Positions 1 to 64,000 of a stretch of DNA of 64,000 nt are shown one piece after another. Origin of the DNA: Nitrospirota bacterium (GTDB lineage: Bacteria; Nitrospirota; UBA9217); NCBI GenBank assembly GCA_963740085.1, contig CAVUCU010000005.1, forward strand, positions 352,001 through 416,000, in the 5' to 3' direction. The notes beneath the pieces were generated by a model, which was given only the letters and a program-made list of their open reading frames with translations, made no database searches and was not told the origin of the DNA. Positions within the stretch are counted from its first letter, which is position 1. Each line of letters begins with the position of its first letter. A program made the translations under genes and the position numbers.

Positions 1-729
1 GGCATCCTGACCATGCTCGACCGGGCGGTGAATCTGCTCGTGGCCTTTGATTCCGATGAGCGGGAAAAGGCATTCTTCAAAAAATGGCGTTCACGCCTCA
101 GGGGCTTCGGCGAGCTGGGCTTCGCCTTTCACACGGGATTGCACTACGCCCTCAGGCCGTGGAAGTTCCGCGAGGCGCTGTATCTTCTGGACCGGAAGCG
201 CACCCTGCTGCCGGAGCTCCAACCGTCGCATCATATGCAAGAGGGAAAGATCGTGGACCGTACGGTGGTGTTCTCGCAGGCGGTCTGGAAGTTCTGGGGC
301 AACAGGCAGATGGTGATACCGGACCTGGCAACCAGCCGCGAAAAGTTCTTCGAGGCCATCCTGCGCGGCAACGAGGTGTGCAAAAAATACTTTCCGCACT
401 ATACGCTCTACTGCGTCGGCATCAAGCTCATCGGGCCGCCCGAACGCTACGAGCTTTCGTGCATCCCGCCCGACGCCGAGGGTATTGCCTACGGGTGCGA
501 GTTCGAGCCCATGCTCGAAGGCAAGACCTACAGCCGCGATCATCTGCAGTCTTTCAAGAACGAGATCTACGACATCGGCGTGGACATGGGTACGAGCTAT
601 TACCGCTTCGGCGGCATGATGAAAGGATACATTCGCAGGGTTTTCGGCGACGCCGTGGTGGACAAGCATCTTGCCATGAAGCGGAAAGTTGATCCTGCCA
701 TGGTCCTGAACCGGGATGTGATATTTTGA
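1..729 (+). CDS. FAD-linked oxidoreductase (VAO/PCMH-type), C-terminal part; 5' end outside window
   Basis: Frame is open from base 1. It ends MKRKVDPAMVLN, matching the K..DP..lN tail of FAD-linked oxidases. Stop overlaps the next start. Confidence 0.6.
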   Translation, partial: GILTMLDRAVNLLVAFDSDEREKAFFKKWRSRLRGFGELGFAFHTGLHYALRPWKFREALYLLDRKRTLLPELQPSHHMQEGKIVDRTVVFSQAVWKFWGNRQMVIPDLATSREKFFEAILRGNEVCKKYFPHYTLYCVGIKLIGPPERYELSCIPPDAEGIAYGCEFEPMLEGKTYSRDHLQSFKNEIYDIGVDMGTSYYRFGGMMKGYIRRVFGDAVVDKHLAMKRKVDPAMVLNRDVIF

Positions 730-1718
730 TACCAAAGATTAGGACATATGACGGATCCGACAGATCGGACGCCTCGACCGACCCATCGCAGTGCAACGGC
801 TGCGGCGTGTGCATGCTCTCCTGCCCTGTCTGGAACCAGCACCATACGAAGATGCTGACGTATTGCGGCAGGACCCGGGCCTCGATCGGAGGGGCAACTG
901 ATGAAGACCTCCTTGCCTCTGCCCGGGCGTGCATCCTCTGCGGTTCCTGCGAGCCCCTCTGTCCCATGGGCATTCGCACGCAGCAGGCAACGATCAGCTT
1001 GCGCAGGAAACTCTCGGCACTCGGGCTCCTTTTCAGGCCTCTTGTCCCGCATGACACACAAAGGATCGAGACCGCCAATGCCTCTCGTCTCGTTATTCCG
1101 GGAAGTCTGCTCCGGGCGAACATCCATCATGTCTCGGCAGTGCTGCAGTTGCTGGGAAAGAATGTCGGACTCTCGGGCGATGACGGATCCGACATCGTGC
1201 TGACCCTTGAGTCGGGCCAGGAAATGAACAACGCGCGCCTTGCGAGATTTATCGCACCCCTGTTCAAGGCGACCGAGGTTATTGTCGCCGATGGCCTGCT
1301 CTTCAACCTACTTCGCTCCCTGCTGCCGTCATCGGTCGTTGTCCGGACCCTGGGGCAGGCCCTGCTTGCAAACCCGAACGTGCGCGCCGGCCTCACGTCA
1401 ACCGATTTTTACATGATAGAGACGCGGGCCTACAATGCGAATCGCAGAGAATTCGTGGCATTCTATGATACGCTGCGTCAGGAGACCGGCTGTTTCATGA
1501 ACCTGGACCTTCAGCGCGTGGCGACACCAACGGGTGCGGCAAGCTATCATCACCGCGCGGGGCTGGAAAACATCGTCTCCATCGAGGCACAGGTGAGATG
1601 GTTGCTTGAAGGCCGCAACGCGCAGCGCATCGTGGTCGAGCATCCTGACGATGGGGAAGCCTTTGCCAAATATACAAAGATCCCGGTTTTCCATCTGGCA
1701 GAGGTTGTGAAGAGATGA
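726..1718 (+). CDS. 4Fe-4S dicluster protein (GlcF/HdrC-like N-terminus)
   Basis: CNGCGVCMLSCP and CILCGSCEPLCP motifs. TTG start overlaps the upstream stop. Confidence 0.75.
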   Translation: MIPKIRTYDGSDRSDASTDPSQCNGCGVCMLSCPVWNQHHTKMLTYCGRTRASIGGATDEDLLASARACILCGSCEPLCPMGIRTQQATISLRRKLSALGLLFRPLVPHDTQRIETANASRLVIPGSLLRANIHHVSAVLQLLGKNVGLSGDDGSDIVLTLESGQEMNNARLARFIAPLFKATEVIVADGLLFNLLRSLLPSSVVVRTLGQALLANPNVRAGLTSTDFYMIETRAYNANRREFVAFYDTLRQETGCFMNLDLQRVATPTGAASYHHRAGLENIVSIEAQVRWLLEGRNAQRIVVEHPDDGEAFAKYTKIPVFHLAEVVKR

Positions 1719-2932
1719 CAAACGTGAGAACAACAGACGTTCTCATCGTCGGCGCAAGCCTCGCTGCCGCGGCTGCTGCAAAACGGCTCGTTGACGCGGG
1801 ATATGAGACCATCGCCCTCGAGCGGTTCAGCCTCCCGCGCGCTAAGCCCTGCAGCGGCATCATCTCGCCGCGAGGCCACCGCTTCCTGATAGAGAATTTC
1901 GGTCCCCTGCCCCCTGAAGTGCTGCATGAGCCCACTTCCTGTAAAGGAGTGACCTTTTACTTTCCCGGCGGTGTTGAACTGCCGATGGAGTTCGACGGCG
2001 GCTCGACCCCGCACCTGAACCGCACCTATTCCGACTATTGGGCTATCCAGCGGAGCGGCGTCACCGTCCATGACAATATGCGATTTCTTTCAGCCAAGGA
2101 CGAGGGATCGCATGTCAATGTCGTCGCAAGCAACGGACAGGAGGAATCGCGCTACCGCACGCGCTATCTGATAGGCGCTGACGGCCCTAACTCCAAGGTG
2201 GTCAGCACCCTGTATCCGGAATATCGCGACAAGATCAAGTGGTTCACGGTCAAGCAGCATCTTCACGAGATCATAGACTGCCCCTTGGACCCGGAATACT
2301 TCCACTACTGGTTCCACCCCGGGCTCGGTTTCTATACCTGGAGCCACCTGCGCAACGGAAAACAGATCGTCGGTGTCGGATACGGGGCGGACGATGACCT
2401 TGCCGCACGTCACGAAAAGGCGCTGCGCTACCTGGAGGATCGCCACAAGGTGAAGCTTGGCCCGTGCGTCACGCGCGATTCGAGCGTGAACAACTTCGGC
2501 CTCTCGCTCATCAACCGCTATGTATTCGGGCGAGGCAACGTCATCGTGACCGGACAGGCGGCCGGGTTCCTGAACATGATCGCCGAGGGCATGTCTGCCG
2601 CGCTCCATTCCGGGGCCATCGCAGGCGAGGCAGCGGTGGATGCCTTCAGGCTGAACAAGCCCATCCAGGATGTCTACCGGACGATGATACAAAGCGAGGT
2701 GCGGCGCTGCTCGGACCAGTGGAACATCCTGAAGATCCTCTTTGGCCGGCCGCACGAGGCCGATTTCATGGGCACCCTTGCCAAACGCAGCCGGCGGGAG
2801 AAGCTCATCGTGTTGAAGGACACAGCAAAGTTCCTCGCGCCCTGGGGAAAATATAATTGGGGACGTCAGATGCTCTGGCAGGCGATCACACGGCAAATAA
2901 CGGGCGGATACAATCCACGTCGGTGGCTATGA
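1715..2932 (+). CDS. Geranylgeranyl-reductase-family FAD-dependent oxidoreductase
   Basis: DVLIVGASLAAAAAA Rossmann motif, R.KPCSG, LIGADGPNS and GQAAGFLNMIAEGMSAALHSG. Confidence 0.8.
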   Translation: MTNVRTTDVLIVGASLAAAAAAKRLVDAGYETIALERFSLPRAKPCSGIISPRGHRFLIENFGPLPPEVLHEPTSCKGVTFYFPGGVELPMEFDGGSTPHLNRTYSDYWAIQRSGVTVHDNMRFLSAKDEGSHVNVVASNGQEESRYRTRYLIGADGPNSKVVSTLYPEYRDKIKWFTVKQHLHEIIDCPLDPEYFHYWFHPGLGFYTWSHLRNGKQIVGVGYGADDDLAARHEKALRYLEDRHKVKLGPCVTRDSSVNNFGLSLINRYVFGRGNVIVTGQAAGFLNMIAEGMSAALHSGAIAGEAAVDAFRLNKPIQDVYRTMIQSEVRRCSDQWNILKILFGRPHEADFMGTLAKRSRREKLIVLKDTAKFLAPWGKYNWGRQMLWQAITRQITGGYNPRRWL

Positions 2933-3167
2933 GACTATTTTGTGTTATTGGTTTTTCGTGTTGCTCCCGGGACTTCTTACGACGTCTTCAGACCCGACAT
3001 ATTCAACAAGGTTGCCGTAAATTTCAATTCTGCTGGGCTCTGCATTGATTTCCTCACTATCATGGATCTAGAGTCTTGAGTTACGTCTTGTCTTTTGATA
3101 TTGTCCCTGCTCAGTCAATATACAAGACGTGATGATCATATGAACCGAGAAACGGCAGTTGATCTCT

Positions 3168-3294
3168 TTAGCCGCAAAAGAACGCATAGAAAATAAAAAA
3201 CTTAAAGCTAACATTAGCTCACCGTCTGGGTGATGAGCTTTTACGAAACAACCTCTTGCTTTTCTTTGAGATCTCTGCGTTCTCTTGCGGCCAA
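3168..3294. repeat. Intergenic imperfect palindrome, 9-bp periodic arms
   Basis: Left arm TTAGCCGCAAAAGAACGCATAGA; reverse complement of right arm TTGGCCGCAAGAGAACGCAGAGA. Confidence 0.8.
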
Positions 3295-3505
3295 CTGCTC
3301 TTTTTAGGATGAAGGCGCCCCGGCATACCCTATCTGTTCTGACGTCTGCCAGGGCAGGCGGCAAGTCCGGAGAGATTGTCAGCCGGCCTTTTCATGAACA
3401 CGGTTATGCGCTATCTCAATAATTACAGAAGCAGGCCTGCCTCCCCTGCGCCTCCTGCATTTGCCGTTGATCTGCGCTATACTTGTCTGCAAAGGCGGAA
3501 ATGAC

Positions 3506-4456
3506 ATGGCCAAAAACAGCCTGGATGTGCTTCAGACAATATTTTCGGGAGATCTCTTCGTGATCAGCGGCACCCCGATCACGCTTCTCGGTCTCGTTCA
3601 AGTAGCTTTTATCATCGCGGCCGCGTGGTGGGTATCGAGGCTTACGCGCCGCGGCCTGCAGCGCGTAGCGCACTACCGGACCGGCGTCAGGCCGTCGTCC
3701 CTCTATGCCCTCGGACGGGTGCTGCACTATGTCATCGTTCTGATAGGACTCCTCATCGGTCTGTCGACGCTGGGCTTCAGCTTTAAAAATTTTGCGATCG
3801 TGGCCGGAGCGCTCGGCATAGGCATCGGTTTCGGCCTCCAATCCATGGTCAACAACTTCGTCGCCGGCCTGATCCTCCTGTTCGAAAAGAGCCTCAAGGT
3901 GGACGATTTCGTCGAGCTCGAATCGGGTGTCGTGGGTCGGGTGCGGGAGATCAACTTTCGCAGCACCCGCGTCACGACCAACGACAATATTGACATCCTC
4001 GTTCCGAATTCAGAGTTCGTGAACGGACGGTTGACCAACTGGACCTTGGACGAAGAATATCGCCGCATCCACGTTCCCTTCGGTGTGGCCTACGGGATGA
4101 ACAAGGAACAGGTCCGCAAGGCCGGGCTCGAAGCCGCGGCGGCAGTGCCCCATACCCTCTCCGGCGTCCCGCAGCGCGAACCCCAGGTCTGGTTCGTCGG
4201 CTTCGGCGACAGCAGCCTCAACTTCGAGCTGGTCGTCTGGCTTACCCCGCCTGCGGTGAAACTGCCGTCCGCGGTCGTGGCCGACTATCTCTGGGAGATC
4301 CACAGCGCCCTTGAAAAGTACGAGATCGAGGTCCCTTTCCCGCAGCGGGACATTCACCTGAAAAGCTTCTTCGGCGCAAAGGGCGGTCAGGCCCGGGCCT
4401 TCTTCACGCAAGGCGGCGAAAGACCGGCGACGGAGATGCCGGGAGACGAACGATAG
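3506..4456 (+). CDS. mscS: Small-conductance mechanosensitive channel MscS family
   Basis: GALGIGIGFGLQSMVNNFVAGLILL, VPNS and IEVPFPQRD motifs. ATG 3506 chosen as start. Confidence 0.9.
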   Translation: MAKNSLDVLQTIFSGDLFVISGTPITLLGLVQVAFIIAAAWWVSRLTRRGLQRVAHYRTGVRPSSLYALGRVLHYVIVLIGLLIGLSTLGFSFKNFAIVAGALGIGIGFGLQSMVNNFVAGLILLFEKSLKVDDFVELESGVVGRVREINFRSTRVTTNDNIDILVPNSEFVNGRLTNWTLDEEYRRIHVPFGVAYGMNKEQVRKAGLEAAAAVPHTLSGVPQREPQVWFVGFGDSSLNFELVVWLTPPAVKLPSAVVADYLWEIHSALEKYEIEVPFPQRDIHLKSFFGAKGGQARAFFTQGGERPATEMPGDER

Positions 4457-4531
4457 CAACCCGAAGGCCGCCCGCAGAAATCCTGTATGACCGATGTTAC
4501 CCAAACGGAACCAGAGCAAACAACATTGAGA

Positions 4532-4717
4532 CCGGCCGCATGAAGCCGACTTCATGGGCACCCTCGCCAGGCGCCCTCTGCGCGACAAGCTTATTGTGCT
4601 GAAGGACACGGCGAGGTTCCTTGCGCCCCGGGAAAATATAATTGGGGACGTCAGATGCTCTGGCAGGCGATCACAAGGCAGGTAACGGGCGGATATAATC
4701 CCCGGCGGTGGCTATAA
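4532..4717 (+). pseudogene. Diverged, frameshifted copy of the last 187 bp of the GGR-family gene (2746-2932)
   Basis: Manual alignment gives about 85% identity, mostly synonymous changes, and one 1-bp deletion. It ends at the equivalent stop codon. Confidence 0.9.
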
Positions 4718-4968
4718 GAGAGAGGAGCGGGTTTTCGCGACCCTCGCGACGCGCAAGGTTGAATTCACTTCTTTGTTTTTCTGTTACTTGCAAGATTGAG
4801 CAAAGCATCAGGATGTTTTTCCGCAACTTGCAGTAATATGCGCGCCGGCCGGCACGGAATAATTTACGTTAAGCCTTTCCTCTCTCATTTTGCCGCTGCA
4901 CAACGTTAATGATAAGCCGCATCAAACTCCTCGGGATATTCGATCAGCGCCTTCGTATCAAGCTTGCA

Positions 4969-6411
4969 TCAGCTATTTATTAATTCGGAAGGCTGTTGCA
5001 TATCTGTTCCTTTCAAATATACCGATAAGACCGTTCCCTCGCCCTCCTCGCTTTTAATTTCTATTTTGCCTCCATGAATCCTGGCTATCTCCCGGCAGAT
5101 GCTGAGTCCCAATCCACTGCCATCGATCTCTTTAGAACGGGAATGATCTGCCCGGTAAAAACGTTCGAACACTTTGTCCAGCGCATCAGCGGGTATGCCG
5201 ATCCCGGTATCACTTATTTCGCATACAATGAATTCCGGTTCCTCCCTGGCGGAAATATGCACCTGGCCTTGGGGGACGTTGTATTTAATGGCATTGTCCA
5301 GGAGATTGGTAAACAGTTCCAGCAGATATTCTCGGTCTCCCCGGACCAATAATGAAGCCAGTACTTGCGAGGTTTCTATGCGGACCCCTTTCTGCTCGGC
5401 AAGATGACCAAGCAGCTTTACCACATCGTTTATGAGTGTTTTGACATTAATGGATTCAAACTTCAATGCAACTTTATCTGCACTAAAGCGGGTCAAGGTA
5501 AGAAGTTTTCGGACTGTTGATGACATCGTTTGTGCCGCTTGTACGATAGCACGCAGACTGCTTTTGTATTCTTCCGCGGTTCTTTCTTTTCGGAGCGTAA
5601 TCTCGCCCTGACTCAGAATGACCGAGAGCGGCGTCCTGAGCTCATGGGAAGCGTCCGCTGCAAACCGTTTCTGCCGGTTAAACGCTTCTTCCATTCTGTT
5701 GAACGTTCGGTTGAAAGAAGCGGCAAGAATTTTCAACTCACGAGGAACGCCCTGCAGGGAAACTCGCCTCGTGAGGTCCTGCTCTGATATCCTGTCGATG
5801 GTCTGTGAAATATCCAGCACGGGAGCAAGTGCTTTCTTGGCGATAATAAAGCCGCCTAATGCTGATAGAAGCATGACAAAAAAAACAGCGCCGGCCAGGA
5901 TGGTACGAAAGTCTTCAAGAAAATCCAATTCGAATCCAATATCCTCACCGCACTGAACGACCAGCCCATGCATGCGCCTCTTTTCTGCATTTTCCCTCTG
6001 TCCCCCTGAACCGTTTATGAAATTAACGAGTCGCACAGTCCGGCCGTCCATGCGGATCGTTGAAATATGCGTGCGTGAATCGTTTTCGGGTGGGGGGGGC
6101 AGCTCCATCTCGCCCAACGAAGCCGATTTTGCCATGGTCGTCCCGTCTGCGCGACGCACTTGGAAGAAACTCCCTGACCTCGGTGAACGGTATTCCCACA
6201 TGATCTCATCGGACAAATTGAAGTCGCTTTCATTGCTGTCAATATCGATAAGCGATGCAATCGCCTTGGCTCTGGCAAGCAGACCTGCGTCAAGGGATTT
6301 ATACACGATTTTGTTGAGGCTGAAATAAAGGAATATCCCCAGTACGGAGAGAACGACAAATAAAACGGTAATGTAGTATAAAATGATTTTTGCCTTGATC
6401 GATGAAAGCAT
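4969..6411 (-). CDS. Sensor histidine kinase (CusS/CzcS-like; HAMP-HisKA-HATPase)
   Basis: FAADASHELRTPL H-box, NLLDNAIKY, DTGIGI and GSGLGL; two TM helices. Confidence 0.93.
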   Translation of the reverse strand: MLSSIKAKIILYYITVLFVVLSVLGIFLYFSLNKIVYKSLDAGLLARAKAIASLIDIDSNESDFNLSDEIMWEYRSPRSGSFFQVRRADGTTMAKSASLGEMELPPPPENDSRTHISTIRMDGRTVRLVNFINGSGGQRENAEKRRMHGLVVQCGEDIGFELDFLEDFRTILAGAVFFVMLLSALGGFIIAKKALAPVLDISQTIDRISEQDLTRRVSLQGVPRELKILAASFNRTFNRMEEAFNRQKRFAADASHELRTPLSVILSQGEITLRKERTAEEYKSSLRAIVQAAQTMSSTVRKLLTLTRFSADKVALKFESINVKTLINDVVKLLGHLAEQKGVRIETSQVLASLLVRGDREYLLELFTNLLDNAIKYNVPQGQVHISAREEPEFIVCEISDTGIGIPADALDKVFERFYRADHSRSKEIDGSGLGLSICREIARIHGGKIEIKSEEGEGTVLSVYLKGTDMQQPSELINS

Positions 6412-6412
6412 G

Positions 6413-7081
6413 TTAGCCCCTCAGCATATAACCAGCGCCACGCATAGTAAGAATGAGTTTTTCATCAAATCCCCGATCTATTTTGTTCCTGAGGCGGTTA
6501 ATGAAGACATCAATGACGTTGCTGTCAAGATCAAAGTCCTGATTATAAAGATGTTCCGTCAAGGCTGTCCTGCTCAGGACGGTATTCCTATTGACAACCA
6601 TATATTCAAGAAGTGCGTATTCCTTCGCTGAGAGAGCAACACTCTTTCCCCCTCTCTTGACTTCATGGGTCGCCGTGTCAAGAGCCAGGTCCTTGATCGC
6701 GATAATGGACGTTAGCACCTCTGGTTTTCGTCTCAGCAATACCCTCATGCGCGCAAGCAGCTCTTCAAAGGAAAAAGGTTTCGTCAGATAATCATCAGCG
6801 CCGCTGTCCAAACCGGACACCTTGTCCGCTATGGCATCCCTGGCAGTCAGCATGAGGACCGGGGTCTTGATCCCTGCCTTGCGGATGTTTTTCAGGATGG
6901 TCACGCCATCGACGATAGGCAGCATGATATCCAGGATCATAAGGTCCGAAGGCTCATTTTCAGCCAGATACCGGCCGTCTTCTCCATTGTATGCGACATC
7001 AACGGCATAGCCTTCTTCCTCAAGACCCTTTTTCAGAATGTCGGCGAGGGGTTTTTCATCCTCCACGATCAGTATGCGCAT
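6413..7081 (-). CDS. OmpR-family response regulator (CusR/CzcR-like)
   Basis: MRILIVEDE, LDIMLP, GADDYLTKPF and a winged-helix C-terminus. Confidence 0.95.
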   Translation of the reverse strand: MRILIVEDEKPLADILKKGLEEEGYAVDVAYNGEDGRYLAENEPSDLMILDIMLPIVDGVTILKNIRKAGIKTPVLMLTARDAIADKVSGLDSGADDYLTKPFSFEELLARMRVLLRRKPEVLTSIIAIKDLALDTATHEVKRGGKSVALSAKEYALLEYMVVNRNTVLSRTALTEHLYNQDFDLDSNVIDVFINRLRNKIDRGFDEKLILTMRGAGYMLRG

Positions 7082-7087
7082 GATTTC

Positions 7088-10000
7088 TTACCCATCCCTG
7101 TCCGGCCCGCTTTCTCTGCGTTGCGCCGGTGATAATAGATAATATAGCGACGGCAGGACAATAAGCGCAAGTGGGATCTGGACCAGCAATCCTGCAATAA
7201 TCGCGACGGCAAGCGGCTGTTGCATGGCGGCCCCTTGGCCCAGGGCCAGCGCCAGAGGCAGAAGAGTCAGAATAGCCACAAATGTCGTCATAATAATCGG
7301 CCTCATGCGGTTTTTTCCCGCCTCTATCAATGCGGGAAGCATGTCCATGGTTCGCGCGAGATCGCTATATTCAGAGAAATAAAATATGGCGACTTCGGTG
7401 ACGATTCCGACGATCATGGTCATTCCCATCATTGCGGAGATATTGAGCTCAATGCCGGTCACCCATAGTCCGATGAACACCGCCGACAGGGACAGGAGAG
7501 GGATCACCATGATCGCCAGAACGATCCGAAATCGCTCGTACAAAAAAAGGAGAAGAAGGAAAACCAGCACCAGGGCAGCAATAAACACGGCGATGAGGCC
7601 GCGGAACGCGATCTGCTGCTGCTTGTACATTCCCCCAAGCTCGAAGTAAACGCCTTGCGGCACTAATCCGGGGCGCGCCATCAGCTTTCGCACGTCCTGG
7701 ATGACCGAGCCGAGGTCACGTCCGGTGATGCGGGCTGTTACCGCGGTCATCCTCTTCAGGTTTTCACTGGTAATTTCGGGCTGGCCAATGACCGCCGTTA
7801 CGCTTGCCACCCGTCGCAAGGGGAACATATGCCCGTCAGGGGCGCGCATCACGAGTGCCCCGATTTCTTTTTCAGTGGCGCGCAAATCAGGCGAGATCCA
7901 GACTCGTACGCCGACCATTTTGACTCCTTCCTGCACCTGGGTGGTGACCGACCCGGACAGGTAGTCATTCAGCATGCGGGTAACTGCATCGGGATCGACC
8001 CCTTCCAAAGCGGCCTTGGTACGGTCCACCTGAACATCCAGCGCATCCCCCGCAAGTACGATCCCGTTGCGGACATCCACCACGCCGCGTATACTGCTGA
8101 CCGCATCCGCAACATTCCGGCTCGCGGTTGCGAGTTGAGTTTGTTCGTCCGAGTACAGCTTTATCTCGATGGGTTGCGGCACTGAGGTCAGATCGCCGAT
8201 GAGATCTTCCATGAGCTTGGCGAGTTCGATCTTTATTCCGGGCACTTCAAGCTCGACTTTGTTCCTGATCTCGTCCATGACTTCATCGATGGGCCGCCGC
8301 GGCAATGGTTTCAGACGGATGAAAAAATCGCCCTGGTTTGCTTCCGTCAATGCGCCGCCGAGCTGCGTGCCGGTACGGCGTGAATAGGTAAGAACCTCAG
8401 GGGTAGCCTTGACGATTTCCCCCATCTGGCGAAGCAGACGGTCGGTTTCGGTGAGGGCGGTGCCGGGCGGAGTGACATAGTCGAGGATGAAGCCGCCTTC
8501 ATCCATCGACGGCATGAAACCGGAACCGACCTGCCGGTAACCGATGTATCCCACCAAAAGAAGCGGCACTATCCCTACCAGGATCAAAACGGGCTTCTGC
8601 AATACCCGCCTCATGAGCCACTCGTATGCCCGATGAGAACGGTCTCGGAACGGACCGCCCTCGTTCTCTTCCGCTTCTTTTCTTCCGAGCAGATGATCGG
8701 CGAGAAGGGGGATGGCGAGCCAGGTGATGAGAAATGAGATGATCAGCGCGGCCGCCATGGTGAGCGAGAGCGCCTTGAAAAAGGCGCCCGTTACCCCGCT
8801 CAGGAACGCCAGCGGAAGGAAGATGATGATCGTGGCCGACGAGGAGCCCGCAAGAGGCTGAGCAAACTCACGTGCCGCCGCCATTACGCGGCCCTCATGA
8901 TTTTCCCTGCTGCCGCGCAGGCGACGCATGATGTGTTCGACCATCACGACGACGTCGTCGATGATCAGGCCGACGGCTGCCGCCATGCCGCCCAGCGTCA
9001 TGATATTGAAGCTCATGTTGAACGCGTACAGCAGGACGACCGTGGCCGCCAGGACCGTCGGAACGACGATGATGGCGATGATGGTGATTTTCAGATTGCG
9101 CAGGAACAGGAACAACACCACTGCGCCGAGGAGCACCCCGATGATGATCGCGTCGCGCACGCTGGTCGCGGATGCGATGATGAGCTCGCTCTGGTCATAC
9201 CAGTTGCTGATTCGGACCCCTTCAGGCAGCTGGGGCTGAAAGGCGCCAAGTTTCGCCTTGATGTCCCTGGCGATCTGGACGGTATTGCCGCCCGGCTGTT
9301 GATATACCTGAATCAGTACCGAATCATGCCCGTCCGCGGTCACGCGTTGCCACTGCGGAACGATATCACGCTGTACTGTTGCAACCTCCTCGAGGCGGAC
9401 GATGCCGTTCGGCCCGCTGCGCATAACGGTACTGAGGATCTGGTCAAGGCCGGAAAGCCGCGTGTCCGACATAACGAGATAGAGTTTGTAATGGTCCTCC
9501 ATGCGCCCCACGGCCGTGATCACATTGGCTGCCGAGAGTGTTTGCGCCACGTCGTTCAAAGTCAGTCCGTAGGTTTGCAGACGGGCCGGGTCCACCGTAA
9601 CACGGTATTCCTCCAGGTTGCCCCCGAGGACCTGTACCCGTGATATGCCGTTGACACTGGACAGCAGGGGAACCAGTTTGTATTGAGCGAGGTCGCGCAG
9701 CTCAACGAGGGAACGGCTGTCGGATGTCAGGCTGTAGGCCAGGACCGGAAACACCGTCGGGTCCATACGCTTGACCTGAAACACCGTTCCCGGCGGCAGC
9801 TGGGGCATCGCCCGGCTGACCGCAGACTCGACCTGCAGCTGCGAGGCAACCATATCGACGCCCCAGTCGAAATCAACTGATATATCGGCACTGCCGCGGC
9901 TGCTGGTAGAGCGCACCGAGATGACGCCTGGCACCGAACGGACAGCTTCTTCTACGGGCCGCGTCACTTGAAGTTCCATCAATTCCGCGTCCCGGTCTCC

Positions 10001-10156
10001 CGCATCCATCGATATCATGACCCGGGGGAAATCGACATTCGGAAAAAGGGCAACCGGCAGCTTGAACGCAATCACCGCGCCTGCCGCAGCAAGGATCAGA
10101 ACAAAGAAGAGGATCGAGCGGCGATGCGCCTGTACCCAGAATGAAAAGGTGCTCAT
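7088..10156 (-). CDS. RND efflux permease (CusA/CzcA/AcrB superfamily)
   Basis: 1022 aa. GLIIDDVVVMVE in TM4, GIVTEVAI with Glu in TM10 as in metal-type RNDs, RMRPIIMT. Confidence 0.93.
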   Translation of the reverse strand: MSTFSFWVQAHRRSILFFVLILAAAGAVIAFKLPVALFPNVDFPRVMISMDAGDRDAELMELQVTRPVEEAVRSVPGVISVRSTSSRGSADISVDFDWGVDMVASQLQVESAVSRAMPQLPPGTVFQVKRMDPTVFPVLAYSLTSDSRSLVELRDLAQYKLVPLLSSVNGISRVQVLGGNLEEYRVTVDPARLQTYGLTLNDVAQTLSAANVITAVGRMEDHYKLYLVMSDTRLSGLDQILSTVMRSGPNGIVRLEEVATVQRDIVPQWQRVTADGHDSVLIQVYQQPGGNTVQIARDIKAKLGAFQPQLPEGVRISNWYDQSELIIASATSVRDAIIIGVLLGAVVLFLFLRNLKITIIAIIVVPTVLAATVVLLYAFNMSFNIMTLGGMAAAVGLIIDDVVVMVEHIMRRLRGSRENHEGRVMAAAREFAQPLAGSSSATIIIFLPLAFLSGVTGAFFKALSLTMAAALIISFLITWLAIPLLADHLLGRKEAEENEGGPFRDRSHRAYEWLMRRVLQKPVLILVGIVPLLLVGYIGYRQVGSGFMPSMDEGGFILDYVTPPGTALTETDRLLRQMGEIVKATPEVLTYSRRTGTQLGGALTEANQGDFFIRLKPLPRRPIDEVMDEIRNKVELEVPGIKIELAKLMEDLIGDLTSVPQPIEIKLYSDEQTQLATASRNVADAVSSIRGVVDVRNGIVLAGDALDVQVDRTKAALEGVDPDAVTRMLNDYLSGSVTTQVQEGVKMVGVRVWISPDLRATEKEIGALVMRAPDGHMFPLRRVASVTAVIGQPEITSENLKRMTAVTARITGRDLGSVIQDVRKLMARPGLVPQGVYFELGGMYKQQQIAFRGLIAVFIAALVLVFLLLLFLYERFRIVLAIMVIPLLSLSAVFIGLWVTGIELNISAMMGMTMIVGIVTEVAIFYFSEYSDLARTMDMLPALIEAGKNRMRPIIMTTFVAILTLLPLALALGQGAAMQQPLAVAIIAGLLVQIPLALIVLPSLYYLLSPAQRRESGPDRDG

Positions 10157-11190
10157 GGCGAGGTCTCCCGCACTTCCATTCCTTCCTGAAGTTCGTAGTT
10201 GCCCAGCACGACAACCCGGTCCTGTTTCCCGAATGATCCGGAAATGCCGATGAGGCCCTTGTTTTCCACGTTGGTATGCACATCGATACGATGGGCGCGT
10301 CCGTTTCTGACTACAAAAATATACGGTCCCTTACCATCCGAGAGAACCGCCTGCCGTGGGACGGCGAATCCTTGACGGCTGTTCAGCGTGATGAGCCCCT
10401 GTATTCGAGTTCCCGGTATCAAATGGAAAACCTGTCCGGGTTTAAGTTTAACAAGAAGGTCGACAAGCCCTGTCTGCGGATTGATCATCCCATTGACGGT
10501 GTTGACAACGCCTGACACGCTCTGTGTTCTGTCGAATACCGGCACCAGTTTCACCGGCATGCCGCGTCTTACCTTGCGGGCGTCTTCCGGTTCGATTCCC
10601 AGCACAATGCGCGGGTGATCAATCCGCGACAGCTGCATCGCCGGAGCGCCTGCCTGAATTCGCTCTCCCTGGCCTATCTGCACCACGCTTACAATTCCGT
10701 CAAAAGGCGACCGGATTATTTCGCTTGGGGTCCCTGTTCCCAGCTTCTCCTGGGCTGCTAGCGATGCCTCTGCATCGTGCAAGGCCTTTTGAGCGTTCGC
10801 CAGCTGTGACCTGGTCGCAAGCTGTTGTGCCAGCAGGTTTTGCACTCGGTCCAGTTCACCCCTTGCCAGGTCCGCGGCTGACCGCGCCTGCTCATAATTG
10901 ACGCTATCCTGAGGGCTGGTTTCCATTTGCAGGAGGGGTGTGCCTTTTTTTACCTCCTCTCCCTGGGCGACCAGAAGCCGCGTCACCCGCCCTGCACGGG
11001 GGAAATTAATGCTTTCGGTGTTGAGAGGATCGACGCTCACGATCCCATAGCTGGAGATCGTTTCCGCAAGCGCCTGCTGAGTGAGGGGTCGTGTTTTAAC
11101 CAGCGCACTTGCAGTGTCCGCTGATATCGCGTAATCTGTGGCTCCGAACATGATCAGCAAAACCGCGCACAGGAGAAAGCTCTTTCTCAT
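10153..11190 (-). CDS. RND periplasmic adaptor (membrane fusion protein)
   Basis: Signal peptide, GEEVKKGTPLL lipoyl half-motif, IRSPFDGIV and VPRQAV. Confidence 0.9.
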   Translation of the reverse strand: MRKSFLLCAVLLIMFGATDYAISADTASALVKTRPLTQQALAETISSYGIVSVDPLNTESINFPRAGRVTRLLVAQGEEVKKGTPLLQMETSPQDSVNYEQARSAADLARGELDRVQNLLAQQLATRSQLANAQKALHDAEASLAAQEKLGTGTPSEIIRSPFDGIVSVVQIGQGERIQAGAPAMQLSRIDHPRIVLGIEPEDARKVRRGMPVKLVPVFDRTQSVSGVVNTVNGMINPQTGLVDLLVKLKPGQVFHLIPGTRIQGLITLNSRQGFAVPRQAVLSDGKGPYIFVVRNGRAHRIDVHTNVENKGLIGISGSFGKQDRVVVLGNYELQEGMEVRETSP

Positions 11191-11191
11191 A

Positions 11192-12574
11192 TTATTTCCC
11201 TTGCTCATCAAGATGAATGTTGGCCGACACAATCTGTCCGGGCAGGCCGCTGCCGAGCAATGTCTGCAAGGCAATGCGTTGTTCTAGCATGGTTTGTTCG
11301 AGGGTAATTGCTTCAATGCGTTTCTTCAGCAAGGCGGCCTGCAGATCAGTATAGGTGGTGATGCTCAGATTTCCGGCATCGAGGGCCGCTTTTGCTCGCT
11401 CCGCAATACCCTCCATCTCCGGGAGAACGCTCTTCACCTCCTGGTATTGCCGGCTCACCAGGCGCCATTGCGAGAGTAGATTCTTAACCTGAGAGAAGGC
11501 CTCGTTGAGGCGGGCCTGGTATTCGTCATACAACCGCTCTCGGGTAGCCTTTTCAATAGCGATAGGACCCTGGTTGCGGTTGAATATCGGCAAGCTTAAC
11601 GTAATGCCGATGCCTGAGGTATAAATTCCGCTGGTGTCACGGGCACGGGTCAGCCCGATGTTAAGCGCGGGGAATTGCGACAGGACAGCCGCGCGAAACA
11701 GTTCTTCCTGGCTTTTGTAGCCGGCTTGCAGTGCCGCCAAATCCGGGCGGCGGTCCGGCAACTGTGCGACAGCGGTTTCGATCCTGGCCGGGTCCGGTTC
11801 GGGAACGTCAACGTTCCCCACAAGATCGAGCCTGACTTCAGGCGACAGATCCAGCAAGGCATTGAGATCGTGCCGGGTTTTACTGCTCTGCCGCTCAAGA
11901 TCGTTGATGCTCGCGTTTGCGTCCTGCAATGCCGTCATGTCGGCGCTCACCGCATCGATCGTCAGATTGCCTTCTTGCAGGGCCCGGCGCGCACGCTGGT
12001 ATCGAGTGTCGATAAGATCACGATAGGATTGCAGCTCCCGCATGAGTTTCTCCTGTTCAATGCTGTAAACGAACAACAGGCGTGCCTGCTGCACGACCTT
12101 CCATTCCTGCCACAGGACGGTCATATCCATTTTAAGGCTGTTTGCACGTGCCGCATTGACAGCTGCGTTATGGGTGAGGAGCGCGCCGATATCATAGCTC
12201 AAACCCATGTTGAATGCATTCATGGTGCCCGGTCCGCCGTTGGTGGGATGGTCCACTCCCGCAGCCAGCTGGGGATTGGGCAGGACCCCCGCCGCCATCA
12301 ACTGTGCTTGTGCTATACGTCCTTCATTCCGCACGATCTTCAGCTCGGGATTGTTTACTACGGCCAACATCGCCACTTCCGTCATATCAAGCCCGTCGTC
12401 TGGATTGAACGGGTGATCTGCCAGTTCCGGCAAAGGCATTTGACCCGCATGAACGATCAAATGGGGCACTTCGTTCAACAAGGTAGGCCTGGTATTCAGC
12501 GGCCTGGCCTGATAGGAGGCGCATGAGGACAACACGAAGAAAAACAAACACAGGCAAAGAGAGCGTGTCAGCAC
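11192..12574 (-). CDS. TolC-family outer membrane efflux lipoprotein
   Basis: Lipobox LSSC, NNPEL, RRPDL and LSLPIFNRNQG repeats. Confidence 0.9.
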   Translation of the reverse strand: MLTRSLCLCLFFFVLSSCASYQARPLNTRPTLLNEVPHLIVHAGQMPLPELADHPFNPDDGLDMTEVAMLAVVNNPELKIVRNEGRIAQAQLMAAGVLPNPQLAAGVDHPTNGGPGTMNAFNMGLSYDIGALLTHNAAVNAARANSLKMDMTVLWQEWKVVQQARLLFVYSIEQEKLMRELQSYRDLIDTRYQRARRALQEGNLTIDAVSADMTALQDANASINDLERQSSKTRHDLNALLDLSPEVRLDLVGNVDVPEPDPARIETAVAQLPDRRPDLAALQAGYKSQEELFRAAVLSQFPALNIGLTRARDTSGIYTSGIGITLSLPIFNRNQGPIAIEKATRERLYDEYQARLNEAFSQVKNLLSQWRLVSRQYQEVKSVLPEMEGIAERAKAALDAGNLSITTYTDLQAALLKKRIEAITLEQTMLEQRIALQTLLGSGLPGQIVSANIHLDEQGK

Positions 12575-12786
12575 GGTTTATTGATTCCCCTTCTCCGCTT
12601 GATAGTGATGAACAGAAAAACAATTCCGATGAGAATGGGTTCTCCAAGCGCTATTGGCAGCACATTATTCGGATTGAGCCAGATCACCCCTTGGATCTCC
12701 AGATCTGACATCGTGCTGCTTACCAATCCATCCAGCGCCGTATGCCCGTCATAATTTTTTATCAGATTATCTGCATTTATGATCAT
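12568..12786 (-). pseudogene. Probable deletion remnant joining an ABC ATPase N-terminus to a membrane-protein C-terminus
   Basis: MIINADNLIKNYDGHTALDGL resembles an ABC ATPase start but has no Walker A. It ends with one TM helix followed by KRRR. Confidence 0.5.
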
Positions 12787-12871
12787 GGCTGCCTTCTTTC
12801 TTTATCCAAATAATGCAATTAACCGTATACGCAATCTGTACCCATATTTACTAGTATAACAAAATGATGGT

Positions 12872-12902
12872 AAAAGAGAGGGACGGGGGAAACCCCCGCC
12901 CC
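12872..12902 (-). terminator. Intrinsic terminator downstream of the PepSY gene
   Basis: GGGGCGGGGG-TTT-CCCCCGTCCC followed by TCTCTTTT on the minus strand. Confidence 0.7.
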
Positions 12903-13003
12903 AATTGTTATTACCTTGCTCTTTCGTCTTCATGGCCGTTGTCCGAGTCTTCTCCTTCGCCGTCTTCATGGTCTTTTGGGTCGGTCTCGACCTTGAGAAC
13001 CGG

Positions 13004-13351
13004 TTAGTCAGGGTGGGGACCTTCCAGTGAATTTTCCAGAACAGCCCCTGTCGCCGCGTCCACTCCCACCTCGCGGGTGATTCCGTCCTTGCGGATATCA
13101 AAAGAATACCGCAGGCCGCTGCCGCCGCTCTCCTTTTCCAGTTCCTCGGCGACAATGACACCGGCACAGGCCTTTTGGGCAATGCGGCGAGCGTCGTCAA
13201 GGCTGATCTTTGCGTCCTTGGCGTATTGTCTGCCGTTGAAGTCATGGGCGGCCGTTGCCGTTCCCTGCTTTGACTGCCGTGCTGCGACTCCTCCGACGGC
13301 GATAAGGGCGGTTAGGACAATGCCAATAATGACGGTCATCATCTTTTTCAT
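13004..13351 (-). CDS. Periplasmic PepSY-domain protein
   Basis: AGGAGG RBS, signal peptide, AKISLDDARRIA...ELEKE...YSFDI...VDAATGAVL. Confidence 0.88.
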   Translation of the reverse strand: MKKMMTVIIGIVLTALIAVGGVAARQSKQGTATAAHDFNGRQYAKDAKISLDDARRIAQKACAGVIVAEELEKESGGSGLRYSFDIRKDGITREVGVDAATGAVLENSLEGPHPD

Positions 13352-13413
13352 GGTAGTCACCTCCTTTCGTGTAATAGCGTAAGTAAGCTTCATTTGATTT
13401 CAGCTTATGAAAC

Positions 13414-13445
13414 ATTATAAGAAAGGAAGATTACGGGAAGATGAA
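13414..13445 (-). promoter_or_regulatory. Candidate promoter with an 11-bp-spaced direct repeat (OmpR-family box) and TATAAT
   Basis: Minus strand reads TTCATCTTCC-C-GTAATCTTCC-TTTCT-TATAAT upstream of PepSY. Confidence 0.5.
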
Positions 13446-13757
13446 CGCGGCGGGCTTTAATAATGAGCAATCAAAGTTGAAGTTATTCAGCTTGCAACGG
13501 GAAGAGGCTGTCTTGTTCCCAAAAGAAGGACGATCCCGGGTGCCTTTCATCCCACAGACAATTCCGCGAAGAAACACGACACGTTACTGAGATTGTGACC
13601 TCTGTCGTTCTTACTATGCCAACCAGCACGTGTGTTCTTTGTTGTAAGAACGTTTTAGTGACCAGGTTGTCCGGGTTACCTGCAACCGTTAGAATCTTTG
13701 CGCCTCTTTTGACAATGAACGCTTGTTCATTTCAAGCCTACCCATTCCCTGTAGGCC

Positions 13758-14216
13758 TTACGCTGCCACCTTCACCACGATCTTCATGACTGGTGATGAT
13801 GTACTTCCTGCCAGTTTCGGCGCATGCCCGTCTTCCGGCCAGAACACTGCAAGTTGACCTGCCTGCAAATGAGCTGGCGTCCATGTTCCCTTTACTACAG
13901 TTCCGAAGCAGATGTCCTTGCCTGCATCATAGGCCTCAGTGACCGTCATCAGTTCCATCGGCACACATCCGATGACCTCTTCCCCCGAAACGATGAACTG
14001 GACGTCGATGTACTTCCGGTGGTATTCGAACTTCGGCGCGTCGGTAATCATTGTCTCATACCGCTGTACCAGGGCAAACACATGATCCCTCTCGATCTCC
14101 ACCCTGCCATCGGGCAGGCTGTGAAGATGACGCCTGCGCAAAAAAGTAAGGGCCTTCTGCAATCCAGGTGTAAGGGCGATCTGATGATCAATGTGATCGA
14201 GATCTGAGATGAGCAT
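13758..14216 (-). CDS. YhcH/YjgK/YiaL (DUF386) family protein
   Basis: FEYHRKYIDVQFIVSGEE and FWPEDGHAP...KIVVKV motifs. Confidence 0.9.
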   Translation of the reverse strand: MLISDLDHIDHQIALTPGLQKALTFLRRRHLHSLPDGRVEIERDHVFALVQRYETMITDAPKFEYHRKYIDVQFIVSGEEVIGCVPMELMTVTEAYDAGKDICFGTVVKGTWTPAHLQAGQLAVFWPEDGHAPKLAGSTSSPVMKIVVKVAA

Positions 14217-14269
14217 GATGTTCTCCTGACAAGATGGAACGAACTGGCACTGATAAATTGGTGAGTACT

Positions 14270-14406
14270 CAGGTAGAGAGACTGAAGGTGTAAGGTTTAT
14301 AGGAGCAAATCGTGCGCGATCTTACCAAAACATCGGACATTTGAGATGATTTGAAATAACTGATGATCGATATATGCCAACCTTCAGTCTTCAGTCTAAA
14401 TACCTG
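14270..14406. repeat. Intergenic imperfect palindrome, 7-bp (GACTGAA) arms
   Basis: Left arm CAGGTAGAGAGACTGAAGGTGTAAGGTT; reverse complement of right arm CAGGTATTTAGACTGAAGACTGAAGGTT. Confidence 0.75.
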
Positions 14407-14440
14407 GATTGCGAGCTTAGCTCCATCCCCCTGCGGTTGT

Positions 14441-14995
14441 TCATCTCTTCTTAACAGGTGCCTTATTCCCCTTGCGCAATATCAAGCCGATATACTTGTT
14501 GATCGGGTTTGAACGGTCAAGGAACGGCACGGGGGCTTTTTTCCTTGACCCCAGGGCCCGCAATTCCAACTGAATATCACGGTTGCTGCTGTCATACTTC
14601 AGCCCTTTTTCAAAAGTTTCAAGCGCGTCTTTTTTCCTGCCTGCGGCAATGTACGCCCTTCCGAGATTAAGTAAAAATGCCGGGTAGAGCATATCCTCGC
14701 CAAACGATGACTCCTTTTTTAACAGGGAAATGGCCTGCTTGCATTTATCAACACCGGAACGGTACTTTTTGTCCACCAGGGCCTGAAGACAACCATAATA
14801 GGAGAGGATGAAAGGATCGTCGGGATACTCCACGGAGGCCTGCTGCAGGAGACTGAAGGCCTCCTTCTGGTCTCCCTTCCGGAGATGTGCCTTCACTTGC
14901 CGCAGATACTCACCGGGCCTTATTCCACCGCCACCGCCGGGCATCGCGGACCCGCTTACATTCACTGCTTTTATCGAATCGTCCGTTTCATTCAT
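14441..14995 (-). CDS. Tetratricopeptide-repeat protein
   Basis: TPR-like helices (LLNLGRAYIAAGRKKDALETFEKGLKYD) and a C-terminal PVPFLDRSNPINKYIG motif. Confidence 0.75.
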   Translation of the reverse strand: MNETDDSIKAVNVSGSAMPGGGGGIRPGEYLRQVKAHLRKGDQKEAFSLLQQASVEYPDDPFILSYYGCLQALVDKKYRSGVDKCKQAISLLKKESSFGEDMLYPAFLLNLGRAYIAAGRKKDALETFEKGLKYDSSNRDIQLELRALGSRKKAPVPFLDRSNPINKYIGLILRKGNKAPVKKR

Positions 14996-15083
14996 GCTTG
15001 TATTTTATCATATCCGCGGACGAAGCGAATGTGATTGTTATCACACCGGATAAACAGGATGGAAAGGTGATCCATCAATTGCC

Positions 15084-15719
15084 TTATGCGCCGGATCTCT
15101 TCATCAGGAGCATCTTCGCGAATTTTTCACGACTGATAATTCCTTCGTCAATCAGGAGATCGATCAACGCTTCAAGTCGTAATTCCCTCTCACGCTGCTC
15201 CTGCTGCCAGCTTTCCGCCATTTCTTTGGGACGAATAATTTCCAATTTTCCGAAATTTGATTTCTTACTTGGTTTCCGATCAACCGCCTCGCCATCGTAA
15301 TATTTACGGATCGCATCTTTAATCTCGGATTCCAGTGCAAGAACCGGAGAGATTTTCAGGCTGGTGATAAATTGAAGCTCACTTATCGCGTCAAGATCAA
15401 AGGGGTCGGCCATAGCTACATATAAGGTATTCTCACGCAACCTGGTCGGAACAACCTCATACTTCTTAACCAATTTAGGCGAAAGCAGCTTTATTTGTTT
15501 ATCCACAAGGGGAGGATCAAATAAGTTGACATAGGGGATTCTGATATATTTCGAGATGGCTTCAGCTAATTCCACTTCGTTTACGAACCCCAGCTCAATG
15601 AGATTGTGTCCAAGCTTCCCCCCCCAGGTCTTCTGGCGAACCAGTGCTGCATCCAGCTGCATTTGATCTATGAGACCGGTTTCTATCAGTATTTCACCAA
15701 GTTTTTTAACCATAAACAC
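15084..15719 (-). CDS. Stand-alone MshEN/T2SSE_N (GspE/PilB N-terminal) domain protein
   Basis: KLGEILIETGLIDQMQLDAALVRQ, KLGHNLIELGFV and LYVAMADP; no ATPase domain. Confidence 0.82.
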   Translation of the reverse strand: MFMVKKLGEILIETGLIDQMQLDAALVRQKTWGGKLGHNLIELGFVNEVELAEAISKYIRIPYVNLFDPPLVDKQIKLLSPKLVKKYEVVPTRLRENTLYVAMADPFDLDAISELQFITSLKISPVLALESEIKDAIRKYYDGEAVDRKPSKKSNFGKLEIIRPKEMAESWQQEQRERELRLEALIDLLIDEGIISREKFAKMLLMKRSGA

Positions 15720-15800
15720 GTCCTCCCGCCTGTTGGCAAAAAATTAAAGCAATGATCTGCATTCAACTTCCGCTGATAAAATAACGTTTCGATGCAGTAG

Positions 15801-15829
15801 ATTATAGTCCTTCGTGAAGTTATTGGCAA
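15801..15829 (-). promoter_or_regulatory. Sigma70-type promoter
   Basis: TTGCCA-N17-TATAAT on the minus strand upstream of the MshEN gene. Confidence 0.65.
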
Positions 15830-15924
15830 GGAGCTTTCAGTTGATCATGATCAGAGAAGAAGCAAAATTCTGTGATCTCTGTGCTCTGTACGGCCAAATG
15901 TTTTTCCCGGAATGATTTTTTCCT

Positions 15925-18495
15925 TCACATCCGCCGCGGTTTCGCGCGCTTTGTCGGAGCGGCGTTCCAGGGGTCATCCGGCCAGGGGTGCCTGGGGTAG
16001 CGGCCCTTCAGGTCCTTTTTCACAAGCGGGTACCCCGTGTTCCAGAACCCCCTCAGGTCCCGGGTGATCTGGACCGGCCTGCCCGCGGGAGAAAGAAGAT
16101 GCAGCAGGACCTTGACGCGTCCGCTTGCTATCGTCGGGGTGTCCGCGAGCCCGAACATCTCCTGGAGCTTGACGGCGAGTATAGGCTGATCACCGGAAGA
16201 ATAATCGAGCGCCACCCGGCTGCCACTCGGCACCGTGATCGCCAGCGGCGCGCGTTCGTCGAGGAGCCGCCCCTGTTCCCGGGAAAGTTTCGCTTTGAGC
16301 GCCCGCAGCACGTTCAACCCCCGCAGCCCCTGCGCACTGCCAATATTCCCGAGCCAGGGAAGAAGCCATTCTTTCGGGTCGGCAAGAAGGTGCTCATCGG
16401 AAAGGTCGGGCCAGGTCTCTTCTGGAAAGACCTTCTTCATGAGGCCTGTTCTGGCCTGAAGCTGCCTTGCCTCTTTACCGAAGTTCAGCAGCCCCGGATT
16501 CGCGCGCACCTCATCGCACAGGATCGGCGCCGCCTCTTCATCAGCGGGCGTGAAGGGCCGGGCTGAAAGGAGCAGCGTCCCCAGCCGCTCTTCTTCCGCG
16601 GCCGCGATCCTGCCCTCCTTCCGATCCCATTCCACCCTCCTGACCGTTTCGATATTCCCCGCGCATTCGCTCCGGATAAGTTCCTCGGTGACCGGCGCGG
16701 CCATGTGGATAAAACCTTCCGTCTTCTCGCCTGCATCGACGTTAACGGCGATGAGGTAAGAGCTGCTTACGAGATGACTGTCCAAAGAGAGGCGCACGCC
16801 CCTTCCCGGGACAAGGACGTAACTGCGACTGCCTTCTTCGCGGCGCTTGCAGATCCTGTCCGGATATGCTGCGAGTAACAGCCGGGCGATAGCATCATGA
16901 TCAACGTTCTTTTCAGTTGGAGCGCCCTTGGACAGTCCTTCTTGAATTTTGATGTTGGTTTCTTGAGAAATTGAACCGGACATCAGGCGCCGGAGTTGCT
17001 GCGAGGTCCGTTCCACGGCCCGGAGCGCCCAGTGATCAGTTGCCCCGCCTGCCTCCGTTCCCTTTCGTCCCCTGCGCAGCGCGTCGATCCTCTCCGAAAT
17101 ATCAGGCTCATTGAGCCTGCGGTCCGCTGCGCCGTGACGGAATATCTCCCGTTCCGACAGGATGGCCGCAAGGTCCGCGCCCAGGCGCGCACACCCCAGT
17201 TCCTCCGACCTCATCATGAGACGTGAAAGCCTTGGATGGAGGGGAAAGCGGGCCATTGCCCTGCCAAGCGAGGTGATCGAAGACGAGGCGTCGAGGGCGC
17301 CAAGGTCCTGAAGCAGCTGCACGCCTGTTGCCCATGCCGCGGCAGGCGGGTCATCGAGCCATGAGAGCGCGTGCGGGTTTTTCACTCCCCATGCCGCCAG
17401 TTCAAGAGCAAGCGGGGAAAGGTCGGATACGAGGATCTCGGGTTGCGTATAGGGCAGCATGCCGTGAAGGTCATGCTTGCTGTAGAGACGATAGCACACA
17501 CCCGGTCCGAGCCGTCCCGCCCTGCCCCTTCGCTGTTCTGCTGATGCCTTCGAGACTGGGACGGTCACCAGCCGGTTCATTCCCGTCGCGGGATCGTACC
17601 TGAGCATGCGGGTCAGGCCGCTGTCGATGACCACGTGCATGCCCTCGATGGTGAGGCTCGTCTCGGCGATGTTCGTGGCGAGCACGATCTTCCGCTGGTC
17701 CTTTGACGGGAGAAGGGCGCGCTCCTGTTCCTCGAACGGCAAGTCTCCATACAGCGGATGCAGCGCAATGCGGTCTTCGCTCATGTTCAGTGATGCACGA
17801 AGCTGCCGGTCGCATGCGCGGATCTCGCCGGAGCCGGGAAGGAACACGAGGATATCGCCATACGTGTCATTCAAGGCGGTCTTTATCACCGAGGCGACGC
17901 GGAGGGGAAGAGGACCGGAAGTGTCTTCGACGTACCGCTCTTCCACGGGAAAGGCCTTGCCGCTCGAGGTGATCACCGGCGCGTTGCCGAGCAGGGCAGC
18001 GATGGGAGCGCACTCCATGGTAGCGGACATGACCAGGATCTTCAGGTCCTCGCGAAGTTGTTTACGGATATCGAGGCAGAGCGCGAGGGCAAGGTCCGCG
18101 TGGATGCTCCGCTCATGGAATTCGTCGAAGATGACCATGGCGACGCCCTGGAGACCCGGGTCGGCCTGGATGCGGCGCGCGAGGATGCCTTCGGTCACGA
18201 CCTCGATCCGGGTCCTTTCCGATCTCTTCGCGTCGAAGCGTATGGAATAGCCCACGGTCTCGCCCGCTTGCTCGCCAAGCGTTTTCGCCATCCAGCGCGC
18301 GGCCGAGACGGCGGCGATCCTGCGCGGTTCGAGCATGATGATCCGGCCCTGATCAGCCGGCAATACGTCAAGAAGGGCGAGCGGGACGCGCGTGGTCTTG
18401 CCGGCCCCCGGCGGCGCGTGCAGAACGATTGACGGATTATTGAGGACCGCCTGGTTCAGCTTCGGAAGGATCGTATCGATGGGATAGGAAGTCAT
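15925..18495 (-). CDS. hrpB: ATP-dependent RNA helicase HrpB
   Basis: APPGAGKTT, DEFHER, MSAT, LATNIAETSLTI, QRRGRAGR and C-terminal GRYPRHPWPDDP. Confidence 0.97.
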   Translation of the reverse strand: MTSYPIDTILPKLNQAVLNNPSIVLHAPPGAGKTTRVPLALLDVLPADQGRIIMLEPRRIAAVSAARWMAKTLGEQAGETVGYSIRFDAKRSERTRIEVVTEGILARRIQADPGLQGVAMVIFDEFHERSIHADLALALCLDIRKQLREDLKILVMSATMECAPIAALLGNAPVITSSGKAFPVEERYVEDTSGPLPLRVASVIKTALNDTYGDILVFLPGSGEIRACDRQLRASLNMSEDRIALHPLYGDLPFEEQERALLPSKDQRKIVLATNIAETSLTIEGMHVVIDSGLTRMLRYDPATGMNRLVTVPVSKASAEQRRGRAGRLGPGVCYRLYSKHDLHGMLPYTQPEILVSDLSPLALELAAWGVKNPHALSWLDDPPAAAWATGVQLLQDLGALDASSSITSLGRAMARFPLHPRLSRLMMRSEELGCARLGADLAAILSEREIFRHGAADRRLNEPDISERIDALRRGRKGTEAGGATDHWALRAVERTSQQLRRLMSGSISQETNIKIQEGLSKGAPTEKNVDHDAIARLLLAAYPDRICKRREEGSRSYVLVPGRGVRLSLDSHLVSSSYLIAVNVDAGEKTEGFIHMAAPVTEELIRSECAGNIETVRRVEWDRKEGRIAAAEEERLGTLLLSARPFTPADEEAAPILCDEVRANPGLLNFGKEARQLQARTGLMKKVFPEETWPDLSDEHLLADPKEWLLPWLGNIGSAQGLRGLNVLRALKAKLSREQGRLLDERAPLAITVPSGSRVALDYSSGDQPILAVKLQEMFGLADTPTIASGRVKVLLHLLSPAGRPVQITRDLRGFWNTGYPLVKKDLKGRYPRHPWPDDPWNAAPTKRAKPRRM

Positions 18496-18533
18496 GACAA
18501 GCCTTCAGCCCCTGCTCAGGACCTTACAACCTT

Positions 18534-18631
18534 TCAGGAGAAAGGGGAAAACGGGAGAAATGGAGAAAAAATATATTTTCTATTTATTTCATTCATCCCC
18601 CTTTCGCCTCTCAATTCTCCGTTTCTCCTGA
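18534..18631. repeat. Intergenic imperfect palindrome, ~8-bp (GGAGAAAN) arms
   Basis: Left arm TCAGGAGAAAGGGGAAAACGGGAGAAATGGAGAA; reverse complement of right arm TCAGGAGAAACGGAGAATTGAGAGG; AT-rich loop. Confidence 0.75.
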
Positions 18632-18638
18632 GAGCTTT

Positions 18639-19481
18639 TTACTGAATCACGAGGTTGTCGATCAGTCTCGTGCTTCCGATCCGAACGGCGACCAGCAGAA
18701 CCATGCTGTCTTTGGCAGATGCAAGGGGCATGAGGTTCTCCGGGTCGGCGACCTCTACGTAATCGATCTCAATGCCCGGGACCTCGCGCAGGACCGCGAG
18801 CATCTTGTTCTTGAGCTTTTCCGGTTCCTTGCCCCCTGCTTTCGCCATCTGCTCTGCCGAGGACAGGGCGCGATGGATGACCGCGGCCTTTCGACGGTCA
18901 TCGACGCTCAGATAGCTGTTCCGCGAGCTCATGGCAAGGCCATCCGGCTCGCGCACCGTGGGAAGCACCACGATGTCTACATCCATGTCCAGGCCTTGGG
19001 CCATCCGCCTGATGACCGCGCACTGCTGATAGTCCTTCTGGCCGAAGAATGCCTTGTGCGGCTTCACGATATTGAAAAGCTTTGCCACCACCGTGGCCAC
19101 GCCGCGGAAATGTCCGGGCCTTACCGCGCCTTCCAGAACATCGGACAGCCCCTCCACCGTGACGAAGACGGACGGCGCATCAGGGTACATTCCGGAGGTT
19201 TTGGGCATGAACAGGACATCGACTCCCGCGGCTTCACACTGTGAGCGGTCCCCTGCCTCATCGCGCGGATAGCGGTCCAGGTCCTCGTTCAATCCAAACT
19301 GGGTGGGGTTCACGAAGATGCTCACGACGACGAGATCGCACTCCTGCCGCGCGCGCCGCATGAGCGACAGATGGCCTTCATGCAGAAATCCCATGGTGGG
19401 AACGAAACCGATCGTCCTGCCTTCACTGCGAACGGAATCGGCAAGGGACTGCATATCGGATATGGCGGTGATGATCTTCAT
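18639..19481 (-). CDS. panC: Pantoate--beta-alanine ligase
   Basis: FVPTMGFLHEGH, RPGHFRGV, FGQKDYQQ, GLAMSSRN and RLIDN. Confidence 0.97.
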   Translation of the reverse strand: MKIITAISDMQSLADSVRSEGRTIGFVPTMGFLHEGHLSLMRRARQECDLVVVSIFVNPTQFGLNEDLDRYPRDEAGDRSQCEAAGVDVLFMPKTSGMYPDAPSVFVTVEGLSDVLEGAVRPGHFRGVATVVAKLFNIVKPHKAFFGQKDYQQCAVIRRMAQGLDMDVDIVVLPTVREPDGLAMSSRNSYLSVDDRRKAAVIHRALSSAEQMAKAGGKEPEKLKNKMLAVLREVPGIEIDYVEVADPENLMPLASAKDSMVLLVAVRIGSTRLIDNLVIQ

Positions 19482-19518
19482 AGAATTGAGGATGAGACAA
19501 CCGTTAAAATCAACAGCC

Positions 19519-19613
19519 ACCGCGGAGGCACTGAGACACGGAGAACATCGAAAATAGGGGACACATCCCTTTATCTTCTCGATCCTCCTCCGTGGCCTCC
19601 GTGTCTCCGTGGT
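19519..19613. repeat. Intergenic imperfect palindrome, CACGGAG-based arms (8-9 bp period)
   Basis: Left arm ACCGCGGAGGCACTGAGACACGGAG; reverse complement of right arm ACCACGGAGACACGGAGGCCACGGAG. Confidence 0.8.
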
Positions 19614-19652
19614 AAAAAAATCTTTACGGTTTTATCTCATGGGTATGGCAGG

Positions 19653-20078
19653 CTACTTCCCGAGAAGGGTCGTGAACGTATCGTGGTGATCTTCCTCTTC
19701 AGCGAGGATCTGCTCGAAGAGCAGCCGGGTCGTGGAATCACCCTCTGTTGACGCCTGCTTGATGATCTTCTTGTACAGGTCGATGGCCTCTTCCTCGGCC
19801 TTCGCGTCATACTTGAGCATCTCCTTGACCGTACCGCCCACCTTGATAGGATCCGGCTTGGTCGTGGGAACGATGTCGAAATAGAATATCCTCTCCGCGA
19901 TCTTCTCGGCGTGCTTCATCTCCGTGATCGCGACCTCCTCGAACACATCGGCGATCTCCGCCGATTCCAGTCCCTTTGCCATGATATGCTGCCACATGTA
20001 TTGAACGCTCACCTGTATCTCGCGCGCGATCGCCTGCTGCATCATATCGGTCAACTTGACGCTTGCTTTCTGTACCAT
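19653..20078 (-). CDS. Bacterioferritin-like ferritin-fold protein
   Basis: Di-iron ligands in REIQVSVQY, EMKHAE, EEEAIDLY and EEDHHD. Confidence 0.85.
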   Translation of the reverse strand: MVQKASVKLTDMMQQAIAREIQVSVQYMWQHIMAKGLESAEIADVFEEVAITEMKHAEKIAERIFYFDIVPTTKPDPIKVGGTVKEMLKYDAKAEEEAIDLYKKIIKQASTEGDSTTRLLFEQILAEEEDHHDTFTTLLGK

Positions 20079-20330
20079 CGTCTATTCTCCTTTCGTCATA
20101 TAATCCGCCTGGTTTTTCGCATCATGATCAAAATAGTATCAGAAAACTCCGCAAAAGGGAAGGAGTGAACAGTAAAAATTTTAGGAACTGCCGCTGCTTT
20201 CTTGCCGGGATCCGGCCCGCAAGCCTCTGGTTTTGTTTGACATCCTCCCGGGTTTCTGGTAAAAGAATATAGCTTTGACCTTTTATCCGCAAGCCCACGC
20301 AACACGATTTTATCGGGAGGAAAGAACACG

Positions 20331-20939
20331 ATGAGAAAGACAAGGATTTTGTTTACGGCCATTTTTGCAATTTTCATGGGTATTGCGGCCTCTGCGCAAC
20401 AGATGCCGGCGCTAAAAACCATAACGGTCACAAAAGAGGAGATCAAAAAAATGTCAGGTACAAAAGCGATCATTGAAACAAAGTTCGGAGATATCACGCT
20501 GAAATTCTTTCCCGACGTCGCCCCCGGCCACGTGAAGAATTTCATTGATCTGGCCAAAAAGGGCTTTTACGACGGGACCACCTTCCACCGCGTGATCCCC
20601 GGCTTCATGATCCAGGGCGGCGACCCGAACTCAAAGGACAAGAACAAGAGCAGGCACGGCCAGGGCGGGCCCGGGTACACCATCAAGGCCGAGTTTAACG
20701 ACAAACCACACAAGCGCGGCACCCTCTCCATGGCCAGGGCAGGCCAACCCGACAGCGCGGGTTCCCAGTTCTTCATCTGCGTAAAGGATTCGCCGTTCCT
20801 CGACAAGCAATATACCGTGTTCGGCGAGGTTGAGAGCGGCATCGAGGTCGTGGACAAGATCGTGTCCCAGCCCCGGGACGCGAACGACAACCCGAACGAC
20901 CGCATTGAGATGAAGGTCAAGATCGTGGAACCTAAATAG
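20331..20939 (+). CDS. Cyclophilin-type peptidyl-prolyl isomerase with signal peptide
   Basis: FYDGTTFHRVIPGFMIQGGDP, SMAR, SAGSQFFI and YTVFG. Confidence 0.95.
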   Translation: MRKTRILFTAIFAIFMGIAASAQQMPALKTITVTKEEIKKMSGTKAIIETKFGDITLKFFPDVAPGHVKNFIDLAKKGFYDGTTFHRVIPGFMIQGGDPNSKDKNKSRHGQGGPGYTIKAEFNDKPHKRGTLSMARAGQPDSAGSQFFICVKDSPFLDKQYTVFGEVESGIEVVDKIVSQPRDANDNPNDRIEMKVKIVEPK

Positions 20940-21012
20940 CAGGGTACAGGGTTCAGGGTACAGGGTTCAGGTTGTTGAATTCCTGACCCCTGACTACTGG
21001 CCCCTGAACCCT
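20940..21012. repeat. Intergenic palindrome with heptamer tandem arms (CAGGGTW)x4
   Basis: CAGGGTA CAGGGTT CAGGGTA CAGGGTT CAGG ... CCTG ACCCCTG ACTACTG GCCCCTG AACCCT. Confidence 0.85.
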
Positions 21013-21028
21013 ATTTTGGGAGACCTTT

Positions 21029-22234
21029 TTGAAGCAGGATATTAAAAAAGTGGTCGTGGCCTACTCCGGCGGGCTTGACACGTCGGTCATCATCACCTGG
21101 CTCAGGGAGACCTACGGATGCGAGGTGATCGCTTTCACCGCCGACATCGGCCAGGGTGAGGAACTCGAACCGCTGCGCGAAAAGGCGATCAAGACCGGCG
21201 CGAGCAAGATCTACATCGACGATCTGCGCGAGGAATTCGTCAGGGATTTCGTGTTTCCCATGCTGCGGGCGAATGCCGTGTACGAAGGCCGCTATCTCCT
21301 CGGCACATCCATCGCTCGGCCGCTCATTGCCAAACGCCAGATCGAGATCGCCGTGAAGGAAGGGGCGGACGCGGTCTGCCACGGGGCTACCGGCAAAGGG
21401 AACGATCAGGTCAGGTTCGAGCTTACGTATCTGGCGCTCAAGCCCGACGTGAAGATCGTCGCTCCCTGGCGCGAGTGGACCATGAAGGGCCGCGAAGAGC
21501 TGATCGCCTACGCGGAAAAGCATGAGATCCCGGTGACGGCGACCAGGTCCAAACCCTATTCCACGGACCGGAACCTCCTGCACATCAGCTACGAGGGCGG
21601 CATCCTCGAGGATCCCTGGAAAGAATCGACCAGCGACATGTACACCATGGCGGTGCCGGTGGAAATGGCCCCGGACAAGCCCGAGTATGTCGAGGTGGCG
21701 TATGAAGCGGGAAACCCTGTGTCCCTCAACGGCAGGAAGCTGTCGCCCGCCGCGCTCCTGGCGGAAGCGAACCGGGTCGCAGGCATCCACGGTATCGGCA
21801 GGATCGATCTCGTTGAAAACCGCTATGTGGGCATGAAGTCCCGGGGGGTGTACGAGACCCCGGGCGGCACGCTGCTCCATGCTGCGCATCGTGCAGTGGA
21901 GTCCATCACCATGGACCGGGAGGTCATGCATCTGCGGGACAGCCTGGTCCCCCGGTACGCGGAGATTGTATACTACGGGTACTGGTTCGCACCGGAACGG
22001 TCCATGCTCCAGGCAGCGGTCGATGAATCGCAAAAGAACGTGACCGGTACAGCGCGGATCAAGCTTTATAAAGGAAATTGCGAGACCGTCGGCAGGAGGT
22101 CCCCTGTCACGCTCTACAACTCCGACCTCGCCACCTTCGAGGCCGACCGCGTCTATGACCAGAAAGACGCCGAAGGTTTCATCCGGTTGAACGCGCTGAG
22201 ACTGAGGATCGGCAGCAAAGAAGGTAAACGATAA
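21029..22234 (+). CDS. argG: Argininosuccinate synthase
   Basis: [23 protein letters not shown] and [10 protein letters not shown]. Confidence 0.98.
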
Positions 22235-22238
22235 ATTT

Positions 22239-22323
22239 ACCGCGAAGACGCTAAGGACGCGAAGAAGAACTTTGTTGTGAATATTTTTTTAACTCATTAC
22301 AATACTTCGCGGCCTTAGCGGTT
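22239..22323. repeat. Intergenic imperfect palindrome, CGCNAAG-based arms (8-9 bp period)
   Basis: Left arm ACCGCGAAGACGCTAAGGACGCGAAG; reverse complement of right arm AACCGCTAAGGCCGCGAAG. Confidence 0.75.
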
Positions 22324-22369
22324 CAAGGTTTTTGGTTCCGGCCTGTCCGGGTCAGGTATATGAATCGCT

Positions 22370-23797
22370 ATGGCGAAAAAAACAAAAAACGCAAAAAAAG
22401 CAGCGCCGAGAAAGACCGCGAAGAAGGCCAGGCCCTGGGGCGGCAGGTTCACCGAGGCCACGAACAAGCTCGTGGAGGAGTTTACCGCTTCGGTCCCCTA
22501 CGACTGGCGACTCTATCCCTATGACATCGCAGGCAGTATTGCCCATGCGACCATGCTCGCCAAGACCGGCATCATCACGAAGAATGAGTCGCGCAGGATC
22601 ATCAAGGGACTTCAGGACATCCTGAGGGAGATTGCCGCGGGAGAATTCGATTTCAGCATTGAACTCGAAGATATTCACATGAACATCGAGGACCGGCTGA
22701 TCCGGAAGATCGGCCCCGTGGGCGGCAAACTCCACACGGCGCGAAGCAGGAACGATCAGGTGGCTCTCGATATCCGAATGTATCTGCGCGACGAGATCGC
22801 CGAGATCCATGAACTCCTCGGACGGCTTCAGAATGTTGTCGTCAGCCTCGCGGACCTGCATCGTGACGTGGTCATGCCGGGTTATACGCATCTCCAGCGG
22901 GCCCAGCCCGTGCTCTTCGGCCATCACCTGCTTGCATACTACGAGATGTTCGAGCGCGATCGCGGCAGGCTCGTGGACTGTTTCCGGCGTGTGAACATCA
23001 TGCCCCTCGGCGCCGGGGCGCTTGCGGGGACCGTGTTGCCCATCGACAGAAAGTACGTTGCAAGACTGCTTGCCTTTACCGAGGTGTGCGAGAACAGCAT
23101 CGACGCTGTTTCGGACCGGGACTTCTCCATCGAGTTCACGTCGGTCTGCGCGCAGATCATGATGCATCTTTCGCGCATCGCCGAAGAGATCGTCATCTGG
23201 TCTACGTCGGAGTTCGGATTCATCACGATTGGCGACGCGTTCACCACCGGCTCGTCGATCATGCCGCAAAAAAAGAACCCCGACGTGGCCGAACTCACGC
23301 GCGGTAAGACCGGCAGGGTATACGGCAGCCTTACCGCGCTCCTCACGATCATGAAAGGCCTGCCGCTCGCTTACAACCGGGACATGCAGGAGGACAAGGA
23401 GCCGGTCTTCGACGCCTCGGACACGGTCATGCTCACCCTGTCGGTATTTATCGAGATGCTCAAAAACATAACGGTGAATAAGGACGCCATGCGGAGGGCG
23501 GCTGAAGATGGATTCATCACGGCCACCGATCTGGCGGACTACCTGGTCCGGAAAGGCATGCCCTTTCGCCGGGCGCACGAGGTCGTCGGCAAGGCCGTCC
23601 TGCTTGCGACAAAACAGGGAAGCGGTCTGGGAACGTTGCCGCTCAAGGAATACCGGAAGCTTTCACCGCTGATCCGCGAGGACGTATACGACGCGCTCTC
23701 CCTTGAAGCGTCGGTCGGCAGGCGCAGGTCGTACGGAGGTACGTCGCCCGCGAACCTGCAAAAGCGGCTTGCGGCGATCAAGAAAAAGATGCGATGA
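22370..23797 (+). CDS. argH: Argininosuccinate lyase
   Basis: [24 protein letters not shown] and [12 protein letters not shown]; Lys/Ala-rich N-terminal extension. Confidence 0.98.
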
Positions 23798-24861
23798 ATA
23801 TCCGTACGCGATTTTTTTTCACGGCTTGTCTTCTCCTTGTTCTGACAACCGCGGTTGCCTGCGGCAGAAAAACGCCGCCCCTGGTCCCCGACAGTCCGAG
23901 ACCTGCGGTGGTAAAAGACATCCGGGTTATGACCAGGGACACCGTCGCGTTCCTTTCCTGGCCAATACCGACCCATAACGTTGAAGGCAGAGGTATGCTC
24001 CCCTCTGATATACAGCGGTTCCGCATCTATCGCGCCGAGATCGGCCGGGAGACAAAGAAGGTCCGGTACAAATTATACGCCGAGATCGACATGGCTAACC
24101 CGTCGCCCGCAGAGATCCGGAGCGGTAGGGTTTTCTGGAGCGATCAGGATTTGAAATACGGACAGGCGTATAGCTACCGGATCCGGGCCATAAGCGTCCG
24201 GGGGGGAGTAAGCCCGATGTCCGATGAAGTTCGGATCGCGCCGCTGCTGTCCCTTGCGATTCCCGGGGACCTCGCGGCACAGGGAAAAGACAGCTCGGTC
24301 ACGCTTTCCTGGGCGCCGATAACCACACGAATGGATGGCAGCCGTTACGACGGTTTTGTTGGATATAATCTATACCGCAGCACTCAAAAAGGCCTGTATG
24401 GCGATTCGCCGCTGAACAAGGAGCCGATCAGGACCGATTCGTTCAAGGACACCACGGTAGTGAATGACAGGACCTATTACTATATGGTCCGTTCCGTGGA
24501 TAGTCCGGCGCTTCCCTGGAAAGAAAGCCCGGATTCAGAAGAGGTTTCGGCAACACCCCGGGACATGACTCCGCCGGCCAGACCCACGGGGTTGACTGTC
24601 GTGCCGGGCGTAGGCAGGGCATTTCTCACGTGGAACGAGAACAAGGAACAGGACCTCGCGGGATACCACATATACCGCTCAACGAGAAAAGGCAGGGATT
24701 TCAAGCGGCTTACGCACAAAGTCCTCACGCGGACCACGTACTCCGATGAAACCGCTCAACAGGGCATGGAATATTATTACATGATCACCGCCGTGGACCG
24801 GGCCGGAAATGAGAGTAAGGGGTCGAAAGAAAAAATGGCCTCGATCGAGAAACTGAGGTAA
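23794..24861 (+). CDS. Lipoprotein with LptM/LppL-like CGxKxP start and three fibronectin type III repeats
   Basis: [13 protein letters not shown] lipobox. Three repeats of LSW...GY.lYRS...Y.Y.v.avd. Confidence 0.8.
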
Positions 24862-24913
24862 TATGGATAAGGTCGGTCCCGCCGCTGGTGGGATTGACCT
24901 GGTCCAAATATCC

Positions 24914-26173
24914 ATGCATGATTTTAAATATAAGAACGGCGAGCTGTACTGTGAAGGGGTCCCGGTAAGGACCGTGGCCCAGCGGGTCGGCACGCCGTTC
25001 TATCTCTACAGCGGCAATACGCTCTCGAGCCATTACCGGGCGTTCGACAGGGCCTTTGCCGGCCTTGCACACGTTATCTGCTTCGCGCTTAAATCCAATT
25101 CGAACAGCGCGGTGCTCCGGCTGCTCGGCCGCGAAGGGGCAGGAGCGGATATCGTCTCGGGCGGCGAACTCTATCGCGCGATCAGCGCCGGGATCGACCC
25201 GAATAAGATCGTCTATGCAGGGGTCGGCAAACGAAGGGATGAGATCGAGTACGCACTGAAGGTCGGCATCCTCATGTTCAACGTCGAGTCCGGAGAGGAA
25301 CTGCTCGCCCTCGACCGGGCCGCAGGGAAGATGCGTGCGGTCGCCAGGATCGCCCTCCGGGTAAACCCGGATATCGACCCCAAGACCCATGCCTATATCT
25401 CCACCGGGCTCAAAGAGAACAAGTTCGGAATCCCCATCGACCGGGCGCTCGAATTTTATCAGACCGCGAAGGGCCTTGCGAACGTCGAAGTGGTCGGCGT
25501 TCACCAGCACATCGGCTCGCAGATCACCGAAGTACAGCCGTTCGTGGACGCCCTCGAAAAGCTCCTCGGGTTCGTGAACGAGCTCAAGTTCGCGGGCATC
25601 AAAATTCAATACCTCAATATAGGCGGCGGTCTGGGCATCCCGTACCATGACGAAACGCCCCCCCTGCCGGAAGATGTGGCGCAGGCTATCCGGCCGCTGC
25701 TCAAAAACTGCGGGTGCACCATCATCATGGAGCCCGGGAGAGCTATCGCCGGCAATGCGGGTATCCTTGTGACGAGCGCGCTCTATCACAAGGACAGCGG
25801 CGAAAAACGGTTCCTCATCGTTGATGCGGGAATGAACGATCTGATCCGGCCGAGCCTCTATGAGGCATATCACGATATCCGGCCGGTGGTCGAGTCCTCC
25901 GCGGCCGCGGAGGACTCGTTCGATGTGGTCGGCCCGATCTGCGAATCCGGTGATTTTCTCGGCAAGGACCGGAAGCTGCGCGAGATACAGCAGGGCGAGC
26001 TCCTCGCAGTGATGAGCGCGGGGGCCTACGGGTTCTCCATGTCCTCGAACTACAACTCCCGGCCTCGCCCTGCCGAGGTGCTGGTCAGGGGCAATGACTA
26101 TTACGTCGTGCGGGAGCGCGAGACCTACGCTGACCTTGTCAGGGGCGAGAAGGTGCCAGGGTGGCTGGAGTGA
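24914..26173 (+). CDS. lysA: Diaminopimelate decarboxylase
   Basis: GTPFYLY, FALKSN, HIGSQ, GGGLG, EPGR, GPICESGD and MSSNYNSR. Confidence 0.97.
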   Translation: MHDFKYKNGELYCEGVPVRTVAQRVGTPFYLYSGNTLSSHYRAFDRAFAGLAHVICFALKSNSNSAVLRLLGREGAGADIVSGGELYRAISAGIDPNKIVYAGVGKRRDEIEYALKVGILMFNVESGEELLALDRAAGKMRAVARIALRVNPDIDPKTHAYISTGLKENKFGIPIDRALEFYQTAKGLANVEVVGVHQHIGSQITEVQPFVDALEKLLGFVNELKFAGIKIQYLNIGGGLGIPYHDETPPLPEDVAQAIRPLLKNCGCTIIMEPGRAIAGNAGILVTSALYHKDSGEKRFLIVDAGMNDLIRPSLYEAYHDIRPVVESSAAAEDSFDVVGPICESGDFLGKDRKLREIQQGELLAVMSAGAYGFSMSSNYNSRPRPAEVLVRGNDYYVVRERETYADLVRGEKVPGWLE

Positions 26174-26279
26174 AGTGAGGATTCATCGCACGTCATCAGA
26201 CGCGGCGGCAATCATGACGATGCGTCATTCGACGAAATTTTTTTTGCGTCTTCGTTTCCCGGCGGTTCAGGGGGGTTTT

Positions 26280-27092
26280 ATGAAGAAAATACCTTTTTAC
26301 AAGATGCAGGGAAGCGGCAACGATTTCATCCTGATCGACAACCGCAGGAAAATCCTGAAAGGATTGGACCTGAAGGGACTGGCGGTGAAAGTCTGCGACC
26401 GGCACTACTCTGTCGGCGCCGACGGACTGATCGTGATCGTGACATCGAAGAAAGCGGACTTCGGATGGCGGTTCTTCAACGCCGACGGGAGCGAGGCCGA
26501 GATGTGCGGGAATGGGTCGCGGTGCGCGGCGCGGTTTGCGCTCCTCAAAAAGATCGCAAAAAAAGACATGACCTTCGAAACGCTTGCAGGGCCCATCCAT
26601 GCACAGGTGAAAAAGGACACCGTGAAGGTGCAGCTCGACGGCGCCTCCGGCTTGCGCCTGAACATCGCCGTCCCGCTCGACAGCGGATTGCGCATGGGAC
26701 ATTTCATAAACACCGGCGTGCCGCACCTCGTCTATCTCTCAAAGGACCTGGACAATGAGGACGTTGACCGGATCGGGAGGACCTCGCGGTATCATGAACT
26801 GTTCAAGCCGGCAGGCACGAATGTAAATTTTATCGAGATCCAGGGCAGGCACAGGCTCAGGATCAGGACCTACGAACGCGGTGTGGAGGGCGAGACCCTT
26901 GCATGCGGCACAGGCTCTGTAGCATCGGCGCTCGTCGCCGGTTCGCTCGGTGCGGCCTCGTCTCCGATCGAGGTCCTGACCCGGGGCGGTGAAAAGCTGC
27001 TCGTCTCGTTCGAACGTTCAGGGGACGGGTTCAACACCATCCACCTCGAAGGCAACGCGGTGGTGATCTGCGAGGGGATATTGTATGTTTAA
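26280..27092 (+). CDS. dapF: Diaminopimelate epimerase
   Basis: KMQGSGNDF, NADGSEAEMCGNG and ERGVEGETLACGTG. Confidence 0.97.
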   Translation: MKKIPFYKMQGSGNDFILIDNRRKILKGLDLKGLAVKVCDRHYSVGADGLIVIVTSKKADFGWRFFNADGSEAEMCGNGSRCAARFALLKKIAKKDMTFETLAGPIHAQVKKDTVKVQLDGASGLRLNIAVPLDSGLRMGHFINTGVPHLVYLSKDLDNEDVDRIGRTSRYHELFKPAGTNVNFIEIQGRHRLRIRTYERGVEGETLACGTGSVASALVAGSLGAASSPIEVLTRGGEKLLVSFERSGDGFNTIHLEGNAVVICEGILYV

Positions 27093-27219
27093 AATTCCAA
27101 TAACCAGGCGCCAAACAACAAATAAGTACCAATAATCAGCCATCAAGCTCCAAACGTTTGGTCATGATATTTTGATCATTGGATTTTATTTGGCGCTTGG
27201 GGTTTGATATTTGGAATTT
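27092..27219. repeat. Long intergenic imperfect palindrome, ~7-bp periodic CAA/TTG arms
   Basis: AAATTCCAATAACCAGGCGCCAAACAACAAAT...CCAAAC / GTTTGG...ATTTGGCGCTTGGGGTTTGATATTTGGAATTT. Confidence 0.8.
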
Positions 27220-27239
27220 GCATTCCAAAGGAGGCTCTT

Positions 27240-28112
27240 ATGTTTAAAGGTTCCATGGTTGCGATCGTGACACCATTCAAAAACGGGAAGGTTGACGAGA
27301 AGGCGCTCGGCGATCTGATCGAGTTTCACATCAAAAGCGGCACGGACGTGATCGTTCCCTGCGGCACCACGGGCGAGTCAGCCACCCTCTCCCACGAGGA
27401 ACATCACCGCGTGGTCGAGTTCACCGTGAAGACGGTGAACGGGCGCGTGCCGGTGGTCGCGGGCGCGGGTTCGAACTCGACCTCCGAGACGCTGGAGCTC
27501 ACGAAGTACGCGCAGAAGGCGGGCGCAAACGGAGTTCTGCTCATCACGCCGTATTACAACAAGCCCACGCAGGAAGGGCTGTACCAGCATTTCAAGAAAG
27601 TGACCGACACGGTGGACATTCCCGTCATACTGTACAATGTCCCGGGCAGGACCAGCGTGAACATGCTGCCTTCCACCGTGGCCCGCCTGAGGGAGCTCAG
27701 AAACATCGTCGGCATCAAGGAAGCGACCGGAGACCTGAAGCAGATCAGCGAGCTCATCCGTCTCTGCGGCAGGGACTTTGATGTCATTTCGGGCGACGAT
27801 TTCACGACCCTCCCGCTCCTCGCCATCGGTGGTGTGGGCGCGATCTCCGTGACCGCCAATATCATCCCGGCCGATGCAGCCGGGATGTTCGACGCCTTCT
27901 TCGCGGGGAAGATGGAGGAGGCTCTCAAGTTTCACTTCAAGATGGAGCCGCTCCACAGCCTCATGTTCATCGAGACGAACCCCATCCCGGTGAAGACCGC
28001 GCTCGCGCTCATGGGCAGGATCAGCGAAGAGTTCCGACTTCCGCTCTGTTCCCTGGCGGACGCGAACAAGGAAAGGCTGAAGAAGGCGCTGAAGGACTAC
28101 GGGTTGATCTAA
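27240..28112 (+). CDS. dapA: 4-hydroxy-tetrahydrodipicolinate synthase
   Basis: GTTGES, PYYNKP, YNVPGRT, GIKEA and ETNPIPVK. Confidence 0.98.
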   Translation: MFKGSMVAIVTPFKNGKVDEKALGDLIEFHIKSGTDVIVPCGTTGESATLSHEEHHRVVEFTVKTVNGRVPVVAGAGSNSTSETLELTKYAQKAGANGVLLITPYYNKPTQEGLYQHFKKVTDTVDIPVILYNVPGRTSVNMLPSTVARLRELRNIVGIKEATGDLKQISELIRLCGRDFDVISGDDFTTLPLLAIGGVGAISVTANIIPADAAGMFDAFFAGKMEEALKFHFKMEPLHSLMFIETNPIPVKTALALMGRISEEFRLPLCSLADANKERLKKALKDYGLI

Positions 28113-28122
28113 ATCGAAGCAT

Positions 28123-28195
28123 TTACCGCAGAGGACGCAAAGATCGCCGAGAAACCTTTTTTCTTTTTATTTTTCTCCATGCCTCTGTGGTTAAA
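28123..28195. repeat. Intergenic imperfect palindrome, 9-bp periodic arms
   Basis: Left arm TTACCGCAGAGGACGCAAAGATCGCCGAGAAA; reverse complement of right arm TTTAACCACAGAGGCATGGAGAAA. Confidence 0.7.
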
Positions 28196-28212
28196 TTTCA
28201 AGAGGTGAAACC

Positions 28213-29022
28213 GTGATTAAAGCAGTCGTAACCGGCGCGGCCGGCAGAATGGGCTCTCGCATCATTAATGTGCTTTCAACGTCGGAGGGCATCAGCCTTT
28301 CAGGGGCTGTGGAGCGAAAGGGGCACCCTCTCGTGGGACAGGATTCCTGCGGCCCGGCCGGAATTCCTCAGGGAGGGGTCCTGACGCTCATAAGCGACGA
28401 TCTTCCTGCCGCACTCGGGACCGGCGACGTGCTCATTGACTTTACCTCCCCGGGGGCAAGCCTGGAGCATATCAAGGCCTGTGCGGAACTGGGCAAGCCC
28501 ATCGTCATCGGCGCCACGGGGTTCTCAAAGGAGCAGCTCGACGTGGTCAACCAGTACACGGGAAAAATTCCCTGCGTGCTGTCCCCGAACATGAGCGTCG
28601 GCGTGAACGTCTGCTTCAAGGTCCTCGCCGATCTGGCGAAGACCCTGGGGCAGGATTTCGACGTGGAGATCGTTGAGGCGCACCACCGTTTGAAAAAGGA
28701 CGCGCCCTCCGGCACTGCCGTGCGCATGGGGGAGGTAGTGGCAAGCGCTCTCGGCCGCAACTACAGCGAGGTGGCTAATTTTCACCGCGAGGGCATCACC
28801 GGGGTGCGGACGAACAAGGAGATCGGCATGCAGACGATCCGCGGCGGAGACATCGTGGGTGAACACACGGTCTACTTTATCGGCATGGGAGAGCGAATCG
28901 AGCTTACTCACCGTGCGCTCACGCGCGATATGTTCGCCCGCGGCGCGGTCCGGGCTGCAAAGTGGGTTTGCGGAAAAAAACCGGGGCTCTATGACATGCA
29001 AAATGTCCTGGGGCTGAAATAA
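28213..29022 (+). CDS. dapB: 4-hydroxy-tetrahydrodipicolinate reductase
   Basis: GAAGRMG, EAHHRLKKDAPSGTA and RGGDIVGEH. Confidence 0.98.
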   Translation: MIKAVVTGAAGRMGSRIINVLSTSEGISLSGAVERKGHPLVGQDSCGPAGIPQGGVLTLISDDLPAALGTGDVLIDFTSPGASLEHIKACAELGKPIVIGATGFSKEQLDVVNQYTGKIPCVLSPNMSVGVNVCFKVLADLAKTLGQDFDVEIVEAHHRLKKDAPSGTAVRMGEVVASALGRNYSEVANFHREGITGVRTNKEIGMQTIRGGDIVGEHTVYFIGMGERIELTHRALTRDMFARGAVRAAKWVCGKKPGLYDMQNVLGLK

Positions 29023-29030
29023 TCACTGCT

Positions 29031-29093
29031 GGGTCAGGTTGCCAGGGTCAGGGGTCCGGTCTTACCGTACCGTGAATCGTGGCACTGGACCCT
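29031..29093. repeat. Degenerate heptamer-arm palindrome
   Basis: GGGTCAGGTTGCCAGGGTCAGGGGTCCGGT ... ACCGTACCGTGAATCGTGGCACTGGACCCT. Confidence 0.5.
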
Positions 29094-29112
29094 CATTAAA
29101 AAGGAGAATCAC

Positions 29113-29889
29113 ATGAAAAAGAGCATAGCACTGATGGTTGTTGGCCTGCTGATCGCTGTACCGTTGAGCGCCCAAGCCTTTCCAACGAAAAAGGGCGATA
29201 AACCCTGCATGGAGTGTCATAAGCTGGACAAGAAGGCCGCTGAAGATATCGTTAAAAAGGTCATACCGAACGCCACGGTCACAAATGTGATAATGTCGCC
29301 GGTCAAGGGCGTGTGGCAGATCGAGTTCGAAGCGGGCGAAGGAAAACGCGGCGGGTTCGGCTTGGATTTCTCGAAGAAATATCTCGTACAATTCGCGTTG
29401 GTCGATGAAGTTGTCAAGCAGCAGAAACAGCAGCAGCAGCCGCGAAAGGTCGATATCTCCAAGATCCCGCTCGGCGACTCGATCACGTTGGGTGCGGCTG
29501 CTGCCAAGAAAAAGGTCATCGTCTTTACCGATCCCGACTGCCCCTTTTGTCGTCAGCTCCACACGATCATGAAACAGGTCGTGGCAAAGCGAAGCGATAT
29601 CGCTTTTACCCTGATCATGAATCCGCTGCCGATGCACAAGGATTCTCCGAAAAAGGCGCAAACGATCCTCTGCACAAAGTCCCTCGATATCCTCAATGAT
29701 GCCTTCGAGGGAAAGGCGGTGCCTGAACCCGCCGCAAGCTGCACCGCTGATGCAGTGGAGAGAAGCAAGGCGCTCGCCAATTCTCTGGGGTTCAACGGCA
29801 CCCCCACACTCGTGCGTGATGACGGCACTGTGCTTTCCGGTTTTCTCCCGGAAGAAAAGCTGATAGAGTGGATCGATAAAAAGAAGTAA
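29113..29889 (+). CDS. DsbC-family thiol:disulfide interchange protein with N-terminal CxxCH
   Basis: Signal peptide, CMECH, FTDPDCPFC active site and GTPT cis-Pro loop. Confidence 0.88.
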   Translation: MKKSIALMVVGLLIAVPLSAQAFPTKKGDKPCMECHKLDKKAAEDIVKKVIPNATVTNVIMSPVKGVWQIEFEAGEGKRGGFGLDFSKKYLVQFALVDEVVKQQKQQQQPRKVDISKIPLGDSITLGAAAAKKKVIVFTDPDCPFCRQLHTIMKQVVAKRSDIAFTLIMNPLPMHKDSPKKAQTILCTKSLDILNDAFEGKAVPEPAASCTADAVERSKALANSLGFNGTPTLVRDDGTVLSGFLPEEKLIEWIDKKK

Positions 29890-29903
29890 GCACGGGGCGC
29901 CCC

Positions 29904-30656
29904 ATGAAACTCGTGCGATTTCAGGTCCATGGACGGACGGCGTGCGGCATCCTGCAGGGGGAAGAAGTAACGGAACTTGAGGGTGACCTCTTCGGGACGC
30001 TGAAAACTCCCGCAACGGGCCATACGCTCGCCGGCGTGAGGCTTCTTTCCCCGTGCAGCCCATCCAAGGTCGTCGCCGTAGGACTGAACTACCGGGACCA
30101 CGCCCGAGAGCTGGGACTGCCGGTCCCTGATACACCGATCATTTTTCTCAAGCCGCCGACTGCCGTCATCGGTCCCGGTGACATCATACGGTTTCCCGGA
30201 ATGAGCTCCCAGGTCGACTTCGAGGCGGAGCTCGGGATCGTCATTAAGGACCGGATAAAAGATATCCGGCCTGAAGAGGCACGCGGGCATATTCTGGGCT
30301 ACACCTGCGCTAATGACGTTACGGCGCGGGACCTCCAGAAGAAGGACGGCCAGTGGACGCGTGCCAAGTCATTCGACACCTTCTGCCCTGTCGGTCCCTG
30401 GATCGAGACCGATCTCGAGCCCGACGATCTTCTTGTCGAGTCCTTTCTTAACGGCGTGCAGCGGCAATCTTCGCGGACCTCGCAGTTTATTTTCAATGCG
30501 GATCATATCATCAGCTTCATTTCTCAGGTCATGACGCTCTACCCCGGCGATCTTGTCATCACCGGCACTCCGGCAGGTATCGGGCCCATGGCACCGGGTG
30601 ATGAGATCGAAGTGAGGATTGAGGGTATCGGCAGTCTGAAAAATACAGTGAAGTAA
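29904..30656 (+). CDS. Fumarylacetoacetate hydrolase family protein
   Basis: VGLNYRDH, DFEAEL, NDVTARD, KSFDTFCP and TGTPAG. Confidence 0.95.
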   Translation: MKLVRFQVHGRTACGILQGEEVTELEGDLFGTLKTPATGHTLAGVRLLSPCSPSKVVAVGLNYRDHARELGLPVPDTPIIFLKPPTAVIGPGDIIRFPGMSSQVDFEAELGIVIKDRIKDIRPEEARGHILGYTCANDVTARDLQKKDGQWTRAKSFDTFCPVGPWIETDLEPDDLLVESFLNGVQRQSSRTSQFIFNADHIISFISQVMTLYPGDLVITGTPAGIGPMAPGDEIEVRIEGIGSLKNTVK

Positions 30657-30660
30657 GTTA

Positions 30661-30745
30661 AAATGCAAATTGCAAAACGCAAATTGCAAAATTAAGCGGC
30701 GCATTATTTGGCATTTTGCACTTTGACTTTTTCCCTTTTGCATTT
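30661..30745. repeat. Intergenic palindrome with heptamer arms (AAWYGCA)x4
   Basis: AAATGCA AATTGCA AAACGCA AATTGCA AAAT ... ATTTTGCACTTTGACTTTTTCCCTTTTGCATTT. Confidence 0.85.
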
Positions 30746-30762
30746 CTTTGAGGAGGCCGTCA

Positions 30763-32001
30763 TTGACGCAGGAACCCTACATTCAATCCCTTTTTGCCGA
30801 GCGCATCGGCGGCAGGATGTTCGGCAGGGAACAGAAGATCTACAAGTTCGAGAAGATCAAGCGTGCAAAACGCGCCGCCCTCGTTGCTCACCCGGGTGCT
30901 GAACTTATCGATTTCGGCGTAGGCGAACCGGATGAGATGGCGTTCCCCGGCGTGGTCGGGACGCTCCAGAAAGAGGCCGAGAAACCCGAGAACCGCGGCT
31001 ACGCCGACAACGGAATTCAGGAGTTCAAGGACGCCGCTGCGAGATACCTGCAGAAGGTCTACGGTGTTACCGGCATCGACCCCGAAACCGAAGTGCTGCA
31101 CGGCATCGGGAGCAAACCCGTGCTCGCCATGTTGCCGGCGATCTTCATTAATCCCGGCGATGTGACGCTCATGACCGTGCCTAACTATCCCATCATGGGA
31201 ACCCATACCCGCTGGTACGGCGGCACGGTTGTGGACATGCCGCTCTACGAGAAGAACGGTTTTCTCCCCTACCTCGACTCAATTTCATCGGACGTGAGAA
31301 AGCGCGCCAAGCTCCTGTACATCAACTACCCGAACAACCCCACCGGCGCGGGCGCGACCAGGGCGTTCTTCGAAAAGGTCATCTCATTTGCGAAAAACAA
31401 CGGGGTCATCGTCGTGCATGACGCTGCCTATGCCGCGCTCACGTACGGGACAAGACCGCTCTCATTTCTTTCAGTGCCCGGCGCCAAGGACGTGGGCGTG
31501 GAGGTCCACTCTCTTTCCAAGGCGTTTAACATGACCGGCTGGCGCCTTTCTTTTGTGGCCGGGAACGAGCGCGTGATCGCCGGTTACGCGAATGTGAAGG
31601 ACAATTACGACTCGGGTCAGTTCAAGGCGATCCAGAAGGCGGGCGTCTATGCCCTGGACCATCCCGAGATCACGGATGAGATCGCGGCCAAATACGAACG
31701 CCGGCTGCGGGCCATGTCAGGCGTCCTGTCGGAGATGGGGTTCAGCGCGAAGATGCCTGCCGGCACGTTCTACCTGTACGTAAAAATGCCGACGGGCGTC
31801 AAGGGAGGCAGACCGTTCACGAGCGCGGAGGATTTCTCGGAGTTCCTTATCGCCGAGAAGCTCATCAGCACCGTGCCCTGGGACGACGCGGGGTCCTACA
31901 TCCGCTTCTCGGCGACCTTTGAAGCAAAAGACAAGGCGGACGAACGGCGCGTGCTCGACGAGTTCAAAAAAAGGATGGGCGATCTGCAGTTCGAATTTTA
32001 A
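30763..32001 (+). CDS. dapL: LL-diaminopimelate aminotransferase (class I/II PLP enzyme)
   Basis: NYPNNPTG, DAAY and SLSKAFNMTGWR motifs; dap-cluster context; TTG start after GAGGAGG. Confidence 0.85.
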   Translation: MTQEPYIQSLFAERIGGRMFGREQKIYKFEKIKRAKRAALVAHPGAELIDFGVGEPDEMAFPGVVGTLQKEAEKPENRGYADNGIQEFKDAAARYLQKVYGVTGIDPETEVLHGIGSKPVLAMLPAIFINPGDVTLMTVPNYPIMGTHTRWYGGTVVDMPLYEKNGFLPYLDSISSDVRKRAKLLYINYPNNPTGAGATRAFFEKVISFAKNNGVIVVHDAAYAALTYGTRPLSFLSVPGAKDVGVEVHSLSKAFNMTGWRLSFVAGNERVIAGYANVKDNYDSGQFKAIQKAGVYALDHPEITDEIAAKYERRLRAMSGVLSEMGFSAKMPAGTFYLYVKMPTGVKGGRPFTSAEDFSEFLIAEKLISTVPWDDAGSYIRFSATFEAKDKADERRVLDEFKKRMGDLQFEF

Positions 32002-32012
32002 TCGGGAATCCT

Positions 32013-32070
32013 TTGCCGCGAGGACACGAAGCATGAAGGCGAATTTTGACTTTGTGTCTTTGCCGTGGCC
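32013..32070. repeat. Degenerate palindrome of the same family
   Basis: TTGCCGCGAGGACACGAAG ... CTTTGTGTCTTTGCCGTGGCC. Confidence 0.5.
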
Positions 32071-32085
32071 GAATGTGGTGTTATT

Positions 32086-32586
32086 ATGCTGACTATTGCA
32101 TATATCGGAATAGGCTCGAACATAGGAGACAAGACGGCCAATTGTCAGACGGCCGTCGAGGGTCTCGAAGAAGCGGGCCGGGTCATCGGCGTTTCCTCGT
32201 TCTACTACACGGAGCCCGTGGGCTACAAAGAACAAGAGGATTTCATTAATGCCGTGGCTTCGCTGGAGACCACCCGCTCGCCCGCTGAGCTCCTGGCGAT
32301 CTGCCATGCCATCGAAGACCGCTTGGGACGCAGGCGGACGGTGCGCTGGGGTCCGCGTACCGTTGATCTCGACATCCTGCTGTATGGAGATCTGGTGGTG
32401 AACCGGCCGGACCTTGTCATTCCCCATCCTTTGATGGCAATGAGAAGGTTCGTGCTCGCGCCTCTTGTTGAGATCGCGCCCGAGGTCATTCATCCGGTCT
32501 TGAACAAAACAATGTTCCAGCTTCTCTCTGCACTGCAGAGTTCGCACACGGTGATGAAATGCAAGTCCGTGAACAGGGCTCAATGA
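32086..32586 (+). CDS. folK: 2-amino-4-hydroxy-6-hydroxymethyldihydropteridine diphosphokinase
   Basis: YIGIGSNIG, RWGPRTVDLDILLY and IPHP...RRFVLAPL. Confidence 0.96.
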   Translation: MLTIAYIGIGSNIGDKTANCQTAVEGLEEAGRVIGVSSFYYTEPVGYKEQEDFINAVASLETTRSPAELLAICHAIEDRLGRRRTVRWGPRTVDLDILLYGDLVVNRPDLVIPHPLMAMRRFVLAPLVEIAPEVIHPVLNKTMFQLLSALQSSHTVMKCKSVNRAQ

Positions 32587-33245
32587 TCCCAAAACCTGAT
32601 ATACGTCCCGCCCGCTACATTGTGACCGAGGGCCCCGTCGGTGTCGGCAAGACCAGCCTCACGTCGCTGCTCGCCGAAGAGCTCGGCGCACGCCTGATCC
32701 TCGAGCAGGCGGAGGAAAACCCCTTTCTCAACAATTTCTACCGGGACCCCGCCCGGTATCGGTTCCAGACGCAGATGTTCTTCCTCCTGAGCCGGTTCAG
32801 CCAGCAGCAGGAGATGGCGCAGCCGGACCTCTTTACCCGCATCACCATCAGCGACTATCTCTTTGACAAGGACCGGATCTTCGCCTACCTGAACCTTGAC
32901 GACAACGAACTGGCGCTCTATGAGCAGTTTTATAAGATCCTTGAACCGAAGATCGTCCGGCCCGACCTGGTGATCTTTCTCCAGGCGGACACCGACACGC
33001 TGCTCCGACGCATTAAGCAGCGCGGCAGGTCCTTCGAAAAAGAGATCGGACTCGACTACATTACCGCCGTGAACGAGGCCTATAATCAGTTTTTCTTTCG
33101 TTATACCGACACCCCGCTCCTTGTGATCAACACCTCGGACATCGACTTTGTCCATCGCAGGGAAGACCTCGACGACCTGCTGAAGCAGATCCTGGGTATG
33201 AAACAGGGGACGCAGTACTACGTGCCGAGGACGAGGATAAAATAA
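32583..33245 (+). CDS. Deoxynucleoside kinase
   Basis: EGPVGVGKTS, ENPFL, Q.FFL.SRF and RIKQRGRSFE. Confidence 0.93.
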   Translation: MIPKPDIRPARYIVTEGPVGVGKTSLTSLLAEELGARLILEQAEENPFLNNFYRDPARYRFQTQMFFLLSRFSQQQEMAQPDLFTRITISDYLFDKDRIFAYLNLDDNELALYEQFYKILEPKIVRPDLVIFLQADTDTLLRRIKQRGRSFEKEIGLDYITAVNEAYNQFFFRYTDTPLLVINTSDIDFVHRREDLDDLLKQILGMKQGTQYYVPRTRIK

Positions 33246-33365
33246 TGTGAACCTGCCGCCGCAAGTGGCGACCTCTGTGGTTAAAATTCCTGTCCTGTTG
33301 CAAAGAAGTAGATTCTTTTTTCCGATTGCGGTTTATACCCTTTTTGTGTAAGATTGAGCCCATCC

Positions 33366-34301
33366 ATGGCGCTCTACATTCTGAAAAGGCTTTTTCTCTT
33401 CATCCCAACCCTTCTCGGCATCACGCTTATTACGTTCATTCTGATGCAGTCCCTGCCCGGCGACCCGGTGACGGCCATGGTCGGCGAGCGGGCTTCTCCC
33501 GAGACGATCGCGCGAATAAGGACCGAACTTGGCCTGGACAGGTCGCTCACCTATCAGTATTTCATGTATCTTAAACGGCTTGGGAGCGGTCAACTCGGAC
33601 AATCGCTGTACACCAATCGTCAGGTAACTGATGACCTGCTCCAAAAGTTCCCGAACACGGCAAGGCTCGCGCTCACGGCAATGCTCTTTGCGTCGGTCAT
33701 CGGCATCGGTATGGGAGTGTTCGCGGCCTCGAAACGTGGCACGAACTGGGACCGGTTCGTGACGCTCCTGTCCGTGGGCGGCATCTCCATCCCGGTCTTC
33801 TGGCTCGGCCTCGCGCTCATGCTCCTTTTTGCCTTCTATCTTCAATGGCTCCCTCCGTCGGGCATGGGCAATGGCGGCCTCATCCACATCATCCTTCCGG
33901 CGGTTACGCTCGGAACCTTCTCGCTCTCTTATATCGCGCGCGTGACGCGGTCCTCCATGCTCGAGACGCTTTCCCAGCCCTATGTCGCGGCCGCCCGCGC
34001 CAAAGGATTATCGGAATCCAGCGTGGTGTTCAAACATGCGCTCAAGAACGCGCTCATTCCTGTCGTAACGCTCATCGGACTGGACCTCGGTTCGTATTTG
34101 AACGGCGCGGTATTGACCGAGACGATCTTCGGATGGGACGGGCTCGGACGCTACGCGCTCGACGGAATTCTGAAAAGAGATTACCCCGTCATCATGGGTG
34201 TTGTGCTTTTCGGTGCAGTGATCTTTGTGACCATGAACCTTCTGGTCGACATCTCGTACCATTTCCTGGACCCGAGGGTGCGGGTGAGAACGGAAAAGTA
34301 G
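33366..34301 (+). CDS. Peptide/nickel ABC transporter permease (DppB/OppB family)
   Basis: PGDP, ARAKGL EAA loop, ETIFGWDGLG and DPR end. Confidence 0.93.
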   Translation: MALYILKRLFLFIPTLLGITLITFILMQSLPGDPVTAMVGERASPETIARIRTELGLDRSLTYQYFMYLKRLGSGQLGQSLYTNRQVTDDLLQKFPNTARLALTAMLFASVIGIGMGVFAASKRGTNWDRFVTLLSVGGISIPVFWLGLALMLLFAFYLQWLPPSGMGNGGLIHIILPAVTLGTFSLSYIARVTRSSMLETLSQPYVAAARAKGLSESSVVFKHALKNALIPVVTLIGLDLGSYLNGAVLTETIFGWDGLGRYALDGILKRDYPVIMGVVLFGAVIFVTMNLLVDISYHFLDPRVRVRTEK

Positions 34302-34304
34302 CAG

Positions 34305-34437
34305 TTTGGCCTAATAAAAGCTGAAAACCGGGACCGCGGGGAGAGCGGCAGTGGTTGCGAAGCCCGTATTGCCTTGTGGTGAAGGGTTAGGTAGCAAAGG
34401 ACGACAGACGAGGCCGAATTCCGAAACAGGCGTCAAA
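34305..34437. mobile_element. Possible ~130-bp MITE-like insertion between the two permease genes
   Basis: Weak inverted ends (TTTGGCCT...AGGCGTCAAA) in a junction that is usually short; no second copy seen. Confidence 0.3.
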
Positions 34438-34440
34438 ATT

Positions 34441-35277
34441 ATGCTCAATAACCTCACCATTAAAGACCTGACGAGCAATACCCCGGCTTTAATCGCAGTG
34501 ATTCTGCTCGTCCTGCTCGTGCTTACGGCAATAATCGGGCCGCATCTTGTCTCCTATGCACCTGATGCGATAAACCTCGACAGCCTGAAACAACCGCCGG
34601 GCAAAACGCATTTCCTGGGCACGGACAGTAAGGGTCGGGACATCCTCTCGCGCATTGTTTCAGGGGCGCGCATTTCTCTGAGCGTGGGGATCCTCGCATC
34701 CGCGCTCTCTCTCTGCATCGGCATCTTTTTCGGCCTGATCGCGGGTTACTTCGGCGGCAAGGTTGACGTATTCTTCTCGCAAATCTTCGATATTTTTCTC
34801 GCCTTCCCGAGTTTGTTGCTTGCCATCGGCATCAGCGCGGTCATGCCCCCGGGGCTGACCTCTGCTATGCTCGCGATCACCCTCGTCGGCTGGGCCGGAT
34901 TTGCCCGGCTCGTACGGGGGGTCACGCTGTCACTGAAAGAGCAGACCTATGTTGAGGCGTCACAAGCCCTCGGTGCTTCATCGGCGAGGATTCTGTACAG
35001 GCACATCCTTCCGAACGCGCTTCCGCTGATCCTCGTGGCAGGCAGTCTGCGCGTCGGCGGGTTCATCCTGCTCGAAGCCGCGCTCTCGTTCCTCGGCCTC
35101 GGCGTGCAGCCGCCCACCCCCACCTGGGGCTCGATGATCAGCCTGAACCGGGCGTATATAAACTCCGCCCCGTGGATGGTGATCTTCCCCGGCCTCGCCA
35201 TCAGCATCACGGTGATAAGCTTCAACATCCTTGGAGATTTTTTGCGGGACAAGCTCGACCCGCGGATGCAGGTGTAG
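34441..35277 (+). CDS. Peptide/nickel ABC transporter permease (DppC/OppC family)
   Basis: HFLGTDSKGRD, YVEASQALGAS, LSFLGLGVQPPTPTWG and DPR. Confidence 0.93.
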   Translation: MLNNLTIKDLTSNTPALIAVILLVLLVLTAIIGPHLVSYAPDAINLDSLKQPPGKTHFLGTDSKGRDILSRIVSGARISLSVGILASALSLCIGIFFGLIAGYFGGKVDVFFSQIFDIFLAFPSLLLAIGISAVMPPGLTSAMLAITLVGWAGFARLVRGVTLSLKEQTYVEASQALGASSARILYRHILPNALPLILVAGSLRVGGFILLEAALSFLGLGVQPPTPTWGSMISLNRAYINSAPWMVIFPGLAISITVISFNILGDFLRDKLDPRMQV

Positions 35278-35635
35278 CAGGCAGCGTAAATGAAGATCAG
35301 GCGAATAAAGCGGAATCACTAGCGCCTGGCTGAGAAATACCGCAATCAAAAATTGACTTCATGCATAGATAGTGCATATAAAGTCCTTCCTGTATCACGC
35401 AGAGTTTTCATTCTTCGTACCACATCGAGTTTTATTCTGTATCTGTTACCCTATGCCCGTCAAATATCTCTCATACCCATTCGATCTCGTTGACATCGTG
35501 GAAGAGAGGGCATATATTTGTTTCAACGAATGCTGGAAGAACGATCGGATATCAGGATTATCTAGCTAAGCACTCATTTATTGGCGTTGAGCAGGGTCCT
35601 TTCAATCACCGGTTCGCTAGCAATGGAGAAAAGAG

Positions 35636-35908
35636 ATGGGATGCCTAATTGCAGTTGTCGCCTTGGCTGTGCCCCGGGTACTGATAGTCTTCGCCTTTCT
35701 GTTGACTGACTGGTTCGGACGCGCATTTCAGACCAGCGTGTGGCCGATCTTGGGATTCGCGTTCATGCCCTATACGACGCTCGCTTATCTGGCGGCTATG
35801 CTTAACAACAATCACACGTTGTCTGGTGGCTGGCTGGTGCTTCTTGTTGTAGCCATTGTCGTCGACGCTGGTCATTGGGGTGGTGGAGCTACCTATCGTC
35901 GAAGGTGA
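35636..35908 (+). CDS. Small hypothetical membrane protein
   Basis: GGAGA RBS, three hydrophobic segments, PR...MPYTTL.Y motif. Confidence 0.7.
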   Translation: MGCLIAVVALAVPRVLIVFAFLLTDWFGRAFQTSVWPILGFAFMPYTTLAYLAAMLNNNHTLSGGWLVLLVVAIVVDAGHWGGGATYRRR

Positions 35909-36109
35909 CTCGGCAAGTGAGTCTCGGAATCTGCGAATTCTGAACCCTGCGGCAAACAACTGAGCGACGCGGAACGCAGCAAATGGCGAACAGGAGGTTC
36001 TTCCTCTACTCTTGGAAGTTTCATTTCTTTGGAACACTTCAATGTACATTCTGTATTTGTTGCTCAAAGAACCACCTCCAGGCTCTACGGAAAGTGGTTT
36101 GAAAGGCGT

Positions 36110-37609
36110 ATGAAGAAAGTCTGCACAACAGAATCACTATTAACGCGGCTGTTTTTCGCTTATGTGTTCTGCTTATTTGCGGCGACGGCACTGTTTCAAA
36201 ACGGCCTGTTCGAGCGAGATGGTTATTATCATGCGCGTCTCGCCCAACTGATGCCGGAGCGGTGGATTTCTCAAAGCTTTCCCTGGACGCAGCTCAGCAC
36301 CTGGAAGGATCGCTACTGCGATAAGGAGTTTCTGTATCACCTCGCAATGATGCCATTCGCCCAGCTGGGCACCGAGCCGATCCTCGGCGCACGGATCTTC
36401 GCCGTACTTCTCTCAGTAGCCGTCATTGGAGCGCTTTACTGGTTGCTTCGCGCGAACAAAGTCAGGTGGCCCCTGTTCTTTAGTGCTTTGCCCTTCGGCA
36501 TGGGCGGGTTATTCATCGCGCGGCTCGGCATGATCCGGTCTCATGTGCTGAGCATGCTGCTGCTCCTATTCGGCATTCATTTCTTGCTGCATCGACGATG
36601 GTTGGCCTTGTTCGTGTTAGGGTTTGTGTTCGCCTGGAGCTACACGGTCCCCTTTGTCCTGCTCATCACCGCCGTATCATTCGCTGTGGGGCAGTGGCTT
36701 GGCAGGGGCGGACTCGATTATCTGTCCGTTGCTGCTGCAGGGATAGGCTCGGTCCTGGGCCTCGCGGTGCACCCGTATTCTCCGATGACCCTCGAGACAT
36801 TCCTCACGTATGTGCAGATCTTCCGCATGGGGATGGAAGGCGTTGGCACGTCCGGATTCGAACTCGGCAACGAAATTTACCCGTATTCCCTGCCCGTGTT
36901 TTTTAACATCTATCCTCTGATCGTGATCCTCGTCCCCCTGCTCGTGTTGTTCGTGCTGCTTCGCAGAAAGCGCTTGGCACCGGAGACCTTCGGGGTCGTC
37001 CTGTCGGCGCTCTGTTGGTTCGGGATGACTATGGCTGCGGCGCGCTTTGTGGAGTATTTGGTGCCGCTCCTTGCTGTTGCCGTCGCTTTTGTTGCGCGAG
37101 ACTCGCTTTCAGCGCAGGATGTTGTTCTGCGTCTACCCGCGCTCAGCAAACGTATGCGCTGGTTTATTGCGACTGCGGCAATCGGCATGCTCCTGGCGTT
37201 TCACATCTATTCCATGAAATTCTATATAATCTATCAGACCACGGCCGCCCCGCCTCTTTTTTTTCAGGGGGCGTCGCGCTGGATGGAACAGCATCTGGCG
37301 CCGGACGAAACTGTGATCAATCTGTTCTGGGACGATTTCCCTGACTTGTTTTATGCCGCGCCGCGTCAACGGTATATCTGGGGCCTCGACCCCACCTACA
37401 CGATCCGTTACGACCGGAACAAGGCGGTCTTACTCGAGAACTTCCGGCGCCATCTGACGCGTCTAGACGGCCGCGTTTTAGCGGACATGCTGCAAGCCCA
37501 CTGGCTCATCCTTCGAGCGAGTCGAGTGGCTCGCTATCCTGAACTCCGCAGCACGCCATTCCGGGAAGTATACCGTGACGATGCGGCAGTTCTTTTTAAA
37601 ATAGAGTGA
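36110..37609 (+). CDS. Polytopic membrane protein, GT-C glycosyltransferase-like
   Basis: First loop DGYYH...FPW...DKEFLYH, many TM helices, soluble C-domain ending EVYRDDAAVLFKI. Confidence 0.6.
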   Translation: MKKVCTTESLLTRLFFAYVFCLFAATALFQNGLFERDGYYHARLAQLMPERWISQSFPWTQLSTWKDRYCDKEFLYHLAMMPFAQLGTEPILGARIFAVLLSVAVIGALYWLLRANKVRWPLFFSALPFGMGGLFIARLGMIRSHVLSMLLLLFGIHFLLHRRWLALFVLGFVFAWSYTVPFVLLITAVSFAVGQWLGRGGLDYLSVAAAGIGSVLGLAVHPYSPMTLETFLTYVQIFRMGMEGVGTSGFELGNEIYPYSLPVFFNIYPLIVILVPLLVLFVLLRRKRLAPETFGVVLSALCWFGMTMAAARFVEYLVPLLAVAVAFVARDSLSAQDVVLRLPALSKRMRWFIATAAIGMLLAFHIYSMKFYIIYQTTAAPPLFFQGASRWMEQHLAPDETVINLFWDDFPDLFYAAPRQRYIWGLDPTYTIRYDRNKAVLLENFRRHLTRLDGRVLADMLQAHWLILRASRVARYPELRSTPFREVYRDDAAVLFKIE

Positions 37610-37779
37610 GACGGATCCAGCCGCAGAACGGGCCAGACACCCCGTTTAGCGTATGACTGCTACGAGTTCAGGCGCAGTGTAAAAACGTAACGTCCACTGT
37701 AAATGTAGATGTCGCGGTATGTATGAATTAAAGGGGCCAGTTTTGTAGGTCTGTTAGGGCGACGCGAATCCCGACACCT

Positions 37780-37836
37780 CACTAACCTTTCGCTCCATGC
37801 CGACCGCTTCGAGGCGGATGAACTCATTGTCATGTG
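37780..37836 (+). other. Degenerate integron attC-like site
   Basis: CACTAAC-CTTT-CGCTCCATGCCGACCGC-TTCG-AGGCGGATGAACTC-ATT-GTCATGTG, 57 bp. Confidence 0.55.
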
Positions 37837-38101
37837 CAAGTTACGATCTGTATTTGATAATTATATCAGTATTTTAAAATTACACATTCGTAGGCGAACT
37901 AAATAACATGCCACCATTCATCATCTTCAGCTTACGCGAAATCTGCACGTAAATATCAGGTGTCATACTTACAAAATTTAGCACGCTCGTCACCTGTCGC
38001 AATTCCAGCTGATTTTCTGTTTTCAACCCTCATCATTTCCGTCCGGGCACCCCTGACAAAATCAACTTGTAAATTATTGTGTTCGTGTTAGTATAAAATT
38101 C

Positions 38102-38893
38102 ATGATCGAGAACATCCGCGCAATTAAATCCCTGGGCCAGAATTTTCTCAAGGACCCGCACTATCTCAACAGGATCGCGGACGCGGCGCAGGTCGGGCCC
38201 GAAGACCAGGTGCTGGAGATAGGGCCGGGGCTCGGTCATCTCACCGCGGTCCTTGCGCAGCGAGCGCGAAAGGTCCTGGCCGTCGAGGTGGATGACAGGC
38301 TTATCCCGCGCCTGCAAAGTGTGTTCAGCGCGTGTCCGAATTTTGAGCTTGTTCATGCAGATGCGCTCGAGTATGACTACGGATCGCTTAACGGGCAATG
38401 GAAGGTCGTGGCAAACCTTCCCTATTATATTTCAACGCCCATCATTCAAAGGCTTATCGTGCGGCGGGATAAGTTCATCAGCCTTACGCTCATGCTCCAA
38501 AAGGAAGTCGCGGAACGGATCGCTTCGCCGCCGGGGGGGAAGGAATACGGCTATCTCTCGGTGCTCGTGCAGTTCTACACCGTGCCGAGGATAGAGTTCA
38601 AGGTCCCGCCGGGCGCCTTTACGCCCTCCCCCGAGGTGGACTCATGCGTGACCACCCTGACCTTGCGCAGCCGACCCGCTGTCACGGTCAGGGACGAGGC
38701 CTTCTTCATCCGGGTGATCAAGGCTGCGTTCTCACAGCGCAGGAAGACGCTCCGAAATTCCCTCAAACAACTTGAGGCGCCGAAAGACAGGATGAACGCG
38801 GTTTTGAACAGCACCGGCATCGACCTCGGTCGCAGGGCTGAGACGCTGAGCGTGGAGGAGTTCGGCAAATTGTCGGATTTTCTCTTTTCCTGA
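38102..38893 (+). CDS. rsmA: 16S rRNA m6,2A dimethyltransferase
   Basis: KSLGQNFL, LEIGPGLG, ANLPYYI, QKEVAER and FSQRRKTL. Confidence 0.97.
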   Translation: MIENIRAIKSLGQNFLKDPHYLNRIADAAQVGPEDQVLEIGPGLGHLTAVLAQRARKVLAVEVDDRLIPRLQSVFSACPNFELVHADALEYDYGSLNGQWKVVANLPYYISTPIIQRLIVRRDKFISLTLMLQKEVAERIASPPGGKEYGYLSVLVQFYTVPRIEFKVPPGAFTPSPEVDSCVTTLTLRSRPAVTVRDEAFFIRVIKAAFSQRRKTLRNSLKQLEAPKDRMNAVLNSTGIDLGRRAETLSVEEFGKLSDFLFS

Positions 38894-39007
38894 TCCCGAC
38901 AATCTGCCGGATAAATTTCCGGTTTGCTCAGGTTGTGAGCACGAGAGAATAGTCCTGAGTTTTTTTACGTCGTGTTCCGTGGCGATCCATCGAACTTCCT
39001 TTTCGCC

Positions 39008-39035
39008 TTGACATTTACCCGTCTTGCCATATAAT
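39008..39035 (+). promoter_or_regulatory. Sigma70 consensus promoter upstream of gmhA
   Basis: TTGACA-N16-TATAAT. Confidence 0.75.
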
Positions 39036-39072
39036 AAACCCTCGATCATTCTTGCCGCTCCGGGAGCACTTC

Positions 39073-39654
39073 ATGAAAGACGCAATCATAAAAACATTCG
39101 AGGAAAGCGCGAAGGTAAAGGTAAAATTTGCAGGCGAGAACGTTGAAAAAATCGAGGAAGTGGTCCAGCTTATCGCTCAGGCGTTCCGCGAAGGCAAGAA
39201 GGTCCTCCTCTTCGGCAACGGCGGGAGCGCCTCAGACGCCTCGCACATTGCCGCTGAGTTCGTGAACCGTTTTCTCATTGAACGGCCGCCCCTGCCCGCC
39301 ATCGCGCTGAACACCGACGTAGCAGTGCTCACCAGCATCAGCAACGATTACGACTATTCATACGTATTCTCGAAGCAGCTCGTCGCCCTCGGCAATGAAG
39401 GCGACGTGGTGATCGGGCTCAGCACGAGCGGCAACTCGTCGAACGTCGTCAGGGCGATCGACGTGGCTAAAAAGAACGGCATGAGGACCATCATGCTGAC
39501 CGGCGGCAATGGCGGCAAACTTGCGAACAAGGCAGACCATACATTCATTGTTCAATCGAAGGTCACGGCACGCATCCAGGAAACGCACATCACGCTCGGC
39601 CATGTCATCTGCCAGATGGTGGATGAGGAGCTTTTCGGCAACCATCGAAAATAG
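39073..39654 (+). CDS. gmhA: Phosphoheptose isomerase
   Basis: GNGGSASDASHIAAEF, NDY, STSGNS and RIQETH. Confidence 0.96.
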   Translation: MKDAIIKTFEESAKVKVKFAGENVEKIEEVVQLIAQAFREGKKVLLFGNGGSASDASHIAAEFVNRFLIERPPLPAIALNTDVAVLTSISNDYDYSYVFSKQLVALGNEGDVVIGLSTSGNSSNVVRAIDVAKKNGMRTIMLTGGNGGKLANKADHTFIVQSKVTARIQETHITLGHVICQMVDEELFGNHRK

Positions 39655-39659
39655 ACTGC

Positions 39660-40589
39660 ATGAAAAAGATCGACACCTCACGCATAAAGACCTATCCGCT
39701 CAGGGGCCGCGAAAGCAAGGTGCGGACCGGCGATTTCGCCAAACCACACAAGAAGGGGGCGAGCTTCCGGGATTTCTTTTTTTCCCTTCCGGACATTCTC
39801 GCCTCAAGGCATTACAGGGACGTCGTGGCCGCGGTCGTCCAGGCGCGACGGGACAAACGGCCGGTCATGCTCGGTATGGGCGCCCACGCGATCAAGGTTG
39901 GTTTGAATCCCGTGATCATCGACCTGATGGAGCGCGGGATATTCACGAGCCTCGCACTTAACGGCGCCGGCATCATCCACGACTTCGAGCTCGCCCTGGT
40001 CGGCCGGACGTCCGAGGACGTTGATAAGGAGATCCTGACCGGCGCCTTCGGCATGGCCGAGGAAACCGGCTGTATGCTGAACGGGGCGATCAAATCGGCA
40101 GGACCGGAGGAGGGCATCGGCGCCGCGGTCGGCAAGATGATCCAGAACGGCGATTTTCCTTACAAGGAGAATAGCCTGCTCGCCGCAGGTCACCGCCTTG
40201 AGGTCCCGGTGACGGTACATGTCGCGATCGGGACAGACATCATCCACATGCATCCCTCTTTCGACGGCAGGGCGACCGGCGAGGCCGCTCACCGGGACTT
40301 TCTGACATTCTGTTCCCTCGTGTCCGATATTGAAGGCGGCGTCTACATCAATCTCGGCTCGGCGGTGCTGCTGCCTGAGATCTTTCTGAAGGCCGTGACC
40401 CTCAGCAGGAACCTCGGACATTCACTCCATCACTTCACTACCGTAAACATGGATTTTGTCCAGCACTACCGCCCGAACACCAACGTCGTTCGACGCCCCA
40501 CCCAGGACGGCGGCAGAGGCTTCGCGCTCACCGGCCATCACGAGATCATGTTCCCCCTTCTTGCTGCAGCGATTATCGAAGAGATATGA
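39660..40589 (+). CDS. Conserved protein with deoxyhypusine-synthase-like fold
   Basis: GAHAIKVGL...NGAGIIHDFE, IGTDIIH, GSAVLLPE and GHHE motifs. Confidence 0.6.
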   Translation: MKKIDTSRIKTYPLRGRESKVRTGDFAKPHKKGASFRDFFFSLPDILASRHYRDVVAAVVQARRDKRPVMLGMGAHAIKVGLNPVIIDLMERGIFTSLALNGAGIIHDFELALVGRTSEDVDKEILTGAFGMAEETGCMLNGAIKSAGPEEGIGAAVGKMIQNGDFPYKENSLLAAGHRLEVPVTVHVAIGTDIIHMHPSFDGRATGEAAHRDFLTFCSLVSDIEGGVYINLGSAVLLPEIFLKAVTLSRNLGHSLHHFTTVNMDFVQHYRPNTNVVRRPTQDGGRGFALTGHHEIMFPLLAAAIIEEI

Positions 40590-40694
40590 TGAACGTGCGA
40601 ACGTTGCCTCTATTAAGGTCGCCGGTTGCGCAGCCAATCGTACGACCAAGACTTCCTTTATCATAGTATGATCTCGGAAAAACCTTAGTTCACC

Positions 40695-40760
40695 ACCGCG
40701 GAACCGGTAGAAAACCACTGAATTTTAATTTTTATTCCGTTTCTCGGTGGTTCCATGGTA
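40695..40760. repeat. Intergenic imperfect palindrome of the same family
   Basis: Left arm ACCGCGGAACCGGTAGAAAACCACTGAA; reverse complement of right arm TACCATGGAACCACCGAGAAACGGAA. Confidence 0.6.
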
Positions 40761-40836
40761 GATTTTTTAACGCCATGCCGATGCATTCCATATATATGAT
40801 TATTAGGAAATTTTATGGTGTTTTCCGGGTTTTCTC

Positions 40837-40865
40837 TTGACAAAAAATGGAGGTTCCTGTAAATT
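40837..40865 (+). promoter_or_regulatory. Sigma70-type promoter of atpBE
   Basis: TTGACA-N17-TAAATT. Confidence 0.6.
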
Positions 40866-40901
40866 TTCCGTGTATTTTAGCGATTGTAAAGGAGCGTGCG
40901 C

Positions 40902-41597
40902 ATGAAAGAAGGACCGTTACTTCTACATTTCCCTGTCCCGGGCCTTACCGAGGCCGGACAGGTTGTAATTACATATTCATGGCTGGCCATGGCCATCCTG
41001 ATCGGACTTTCGCTGGTTGCGCGCTTCTCACTCAAGAAGACCGCGCCCACGGGCGTGCAGAATTTTCTGGAGACCATTGTCGACGGTCTTGAGGACTTCG
41101 TGGTGGATATCATGGGGCCTGAAGGCAAGCACTATCTGTCGCTCATCGGCTCTCTCTTCCTTTTCATCCTGGTGTGCAACCTCTTGGGACTCATCCCGGG
41201 ATTTGATTCACCGACAGCGAACATCAATACCACCCTGGCGCTCGCGCTCGTTTCTTTTACCGCAACCCATTACATCGGCATCAAGCGATATGGATTCAAG
41301 TATATCAAGCACTTCATGGGACCGATGTGGGCACTTGCTCCGCTCATGCTCCCCATCGAGATCATCAGTCATTTCGCGCGCGTCATGTCACTCACCTTTC
41401 GTCTTTTCGGCAATATGGTAGCAAAGCACAAACTGCTGCTGGTGCTGGCACTGCTGGCTCCGTACCTCGCCCCGGTGCCGATCCTTGGCTTGGGCCTTTT
41501 GGTGGCCTTTGTGCAAGCGCTCGTTTTCACCCTCCTGACCATGCTGTATCTGGCAGGCTCGATCGAAGCAGCTCACCTTGGCGGCGATCACCACTAA
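40902..41597 (+). CDS. atpB: F0F1 ATP synthase subunit a
   Basis: NLLGLIPG, PTANIN, SLTFRLFGNM with the essential Arg, and VQALVF. Confidence 0.96.
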   Translation: MKEGPLLLHFPVPGLTEAGQVVITYSWLAMAILIGLSLVARFSLKKTAPTGVQNFLETIVDGLEDFVVDIMGPEGKHYLSLIGSLFLFILVCNLLGLIPGFDSPTANINTTLALALVSFTATHYIGIKRYGFKYIKHFMGPMWALAPLMLPIEIISHFARVMSLTFRLFGNMVAKHKLLLVLALLAPYLAPVPILGLGLLVAFVQALVFTLLTMLYLAGSIEAAHLGGDHH

Positions 41598-42056
<459 letters not shown>

Positions 42057-42087
42057 GCGAAGCTGAACTTCACCGTGAATTCACAAC

Positions 42088-42131
42088 AAAAAAAGGGACG
42101 GTTCATTGAACCGTCCCTTTTTTATTTTTTT
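42088..42131. terminator. Bidirectional intrinsic terminator
   Basis: A7-GGGACGGTTCA-T-TGAACCGTCCC-T tract between convergent genes. Confidence 0.9.
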
Positions 42132-42223
42132 GTGGGAAACATGGAGCCTACCCGGTAAATCGGCCATGCGGCGTGGTCATCATGCAGAGGGGAAGAACCA
42201 CAGATGATTTCACCCGAATATTC

Positions 42224-42667
42224 TTACGCCACTTTCTTTGCAGCGACCGCCTCGCCCAGGACCCTGGCTTCTCCGCCTATCCGGGCATTGTTGACATGGG
42301 CGTTCCCGCCGACCTCTGCCCTGTCACACACTTCGCCAAACCCGGTCACGACTGCATCTCCATAGATGCTGGAAAATCCGTAAACCTTTGCATCGCCGGT
42401 GACCTTGGCATTGCCGAAGACCTTGGAATTCCCGAAAACCTCCGCCCGGCCCGATACCTCGGCCTTGTCGAAGACCCACGCATTCCCGAAAATGAATGCC
42501 TCGCCGCTCAGCTTACACCTGCCGCAGATCTTGGCAAAAGGACCTACATACACAGTATCCGCGACCTGTGCATGCTCAGCAACCATGCCGCCTCCATATG
42601 GGTGATGATGATACTTGATTCCATCGATCTCCACTACCGGTGCAGTTGTCAATACCTTGATATCCAT
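42224..42667 (-). CDS. Hexapeptide-repeat (left-handed beta-helix) protein
   Basis: Tandem G[N/D]A.V[F/Y] hexads after HPYGGGMVA; GGAGG RBS. Confidence 0.75.
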   Translation of the reverse strand: MDIKVLTTAPVVEIDGIKYHHHPYGGGMVAEHAQVADTVYVGPFAKICGRCKLSGEAFIFGNAWVFDKAEVSGRAEVFGNSKVFGNAKVTGDAKVYGFSSIYGDAVVTGFGEVCDRAEVGGNAHVNNARIGGEARVLGEAVAAKKVA

Positions 42668-42992
42668 AGTTCACCTCCAAAGATATAATAATTCCGCATC
42701 CGTCTTCTTTATCAATAGCGTGCAACCGAACTCCGAAGGCATCTCATGAACAACACCTCAAATTGTAATTTTACTTACTGTAATGATAGCCAATAAGGGT
42801 ATCTTTGTCAAATTCGCCTGGACTCAGGCCCAGGATAATACCTGGTTTGGAACTAAACCTGCTACGAACCCCGTGGAAGGGCGCATATTAAACTTCCATA
42901 CTTACAGTCGGTTATATAGTAGCTCCAAGTCGACCACCGTATCAAAGAGAAAACGAGAACCATTGAATTTCCTTTAGATTACGTCGATTATT

Positions 42993-43001
42993 TGCTATAA
43001 T
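42993..43001 (+). promoter_or_regulatory. Extended -10 promoter upstream of gltX
   Basis: TG-C-TATAAT. Confidence 0.55.
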
Positions 43002-43049
43002 ATTGCCTCAACACAATTCATGCTCTCTGAAGAAGGAGTCCATTTTCTC

Positions 43050-44468
43050 ATGAGCACTATTCGAAATGTTCGAGTCCGTTTTGCACCAAGCCCGACCGGC
43101 GCCCTGCACATAGGTGGTGTGCGCACCGCGCTCTTCAACTGGCTCTTCGCGCGTCACCACAACGGGAAATTCATCCTCAGGATCGAGGACACGGACCAGA
43201 CCCGCTCCACCGATGAGTCCATCAAGATCATCCTCGACGGAATGATGTGGCTCGGCCTTGACTGGGACGAGGGCCCATTCCGCCAGACCGAGCGCATGGA
43301 CATTTATAAAGAACATGTGGATCGTTTGCTCAAAGCGGGCAAGGCATACTACTGCTACTGTACCCCGGAAGAGCTCGACGCGCGCAGGAAAGAGGCCATG
43401 GCCGCGGGCAAGCCGCCGAAGTACGATCGGAAGTGCCGATCGCTGGCTGCACCGGTAGAGGGCAGGACACCTGCTGTCCGGTTCCTCTCGTCCGACCAGG
43501 GCCAGACCATCGTGCGAGACATGATCCGAGGAGCGGTAACGTTCGAGAACCAGCAGCTTGACGATCTCATCATCCAGCGCTCTGACGGCTTCCCGACCTA
43601 CAACTTTGCCGTTGTCGTTGATGACGTGACCATGAGCATCACCCATGTCATACGAGGCGACGACCATTTGAACAATACGCCGCGCCAGATCCAGCTGTAT
43701 CAGGCCCTGGGGTATGATCCGCCGGAATTTGCCCACCTTCCCATGATCCTCGGCCCGGACAAGACCAAACTCTCAAAACGCCACGGCGCCACGGCCGTTA
43801 CGGAATATATCGACATGGGCTATCTGCCCGAGGCGCTCGTGAACTACCTCTCCCGTCTCGGCTGGTCGTCAGGAGACCAGGAGATCTTCTCGCGCCAGGA
43901 ACTGATCGACAAATTTTCCCTCGACAGCGTGGGAAAAGCACCGTCCGTCTTTAACCCCGAAAAGCTGCTCTGGCTGAACCATCATTACATCCAGCAGGCT
44001 GACGCGGGCAGAATCGCGGAACTGGTGCTCGACCTTCTGAAGAAGGACGGCGTCGTGAAGCAGGGAAACGAGCCGGACCCCGAGTGGTTCAAGAAACTGG
44101 TAACAATCCTCACCGAGCGCAGCCACACGCTCGTGGAAATGAAAACCGGCGCATTGCCTTTTATTCTGGACGAGATAACGATGGACGAGAAGGCGCGGAT
44201 GAAACACCTCACACCGGATGTTGCACCGCTCCTTTCCGAACTGACAGGACGGATGCAATTAGTGGAACCGTTTACGCACGATGAATTGGCAAAGGTCTTC
44301 AATTCGCTCGTCGCGGAAAAAGGCATTAAGCTCGGCAAGCTTGCACAGCCCGTGCGCGTAGCCTTGACCGGCGGCACGGTCAGCCCCGGCATCTTCGAGG
44401 TGCTTGAGGTAATGGGGAAAGAGAAGTCCCTGAAGAGGATCGAAGCGGCAATCGGGCTGGCGAAATAA
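43050..44468 (+). CDS. gltX: Glutamate--tRNA ligase
   Basis: RFAPSPTG.LHIGG, LRIEDTD and KLSKR. Confidence 0.98.
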   Translation: MSTIRNVRVRFAPSPTGALHIGGVRTALFNWLFARHHNGKFILRIEDTDQTRSTDESIKIILDGMMWLGLDWDEGPFRQTERMDIYKEHVDRLLKAGKAYYCYCTPEELDARRKEAMAAGKPPKYDRKCRSLAAPVEGRTPAVRFLSSDQGQTIVRDMIRGAVTFENQQLDDLIIQRSDGFPTYNFAVVVDDVTMSITHVIRGDDHLNNTPRQIQLYQALGYDPPEFAHLPMILGPDKTKLSKRHGATAVTEYIDMGYLPEALVNYLSRLGWSSGDQEIFSRQELIDKFSLDSVGKAPSVFNPEKLLWLNHHYIQQADAGRIAELVLDLLKKDGVVKQGNEPDPEWFKKLVTILTERSHTLVEMKTGALPFILDEITMDEKARMKHLTPDVAPLLSELTGRMQLVEPFTHDELAKVFNSLVAEKGIKLGKLAQPVRVALTGGTVSPGIFEVLEVMGKEKSLKRIEAAIGLAK

Positions 44469-44498
44469 CCGACTTCGGCGATTTCTCATGGTGCGGCA

Positions 44499-44951
44499 AT
44501 GGAAAGCTCATTATGCCTCATCAACACCTGGCACATCGATCGGGAGTATGTTGACCAGGGAATCAAGCTCCAGCCCCGCGATATCACCTACGCTCTTTAT
44601 TGGACCAACAGGCCGTACACGTTATATGTGTGGCATTTGACCGAAGACCGGGTCGTTCATTACTTCAACATAGCAGACAGGATCTCACTGCAACCGCGGG
44701 AATTTCTGTGGCGAGATCTTACGGTCGACATCCTGATCGCTGATGACCGCAGCGTTCATATCCTTGACGAGGACGAGCTGCCAGACGATCTGGACCCCGC
44801 ATTATCGAGCTACATTCAAAAGGCGAAAGCGGCCGTCATGCGGGAAGATTCATCAATAATACATGAAGCAAATAGCATTGTAAGCTCATTGTCTTCCCAT
44901 GCAGCATTACCGGAGCAGGGTAAGGTCAACAAACCCCATTCTGCCGGTTGA
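44499..44951 (+). CDS. DUF402-like protein, possibly 5'-truncated
   Basis: YW.NRPY.LY, YFNIAD and DLTVDIL...ILDEDEL. Confidence 0.55.
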   Translation: MESSLCLINTWHIDREYVDQGIKLQPRDITYALYWTNRPYTLYVWHLTEDRVVHYFNIADRISLQPREFLWRDLTVDILIADDRSVHILDEDELPDDLDPALSSYIQKAKAAVMREDSSIIHEANSIVSSLSSHAALPEQGKVNKPHSAG

Positions 44952-45101
44952 CCGGTTCATGCTTTTTCATCGGGTGCGTCGGCACATACGCCGCCTCCGC
45001 TTGACAATTCGGCAATTATGCACCATGATTGTGTATGTGCAATAAAGCTTCAATGCAGTGGCCGGGAGATGTTGCATTACAATCGTCAGAAGGAGGCAAC
45101 G

Positions 45102-45611
45102 ATGCAAGATAAAAGATTTTGGTCTCCCTATGTTGCCGGGGCCGTTCTTGGTGTTACCCTGTTGGCGACGTTCTATATCGCAGGAAGAGGTCTGGGCGCG
45201 TCGGGTGCGATAACCCTCGTAACGGCCGAGAGCACCTTTTCCATCATACCTGAGTTTATCGGCCGCCTGAATTATTTTGCCCGATATATCACCCCCAGAG
45301 CGCCGCTCATAAACTGGAACCTTTTTTTACTCATCGGTGTTTTTGTGGGTGCTCTTTCGAGCGCGTCGTTCACAGGGAATTTTAAAGTGCAGCTGGATAA
45401 GGCCAAAACCATGGGTTTAGGCACACGGTTGCTTACGTCGTTGATAGGCGGGATGCTCATCGGCTTTGCGTCGCGGCTTGCCCGCGGGTGTACCAGCGGG
45501 GTAGCGCTTACTGGAGGCGCCCAGCTTGCGTTGGCTGGATGGATCTTTGTGATCGCCATGTTCGCAGCCGGCTTCATTATTGCCGCCTTCCTCAGGAGAT
45601 TATGGTCGTGA
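45102..45611 (+). CDS. YeeE/YedE sulfur-compound transporter family, half 1
   Basis: WSPYVAG, LGASG and RLARGCTSG. Confidence 0.88.
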   Translation: MQDKRFWSPYVAGAVLGVTLLATFYIAGRGLGASGAITLVTAESTFSIIPEFIGRLNYFARYITPRAPLINWNLFLLIGVFVGALSSASFTGNFKVQLDKAKTMGLGTRLLTSLIGGMLIGFASRLARGCTSGVALTGGAQLALAGWIFVIAMFAAGFIIAAFLRRLWS

Positions 45612-46183
45612 TGGCCCCTTTTGAGATAAGTCAGTCCGCCAGTCTCGGATTGGCGGTCGTGTTCGGTCTTTTCTTTGGCTTATCCCTCGAACGGGGAGGA
45701 CTTGGAGACCCGCATAAGCTGACGGGTGTCTTCTACCTTCGTGATTTCACCGTGCCAAAGGTCATGTTCACCGCGATCATCGTCGCATCCGTTGGCCTCT
45801 ACCTGCTTGCTGATCTCAACCTGCTGGACATGGAGCGGGTCTATATCATACCGACGTTCTTCTGGCCGCAGCTCGTGGGCGGGGCGCTGTTCGGCGTCGG
45901 CTATGTCATAAGCGGATACTGTCCCGGAACGGCCATGGTCGGCCTGGCATCGGGAAGGCTTGATGCCCTTGTAATGATATTCGGGGTTGGCGCGGGCACT
46001 CTTCTGTTTGCCATCCTCTTTCCTTACCTTGAAGGATTTTACCTGTCCACGGACATGGGAACGCCGACGCTTCCAGGGCTCACCGGATTGAACCACTGGA
46101 TCATTATCATTTTGCTCGGTGCCGTCGCAGGGATGATGTTCTTTGTGATGGAGAAGTACGAGAGGAAAGAAAGCAAGCACTAG
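45611..46183 (+). CDS. YeeE/YedE sulfur-compound transporter family, half 2
   Basis: GLFFG.SLERGG, D..V.KVMFTAI and GYCPGT; TGATG coupling to half 1. Confidence 0.88.
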   Translation: MAPFEISQSASLGLAVVFGLFFGLSLERGGLGDPHKLTGVFYLRDFTVPKVMFTAIIVASVGLYLLADLNLLDMERVYIIPTFFWPQLVGGALFGVGYVISGYCPGTAMVGLASGRLDALVMIFGVGAGTLLFAILFPYLEGFYLSTDMGTPTLPGLTGLNHWIIIILLGAVAGMMFFVMEKYERKESKH

Positions 46184-46471
46184 TTCTCAACTTTATCGCG
46201 TTGAAGACAGACGCTACTGCTAAAATTGGTTTTCGTGGTTCAGAGGGGAAGGTCCTCCTAGACACCGGAGCTTCAAATCCTGAAGGTCATTTTTTATATC
46301 CGTTCATTTCCTCAAGTGGTCGCTGTTCATCCGAATGATAGATGCTGACTGGGTGCTCATATCATGCGAATGCTTCTGTTCGCCGGCAGGTTTCCCTCTT
46401 GCTTTGTCTTGATTTGAATCGCGATCGCAATTGTGATTGTCAAACCACTCTGGTTGCGATACAATGTTTGC

Positions 46472-46747
46472 GTGCGTCTTGACCTGTTCCTGAAAACAAG
46501 CCGGCTCGTGAAGCGCAGGACCGTTGCGCAGGAGTTGTGCGTCGCCGGCAGGGTGCTGGTGAACAGCCATGAAGCAAAACCCTCAAAAGAAGTGAAGCAG
46601 GGTGATATCATAACCCTGAAGTTTTCTTCACGCATTGTTGATCTGGAGATCGTCGGCGTGCTCGATGCATCCTCCCGGAAGAGATCTTCCGAAGAACTGT
46701 ACCGCGTAAAATCAGAGACGCGATTGCCGAAGGAACTGTTGAACTGA
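46472..46747 (+). CDS. S4 RNA-binding protein (RqcP/YabO/Hsp15-like)
   Basis: RLDLFLKTSRLVKRRTVAQELC..GRV.VN...KPS.EVK.GD. Confidence 0.88.
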   Translation: MRLDLFLKTSRLVKRRTVAQELCVAGRVLVNSHEAKPSKEVKQGDIITLKFSSRIVDLEIVGVLDASSRKRSSEELYRVKSETRLPKELLN

Positions 46748-46836
46748 CCTAAAATAATGACATCTATTCCCCCTCATCCCGGTCCCCTCCTCGGGCGGAA
46801 GAGGAAACGAACAACCTTGTCGAGAGAGAAGCCGTT

Positions 46837-47856
46837 ATGCAGCAAAAACCCCTGATCGTTATAACCATGGGTGATCCGGCCGGGATCGGCCCGGAGATCA
46901 TCGCCAAGGTCATTGACAACGCCGAGATCCTTCTGCTCTGCAGACCGGTGGTGATCGGCGATGCCGGCGTAATGAAAAAACTGATCGAAGAGATGCGGCT
47001 GTCGGTAACGGTGAACAGCATTGCATCGCTCGACCAGGCGGATCCGGCCGAAGGCCGACTCGACGTGCTTGACCTCAAGAACGTCGATCCCACTGCTCAC
47101 CATTGGGGCAAACCGAACGCCTCATCAGGCAATGCGGTCGTTGCGTACATAAAGAAGGCCGTTGAGCTGACCATGAGGGATGAGGCTGATGCCATGGTGA
47201 CAGCACCGATCAGCAAGGAAATGATGAACGCGGCCGGACATCATTACGCCGGCCACACAGAGCTCCTTGCCGATCTTACAAAAACCAAAGAGTATGGCAT
47301 GATGTTCGTGGGCGGAGGACTGCGTCTTATCCTGACCACGATCCATGTGGCACTGAAGGACGTCCACCGCCACGTAACGCAAGAGAATGTTCTTAAAACC
47401 CTGCGCCTTGCTCATCAGGCGACGAAATTCCTCGGGATCAATAAACCGCGCATCGGGGTGGCGGCCCTGAACCCCCACGCCGGAGAGGGAGGACTTTTCG
47501 GGTCTGAAGAGTGGGATGCGATCATGCCCGCGGTCATCGAGGCGCGAGGCGAGGGAATTGACGCAAGCGATCCGATCCCCGCCGACACCTTGTTTTACAA
47601 GGCGCGGAACAACCATTTCGACATCCTTGTCGCCATGTACCACGATCAGGGCCTTGCGCCGCTCAAAATGGTCGCCTTCGGAAATGCGGTGAATGTCACC
47701 GTGGGACTCCCGATCATCCGCACCTCCGTTGACCACGGAACCGCCTACGATATAGCCGGCAAAGGCTGCGCCGACCCCGCAAGCCTGCTTGAGGCGATAA
47801 GGCTTGCCGTAAAAATGTCGACATTCCGGAATACAGGATCGAGGAAACACTCATGA
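46837..47856 (+). CDS. pdxA: 4-hydroxythreonine-4-phosphate dehydrogenase
   Basis: TMGDPAGIGPE, GHTE, LNPHAGE, MYHDQG and RTSVDHGTA. Confidence 0.96.
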   Translation: MQQKPLIVITMGDPAGIGPEIIAKVIDNAEILLLCRPVVIGDAGVMKKLIEEMRLSVTVNSIASLDQADPAEGRLDVLDLKNVDPTAHHWGKPNASSGNAVVAYIKKAVELTMRDEADAMVTAPISKEMMNAAGHHYAGHTELLADLTKTKEYGMMFVGGGLRLILTTIHVALKDVHRHVTQENVLKTLRLAHQATKFLGINKPRIGVAALNPHAGEGGLFGSEEWDAIMPAVIEARGEGIDASDPIPADTLFYKARNNHFDILVAMYHDQGLAPLKMVAFGNAVNVTVGLPIIRTSVDHGTAYDIAGKGCADPASLLEAIRLAVKMSTFRNTGSRKHS

Positions 47857-48923
47857 CCGGCCATCAGCCGACATTCATAACGCGTGCTCAACTCTTTGCG
47901 CTCGCATTCTTTGCAGTCTTTATCTTTCTTCTCTACCAGATGGGCCGTCTTCTTGCCCCGTTCTCGGCGGCTTTGCTCTGGGCTGTTGTTATCACGCTTG
48001 CCCTGTACCCCCTTCACCAGCGTGTGCTCCGCCTGCTCAAGGGGAGCCCCGGATTTGCCGCCGCAATCATGACGATCATCACCCTGCTGGCGGTGATCGG
48101 TCCCGCCATTGCCGTGCTGGTCGTCTTCGCAGGACAAGCCGTTGATCTCTACCAATCGGCATCGCAAGGCATTCAGTCCGGAAAGTTTCTTGAACTCTGG
48201 AACAGGGCCTCCACCTCCCTTACCGAGACCCTGCGAAGACTTCCGCTCCTGTCCGGGATCGATATACCGGGGTTGGCCATGAAAGGCCTCGGGGAAGTCT
48301 CGAGAGGCCTTGCAGGACAGATCGGTTTTTTGCTCAATCAGATCATGGTCCTGATGATCGATCTTGCGGTCATGCTCGTCGCGCTCTTTTTCTTTTTCCG
48401 GGATGGCGAGTCCTACTACCGGACGGTCATGGATATGCTTCCCTTCTCTCCTGACCATAAACAGTCCATCTCACGGCAAGTGAAGGCTACCTTCACCGCG
48501 GTCATTAACGGGGTGTTCCTGGTCGCGCTGCTCCAGGGGATCATGACCTGCATCGGGTTTGCCCTGTTCGGCATCCCTTTTTCGGTATTCTGGGGCCTGA
48601 TCGCAGCAGTCGTGGCCCTCCTGCCCATCGGAGGAGCGGCGCTCGTATGGGTTCCGGGGGCGCTCTTTCTGTTCTTTACCGGGTCGAAGGTCAGCAGTGT
48701 CCTTTTGTTTGTCTGGGGGCTCATCTTCGTGTCCCTGCCGGACAACTTTTTGAAACCTCTGCTCATCGGGAAAAAAGCGAAACTCCCTGCGTTCTTTCTG
48801 TTCATCGGAATCCTCGGCGGGCTGAAGGTATACGGCTTATTGGGTATTCTTTTCGGCCCTCTCTTGGTCACCCTCCTCTTCGCCTTTCTGCAGATCTATC
48901 GAGCGGAGTATGGCGAAGAATGA
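47853..48923 (+). CDS. AI-2E family transporter
   Basis: Multiple TM helices, FFFFRDG, DNFLKP and G.LFGP. Confidence 0.9.
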   Translation: MTGHQPTFITRAQLFALAFFAVFIFLLYQMGRLLAPFSAALLWAVVITLALYPLHQRVLRLLKGSPGFAAAIMTIITLLAVIGPAIAVLVVFAGQAVDLYQSASQGIQSGKFLELWNRASTSLTETLRRLPLLSGIDIPGLAMKGLGEVSRGLAGQIGFLLNQIMVLMIDLAVMLVALFFFFRDGESYYRTVMDMLPFSPDHKQSISRQVKATFTAVINGVFLVALLQGIMTCIGFALFGIPFSVFWGLIAAVVALLPIGGAALVWVPGALFLFFTGSKVSSVLLFVWGLIFVSLPDNFLKPLLIGKKAKLPAFFLFIGILGGLKVYGLLGILFGPLLVTLLFAFLQIYRAEYGEE

Positions 48924-49022
48924 AGAACCCTTCTCGATTTTACCACACAGGCTCTGTTGCCGCACCGATCGTTTCCGGTGTCTGTTTCATACACTATTGC
49001 CCTAACAGGGGGAGCTAAAAAC

Positions 49023-49706
49023 ATGGAAGATCTGGCGAAATCAGATACCTGGCGGGTGTTCCGCATCATGGCTGAACTGGTGGAAGGCTTTGAAGCCTTG
49101 AGCAACATCGGCCCTGCGGTGACCGTCTTCGGGAGCGCGCGGCTCGAACCCGGTTCTCCCTACTACAACAAGTGCCTCAGGGTCGCCGAGAGCCTGGCAA
49201 AGGACGGCTTTGCCGTGATCTCAGGAGGCGGGCCCGGCATCATGGAAGCCGCGAACAAGGGTGCACAGAACGCGAACGGCACGTCGGTGGGCCTGAACAT
49301 CGCGCTTCCCCTGGAGCAAACGCAGAACCAGTTCCAGGACGTACGAATTGAATTCCGCTACTTCTTCGTCCGCAAGCTCATGTTCGTGAAATATGCAGTC
49401 GCGTATGTGATCTTCCCGGGCGGCTTCGGCACCATGGACGAGCTGTTCGAGGCCCTCACGCTCATTCAGACAAAAAAGATCCGGGGATTCCCCGTAGTGC
49501 TCGTGGGTAAGGAATACTGGTCGGGGTTGTTCGACTGGATGAAGAAGACCGTTCTCGCGGCGAACAGCATCAACCAGGAGGACCTCGACCTCATGCATAT
49601 CGTGGACGAGCCTGAAGAGGTCTGCGCGATCATCAATAAAAGATATAGCGACCGCCTGAGCGGTGTCCACAAGGACCGGCGGGACAAGACCAAGAAGGGT
49701 ATTTAG
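49023..49706 (+). CDS. LOG family protein (Rossmann fold)
   Basis: VFGSAR, SGGGPGIMEAANKG, RK.MF and PGGFGTMDE. Confidence 0.93.
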   Translation: MEDLAKSDTWRVFRIMAELVEGFEALSNIGPAVTVFGSARLEPGSPYYNKCLRVAESLAKDGFAVISGGGPGIMEAANKGAQNANGTSVGLNIALPLEQTQNQFQDVRIEFRYFFVRKLMFVKYAVAYVIFPGGFGTMDELFEALTLIQTKKIRGFPVVLVGKEYWSGLFDWMKKTVLAANSINQEDLDLMHIVDEPEEVCAIINKRYSDRLSGVHKDRRDKTKKGI

Positions 49707-50440
49707 TCGTTGTTGCCTTTTTTCAGCTTCGCGCGTTCAGCTCGGCGCTTGAGATGCTGAGCGGCCCGCAGCCTGCGAAACCACCGCTCGATGGTCTCGC
49801 GATAGATCATCGTAAGCAGAATGAGAAAAAGGCTGATCCCGAAAAGCGTGAACAGCGCTCCATACCGTCTGTCACGGAAGAGCGTCCCTCCAAGGGTGAG
49901 CAGCGTTGTTCCAAGCAGTCGGCCCGTCGTAGACACGAGCAGAAAATCTCGTTGCCGCATGTGTCCCAATCCCAGAAGGTAGCAGAGAATGTCCTTGGGA
50001 AAGCCGGGGACAAGGAACATGAGAAATGCGAGGAACAGGCCCTTGTGTTTCATCACGTAGTCGTAGCGTTTGATCGTCTCGGGTTTCACGATCATCTCTA
50101 CCAGGGGTCTTCCGGCAAGACGAGCAAGCATGAACGCGATCCACGACCCGAGGGTGAGGCCGATCGTTGAATAGAGCATGCCCCACCCTGTGCCGAAGAA
50201 TACGCCGCCAACGAAACCCGTCGCCTCACCGGGAACCGGTGCCGCAACAACCTGCAGGACCTGAAGCCCGATGAAAATAATGGCGGCGTTCGCCCGATGA
50301 TCGTTGATGAGCGTTAATAGACGCTGGCGATCGGTAAAGAATTCGATGAGACCGTACTCATGCAGCAAATAAATAAGACCGGCGAGAACAAGGCAGGTCA
50401 CAGCAAACCCGGCGATGGTTTTCTTTTTAAGTTTTATCAT
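49703..50440 (-). CDS. TVP38/TMEM64 (VTT/DedA) family membrane protein
   Basis: QVVAAPVPGE...GG.FFG and PGFPKD.LCY. Confidence 0.88.
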   Translation of the reverse strand: MIKLKKKTIAGFAVTCLVLAGLIYLLHEYGLIEFFTDRQRLLTLINDHRANAAIIFIGLQVLQVVAAPVPGEATGFVGGVFFGTGWGMLYSTIGLTLGSWIAFMLARLAGRPLVEMIVKPETIKRYDYVMKHKGLFLAFLMFLVPGFPKDILCYLLGLGHMRQRDFLLVSTTGRLLGTTLLTLGGTLFRDRRYGALFTLFGISLFLILLTMIYRETIERWFRRLRAAQHLKRRAERAKLKKGNND

Positions 50441-50457
50441 ACGAGCATCCGGACCGG

Positions 50458-50742
50458 TTATTTTTTAAACAAATCATCCAGCGCCTTGCGCACCTGTGCG
50501 CTCCCGTCATCCGCAGCGGCAATTCGGTCTTCCGCGAACACAAAATAATCGCAGAAATTGGATTTTTCTTTCTCTCTCACCAGTTCGGATACCGTCTCCC
50601 GGCACTGTTTCGAAACCGCACAATCATAAAATACACAGTTGAGACAGCATCGCAGATCCGCGCCGCAGGAAGGGCATCCATCCTTACGGCCGACCTTCAG
50701 AACTCCAGAGAGTTCCTTATTACAGGCATGACAGGTCTTCAT
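50458..50742 (-). CDS. Small Cys-rich (zinc-ribbon-like) conserved protein
   Basis: CHAC, CPSC, CCLNC.FY and NFCDYF. Confidence 0.75.
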   Translation of the reverse strand: MKTCHACNKELSGVLKVGRKDGCPSCGADLRCCLNCVFYDCAVSKQCRETVSELVREKEKSNFCDYFVFAEDRIAAADDGSAQVRKALDDLFKK

Positions 50743-51004
50743 TACGTGCAATCATAGCTTATCGGTCGTGATTAGACAAGCCAAAAGAAAGTGCTCGCAC
50801 CTTGAACCGAGCCGGCACCCGGGCGCGCTATGTATCGCGGGACGGCATTCCTGACAATTTGTGATTATTAGTCCCGGATGACCGCACTCTGTGCAGGACC
50901 GGATATTTTTGCTGCCGCTTCCACAAAGCATAAATCTCTGCTATAGTAACTATAGGTATCCGGCGCACGATGAGATACATAATCAAAAAAGGGGATGAAA
51001 GACG

Positions 51005-51355
51005 ATGAAAATCAGCGTGGAAAATTTACCAGCCGACATCACCGAGGAAGGACTGAAAGACGTATTTGGCCAAATAGGAGATGTCCAGTCAGTCAAACTG
51101 AAGACCGACCTGCTCACCTGGCAGCCGAACGGTCAGGGAATCGTGGACATGACGCTGGAGGTGGACGCCTACCGGGCGATCAACTGCTTTGAAGGTGCGA
51201 CCTTCAAGGACAGAAAGATACATGTCAGGGAAACCCATCCGCTGCTCGAAAAGGCAAAAAACATGTTCGAGCACTTCACCGATGGTCACTCACTGTCGAA
51301 CTTTAAACCGCTGGCCAGCTTCGGGCGCTGGAGAGAACAGCACAAGGACCTTTGA
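51005..51355 (+). CDS. RRM (RNP-1) RNA-binding protein, divergent
   Basis: KI.VENLP..ITEE.L..VF...G.V.SV RRM pattern. Confidence 0.75.
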   Translation: MKISVENLPADITEEGLKDVFGQIGDVQSVKLKTDLLTWQPNGQGIVDMTLEVDAYRAINCFEGATFKDRKIHVRETHPLLEKAKNMFEHFTDGHSLSNFKPLASFGRWREQHKDL

Positions 51356-51437
51356 TCCTGCATGCGAGTGATGGGTCCGCCTATTCAAATTCCCACTTGT
51401 GGCAAAGAAGCAAGGTATTCCCTACTGAGCGCCCGAA

Positions 51438-52859
51438 TCACTCCCAATCAAGCAGTCGTTTTTGTCCTTCTAGCTTCCTGATCGCCGTAACATCCTGGCT
51501 CACCTCAAGACAGCCGCGGTACTTGCCTGCAGCATCGCGGACCGCGAAATACCTGATGAGGAGAAACTTCCCCTGCATCTGGATCCAGAAATCGGCCTTG
51601 TCTTTTTTCCCTGCGCGGAACTCGTCCAGGATCCTCTGGACCGTGCCCATGCTCTTGGGCGGATGACAGTTCTGCACCTTCCTCCCGATCACGCCGGGGC
51701 TGCGCGGAAAGATGCGCTCCGGGGAAGCCGAATAGTAAGCAACTTCGTCCTTTTCATCGACGAATGAGATGTCGATCGGCAGATGCGTCAGCATCAAGTT
51801 TACCTGGTCCGGCGTGAGCTGGCCGGTGTCAAGGTTCAGGCTGCCGACCTTCTCCGCCAGGAGCGCCTGCGGTATGGATTCCTCAGAAGCCTTCCACTTT
51901 GTCTCGGGCTTGATCCAGGCATACCCGATCTCTTCTTCGCCCTTCCCTACCTTTGCCCAGTCCTCCTCGCCCAGGGTCTCGAGCGCCATGGGGAACAGGA
52001 TGTGTTCTTCCTTGTAGATCATGTCACCGACCATCTTGACCAGGGCTGTAATGGCCACCTGCTCCATCTTATCGTCCATCGCCCTCTTCCGCACGTCCTT
52101 GATGAATCCCCTGATATCATCATGGAGCGCCCACATGACCTTGGAAGGCCCGGTGATCCCTTTTGCCTCGAGGATCGGGAAGAGCTGGTTCTCTTTCCGA
52201 AGATAGTGCTTATCAACCTGGCCAAGACGGTCAAGTATCTCGAGCAGCCTGGTCTTCTCCTTTGAGAAGTCCTTTATTGCCGCTGCCTCTTTTAAAATAC
52301 CCTCGCAGGCCCGGTTCTCGAGCATCAGCGTATGCACGGGATGGCCTGCAGGCAGTCCGGGCACGGTCTTGTGCTCCAGTGCATCCTGGAACACCTTTAC
52401 GTGGACGTCACAGAGGCTCTTGATCTCCGTTTCCGGCATCCCCTCGGCAATGAGGCGCTGCTCCATCTGCGCGATCTCCCAGGGCGCCACGTCCTTGATC
52501 AGTTCTCCAAATTTCTTTTTCTGGGATTCAACGTCCTTCCCCGCATGGAGCTCCTTGATGATATCCTTCATCGTATCGATCCGAACATCCTGTTCACCCC
52601 TGCCTGCCTCTTCGGTGGATACGGAAACGGCCTCCCCGGTCTGCTTTTTGATCTCTCCGGAGATATCATCGAGAAGCTTTTTCACGTCCATCCCGCTGAT
52701 CATCGCGGCTTTTCCCAGCGTCGCGAGTTTTCCAACGGTCTTTCGCAGGAACGCGTTGTCCAGCATCTTAAATTCCGGATTCAATCTGATCAGAAAATCT
52801 TTTAGAAAGGGGTAAACGGCAAGAAGGTCATTTACTTTAGTTTTAGGGCTCAGGTCCAT
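51438..52859 (-). CDS. DUF1858/DUF438 + hemerythrin-like + PAS domain protein
   Basis: CDVH, GHPVHT...EN, HY.RKEN.LFP, EEHILFP and C-terminal PAS (GRKVQNCHPP). Confidence 0.85.
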   Translation of the reverse strand: MDLSPKTKVNDLLAVYPFLKDFLIRLNPEFKMLDNAFLRKTVGKLATLGKAAMISGMDVKKLLDDISGEIKKQTGEAVSVSTEEAGRGEQDVRIDTMKDIIKELHAGKDVESQKKKFGELIKDVAPWEIAQMEQRLIAEGMPETEIKSLCDVHVKVFQDALEHKTVPGLPAGHPVHTLMLENRACEGILKEAAAIKDFSKEKTRLLEILDRLGQVDKHYLRKENQLFPILEAKGITGPSKVMWALHDDIRGFIKDVRKRAMDDKMEQVAITALVKMVGDMIYKEEHILFPMALETLGEEDWAKVGKGEEEIGYAWIKPETKWKASEESIPQALLAEKVGSLNLDTGQLTPDQVNLMLTHLPIDISFVDEKDEVAYYSASPERIFPRSPGVIGRKVQNCHPPKSMGTVQRILDEFRAGKKDKADFWIQMQGKFLLIRYFAVRDAAGKYRGCLEVSQDVTAIRKLEGQKRLLDWE

Positions 52860-53044
52860 GGCCAGTCTCCTTTGTAGATGAGTATATCGTTCCTTTCAAG
52901 TAAAGCATATGATCTGCATCATGACAACTGCTGCTTTCTTCTGCCGATATTCCCTGGCCGGTCAGAACGCCGGGTCAGATGGGTATTAAAAAACCACCAG
53001 AGAAACGCCAACAGGGGGCAAAATGACTGCTATACTAAAACAAT

Positions 53045-53082
53045 AAAACAAAAAGAGGAGGGGAATAGCCCTTCCCCTCCTT
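53045..53082 (-). terminator. Intrinsic terminator-like hairpin with no adjacent cognate gene
   Basis: AGGAGGGGAA/TTCCCCTCCT stem with CTTTTTGTTTT tail on the minus strand. Confidence 0.6.
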
Positions 53083-53117
53083 GCTGCGGATTGATATGTC
53101 TTGTCACCTTATATACC

Positions 53118-54563
53118 ATGGCAGACAAAATTCTGTTGATAAGCATTAACCAGTGCGATGAACCCTACCCTGTCTTCCCTCTCGGCCTGGCGTACGTTGC
53201 GTCAGCCTTGCGCCGGGCCGGCCATCGCACCAGGTTGATGGATTTGCACATGGACCGACCGGCGGTCGCCGGAACGATCGCAGAATTTCAACCTGATTTT
53301 GTCGGGATCTCACTGCGCAACATTGACGATGTCCTCATAAGGAAACGTCACACCTTTTTCGACGGCCTGAGCGAACTCTGTGCTGAGATCAGACGACGCT
53401 CGTCCTGCCCTATTATCCTGGGTGGAAGCGGTTTTTCGATTTTCCCGAAAGAGCTGCTGGCCTTATCGGGCGCTGATTTCGGAATTCAGGGAGAAGGAGA
53501 AAACAGCGTGGTTTCGCTGGTTTCCGCCCTTGAACATAAAACGGATTACTCCGATATTTCCGGCCTTGTCTTTCGGAATGCCGGCCGAATTATCATGAAT
53601 CTTCGGCATGATCACGTTCGCTTGGGCCACCTGGCAATGCCTCAACGCCCCGACCGCCTCGTTGACTTCTACCTTCAGAAGAGCGCGATGCTTAACATCC
53701 AGACCCAGCGCGGCTGCGCCTTTCACTGTTGTTATTGCACATATCCGGTCATTGAGGGGCGGCATTATCAGCGGCGCGCTCCTGAAGCTGTGGCGGAAGA
53801 ATTTGAAGCAATCGAGCACCTCGGCGCAAAATATCTCTTCATCGTTGACGCTGTTTTTAATTCATCCAACGAGCACGTCGCGGGAGTTTGCGAAGCGATA
53901 TTACAAAAGAACCTGAAGATCAAATGGGGCTGCTTCCTGCACCCTAAAAATCTAACGCCTGAATTAATGCGGTTGATGGCCCGCGCCGGCCTGAGTCATA
54001 TTGAATTCGGGTCTGATAGCTTCTGCGATCCGGTGCTGGAAGCTTACGGCAAGAACTTTACCTTCGAGGACATTTATGGATCAAGCGTACTGGCGCTTCG
54101 CGAAAATGTGGATTACTGCCATTTCCTGATCTTCGGCGGGCCTGGTGAAACGCGGGAGACGATGAAGCGGGGCTTTGAGAATTCACGCCGATTGAAACGC
54201 GAGGTGGTCTTGGCGGTGGTCGGCATGCGCATGTATCCGGGCACGCCGCTGCATAAGCGTGCCATTCACGAGGGCCGCGCCTGGATTGGAGCAGATCTGC
54301 TGAAACCGCGGTATTATCTTTCCCCTGCCCTGACGGAGGATGAGGTGTTCGGGCATTTGCATGAATTCGCGCGCTTGTCGCCCGCCTGGATCGTCGGCGA
54401 TCCAACGCCCCTTTACCGGAAATTGACCGAACGTCTGCGCACGAAAGGCGTCGTGGGACCTCTCTGGAGTTACTTCGCGATGATGCAGCGACTGGCCGCG
54501 TCTCCCGGCGCTGAAATGAACCGCCAGGATGGAGCAGTGAGAAACCCGGCAACTCCGGCATGA
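53118..54563 (+). CDS. Cobalamin-binding radical SAM protein (lipid-biosynthesis-associated type)
   Basis: N-terminal PYPVFPLGL...GISLRNIDD...GGSGFS B12 domain and QTQRGCAFHCCYCTYP (CxxxCxxC). Confidence 0.88.
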   Translation: MADKILLISINQCDEPYPVFPLGLAYVASALRRAGHRTRLMDLHMDRPAVAGTIAEFQPDFVGISLRNIDDVLIRKRHTFFDGLSELCAEIRRRSSCPIILGGSGFSIFPKELLALSGADFGIQGEGENSVVSLVSALEHKTDYSDISGLVFRNAGRIIMNLRHDHVRLGHLAMPQRPDRLVDFYLQKSAMLNIQTQRGCAFHCCYCTYPVIEGRHYQRRAPEAVAEEFEAIEHLGAKYLFIVDAVFNSSNEHVAGVCEAILQKNLKIKWGCFLHPKNLTPELMRLMARAGLSHIEFGSDSFCDPVLEAYGKNFTFEDIYGSSVLALRENVDYCHFLIFGGPGETRETMKRGFENSRRLKREVVLAVVGMRMYPGTPLHKRAIHEGRAWIGADLLKPRYYLSPALTEDEVFGHLHEFARLSPAWIVGDPTPLYRKLTERLRTKGVVGPLWSYFAMMQRLAASPGAEMNRQDGAVRNPATPA

Positions 54564-54684
54564 CGCTGAGCAATATCACGGCGGCCGGAATACCGTCTTT
54601 AAGAAATTGCGGGGCCATCTGAGCTTTTCCGTGTATTCGACAACTCGAGATTTCACATCATGATCAAGAACAGGCCATCGCCAC

Positions 54685-54719
54685 AAAAAAGCCCATGCTG
54701 ATTTCACAGCATGGGCTTT
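54685..54719. terminator. Intrinsic terminator of the fdh-fhs operon
   Basis: AAAGCCCATGCTG-ATTTCA-CAGCATGGGCTTT with a T6 tail on the minus strand. Confidence 0.88.
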
Positions 54720-54750
54720 GTAAATGTTGAACAGCGAATTTCGAACCCTT

Positions 54751-56514
54751 TTAAAACAACCCTGAGACCTTGCCGGTGTTTACATCCACATCCACGCGAC
54801 GGAATGCCGGGTTGGAACTCGTTCCGGGCATAAGGCTGATCGCCCCCGCGCACGGGCACAGGAACTTGGCCCCCGAGTAGATCAATACGTCCCTGATGGG
54901 CAGCGTCCAGCCCTTCGGCACCCCCTTGAGGGTCGGGTCGTGGGTGAGGCTCAGATGGGTCTTGACCATCATGGTGGCGTAGTCGGCGTACTTGGGATCG
55001 TCTTCCAGCATCTTGGCCTTGGCCTCAGCTTCGGGAAGCCAGGTAACACCATCCGCCCCGTACACCTCTTTGGCAATTTTCGCCACCCGGTCACGCAACT
55101 TCATCTCAAGCGGGTAGAGGAACTTGAAGTCGTTCTTCTCGTTGCAGGCGTCAATGACCGCATCTGCCAGTTCCAGCGCACCCTCGCCGCCTTTGAGCCA
55201 GTGCTGTGATTCCGCGCAGCGGGCGCCTGCTGCCTCGGCTGCCTTCTTGACTGCGGCCACTTCGGCGTTCGTATCGGTGTAAAAACGGTTGATGCAGACC
55301 ACCGGGTTGATGCCGGACTTGCGGATAACGTTGATCATGTGGACCATGTTGGCGCAGCCCTTCTCAACCAGACCCACATTCTCCTTGGTGTACTCATCTG
55401 GCAGGGCCTTGCCGGCCACCACCTTGGGGCCGCCGCCATGCATCTTCAGGGCGCGGACAGTGGTGGTGAGCACCGAAACGTGCGGTTTCAATCCGCTGAA
55501 ACGGGATTTGACGTTCCAGAATTTTTCAAAGCCGATGTCAGCGGCGAACCCGGACTCGGTCACATGATAGTCGAACAGCTTCAGGCCGACCCGGTCGGCG
55601 ATGATGGATGACTGGCCGACGGCGATATTGGCAAACGGTCCTGCATGGACGAAGCAGGGATTGTATTCGGCCGTGCACATGAGCGTGGGGTTAATGGTAT
55701 TGCGCATAAAGGCGGCCATGGCATTGCCGACCTCCAGATCACCCGTGGTAACGGGTTTGCCGCTCTTGTCGAAGGCAACGGTTATATGGTTCAGTCTCTC
55801 TTTCAGGTCGGCAAGGTCTTTGGCTATGGACAGGATGGCCATGCACTCGGACCCGACGGCGATGCCGAACTTGGACTGCATCATGAAGCCGTCCGTCCTG
55901 CCGCCCATGCCGATGATGATATTACGGAGGCTCTGGGCGCAGAAATCCATGATCCACCCCATCTCCACGCGGGTGGGGTCGATGTTGAGACGCCTCATCT
56001 TCGTGAGACGGTCCAGCTGCTCGTCGTTATAGTTGCGCTCGTGCTGCATGCGGGAGGTCATCGCCACCATCGCAAGGTTGTGCGCGTTCATGATGTCGTT
56101 GATGTCGCCGGTGAGGCCCAGGGAGAACTCGGTCATGGGGATCAGCAGGGAGTTGCCGCCGCCGGCCGCGGTGCCCTTCACGTTCATGGTGGGACCGCCT
56201 GAAGGCTGACGCAGCGCGCCGCCCACGTTCACACCGCGCTTGCCCAGGCCTTCCATCAGCCCGCACGAGGTTGTGCTTTTGCCTTCGCCCAGAGGGGTCG
56301 GCGTGATGGCGGTCACCTCGATGTACTTCCCGTCAGACTTGTCCTTCAGGCGTTTGATGACCTTGAGAAAGTCGATCTTGGACAGGCGGCCCATAGGCAG
56401 CATCTCGTCCTTCTGCAGGCCCAGTTTTTCGCGCCAGGCCTCCGGCGTCGGCATATTCTTTTCCGCTTCCTCGGAAATCTGCCAGTCGGCTAACTTCGTT
56501 GCATCATAGGGCAT
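54751..56514 (-). CDS. fhs: Formate--tetrahydrofolate ligase (587 aa)
   Basis: [34 protein letters not shown] and ALKMHGG; AGGAGG RBS before ATG 56514. Confidence 0.97.
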
Positions 56515-56601
56515 AACAATTCCTCCTTTTTCTTTCTTTTGATATGAGAGCCTCTCATGGCTCACATTGAAATACTTTCCTTGACACCCCAACTCCCAAC
56601 G

Positions 56602-59271
56602 TCATGCCTTTTCAATCCGTACCGCACACACCTTGAACTCGGGGATCTTGACAACAGGATCGAGCGCGTCGTTGGTGATCACGTTCGCTGCGGCCTCCCG
56701 ATAATGCATGGGGATGAAGACCGTGCCTGCGGGAACGCGGCCCGATATCCTGACCTTGATATCCACCTCTCCCCGGCGTGAACGAACCCTGATCAGATCG
56801 CCGTTCTGAACCCCGAGTTTCCGCCCGTCAATGGCATTCAATTCCACATACGCTTCACCCGCATGTTTTTCGATGGGTTCAACCCGCCTTGTCATCGAAC
56901 CTGAATGGTACTGAAACAGGTTTCTCCCCGTGGTCAGCACATAGGGATATTCACTATTGGTGACCTCCGCGGGCGGATTGTAAGGAACCGTAACAAAGGG
57001 CACTTTCCCTTTGGGGAATCCATCCTTATAGAGATACTCGGTGCCGGGGTGGTCCCTTGTAGGACAAGGCCAGGGGATGCCGTTGACCGCGATGCGGTCA
57101 TAGGTTATCCCTGCCATGGCAGGCCAGAGCTTGCCGTACTCCTCGAGCACCTTCGCCGGAGAATCATAGATCATGGGATAGCCCAGGTTTTTCGAGAGGT
57201 CCATGATGATGGAGAGATCTTCCCTTGCCTCGCCTGGAGGCTCCACCGCTTTTCGCACGCGCTGGACCTTTCTCTCGGTGTTGCTGAACGTGCCGTCCTT
57301 CTCGTATGCGCACGCGGCGGGCAGCACGATGTCCGCGAGTTTCGCGGTTTCAGTCAGAAAGATGTCCTGCACGATCAAAAAGTCGAGACGATCCAGCGCC
57401 TTGACCGTATGGTGCATGTGGGGATCGGTAATTATCGGGTTCTCTCCCATGATATACATGGCCTTAAGCTTCCCGTCCGCCGCCGCGTTGATCATTTCCG
57501 TGGCGGTAAGACCGGGTTTGGGCGAGAGCTGGACGCCCCATGCTTGTTCGAACTTCACCCTCATCTCCGGAGTATCCACTTTTTGATATCCGGGGTAAAC
57601 GTCCGGAAGGCACGCCGCATCGGAAGCGCCCTGCACATTGTTCTGCCCCCGCAACGGGTTGACGCCGGTAAATTCGCGCCCGATATTTCCCGTAAGCGTC
57701 GCAAGGTTTGCGATCGCCCTGACATTATCGGTGCCGCATGTATGCTGCGTGATCCCCATGGTATAGAAGATGCCCGCTCTGCGGGATTTACCGTAGAGCC
57801 GGGCGGCCTTGACAAGGCTGTCCTTCGGGACACCGGTGATCCGCTCCACCTTCTCCGGAGTGAATTCCTCGAGGGAGTGTTTCCAGGCGTCAAATCCATC
57901 GGTCTTGTCCCTGATGAACTCGTCGTTCTGAAGGCCTTCGCTCACGATCACCCGGGCGATGCCGTTCAGCAGGGCGACATCGGTGCCCGGCCTCATCTGC
58001 AGAAAGATGTCGGCGAACTTGACCATGGGAACGCTCCGCGGGTCAGCGATGATGATCTTCGCTCCCTTGCGGAAGGCCTTGATCATCCTGTTCGCGATGA
58101 CGGGATGGGTCTCCTTGGTGTTCGAGCCGATGATGAAGATGATTTCCATGCCCTCGATCTCCCGTATCGAGTTTGTCATGGCCCCGGAACCGAAGATGGC
58201 GGCCAGCCCGGCCACCGTTGGAGAATGTCAGAGACGCGCGCAGTGATCGACATTGTTCGTGCCGATTCCCGCGCGCATGAATTTTTGGAACAGATAGTTT
58301 TCTTCGTTCGTACAGCGCGCGGAGGAAAGCCCGCCGATCGCATCGGCGCCGTACTCCTCCTTGATCTTCTTGAGCCAGGTCGCGGTGTATGCCAGTGCGG
58401 CTGTCCAAGACGTCTCCTCGAACCTGCCGTCCGACCGCCTGATGAGGGGCTTGGTGAGGCGTTCGGGGCTGTTCACGAACCTGTACCCGAACCTGCCCTT
58501 GACGCAGAGCCATCCCTCGTTCCAGGTGTTCTGCTTCGAGGTGACCCGGATGATCTCGTTCTCCTTCACATGAGCCGTGATGTTGCAGCCGGTGCCGCAA
58601 TAGGCACAGACCGTGTCAACCTGCTTGATGTCCTGGTAACGTCCTTTGTGGGACCACTGTTTCCCGGTCAGCGCGCCCGTGGGACATACGGAAACACACT
58701 GTCCGCAGAACTCGCAGTCAAGGTCGTCTTCATAGGTGGTGCAGATCTTGGACTTGAATCCGCGGTACCCATAATCGATCGCCTCAACGCCCTGGATCTC
58801 GTCGCAAACCTTGACGCACCTTCCGCAAAGGATGCATTTCTCCATGTCCCGTTCAATGAAGGGATTGCCGTCCCGCTTGGGGTAAATACGCCGTTCGCCC
58901 GGATAGTCCGCCCCGCGCACGTCGTACGCGTAGGCAAGCTCCTGCAGTGCGCAATTGCCCGTCGCCTCGCAGACCATACAGTCATTGGGATGGTCCGAGA
59001 TGATCAGTTCCAATACCAGCTTTCTTAGTTCTTCGAGATGCGGGGTAGAGGTGGTGATCTCCATCCCTTCCGTGACGGGCGTTGTGCATGAGGCCACCGG
59101 TTTGGGTATCCCTTTTATCTCCACGATGCACAGGCGGCAGCCGCCGGACGGGGTGAGCTTGGGGTGATTGCAGAGCGTCGGTATAAAGATGCCGTGCATT
59201 CGCGCCGATTCGAGGACCGTACTGTTTGCGGGGACGGCAAGCACTTTACCGTTTATGGTTATCCGGACCAT
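56602..59271 (-). CDS. fdhF: Selenocysteine-containing formate dehydrogenase alpha subunit (NuoG-like Fe-S N-terminus + Mo/W-bisPGD domain), 889 aa
   Basis: The two track ORFs are in the same frame, joined at TGA 58228-58230 in NNVDHCARL-U-HSPTVAGL. PLRGQNNVQG motif present. Confidence 0.95.
58198..58216 (-). promoter_or_regulatory. Bacterial SECIS hairpin
   Basis: GGTGGCC-GGGCT-GGCCGCC begins 11 nt after the UGA. Confidence 0.8.
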
Positions 59272-59273
59272 TG

Positions 59274-61052
59274 CTAATCCCTCTCTACGGAATTGAACTT
59301 ACAGACCTCAAAACAGGCGCCGCACCTGATACATTTTGCCGGATCGATCTTATGGGGCGTCTTCTTCGCCCCGGTGATCGCGCCTGAAGGACAGGCCTTC
59401 AGGCAGGCGCCGCAGGCCTTGCAGCGGTCCTGGCTGATGGAATAGGTCAGGAGATGTTTGCAAACCTTGGCCGGGCACTTCTTGTCCCTGATATGCGTTT
59501 CATATTCTTCGCGGAAATATTTGATCGTGCTCAGGATGGGATTTGGCGCAGTCTGGCCGAGACCGCAGAGGGACGTTGCCTTGATGCCGGCGCTTAATTT
59601 CTCAAGACGCTCGATATCACCGGTCCTGCCGTGTCCCTTGGTGATCCGGTCAAGGATCTCGAGGAGCCTCTTGGTGCCTACCCTGCAGGGGACGCATTTA
59701 CCGCATGATTCCGCCTGGGTGAACTGGATAAAGTAATGCGCCATATTCACCATGCAGTCGTCCTCATCGAGGACGATCATGCCGCCCGATCCGACGATGG
59801 AACCGACCTTGGCGAGGGACTCATAATCGACGGGCAGGTCGAGCATACTTGCCGGGATGCAGCCTCCGGAAGGGCCGCCGGTCTGGACGGCCTTCAGCGG
59901 CTTGCCGCTTTCAATACCGCCGCCGATGTCCTTGATGATCTCCCCAAGGGTGATGCCCATGGGGACCTCGATAAGGCCGGGGTTCTTGATCTTGCCGGTA
60001 AGCGCAAAGACCTTGGTCCCGCGCGACTTCTCAGTGCCGTACGCAGCGTACCATGCACACCCACGCCTGATGATAGCGGGTATGTTTGCCAGGGTTTCTA
60101 CGTTGTTGATGACCGTGGGCTGCTGCCACAGCCCTTTGTGCACCGGGAAGGGAGGTTTCGGCCTCGGCATGCCCCGCAGGCCTTCGATGGACGCGATGAG
60201 CGCTGTTTCCTCGCCGCATACGAACGCCCCGGCGCCGAGTTTGATCGTGATATCAAAATCGAAATCCGTTCCAAAAATGTTTTTTCCAAGATATCCCCGG
60301 GCCGTCGCCTGCTCCAGGCCCCGCTTCAGCCGCTCAACGGCAAGAGGGTATTCGGCCCGGATATAAACATACCCGTGGTGTGCGCCGAAAGCGTATGCGC
60401 CGATGATCATACCTTCAATGACAGCATGAGGATTTCCCTCGATCACGGCCCGGTCCATGAAGGCGCCTGGATCGCCTTCATCGGCGTTGCAGACAATATA
60501 CTTGTTTACGCCGGAAGCTTTTCTCCCCAGTTCCCACTTGAGGCCGGTGGGGAAACCCGCGCCGCCCCTGCCGCGCAGGCCCGATGATTTTATTTCTTCA
60601 ATAACATCTTCCGGGGTCCATGAGCGCAGCACCTCGTGGGCGGCTTCATAGCCTTCCACTGCACGATATGCGTCGATGTCCTCGGGATCAATCCGGCCGC
60701 AGTCGGAAAGGACCACTTTGATCTGTTTTTTGTAGAAGTCGTCATATGTGTCGTCAACCAGCCATTCCTTGACCGGCGTTCCGGCGATGATATGCTCATC
60801 CACGATCCTCTGGACCATATCGGGCTTGACGTATTGATAGACGATCTTTGCCCCGCCCCGGTGTACTTCCACCAGAACGTCGCGTGCGCAGAGACCCAGG
60901 CAGCCCACCTGGTGGGAAGAGCAGTTTTCCTTGAGCGATGCCGTTGCGCCGGATCGCGCGAGGGATTCCTTGAAGGACTCGATGACCATCCTTCCTCCCG
61001 CAGCGATCCCTGCCGGGCCCAAGCAGACGCGTATGACCGTTCCGTTATCCAA
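59274..61052 (-). CDS. NuoF/HydB-like NADH- and FMN-binding subunit with extra Fe-S domains
   Basis: GLRGRGGAGFPTG, NADEGDPGAFMDR, ESCGKCVPCR, N-terminal thioredoxin-like domain and C-terminal 2x[4Fe-4S]. Confidence 0.95.
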   Translation of the reverse strand: MDNGTVIRVCLGPAGIAAGGRMVIESFKESLARSGATASLKENCSSHQVGCLGLCARDVLVEVHRGGAKIVYQYVKPDMVQRIVDEHIIAGTPVKEWLVDDTYDDFYKKQIKVVLSDCGRIDPEDIDAYRAVEGYEAAHEVLRSWTPEDVIEEIKSSGLRGRGGAGFPTGLKWELGRKASGVNKYIVCNADEGDPGAFMDRAVIEGNPHAVIEGMIIGAYAFGAHHGYVYIRAEYPLAVERLKRGLEQATARGYLGKNIFGTDFDFDITIKLGAGAFVCGEETALIASIEGLRGMPRPKPPFPVHKGLWQQPTVINNVETLANIPAIIRRGCAWYAAYGTEKSRGTKVFALTGKIKNPGLIEVPMGITLGEIIKDIGGGIESGKPLKAVQTGGPSGGCIPASMLDLPVDYESLAKVGSIVGSGGMIVLDEDDCMVNMAHYFIQFTQAESCGKCVPCRVGTKRLLEILDRITKGHGRTGDIERLEKLSAGIKATSLCGLGQTAPNPILSTIKYFREEYETHIRDKKCPAKVCKHLLTYSISQDRCKACGACLKACPSGAITGAKKTPHKIDPAKCIRCGACFEVCKFNSVERD

Positions 61053-61512
61053 GTTCTTTTTTCCTCAGCGCCTTGATCTCTTTGATCAAGGGGTCGGCGC
61101 TCGTTTTCCCGTATACCGCGCCGTTAATAAGAACGACGGGCGCAAAACTGCAAAATCCGAGACAGGCGACCTTTTCGACCGTGAACTCCCGGTCCTGAGT
61201 GGTGTCCTCTTCCTCGGCGAGTTTCAACTCCCGCTTGAGGCTGTTCAGGATCCGCTCTGCCCCGCGAACATGGCATGCAGTGCCGCAACAGGCCGTAATT
61301 TTATTTTTCCCCGTCGGGGTCAGGCGGAACTGCGCATAAAAGGTGGCAACACCATAGAAACGGCTCGGAGCTATCGAAAGGTGTTCCGAAAAGTAATCGA
61401 CTGCTTCTCGGGGGACATACCCGAAGGCTTCCTGCGTATCCTGGAGAAGGGTGATGACGTTTCCACTCGACTGGTGGTAATGAAGGATGATTTTTTCAAG
61501 GATAGGATTCAT
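61045..61512 (-). CDS. NuoE/HydC-like [2Fe-2S] subunit
   Basis: GVATFY, CCGTACHVRG and CLGFCSFAP. Confidence 0.95.
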   Translation of the reverse strand: MNPILEKIILHYHQSSGNVITLLQDTQEAFGYVPREAVDYFSEHLSIAPSRFYGVATFYAQFRLTPTGKNKITACCGTACHVRGAERILNSLKRELKLAEEEDTTQDREFTVEKVACLGFCSFAPVVLINGAVYGKTSADPLIKEIKALRKKELG

Positions 61513-61633
61513 AAGAAATATTTACCATTTATGCCTTATCATAGGCTAAGAGATCGAGCGGGGGATGTCGGTTTTTATCCATGCCCGCTTTATTCGATAA
61601 GGATCGGATTGTTCGGATGGCTGGAACGGTTTC

Positions 61634-62065
61634 CTAATACCCGGTAATGTAATCTTTCAGGTAATGAATCTCGGAAGTGAGCTTTTTGACCTGGACCTGA
61701 ATGATATCACGGATCGACAGCATTCCCACGATCTTGTTGTTCTCCAGTACGGGCAGATGTCTGATGTTTTTTTCGACCATTACTTTAGAAATATCGTCAA
61801 GATCGTCATCCGGAACGGCAACAATGAGATCGGCGACCATGGCATCCCTGACCTTGACATCCTTAAAGATCTTTCCACCAGAAGACAAATAACACCGTAC
61901 GACGTCCCGTTCGGTGAAAATGCCGACTGTCCTTCCTTCTTCGGTGACCATGATTGCGCTGATTTTCCGGCTGTGCATTGACCGGATGGCATCCTCAACA
62001 GAACTGCCGGCATCAATGGATACGACTTTGTGCCCCTTGGTATCCAACAACGTCTGCACTTTCAT
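61634..62065 (-). CDS. CBS-pair domain protein
   Basis: GIFTERD and IRHLPV...GMLSIRD; ATG after GGAGG. Confidence 0.92.
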   Translation of the reverse strand: MKVQTLLDTKGHKVVSIDAGSSVEDAIRSMHSRKISAIMVTEEGRTVGIFTERDVVRCYLSSGGKIFKDVKVRDAMVADLIVAVPDDDLDDISKVMVEKNIRHLPVLENNKIVGMLSIRDIIQVQVKKLTSEIHYLKDYITGY

Positions 62066-62122
62066 GGTCTTCACCTCCGCTGGTTTTTATACCATTTTGA
62101 ATCGACCGCATCTCCGAGGTCA

Positions 62123-62581
62123 TCAGTAGCTGATCAGCGCCTTCATGAGCTTCTCGTTCATCGAGTGCACGTTCTTGCTCGCGCTCCGCGCGATGGTTTT
62201 CATGATCTTATACATCATCATCGTGTCGCTTTTCTCCAACGCCTTGAAGTCATCGGTCTTGAAGCAGAAGACCTCCGTGCCCTCGATCGCCGTGGCGTTC
62301 GCGCCGTGCACTTTTTTATCCTCGATCACGGACAGCTCGCCCAAAATATGGTTTTCCGCGAGGATGGCGAGCGTCTGTTTCCAGCCATCGGGCGTGTTCT
62401 TTGAAATCTCCACCTTCCCTGCCTTCACGAGGTAGATGCCCTTGGTGGGCTCTCCCTCTTTGAAGATCGGCTTCCCTTTCGGGTAGCTTTCAACGGTGAT
62501 CTTCTTCGCCATTGTTTCGAGCTCGGCATCGGTCAAATCGCTGAACAGGATCTGTTTTTTAAGTTCGGCTTTGTCAGGCAT
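62123..62581 (-). CDS. Stand-alone cyclic-nucleotide-binding domain protein
   Basis: LFSDL, IFKEGE, IYLVKAGKVEI and GELS...ANATA; no HTH. Confidence 0.88.
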   Translation of the reverse strand: MPDKAELKKQILFSDLTDAELETMAKKITVESYPKGKPIFKEGEPTKGIYLVKAGKVEISKNTPDGWKQTLAILAENHILGELSVIEDKKVHGANATAIEGTEVFCFKTDDFKALEKSDTMMMYKIMKTIARSASKNVHSMNEKLMKALISY

Positions 62582-62616
62582 TGTTACCTCCTCGATGAAT
62601 GCTACTGAATTAAAAA

Positions 62617-62714
62617 CCGAGGGACGAGGATGACCGTTCACTCCGTTCATTCGGACGAGGGGCGCACTCATTCTTGCCCTTTTTGTCCTTCATCCCTCAT
62701 CCATCATCCCTCGG
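62617..62714. repeat. Intergenic palindrome with heptamer (GAGGGAY) arms
   Basis: Left arm CCGAGGGACGAGGATGA...GGACGAGGG; reverse complement of right arm CCGAGGGATGATGGATGAGGGATGAAGGAC. Confidence 0.75.
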
Positions 62715-62717
62715 ATT

Positions 62718-64000
62718 TTATGCCTTTTCTATCCGCACCGTCGAAACTTTGAACGACGGGATCTTGGCCACCGGATCAAGCGTGGTGCTGCTCGTGAGCA
62801 CATTGGCCGCCGCTTCCTTGAAATGGAAGGGGATGAACACCACTCCCTTTGCCGGACGCTTTGATACGAGCGCTTTCACGGTTATGGAACCCCTGCGCGA
62901 GCTGACCTTCACCTTCATTCCGTTGTCGATCGACAGGTCCTTGGCATCGCCGGGGTTGATCTCGATAAAGGCCTCGGACGATATCTTGTCTATCTGCTTG
63001 ACCCGTCTCGTCATGCTTCCGGTATGGTATTGGAAAAGCAATCTGCCGGTGGTGAGAATGAATGGATAGTCTTTATCGGTCTGCTCTGCGGACGGTTTAT
63101 AGGTTACGGTGGTGAACCGGCCTTTGCCGCGCGGGAATCCGCCCTTGAACAGGAACGGTGTGCCCGGATGGTCCGTTGTGGGACAGGGCCACTGGAGACC
63201 GCCGTCTTCGAGCCTGGCATAGCTCATGCCCGCCATAGCGGGCCAGGCCTGACCGATCTCACGGAATATTTCATCGGTATGATTATAAAGCATGTCGTAG
63301 CCCATGCGTTTCGAAAGCTCCATGATGACGAGCGAGTCTTTCATCGCCATTCCCGGGGAGTTTACCGCCCTCCTGACGCGCTGCACCCGGCGCTCGGTAT
63401 TGGTGAACGTACCCACCTTTTCTGCAAAAGATGAGCCAGGCAGGACCACGTGTGCGAGCTCGGCTGTCTCGGTCATAAAGATATCCTGGACCACGAGCAG
63501 GTCGAGCGCCTTGAGCGCCTTGAGCGTATGCGTAGTGTTGGGATCCGAAACCGCGGGGTTCTCGCCCATGATGTACAGGGCCTTGAGCAGGCCCTTTTCA
63601 GCGGCCGGCAGCATCTCGGTGGCGGTCAAGCCCTCCTTGTCGGAGAGCTTCGCCTTCCAAAGGGCCTCGAATTTCTCTTTGATCGCCGGGATGTTTACCC
63701 TCTGGTACCCCGGGTACAGGTTCGGGATGCAGCCCATGTCAGTGGCGCCCTGGACATTGTTCTGGCCACGGAGCGGGTTCACGCCCGCGCCTTCCTTGCC
63801 GAGATTCCCGGTCATGAGTGCGAGGTTGGCAATGGAGAACACGTTCTCCGTACCGTGAGCATGCTGCGTGATACCCATGGTGTAATAGATGCCGGCTTTA
63901 TCCGATGATCCGTACATGCGGGCGGCCCTGATGATCGTGTCTTCCGGAACGCCCGTGATCTTCGATACAGCCTCGGGCGTGTACTCTTCCAGGTTCTTCC
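62718..64000 (-). CDS. Second formate dehydrogenase alpha subunit, C-terminal part (5' end outside window)
   Basis: MGITQH, PLRGQNNVQG, GTFTNTERRVQ and TTGR...HTGSMTRR; frame open to the window edge. Confidence 0.92.
   Translation of the reverse strand, partial: KNLEEYTPEAVSKITGVPEDTIIRAARMYGSSDKAGIYYTMGITQHAHGTENVFSIANLALMTGNLGKEGAGVNPLRGQNNVQGATDMGCIPNLYPGYQRVNIPAIKEKFEALWKAKLSDKEGLTATEMLPAAEKGLLKALYIMGENPAVSDPNTTHTLKALKALDLLVVQDIFMTETAELAHVVLPGSSFAEKVGTFTNTERRVQRVRRAVNSPGMAMKDSLVIMELSKRMGYDMLYNHTDEIFREIGQAWPAMAGMSYARLEDGGLQWPCPTTDHPGTPFLFKGGFPRGKGRFTTVTYKPSAEQTDKDYPFILTTGRLLFQYHTGSMTRRVKQIDKISSEAFIEINPGDAKDLSIDNGMKVKVSSRRGSITVKALVSKRPAKGVVFIPFHFKEAAANVLTSSTTLDPVAKIPSFKVSTVRIEKA

Follow-up and report, generated by a model that had tools for sequence, protein, structure and literature searches.

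Hairpin repeats with arms of 7- to 9-base units occupy spacers between housekeeping genes in a 64-kb stretch of a Nitrospirota genome

Introduction

Repeats in which two arrays of short tandem units face each other on opposite strands were described in 2009 and 2012 in Geobacter and Pelobacter (PMC2700814, PMC3543383) and in 2015 as heptamer pairs in Xanthomonas (PMC4692102). In Geobacter metallireducens, three classes (classes 1-3, Gmet_I1xx-I3xx) were named "putative global regulator binding sites" (Aklujkar et al., 2009, PMC2700814). They consist of paired sites on opposite strands, each with three to five tandem units of 7-9 nt (S7-S9 of PMC2700814), with the pyrimidine strand facing outward and unrelated spacers. 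Among 14 pairs in which both sites were placed, 12 lie between co-directional genes, two between convergent genes and none between divergent genes. The classes were called unique to G. metallireducens (PMC2700814). In Pelobacter carbinolicus, the arms of repeat Pcar_R8 occur as -/+ pairs and in clusters, and one of these lies between dapB and dapL (Aklujkar et al., 2012, PMC3543383).

Rehm et al. (2015, PMC4692102) describe arrays of the heptamers GGGAATC in Xanthomonas and GGGGAYT in Nostoc; each Xanthomonas genome has 70-75 convergent pairs. The G-rich copy is on the sense strand and either overlaps the stop codon or lies within 50 bp past it. The arrays adjoin housekeeping genes, are rare between divergent genes, and differ in length and sequence between close relatives. 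No function is assigned to the Geobacter, Pelobacter or Xanthomonas repeats in these accounts.

Several better-known systems share parts of this architecture. In the REPINs and BIMEs of gamma-proteobacteria, two inverted arms enclose a short spacer that is less conserved than they are; these elements are extragenic, at the 3′ ends of genes in operons; each REP arm is a short hairpin with a conserved GTAG end and has a cognate RAYT, a Y1 transposase. Foldback transposons of eukaryotes have long terminal inverted repeats built of short sub-repeats around heterogeneous centers. Integron attC sites are imperfect palindromes with a conserved core site at either end; an integrase lies nearby, and the cassette genes vary.

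Here we analyze hairpin repeats in 64,000 nucleotides of a Nitrospirota genome (hereafter, the window). An earlier note on this DNA had listed 13 intergenic palindromes and had read them as sites, empty or stripped of their cargo, at which a hairpin-based system moves small gene cassettes, or else as sites of an RNA-processing system that would read structure and periodicity.

Results

Reading the sequence, we found all 13 listed elements within a few bases of the coordinates first given for them (Table 1). In every one, both ends pair in the predicted folds of the + and - strands, forming long imperfect hairpins, and eight (those at 3168, 14270, 18528, 20940, 22239, 27092, 30661, and 62611) are among the 25 longest inverted repeats reported by an inverted-repeat finder. 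Compared to 150 dinucleotide shuffles, + strand fold energies had z scores of -2.7 to -6.4 in 12 elements. The element at 30661-30745 reached only -1.05 and is not individually significant by energy; those at 28123, 29031, 32013, and 40695 each fall short of significance by one of the two measures. As folding was better on the sense strand in only seven of the 13, fold energy carries no signature of selection on sense RNA.

Table 1. Hairpin elements and lone arms in the window, by position, with their units, setting, and measurements
Position	Units	Setting	Measurements
3168..3294	ACCGC/GCCGC-terminus superfamily	between two + strand genes, 235 nt past upstream stop	arms ~23 nt, loop ~80 nt; inverted repeat 87% complementary; score 15.5, p 0.007; z -4.7 on +, -8.4 on -
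14270..14406	GACTGAA-type heptamers	between two - strand genes	score 11, p 0.026; z about -4, both strands; period 7 at 14382-14397
15849..15898	asymmetric ACCGC/GCCGT superfamily member		period 9 at 15869-15887
18528..18637	GGAGAAAN octamers	starts 1 nt from panC stop codon; upstream of hrpB, - strand side	score 11.5, p 0.007; period-8 array 18545-18568
19519..19613	CACGGAG-type 8-9 nt units, ACCGC superfamily; motif same as G. metallireducens class 2	end overlaps predicted GTG start of panC	score 12.5, p 0.007; z -6.4 and -6.0
20940..21012	CAGGGTW heptamers, alternating 14-nt super-period	begins at first base past isomerase gene stop; ends 16 nt before argG	TRF period 14, 100% matches; autocorrelation 0.86 at lag 7
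22239..22323	CGCNAAG-type 8-9 nt units, ACCGC superfamily	argG-argH; promoter-like match in loop at 22275-22303	94% complementary; score 13.5
27092..27219	A/C-rich left arm, loosely periodic, 128 nt	overlaps dapF stop codon; ends 20 nt before dapA	47-nt arms, 72% complementary; score 14.5, p 0.013; right arm lag 7, p 0.004
28123..28195	ACCGC superfamily	dapA-dapB	weak strict score 8, p 0.26; z -3.4 and -2.2
29031..29093	CAGGGTC-like units, short	dapB to DsbC-like gene	weak strict score 6.5, p 0.23; z -3.8 on +, -2.0 on -
30661..30745	AAWYGCA heptamers, alternating 14-nt super-period	FAH-family gene to dapL	score 13, p 0.007; TRF period 14, 94%; energy z only -1.05 and -0.59
32013..32070	ACCGC/GCCGC superfamily, short	dapL-folK	score 6.5, p 0.28; z -3.7 on +, -1.3 on -
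33268..33285	lone right arm, ACCGC superfamily; aligns with other superfamily arms	23 nt past stop of deoxynucleoside kinase gene	
40695..40760	ACCGC superfamily, short	upstream of ATP synthase a-subunit gene	score 8, p 0.50; z -2.7 and -2.1
62611..62720	GAGGGAY/GATGRNG heptamers	end overlaps stop codon of upstream - strand molybdopterin oxidoreductase gene	score 12; z -4.6 and -3.6; period 7/14 at 62686-62712

Such palindromes exceed chance. Counting as strong any palindrome whose gapless Watson-Crick score was 11 or more, we found one in nine of 38 intergenic spacers, compared to a mean of 0.39 and a maximum of three in 150 dinucleotide shuffles. Eight of the nine belong to the listed elements; the ninth is an ordinary terminator. 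Across the whole window, 18 hairpins reached this score, 12 in ~7.3 kb of spacer and six in ~56.7 kb of coding DNA. The loops, 6-81 nt long, are AT-rich, as had been noted: their GC content is below the window value (0.554) in all 13 elements and below 0.45 in 11.

The periodicity ascribed to the arms held for half of them. Of the 26 arms, 13 were more periodic than shuffled versions of themselves at p < 0.05, mostly with a best lag of 7, 8, or 9, and the other half are not significantly periodic. TRF reported arrays of period 7 or 14 at 20940, 30660, 62686, and 14382, and of period 8/9 at 19587. The 64 kb contain seven or more different types of unit. The left arm is purine-rich in all 13 elements (purine fraction 0.57-0.75) and the right arm has a purine fraction of at most 0.50 in all 13. 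The earlier remark that the A-rich arm comes first whichever way the flanking genes point carries no information, since the reverse complement of an element of the form X-loop-rc(X) also begins with X.

The elements had been described as unrelated in sequence. When we aligned the 12 arms of six elements (3168, 19519, 22239, 28123, 32013, and 40695) and two lone arms, all were found to share a terminus and unit type, and we refer to them as the ACCGC superfamily. Arm similarity was 0.55 within elements and 0.46 between elements (permutation p 0.007). The loops of these six elements are unrelated, and the other seven elements use other units. One lone arm, at 33268-33285, has no clear left partner. 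The other, the three-unit right arm at 15868-15898, turned out to have a one-unit left partner at 15849-15858 (9 of 10 pairs). A GTTAAA-like motif ends only two arms, those of 28123-28195 and 33268-33285.

Compared by eye, the superfamily, which takes in six of the 13 elements and both lone arms, matches the class 2 sites of G. metallireducens and the Pcar_R8 repeats of P. carbinolicus in unit and terminus; the CACGGAG and CGCNAAG elements correspond to the units of class 2 (TCTCCGTS) and Pcar_R8. Further, of the 17 outermost nt in the right arm at 19519, 16 agree with both arms of a hairpin in Azospirillum rugosum (locus L042), where the expected count of such matches is 0.007. The window and L042 show that the classes are not unique to G. 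metallireducens. Blastn searches of a plasmid collection found no copies.

The likeness to the Geobacter and Pelobacter sites extends to form and placement: opposite-strand pairs at variable distance, three to five units of 7-9 nt, the pyrimidine-rich strand outward, unrelated spacers, and intergenic positions 3′ of genes. However, each class has tens of near-identical copies in those genomes, while the superfamily copies in the window have diverged much further, and six or more other types of unit are found there just once or twice. The window also follows the placement given for Xanthomonas by Rehm et al. (2015), with the purine-rich array on the sense strand after a stop codon and its complement just before the next ORF. 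Xanthomonas and Nostoc have one dominant, quadruplex-capable unit, whereas in the window four G3 tracts occur, by sequence, only in 20940-21012; G3 tracts are confined to its CAGGGTW family, and the other units would be unable to form quadruplexes.

We compared the elements with other known systems. Like REPINs and BIMEs, they are inverted arm doublets around a spacer, extragenic at gene 3′ ends, with single decayed arms; the alternating arm clusters of P. carbinolicus and the insertion-sequence targeting in G. metallireducens add to this resemblance. They differ from REPs in that the arms are tandem-periodic and not self-complementary, and their termini (ACCRC, CAGG, AAAT, and others) lack a conserved GTAG-type 5′ end. 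No RAYT gene was found among the 72 window ORFs scanned, nor any transposase or other mobilizing gene for the repeats. By eye, the element flanks contain no consistent target-site duplications, and while MITE-like terminal inverted repeats are present, neither such duplications nor shared internal sequence are. Foldback transposons also have inverted arms of tandem sub-repeats around a very heterogeneous center, but they are eukaryotic and of kilobase scale, and some copies carry genes; the resemblance appears to be one of form only, without evidence of common descent. Integron attC sites resemble the elements as imperfect palindromes of 60-140 nt between co-oriented genes that share architecture and little sequence. 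However, the elements have no general core motif, no integrase was found in the window, and the flanking genes are a conserved arg-lys-dap housekeeping cluster whose order is shared across phyla. Rfam gave no match at the gathering threshold anywhere in the window; at E up to 1, positions 14000-33500 gave only two chance matches to microRNA hairpin models.

All 13 elements lie between co-directional genes. In nine, no more than 11 nt separate the left edge from the upstream stop codon, and 11 start within 50 nt of it. Arrays also overlap or abut stop codons in loci L004, L014, L017, L019, L031, and L048 from other genomes; the A. rugosum copy runs against this position rule, as it sits between divergent genes. 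The corresponding junctions are usually 20-35 nt long in about 25 distant genomes that share the arg-lys-dap gene order. Median gaps in same-order loci were 20 nt at dapF/dapA (24 loci) and 35 nt at dapA/dapB (34 loci), compared to 147 and 100 nt in the window, and 21 and 34 nt at two further junctions, compared to 118 and 63 nt. Thus, the window elements are insertions that fill the space between stop codon and ribosome-binding site. In this part the reading of the earlier note is supported: the elements behave as inserted, turnover-prone DNA, unlike regulatory sites under conservation.

Sites that are orthologous in the strict sense could be compared only between L014 and L019, whose orthologous proteins are ~80% identical; no close relative of the source genome of the window was recovered. 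The dapA/dapB junctions of L014 and L019 hold different palindromic elements. At the junction before lysA, one family is common to both and the partner arm is missing in L019. A GTTCAAG family occurs in both, at different loci, and L019 carries true REP-like GTAG palindromes at junctions where L014 has periodic palindromes. These two loci show both persistence and replacement of such elements.

Discussion

We put at about even the chances that the hairpins of the window are members of an already noticed kind of repeat that acts like REP doublets (REPINs or BIMEs) or miniature foldback elements. Their arms would be two convergent arrays of three to five tandem 7-9 nt units, forming an imperfect palindrome around a variable AT-rich spacer, and the whole looks like inserted selfish DNA. 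Two features fit less simply. Family copies share arms and not spacers, which is unusual for elements that copy themselves whole; selection on the arms, or gene conversion between them, would fit this just as well. The selfish-repeat model also leaves the periodicity itself unexplained.

A different account, which we consider unlikely, treats the arms as binding-site arrays for an abundant protein that binds DNA or RNA, and the elements as putative regulated switches. The G. metallireducens authors proposed binding by a global regulator, IHF or HU (PMC2700814), and the Xanthomonas arrays prefer four units (PMC4692102). Other candidates would be proteins that cover ~7 nt, for example an OB fold of the cold-shock or S1 type or a HutP/TRAP-type ring antiterminator; binding to one arm would block hairpin formation. 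HutP and cold-shock proteins have 7-nt footprints. The 7-9 nt periodicity of half the arms and the recurrence of one unit motif in distant phyla are consistent with such binding, and an RRM-type RNA-binding protein is encoded in the window (51005-51355), though this is only co-occurrence. However, with so many unit types in 64 kb, the account needs many proteins or one of very loose specificity, and the same junctions lack elements in most genomes. As spacers containing only divergent promoters have no element in the window, nor among the 14 G. metallireducens pairs, a promoter role is also argued against.

It is quite unlikely that the elements are unconventional bidirectional terminators or attenuators that lack U-tails and set the ratio of upstream to downstream expression in long biosynthetic operons. 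Elements that begin right past stop codons, form stable hairpins on both strands and are absent between divergent genes (in the window and among the 14 G. metallireducens pairs) would suit this role, and the Xanthomonas counterparts are transcribed (PMC4692102). However, an intrinsic terminator has a short GC-rich stem, a 3-8 nt loop and a U-tract, whereas the elements lack U-tails, in agreement with the earlier note. A terminator scan called none of the 10 elements in 14000-33500, only a small hairpin inside the loop at 19519. Large loops with mismatched arms of 25-47 nt would be poor terminator design. Ordinary U-tailed terminators occur in the same window at 42089-42123 and 54688-54719. Flanking genes of one pathway (argG-argH, dapF-dapA-dapB) need joint expression, and termination explains neither the periodicity nor the multicopy families.

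That the elements are empty or cargo-deleted cassette sites, as first proposed, we regard as very improbable. Lone arms exist, and in G. metallireducens insertion sequences lie at a fixed distance from class 1 arms. At argG/argH, three states are seen among 15 loci: gaps of 11-89 nt in eight, gaps of 142-364 nt in four, and ORF-bearing insertions in three (L009, L014, and L019); the window has a 135-nt gap with one element inside. Two ORFs in L014 are flanked by an A-rich array at 3467-3500 and, complementary to it, a T-rich array at 4964-4992. However, a bracketed L014 ORF has a 57% identical homolog at the same junction in L019, both DUF3108-like, and is thus a resident gene and not a cassette; the ORFs between arrays in L014 and L019 give cargo no support. 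The four-helix-bundle family of rRNA intervening sequences was found in none of 90 small ORFs scanned, drawn from 177 ORFs of 95-150 aa in 80 loci, and no four-helix-bundle gene is present in the window. None of the 13 loops has room for a gene, and by eye the two arms of each pair are adjacent and of the same unit type. Equally doubtful is an origin purely as mutational by-products, through replication slippage and inverted template switching at stalled forks, with neither mobility nor function: perfect 14-nt super-periods point to recent slippage, spacers are unrelated among copies of one family, and polymerase slippage is the published suggestion for the heptamer excess, but G. metallireducens and P. 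carbinolicus have near-identical arms at dozens of unlinked positions, one arm matches across phyla at 16 of 17 positions, and local mutation could not repeatedly create the same 25-30 nt arm.

For REP-like or miniature foldback repeats, we infer mobility, function and any effect on RNA as follows. The elements would be secondary insertions or expansions into otherwise compact operon junctions, and would survive only where extra sequence can be tolerated, after a stop codon and ahead of the next ribosome-binding site. They might spread through an enzyme that reads hairpins or repeats, or through slippage followed by inverted duplication by template switching, and they may also act as landing sites for site-specific insertion sequences. 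Transcribed as part of polycistronic mRNA, they would fold into long hairpins in the transcript from either strand, and hairpins or cruciforms could form where DNA is single-stranded. The REPs of E. coli are known for side effects of such hairpins. The most likely effect of the elements described here would similarly be a side effect of the hairpin: a barrier to 3′ exonucleases, a partial uncoupling of neighboring cistrons, or interference with terminating ribosomes.

The palindromes and their periodicity

All 13 palindromes described in the earlier note are present in the sequence, and eight are among the 25 longest inverted repeats returned by a repeat finder. All 38 intergenic spacers that measure 30 nt or more (7.3 kb in total) were scored by their best gapless Watson-Crick palindrome, with loops of 3-100 nt. 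Nine of the 38 spacers scored 11 or more, compared to a mean of 0.39 and a maximum of three in 150 dinucleotide-preserving shuffles. Eight of the nine are listed elements and one reads as an ordinary terminator (54688-54719). Across the whole window, 18 hairpins are of this strength, with 12 in spacers and six in the 56.7 kb of coding DNA. We dropped a per-kilobase comparison between loci because the six-frame ORF mask called only five of the 12 window spacer hairpins non-coding.

Every element folds end to end on both strands. Fold z-scores for the + strand were -2.7 to -6.4 for 12 of the 13 elements; the remaining one, the 30661 element (elements are named by start coordinate), has an energy z-score of only -1.05, yet a strong palindrome score. 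Periodicity exceeded that of an arm's own shuffles (p<0.05) in 13 of 26 arms, with lags mostly of 7-9 nt, and three arrays have a clean 14-nt super-period made of two alternating units. Tandem Repeats Finder reported period-7 or period-14 arrays at 20940, 30660, 62686, and 14382 and a period of 8/9 at 19587. Of the two measures of pairing, palindrome score and fold energy, one is weak for each of five elements (28123, 29031, 32013, 40695, and 30661).

Insertion into compact operon junctions

The 64-kb window (GC 55.4%) carries housekeeping genes. A + strand cluster contains argG, argH, a fibronectin-type-III-domain gene, lysA, dapF, dapA, dapB, a DsbC-like gene, a FAH-family gene, dapL, and folK; the - strand carries hrpB, panC, and a ferritin-like gene. 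Gene starts in the window are our own ORF calls. For comparison, we searched genome contigs with DapA and took 80 loci among the matches listed, chosen regardless of repeats and labeled with the taxa given in their records. A close relative of the source genome was not found among the matches listed for this query (loci at most 70% identical). The order argG-argH-lysA-dapF-dapA-dapB-(FAH)-dapL-folK-panC occurs, whole or in part, in about 25 of the 80 listed loci, which span several phyla, Nitrospirota, Omnitrophota, Elusimicrobia, Planctomycetota, and Desulfobacterota-type MAGs among them.

Among the listed loci, the median gap is 20 nt for dapF/dapA (n=24), compared to 147 nt in the window; 35 nt for dapA/dapB (n=34), compared to 100 nt; and 89 nt for argG/argH (n=15), compared to 135 nt. 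The median gaps of lysA/dapF (n=15) and dapL/folK (n=9) are 21 and 34 nt. As these junctions are short in loci with the same gene order, we infer that the window elements are insertions. Between 20.9 and 33.4 kb, full elements occupy seven of the nine spacers of at least 30 nt.

The start of the element lies no more than 11 nt from the upstream stop codon in nine of 13 cases, and four elements start at or over the stop. From the element to the start predicted for the following gene, the median distance is 19 nt (nine + strand cases), leaving room only for a ribosome-binding site. Arrays in loci L004, L014, L017, L019, L031, and L048 likewise abut or overlap a stop codon. For an ancestral spacer of 20-35 nt, any tolerated insertion would adjoin the stop, and this adjacency needs no targeting. 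The genes flanking all 13 window elements are co-directional. Among Geobacter metallireducens pairs, 14 have both rows in the part of the published list compared; 12 of these are co-directional, two are convergent, and none is divergent. An exception is the Azospirillum copy (L042), which lies between divergent genes. By eye, we saw no consistent target-site duplications; a TA flank fits one element in L019, built of GTTCAAG units, but not its counterpart in L014. We also rejected three-frame stop codons as a reason for heptamers, as by eye these fit several arrays elsewhere but not most window arms.

Coordinates of features in the window and of loci used for comparison
Sequence	Position	Strand	Feature
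Window	4705-4899		Inverted repeat, 29-nt arms, 72% complementary, purine-rich then pyrimidine-rich, 137 nt apart; convergent spacer after MscS-like gene; absent from the earlier note's list
Window	15849-15858		One-unit partner of the 15868 arm
Window	19518-19520		GTG, sole candidate start of panC, taking in the final two bases of the 19519 element; upstream, no Shine-Dalgarno motif, only the pyrimidine-rich arm
Window	19519-19613, 28123-28195, 32013-32070, 40695-40760		Elements with left terminus CCGC and reverse complement of right terminus CCAC/CCAT
Window	20331-33245	+	Region with the arg-lys-dap gene order
Window	22275-22303		Promoter-like site in loop of argG/argH element; near-consensus sigma-70-like match (TTGTGA, 17-nt spacer, TACAAT) toward argH
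Window	30636-30664, 32060-32087		Promoter-like sites touching elements
Window	38863-38909		Short-loop hairpin at ksgA end
Window	39660-40589		GSU2086-family protein gene, a single match that suggests a deltaproteobacterial, Geobacter/Pelobacter-type source
Window	41844-41905		In-frame 6/21-nt unit repeat in N-terminal extension of predicted atpE ORF; true atpE start probably later than predicted
Window	42089-42123		Short-loop, U-tailed hairpin after atpE, flanked by A/T runs
Window	42384-42441		In-frame tandem repeat (18-nt unit, 3.2 copies) inside unassigned ORF 42173-42688
Window	51005-51355		Gene for small RRM-type RNA-binding protein, a kind uncommon in bacteria; candidate partner for single-stranded repeat arms
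Window	54688-54719		Short-loop, U-tailed hairpin between convergent genes, flanked by A/T runs
Window	56602-59271	-	Formate dehydrogenase alpha subunit fused to NuoG-like iron-sulfur domain
Window	58228-58230	-	Single in-frame TGA splitting this ORF; read as selenocysteine, it gives the local peptide HCARLUHSPTV, presumably typical of selenocysteine formate dehydrogenases
L009	6227-6344		Hairpin with GGCGTAGC...GCTACGCC core upstream of argH (Geobacteraceae MAG)
L009	7755-7823		REP-like palindrome starting GTAGGG
L014	3640-3780		Palindrome of about 140 nt, of another repeat type, nested among argG/argH heptamer arrays
L014	7581-7728		Heptamer palindrome of opposite handedness
L019	25-97		Heptamer palindrome of opposite handedness
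L019	2495-2552, 9071-9130, 10886-10948, 16710-16777		REP-like palindromes starting GTAGGG
L004			Palindromic pairs; Nitrospinae
L014, L019			Palindromic pairs; Desulfobacterota-type MAGs
L017			Palindromic pairs; Omnitrophota
L031			Palindromic pairs; proteobacterial MAG
L042			Palindromic pairs; Azospirillum rugosum
L048			Palindromic pairs; Planctomycetales
L001, L006, L009, L012-L014, L016-L021, L023, L027, L029-L031, L037, L040, L046, L065			Gene order as in window 20331-33245

Family relations and handedness

The earlier note held that the elements share an architecture but have unrelated sequences. We aligned the outer 30 nt of the left arms with the reverse complement of the right arms and found that six elements (3168, 19519, 22239, 28123, 32013, and 40695) and both lone arms (15868 and 33268) align together, contradicting that claim. 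In members of this superfamily the flank is T-rich, the terminus follows the pattern RCCRC, and the units, 8-9 nt long, follow RAGRNCRC. A CAGGGT-type unit is common to the 20940 and 29031 elements. Arms are more similar within an element (0.55) than between elements (0.46; permutation p 0.007), indicating that the arms of a pair co-vary. Of the two arms described as lone right arms, the one at 15868 proved to have a one-unit partner.

The left arm is purine-rich in all 13 elements; the earlier note had described A/G-rich or A/C-rich left arms, with the A-rich arm always first on the + strand. Its further remark, that this order holds whichever way the genes point, is uninformative because both strands of any palindrome read as X-loop-rc(X). 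As the 13 elements fall into about seven families, the purine-rich left arm amounts to about seven independent observations. By reading the sequence, we found the opposite handedness in some heptamer palindromes elsewhere. Four superfamily elements differ between their termini (CCGC and CCAC/CCAT) such that a G-T wobble falls on the + strand in all four, irrespective of gene direction; these are too few to test.

Published counterparts and spread across phyla

The window elements belong to a repeat kind that is already described, and its spread is wider than those reports. In the passages compared, the G. metallireducens paper describes three classes of paired sites (classes 1, 2, and 3, with 24, 21, and 8 pairs), each site consisting of four octamers, three 8-9-mers, or five heptamers according to class (PMC2700814). 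The pairs lie on opposite strands at variable distance, with the pyrimidine-rich strand outward and unrelated intervening sequences, and for two insertion sequences the spacing to class 1 arms is constant. The class 2 unit, TCTCCGTS, is the motif of our 19519 element. The authors' guess was IHF/HU binding, and they called the sites unique to that species (PMC2700814); G. sulfurreducens was reported in 2009 to have none. The P. carbinolicus repeat family Pcar_R8, whose units match our CGCNAAG elements, is described as having about 58 arms, in -/+ pairs 25-100 bp apart and also in clusters, with one copy between dapB and dapL (PMC3543383). In Xanthomonas, GGGAATC heptamer arrays form 70-75 convergent inverted pairs per genome, with the complementary copy at most 50 bp upstream of the following ORF; these arrays are transcribed and scarce between divergent genes, and according to the authors their function remains to be found (Rehm et al., PMC4692102). 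In the parts of two other reports consulted, palindromic and direct-repeat multicopy families occur in 12% of G. bemidjiensis intergenic regions (PMC2996986), and only direct heptamer repeats are described in Beggiatoaceae (PMC4679880). In the passages compared, we found no assigned function for paired arrays and saw no cross-reference among the Geobacter, Pelobacter, and Xanthomonas literatures. On these passages, the "global regulator sites" of Geobacter, the "multicopy sequences" of Pelobacter, and the "quadruplex repeats" of Xanthomonas appear to be one phenomenon.

A scan for tandem 7- and 8-mers in the 80 listed loci (1.2 Mb) returned 47 arrays, including palindromic pairs in seven loci. 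The outer 17 nt of the 19519 right arm differ at a single position from each arm of the L042 hairpin (16 of 17 match; 0.007 such matches expected in the loci). We discarded an L075 match to this 17-mer with two mismatches, as it lies in GC-rich DNA judged to be coding. By comparison of units, two types found in the window recur in the loci, a CAGGGGT type in L014 and an AAATGNC type in L017. Searching with an nhmmer profile built on the shared arm proved low in power (best E-value 0.67); the profile's 12 matches included both L042 arms, and it also matched a coding repeat in L074 and L022 DNA read as coding. A blastn search of a plasmid collection with the L042 hairpin and the 19519 element, both short queries with the low-complexity filter on, gave no match.

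Turnover between related loci

L014 and L019 are 64-84% identical across seven orthologous proteins. At the dapA/dapB junction, L014 has a periodic palindrome of GTTCAAG units and L019 a REP-like GTAG palindrome at the same place. The GTTCAAG family is also found 3' of the S20 gene in L019, with arms near-identical to those in L014 and an unrelated loop; in both loci, the first three bases of the element are the TAG stop of the upstream gene. The junction before lysA has a GCTGTCAGC-type left array in both; L014 carries a pair of left arrays plus a right arm, the latter missing from L019. This comparison indicates that such elements both persist and are replaced, and periodic palindromes fill the same niche as REP-type repeats. 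The GTAGGG palindromes are often inverted doublets and occur in the kinds of junction that periodic palindromes also use. The L014 argG/argH junction contains at least five different small repeats. The L009 hairpin upstream of argH resembles a 24-member short-RNA family 5' of lysine/arginine genes, as described in part of the G. metallireducens paper.

The argG/argH junctions of L009, L014, and L019 extend over 1.3-1.9 kb and contain ORFs. In L014, two ORFs lie between an A-rich array and a T-rich array complementary to it, an arrangement that bears on the earlier proposal that the elements are empty or cargo-deleted sites of a small-cassette mobility system. The larger of the two, a DUF3108-like ORF, shares 57% identity with the ORF at this junction in L019, indicating a gene resident in that lineage. 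L009 carries a different ORF pair, the smaller of which looks NUDIX-like by motif on inspection. A scan of 90 small ORFs, out of 177 in the listed loci, gave no match to the four-helix-bundle family of rRNA intervening sequences. Among the ORFs examined, the cassette proposal found no support.

Nature of the elements

Arguing from sequence comparison and analogy, we consider the elements most likely to be REPIN-like or foldback-like inserted repeats. Insertions would be tolerated only in the space that runs from a stop codon to the following ribosome-binding site, and the repeats would be co-transcribed with the operon and form long hairpins. Whatever effect they have would arise as a side product of this hairpin, which by analogy with E. 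coli REPs may act as an exonuclease barrier, partially uncouple cistrons, or interfere with terminating ribosomes. The inserted-repeat reading does not explain why arms are conserved while spacers are unrelated, why target duplications are lacking, or why the arms are periodic. A protein that recognizes units of about 7 nt, or an enzyme that builds the repeats, may therefore be involved.

A broader explanation, which we judge unlikely, is that arrays of 7-9 nt sub-repeats in inverted pairs form a single class of mobile element across phyla, a bacterial counterpart of foldback transposons, moved or rebuilt by a putative enzyme that recognizes repeat periodicity and not a fixed sequence; the sole cis requirement would be periodic arms of fixed handedness. 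If true, it would account for one unit family in the source genome, G. metallireducens, and Azospirillum; for the related heptamer palindromes in Nitrospinae, Omnitrophota, Planctomycetales, and Desulfobacterota-type loci; and for conserved arms beside unrelated spacers.

Rfam contained no matching family, and a permissive threshold gave only two chance microRNA-hairpin matches. No tRNA was found near the elements, and there was no sense-strand fold bias (the sense strand was more stable in seven of 13). Promoter-like sites in 14000-33500 numbered 13, compared to 7.8 +/- 2.8 in shuffles, which is not significant; three touch elements. In agreement with the earlier note, the elements are probably not terminators: a terminator scan called none of the ten in 14000-33500, and U-tailed hairpins exist separately in the window. 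Three short-loop hairpins, after atpE, between convergent genes, and at the ksgA end, read by form as ordinary predicted terminators and differ from the periodic palindromes in form and position.

Within essential amino-acid operons, a substantial fraction of the spacers contains such an element. Recognizing them as one kind, inverted 7-9 nt arrays that abut stops in several phyla, gives annotators a name and warns against annotating them as terminators, small RNAs, or regulator sites. It also poses a testable question: what reads or builds the 7-9 nt periodicity? Should a dedicated enzyme or binding protein exist, it would add a new factor to the dynamics of bacterial genomes or the control of operons. 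Otherwise, the elements would exemplify, in clean form, selfish DNA whose shape is set by what operon junctions allow.
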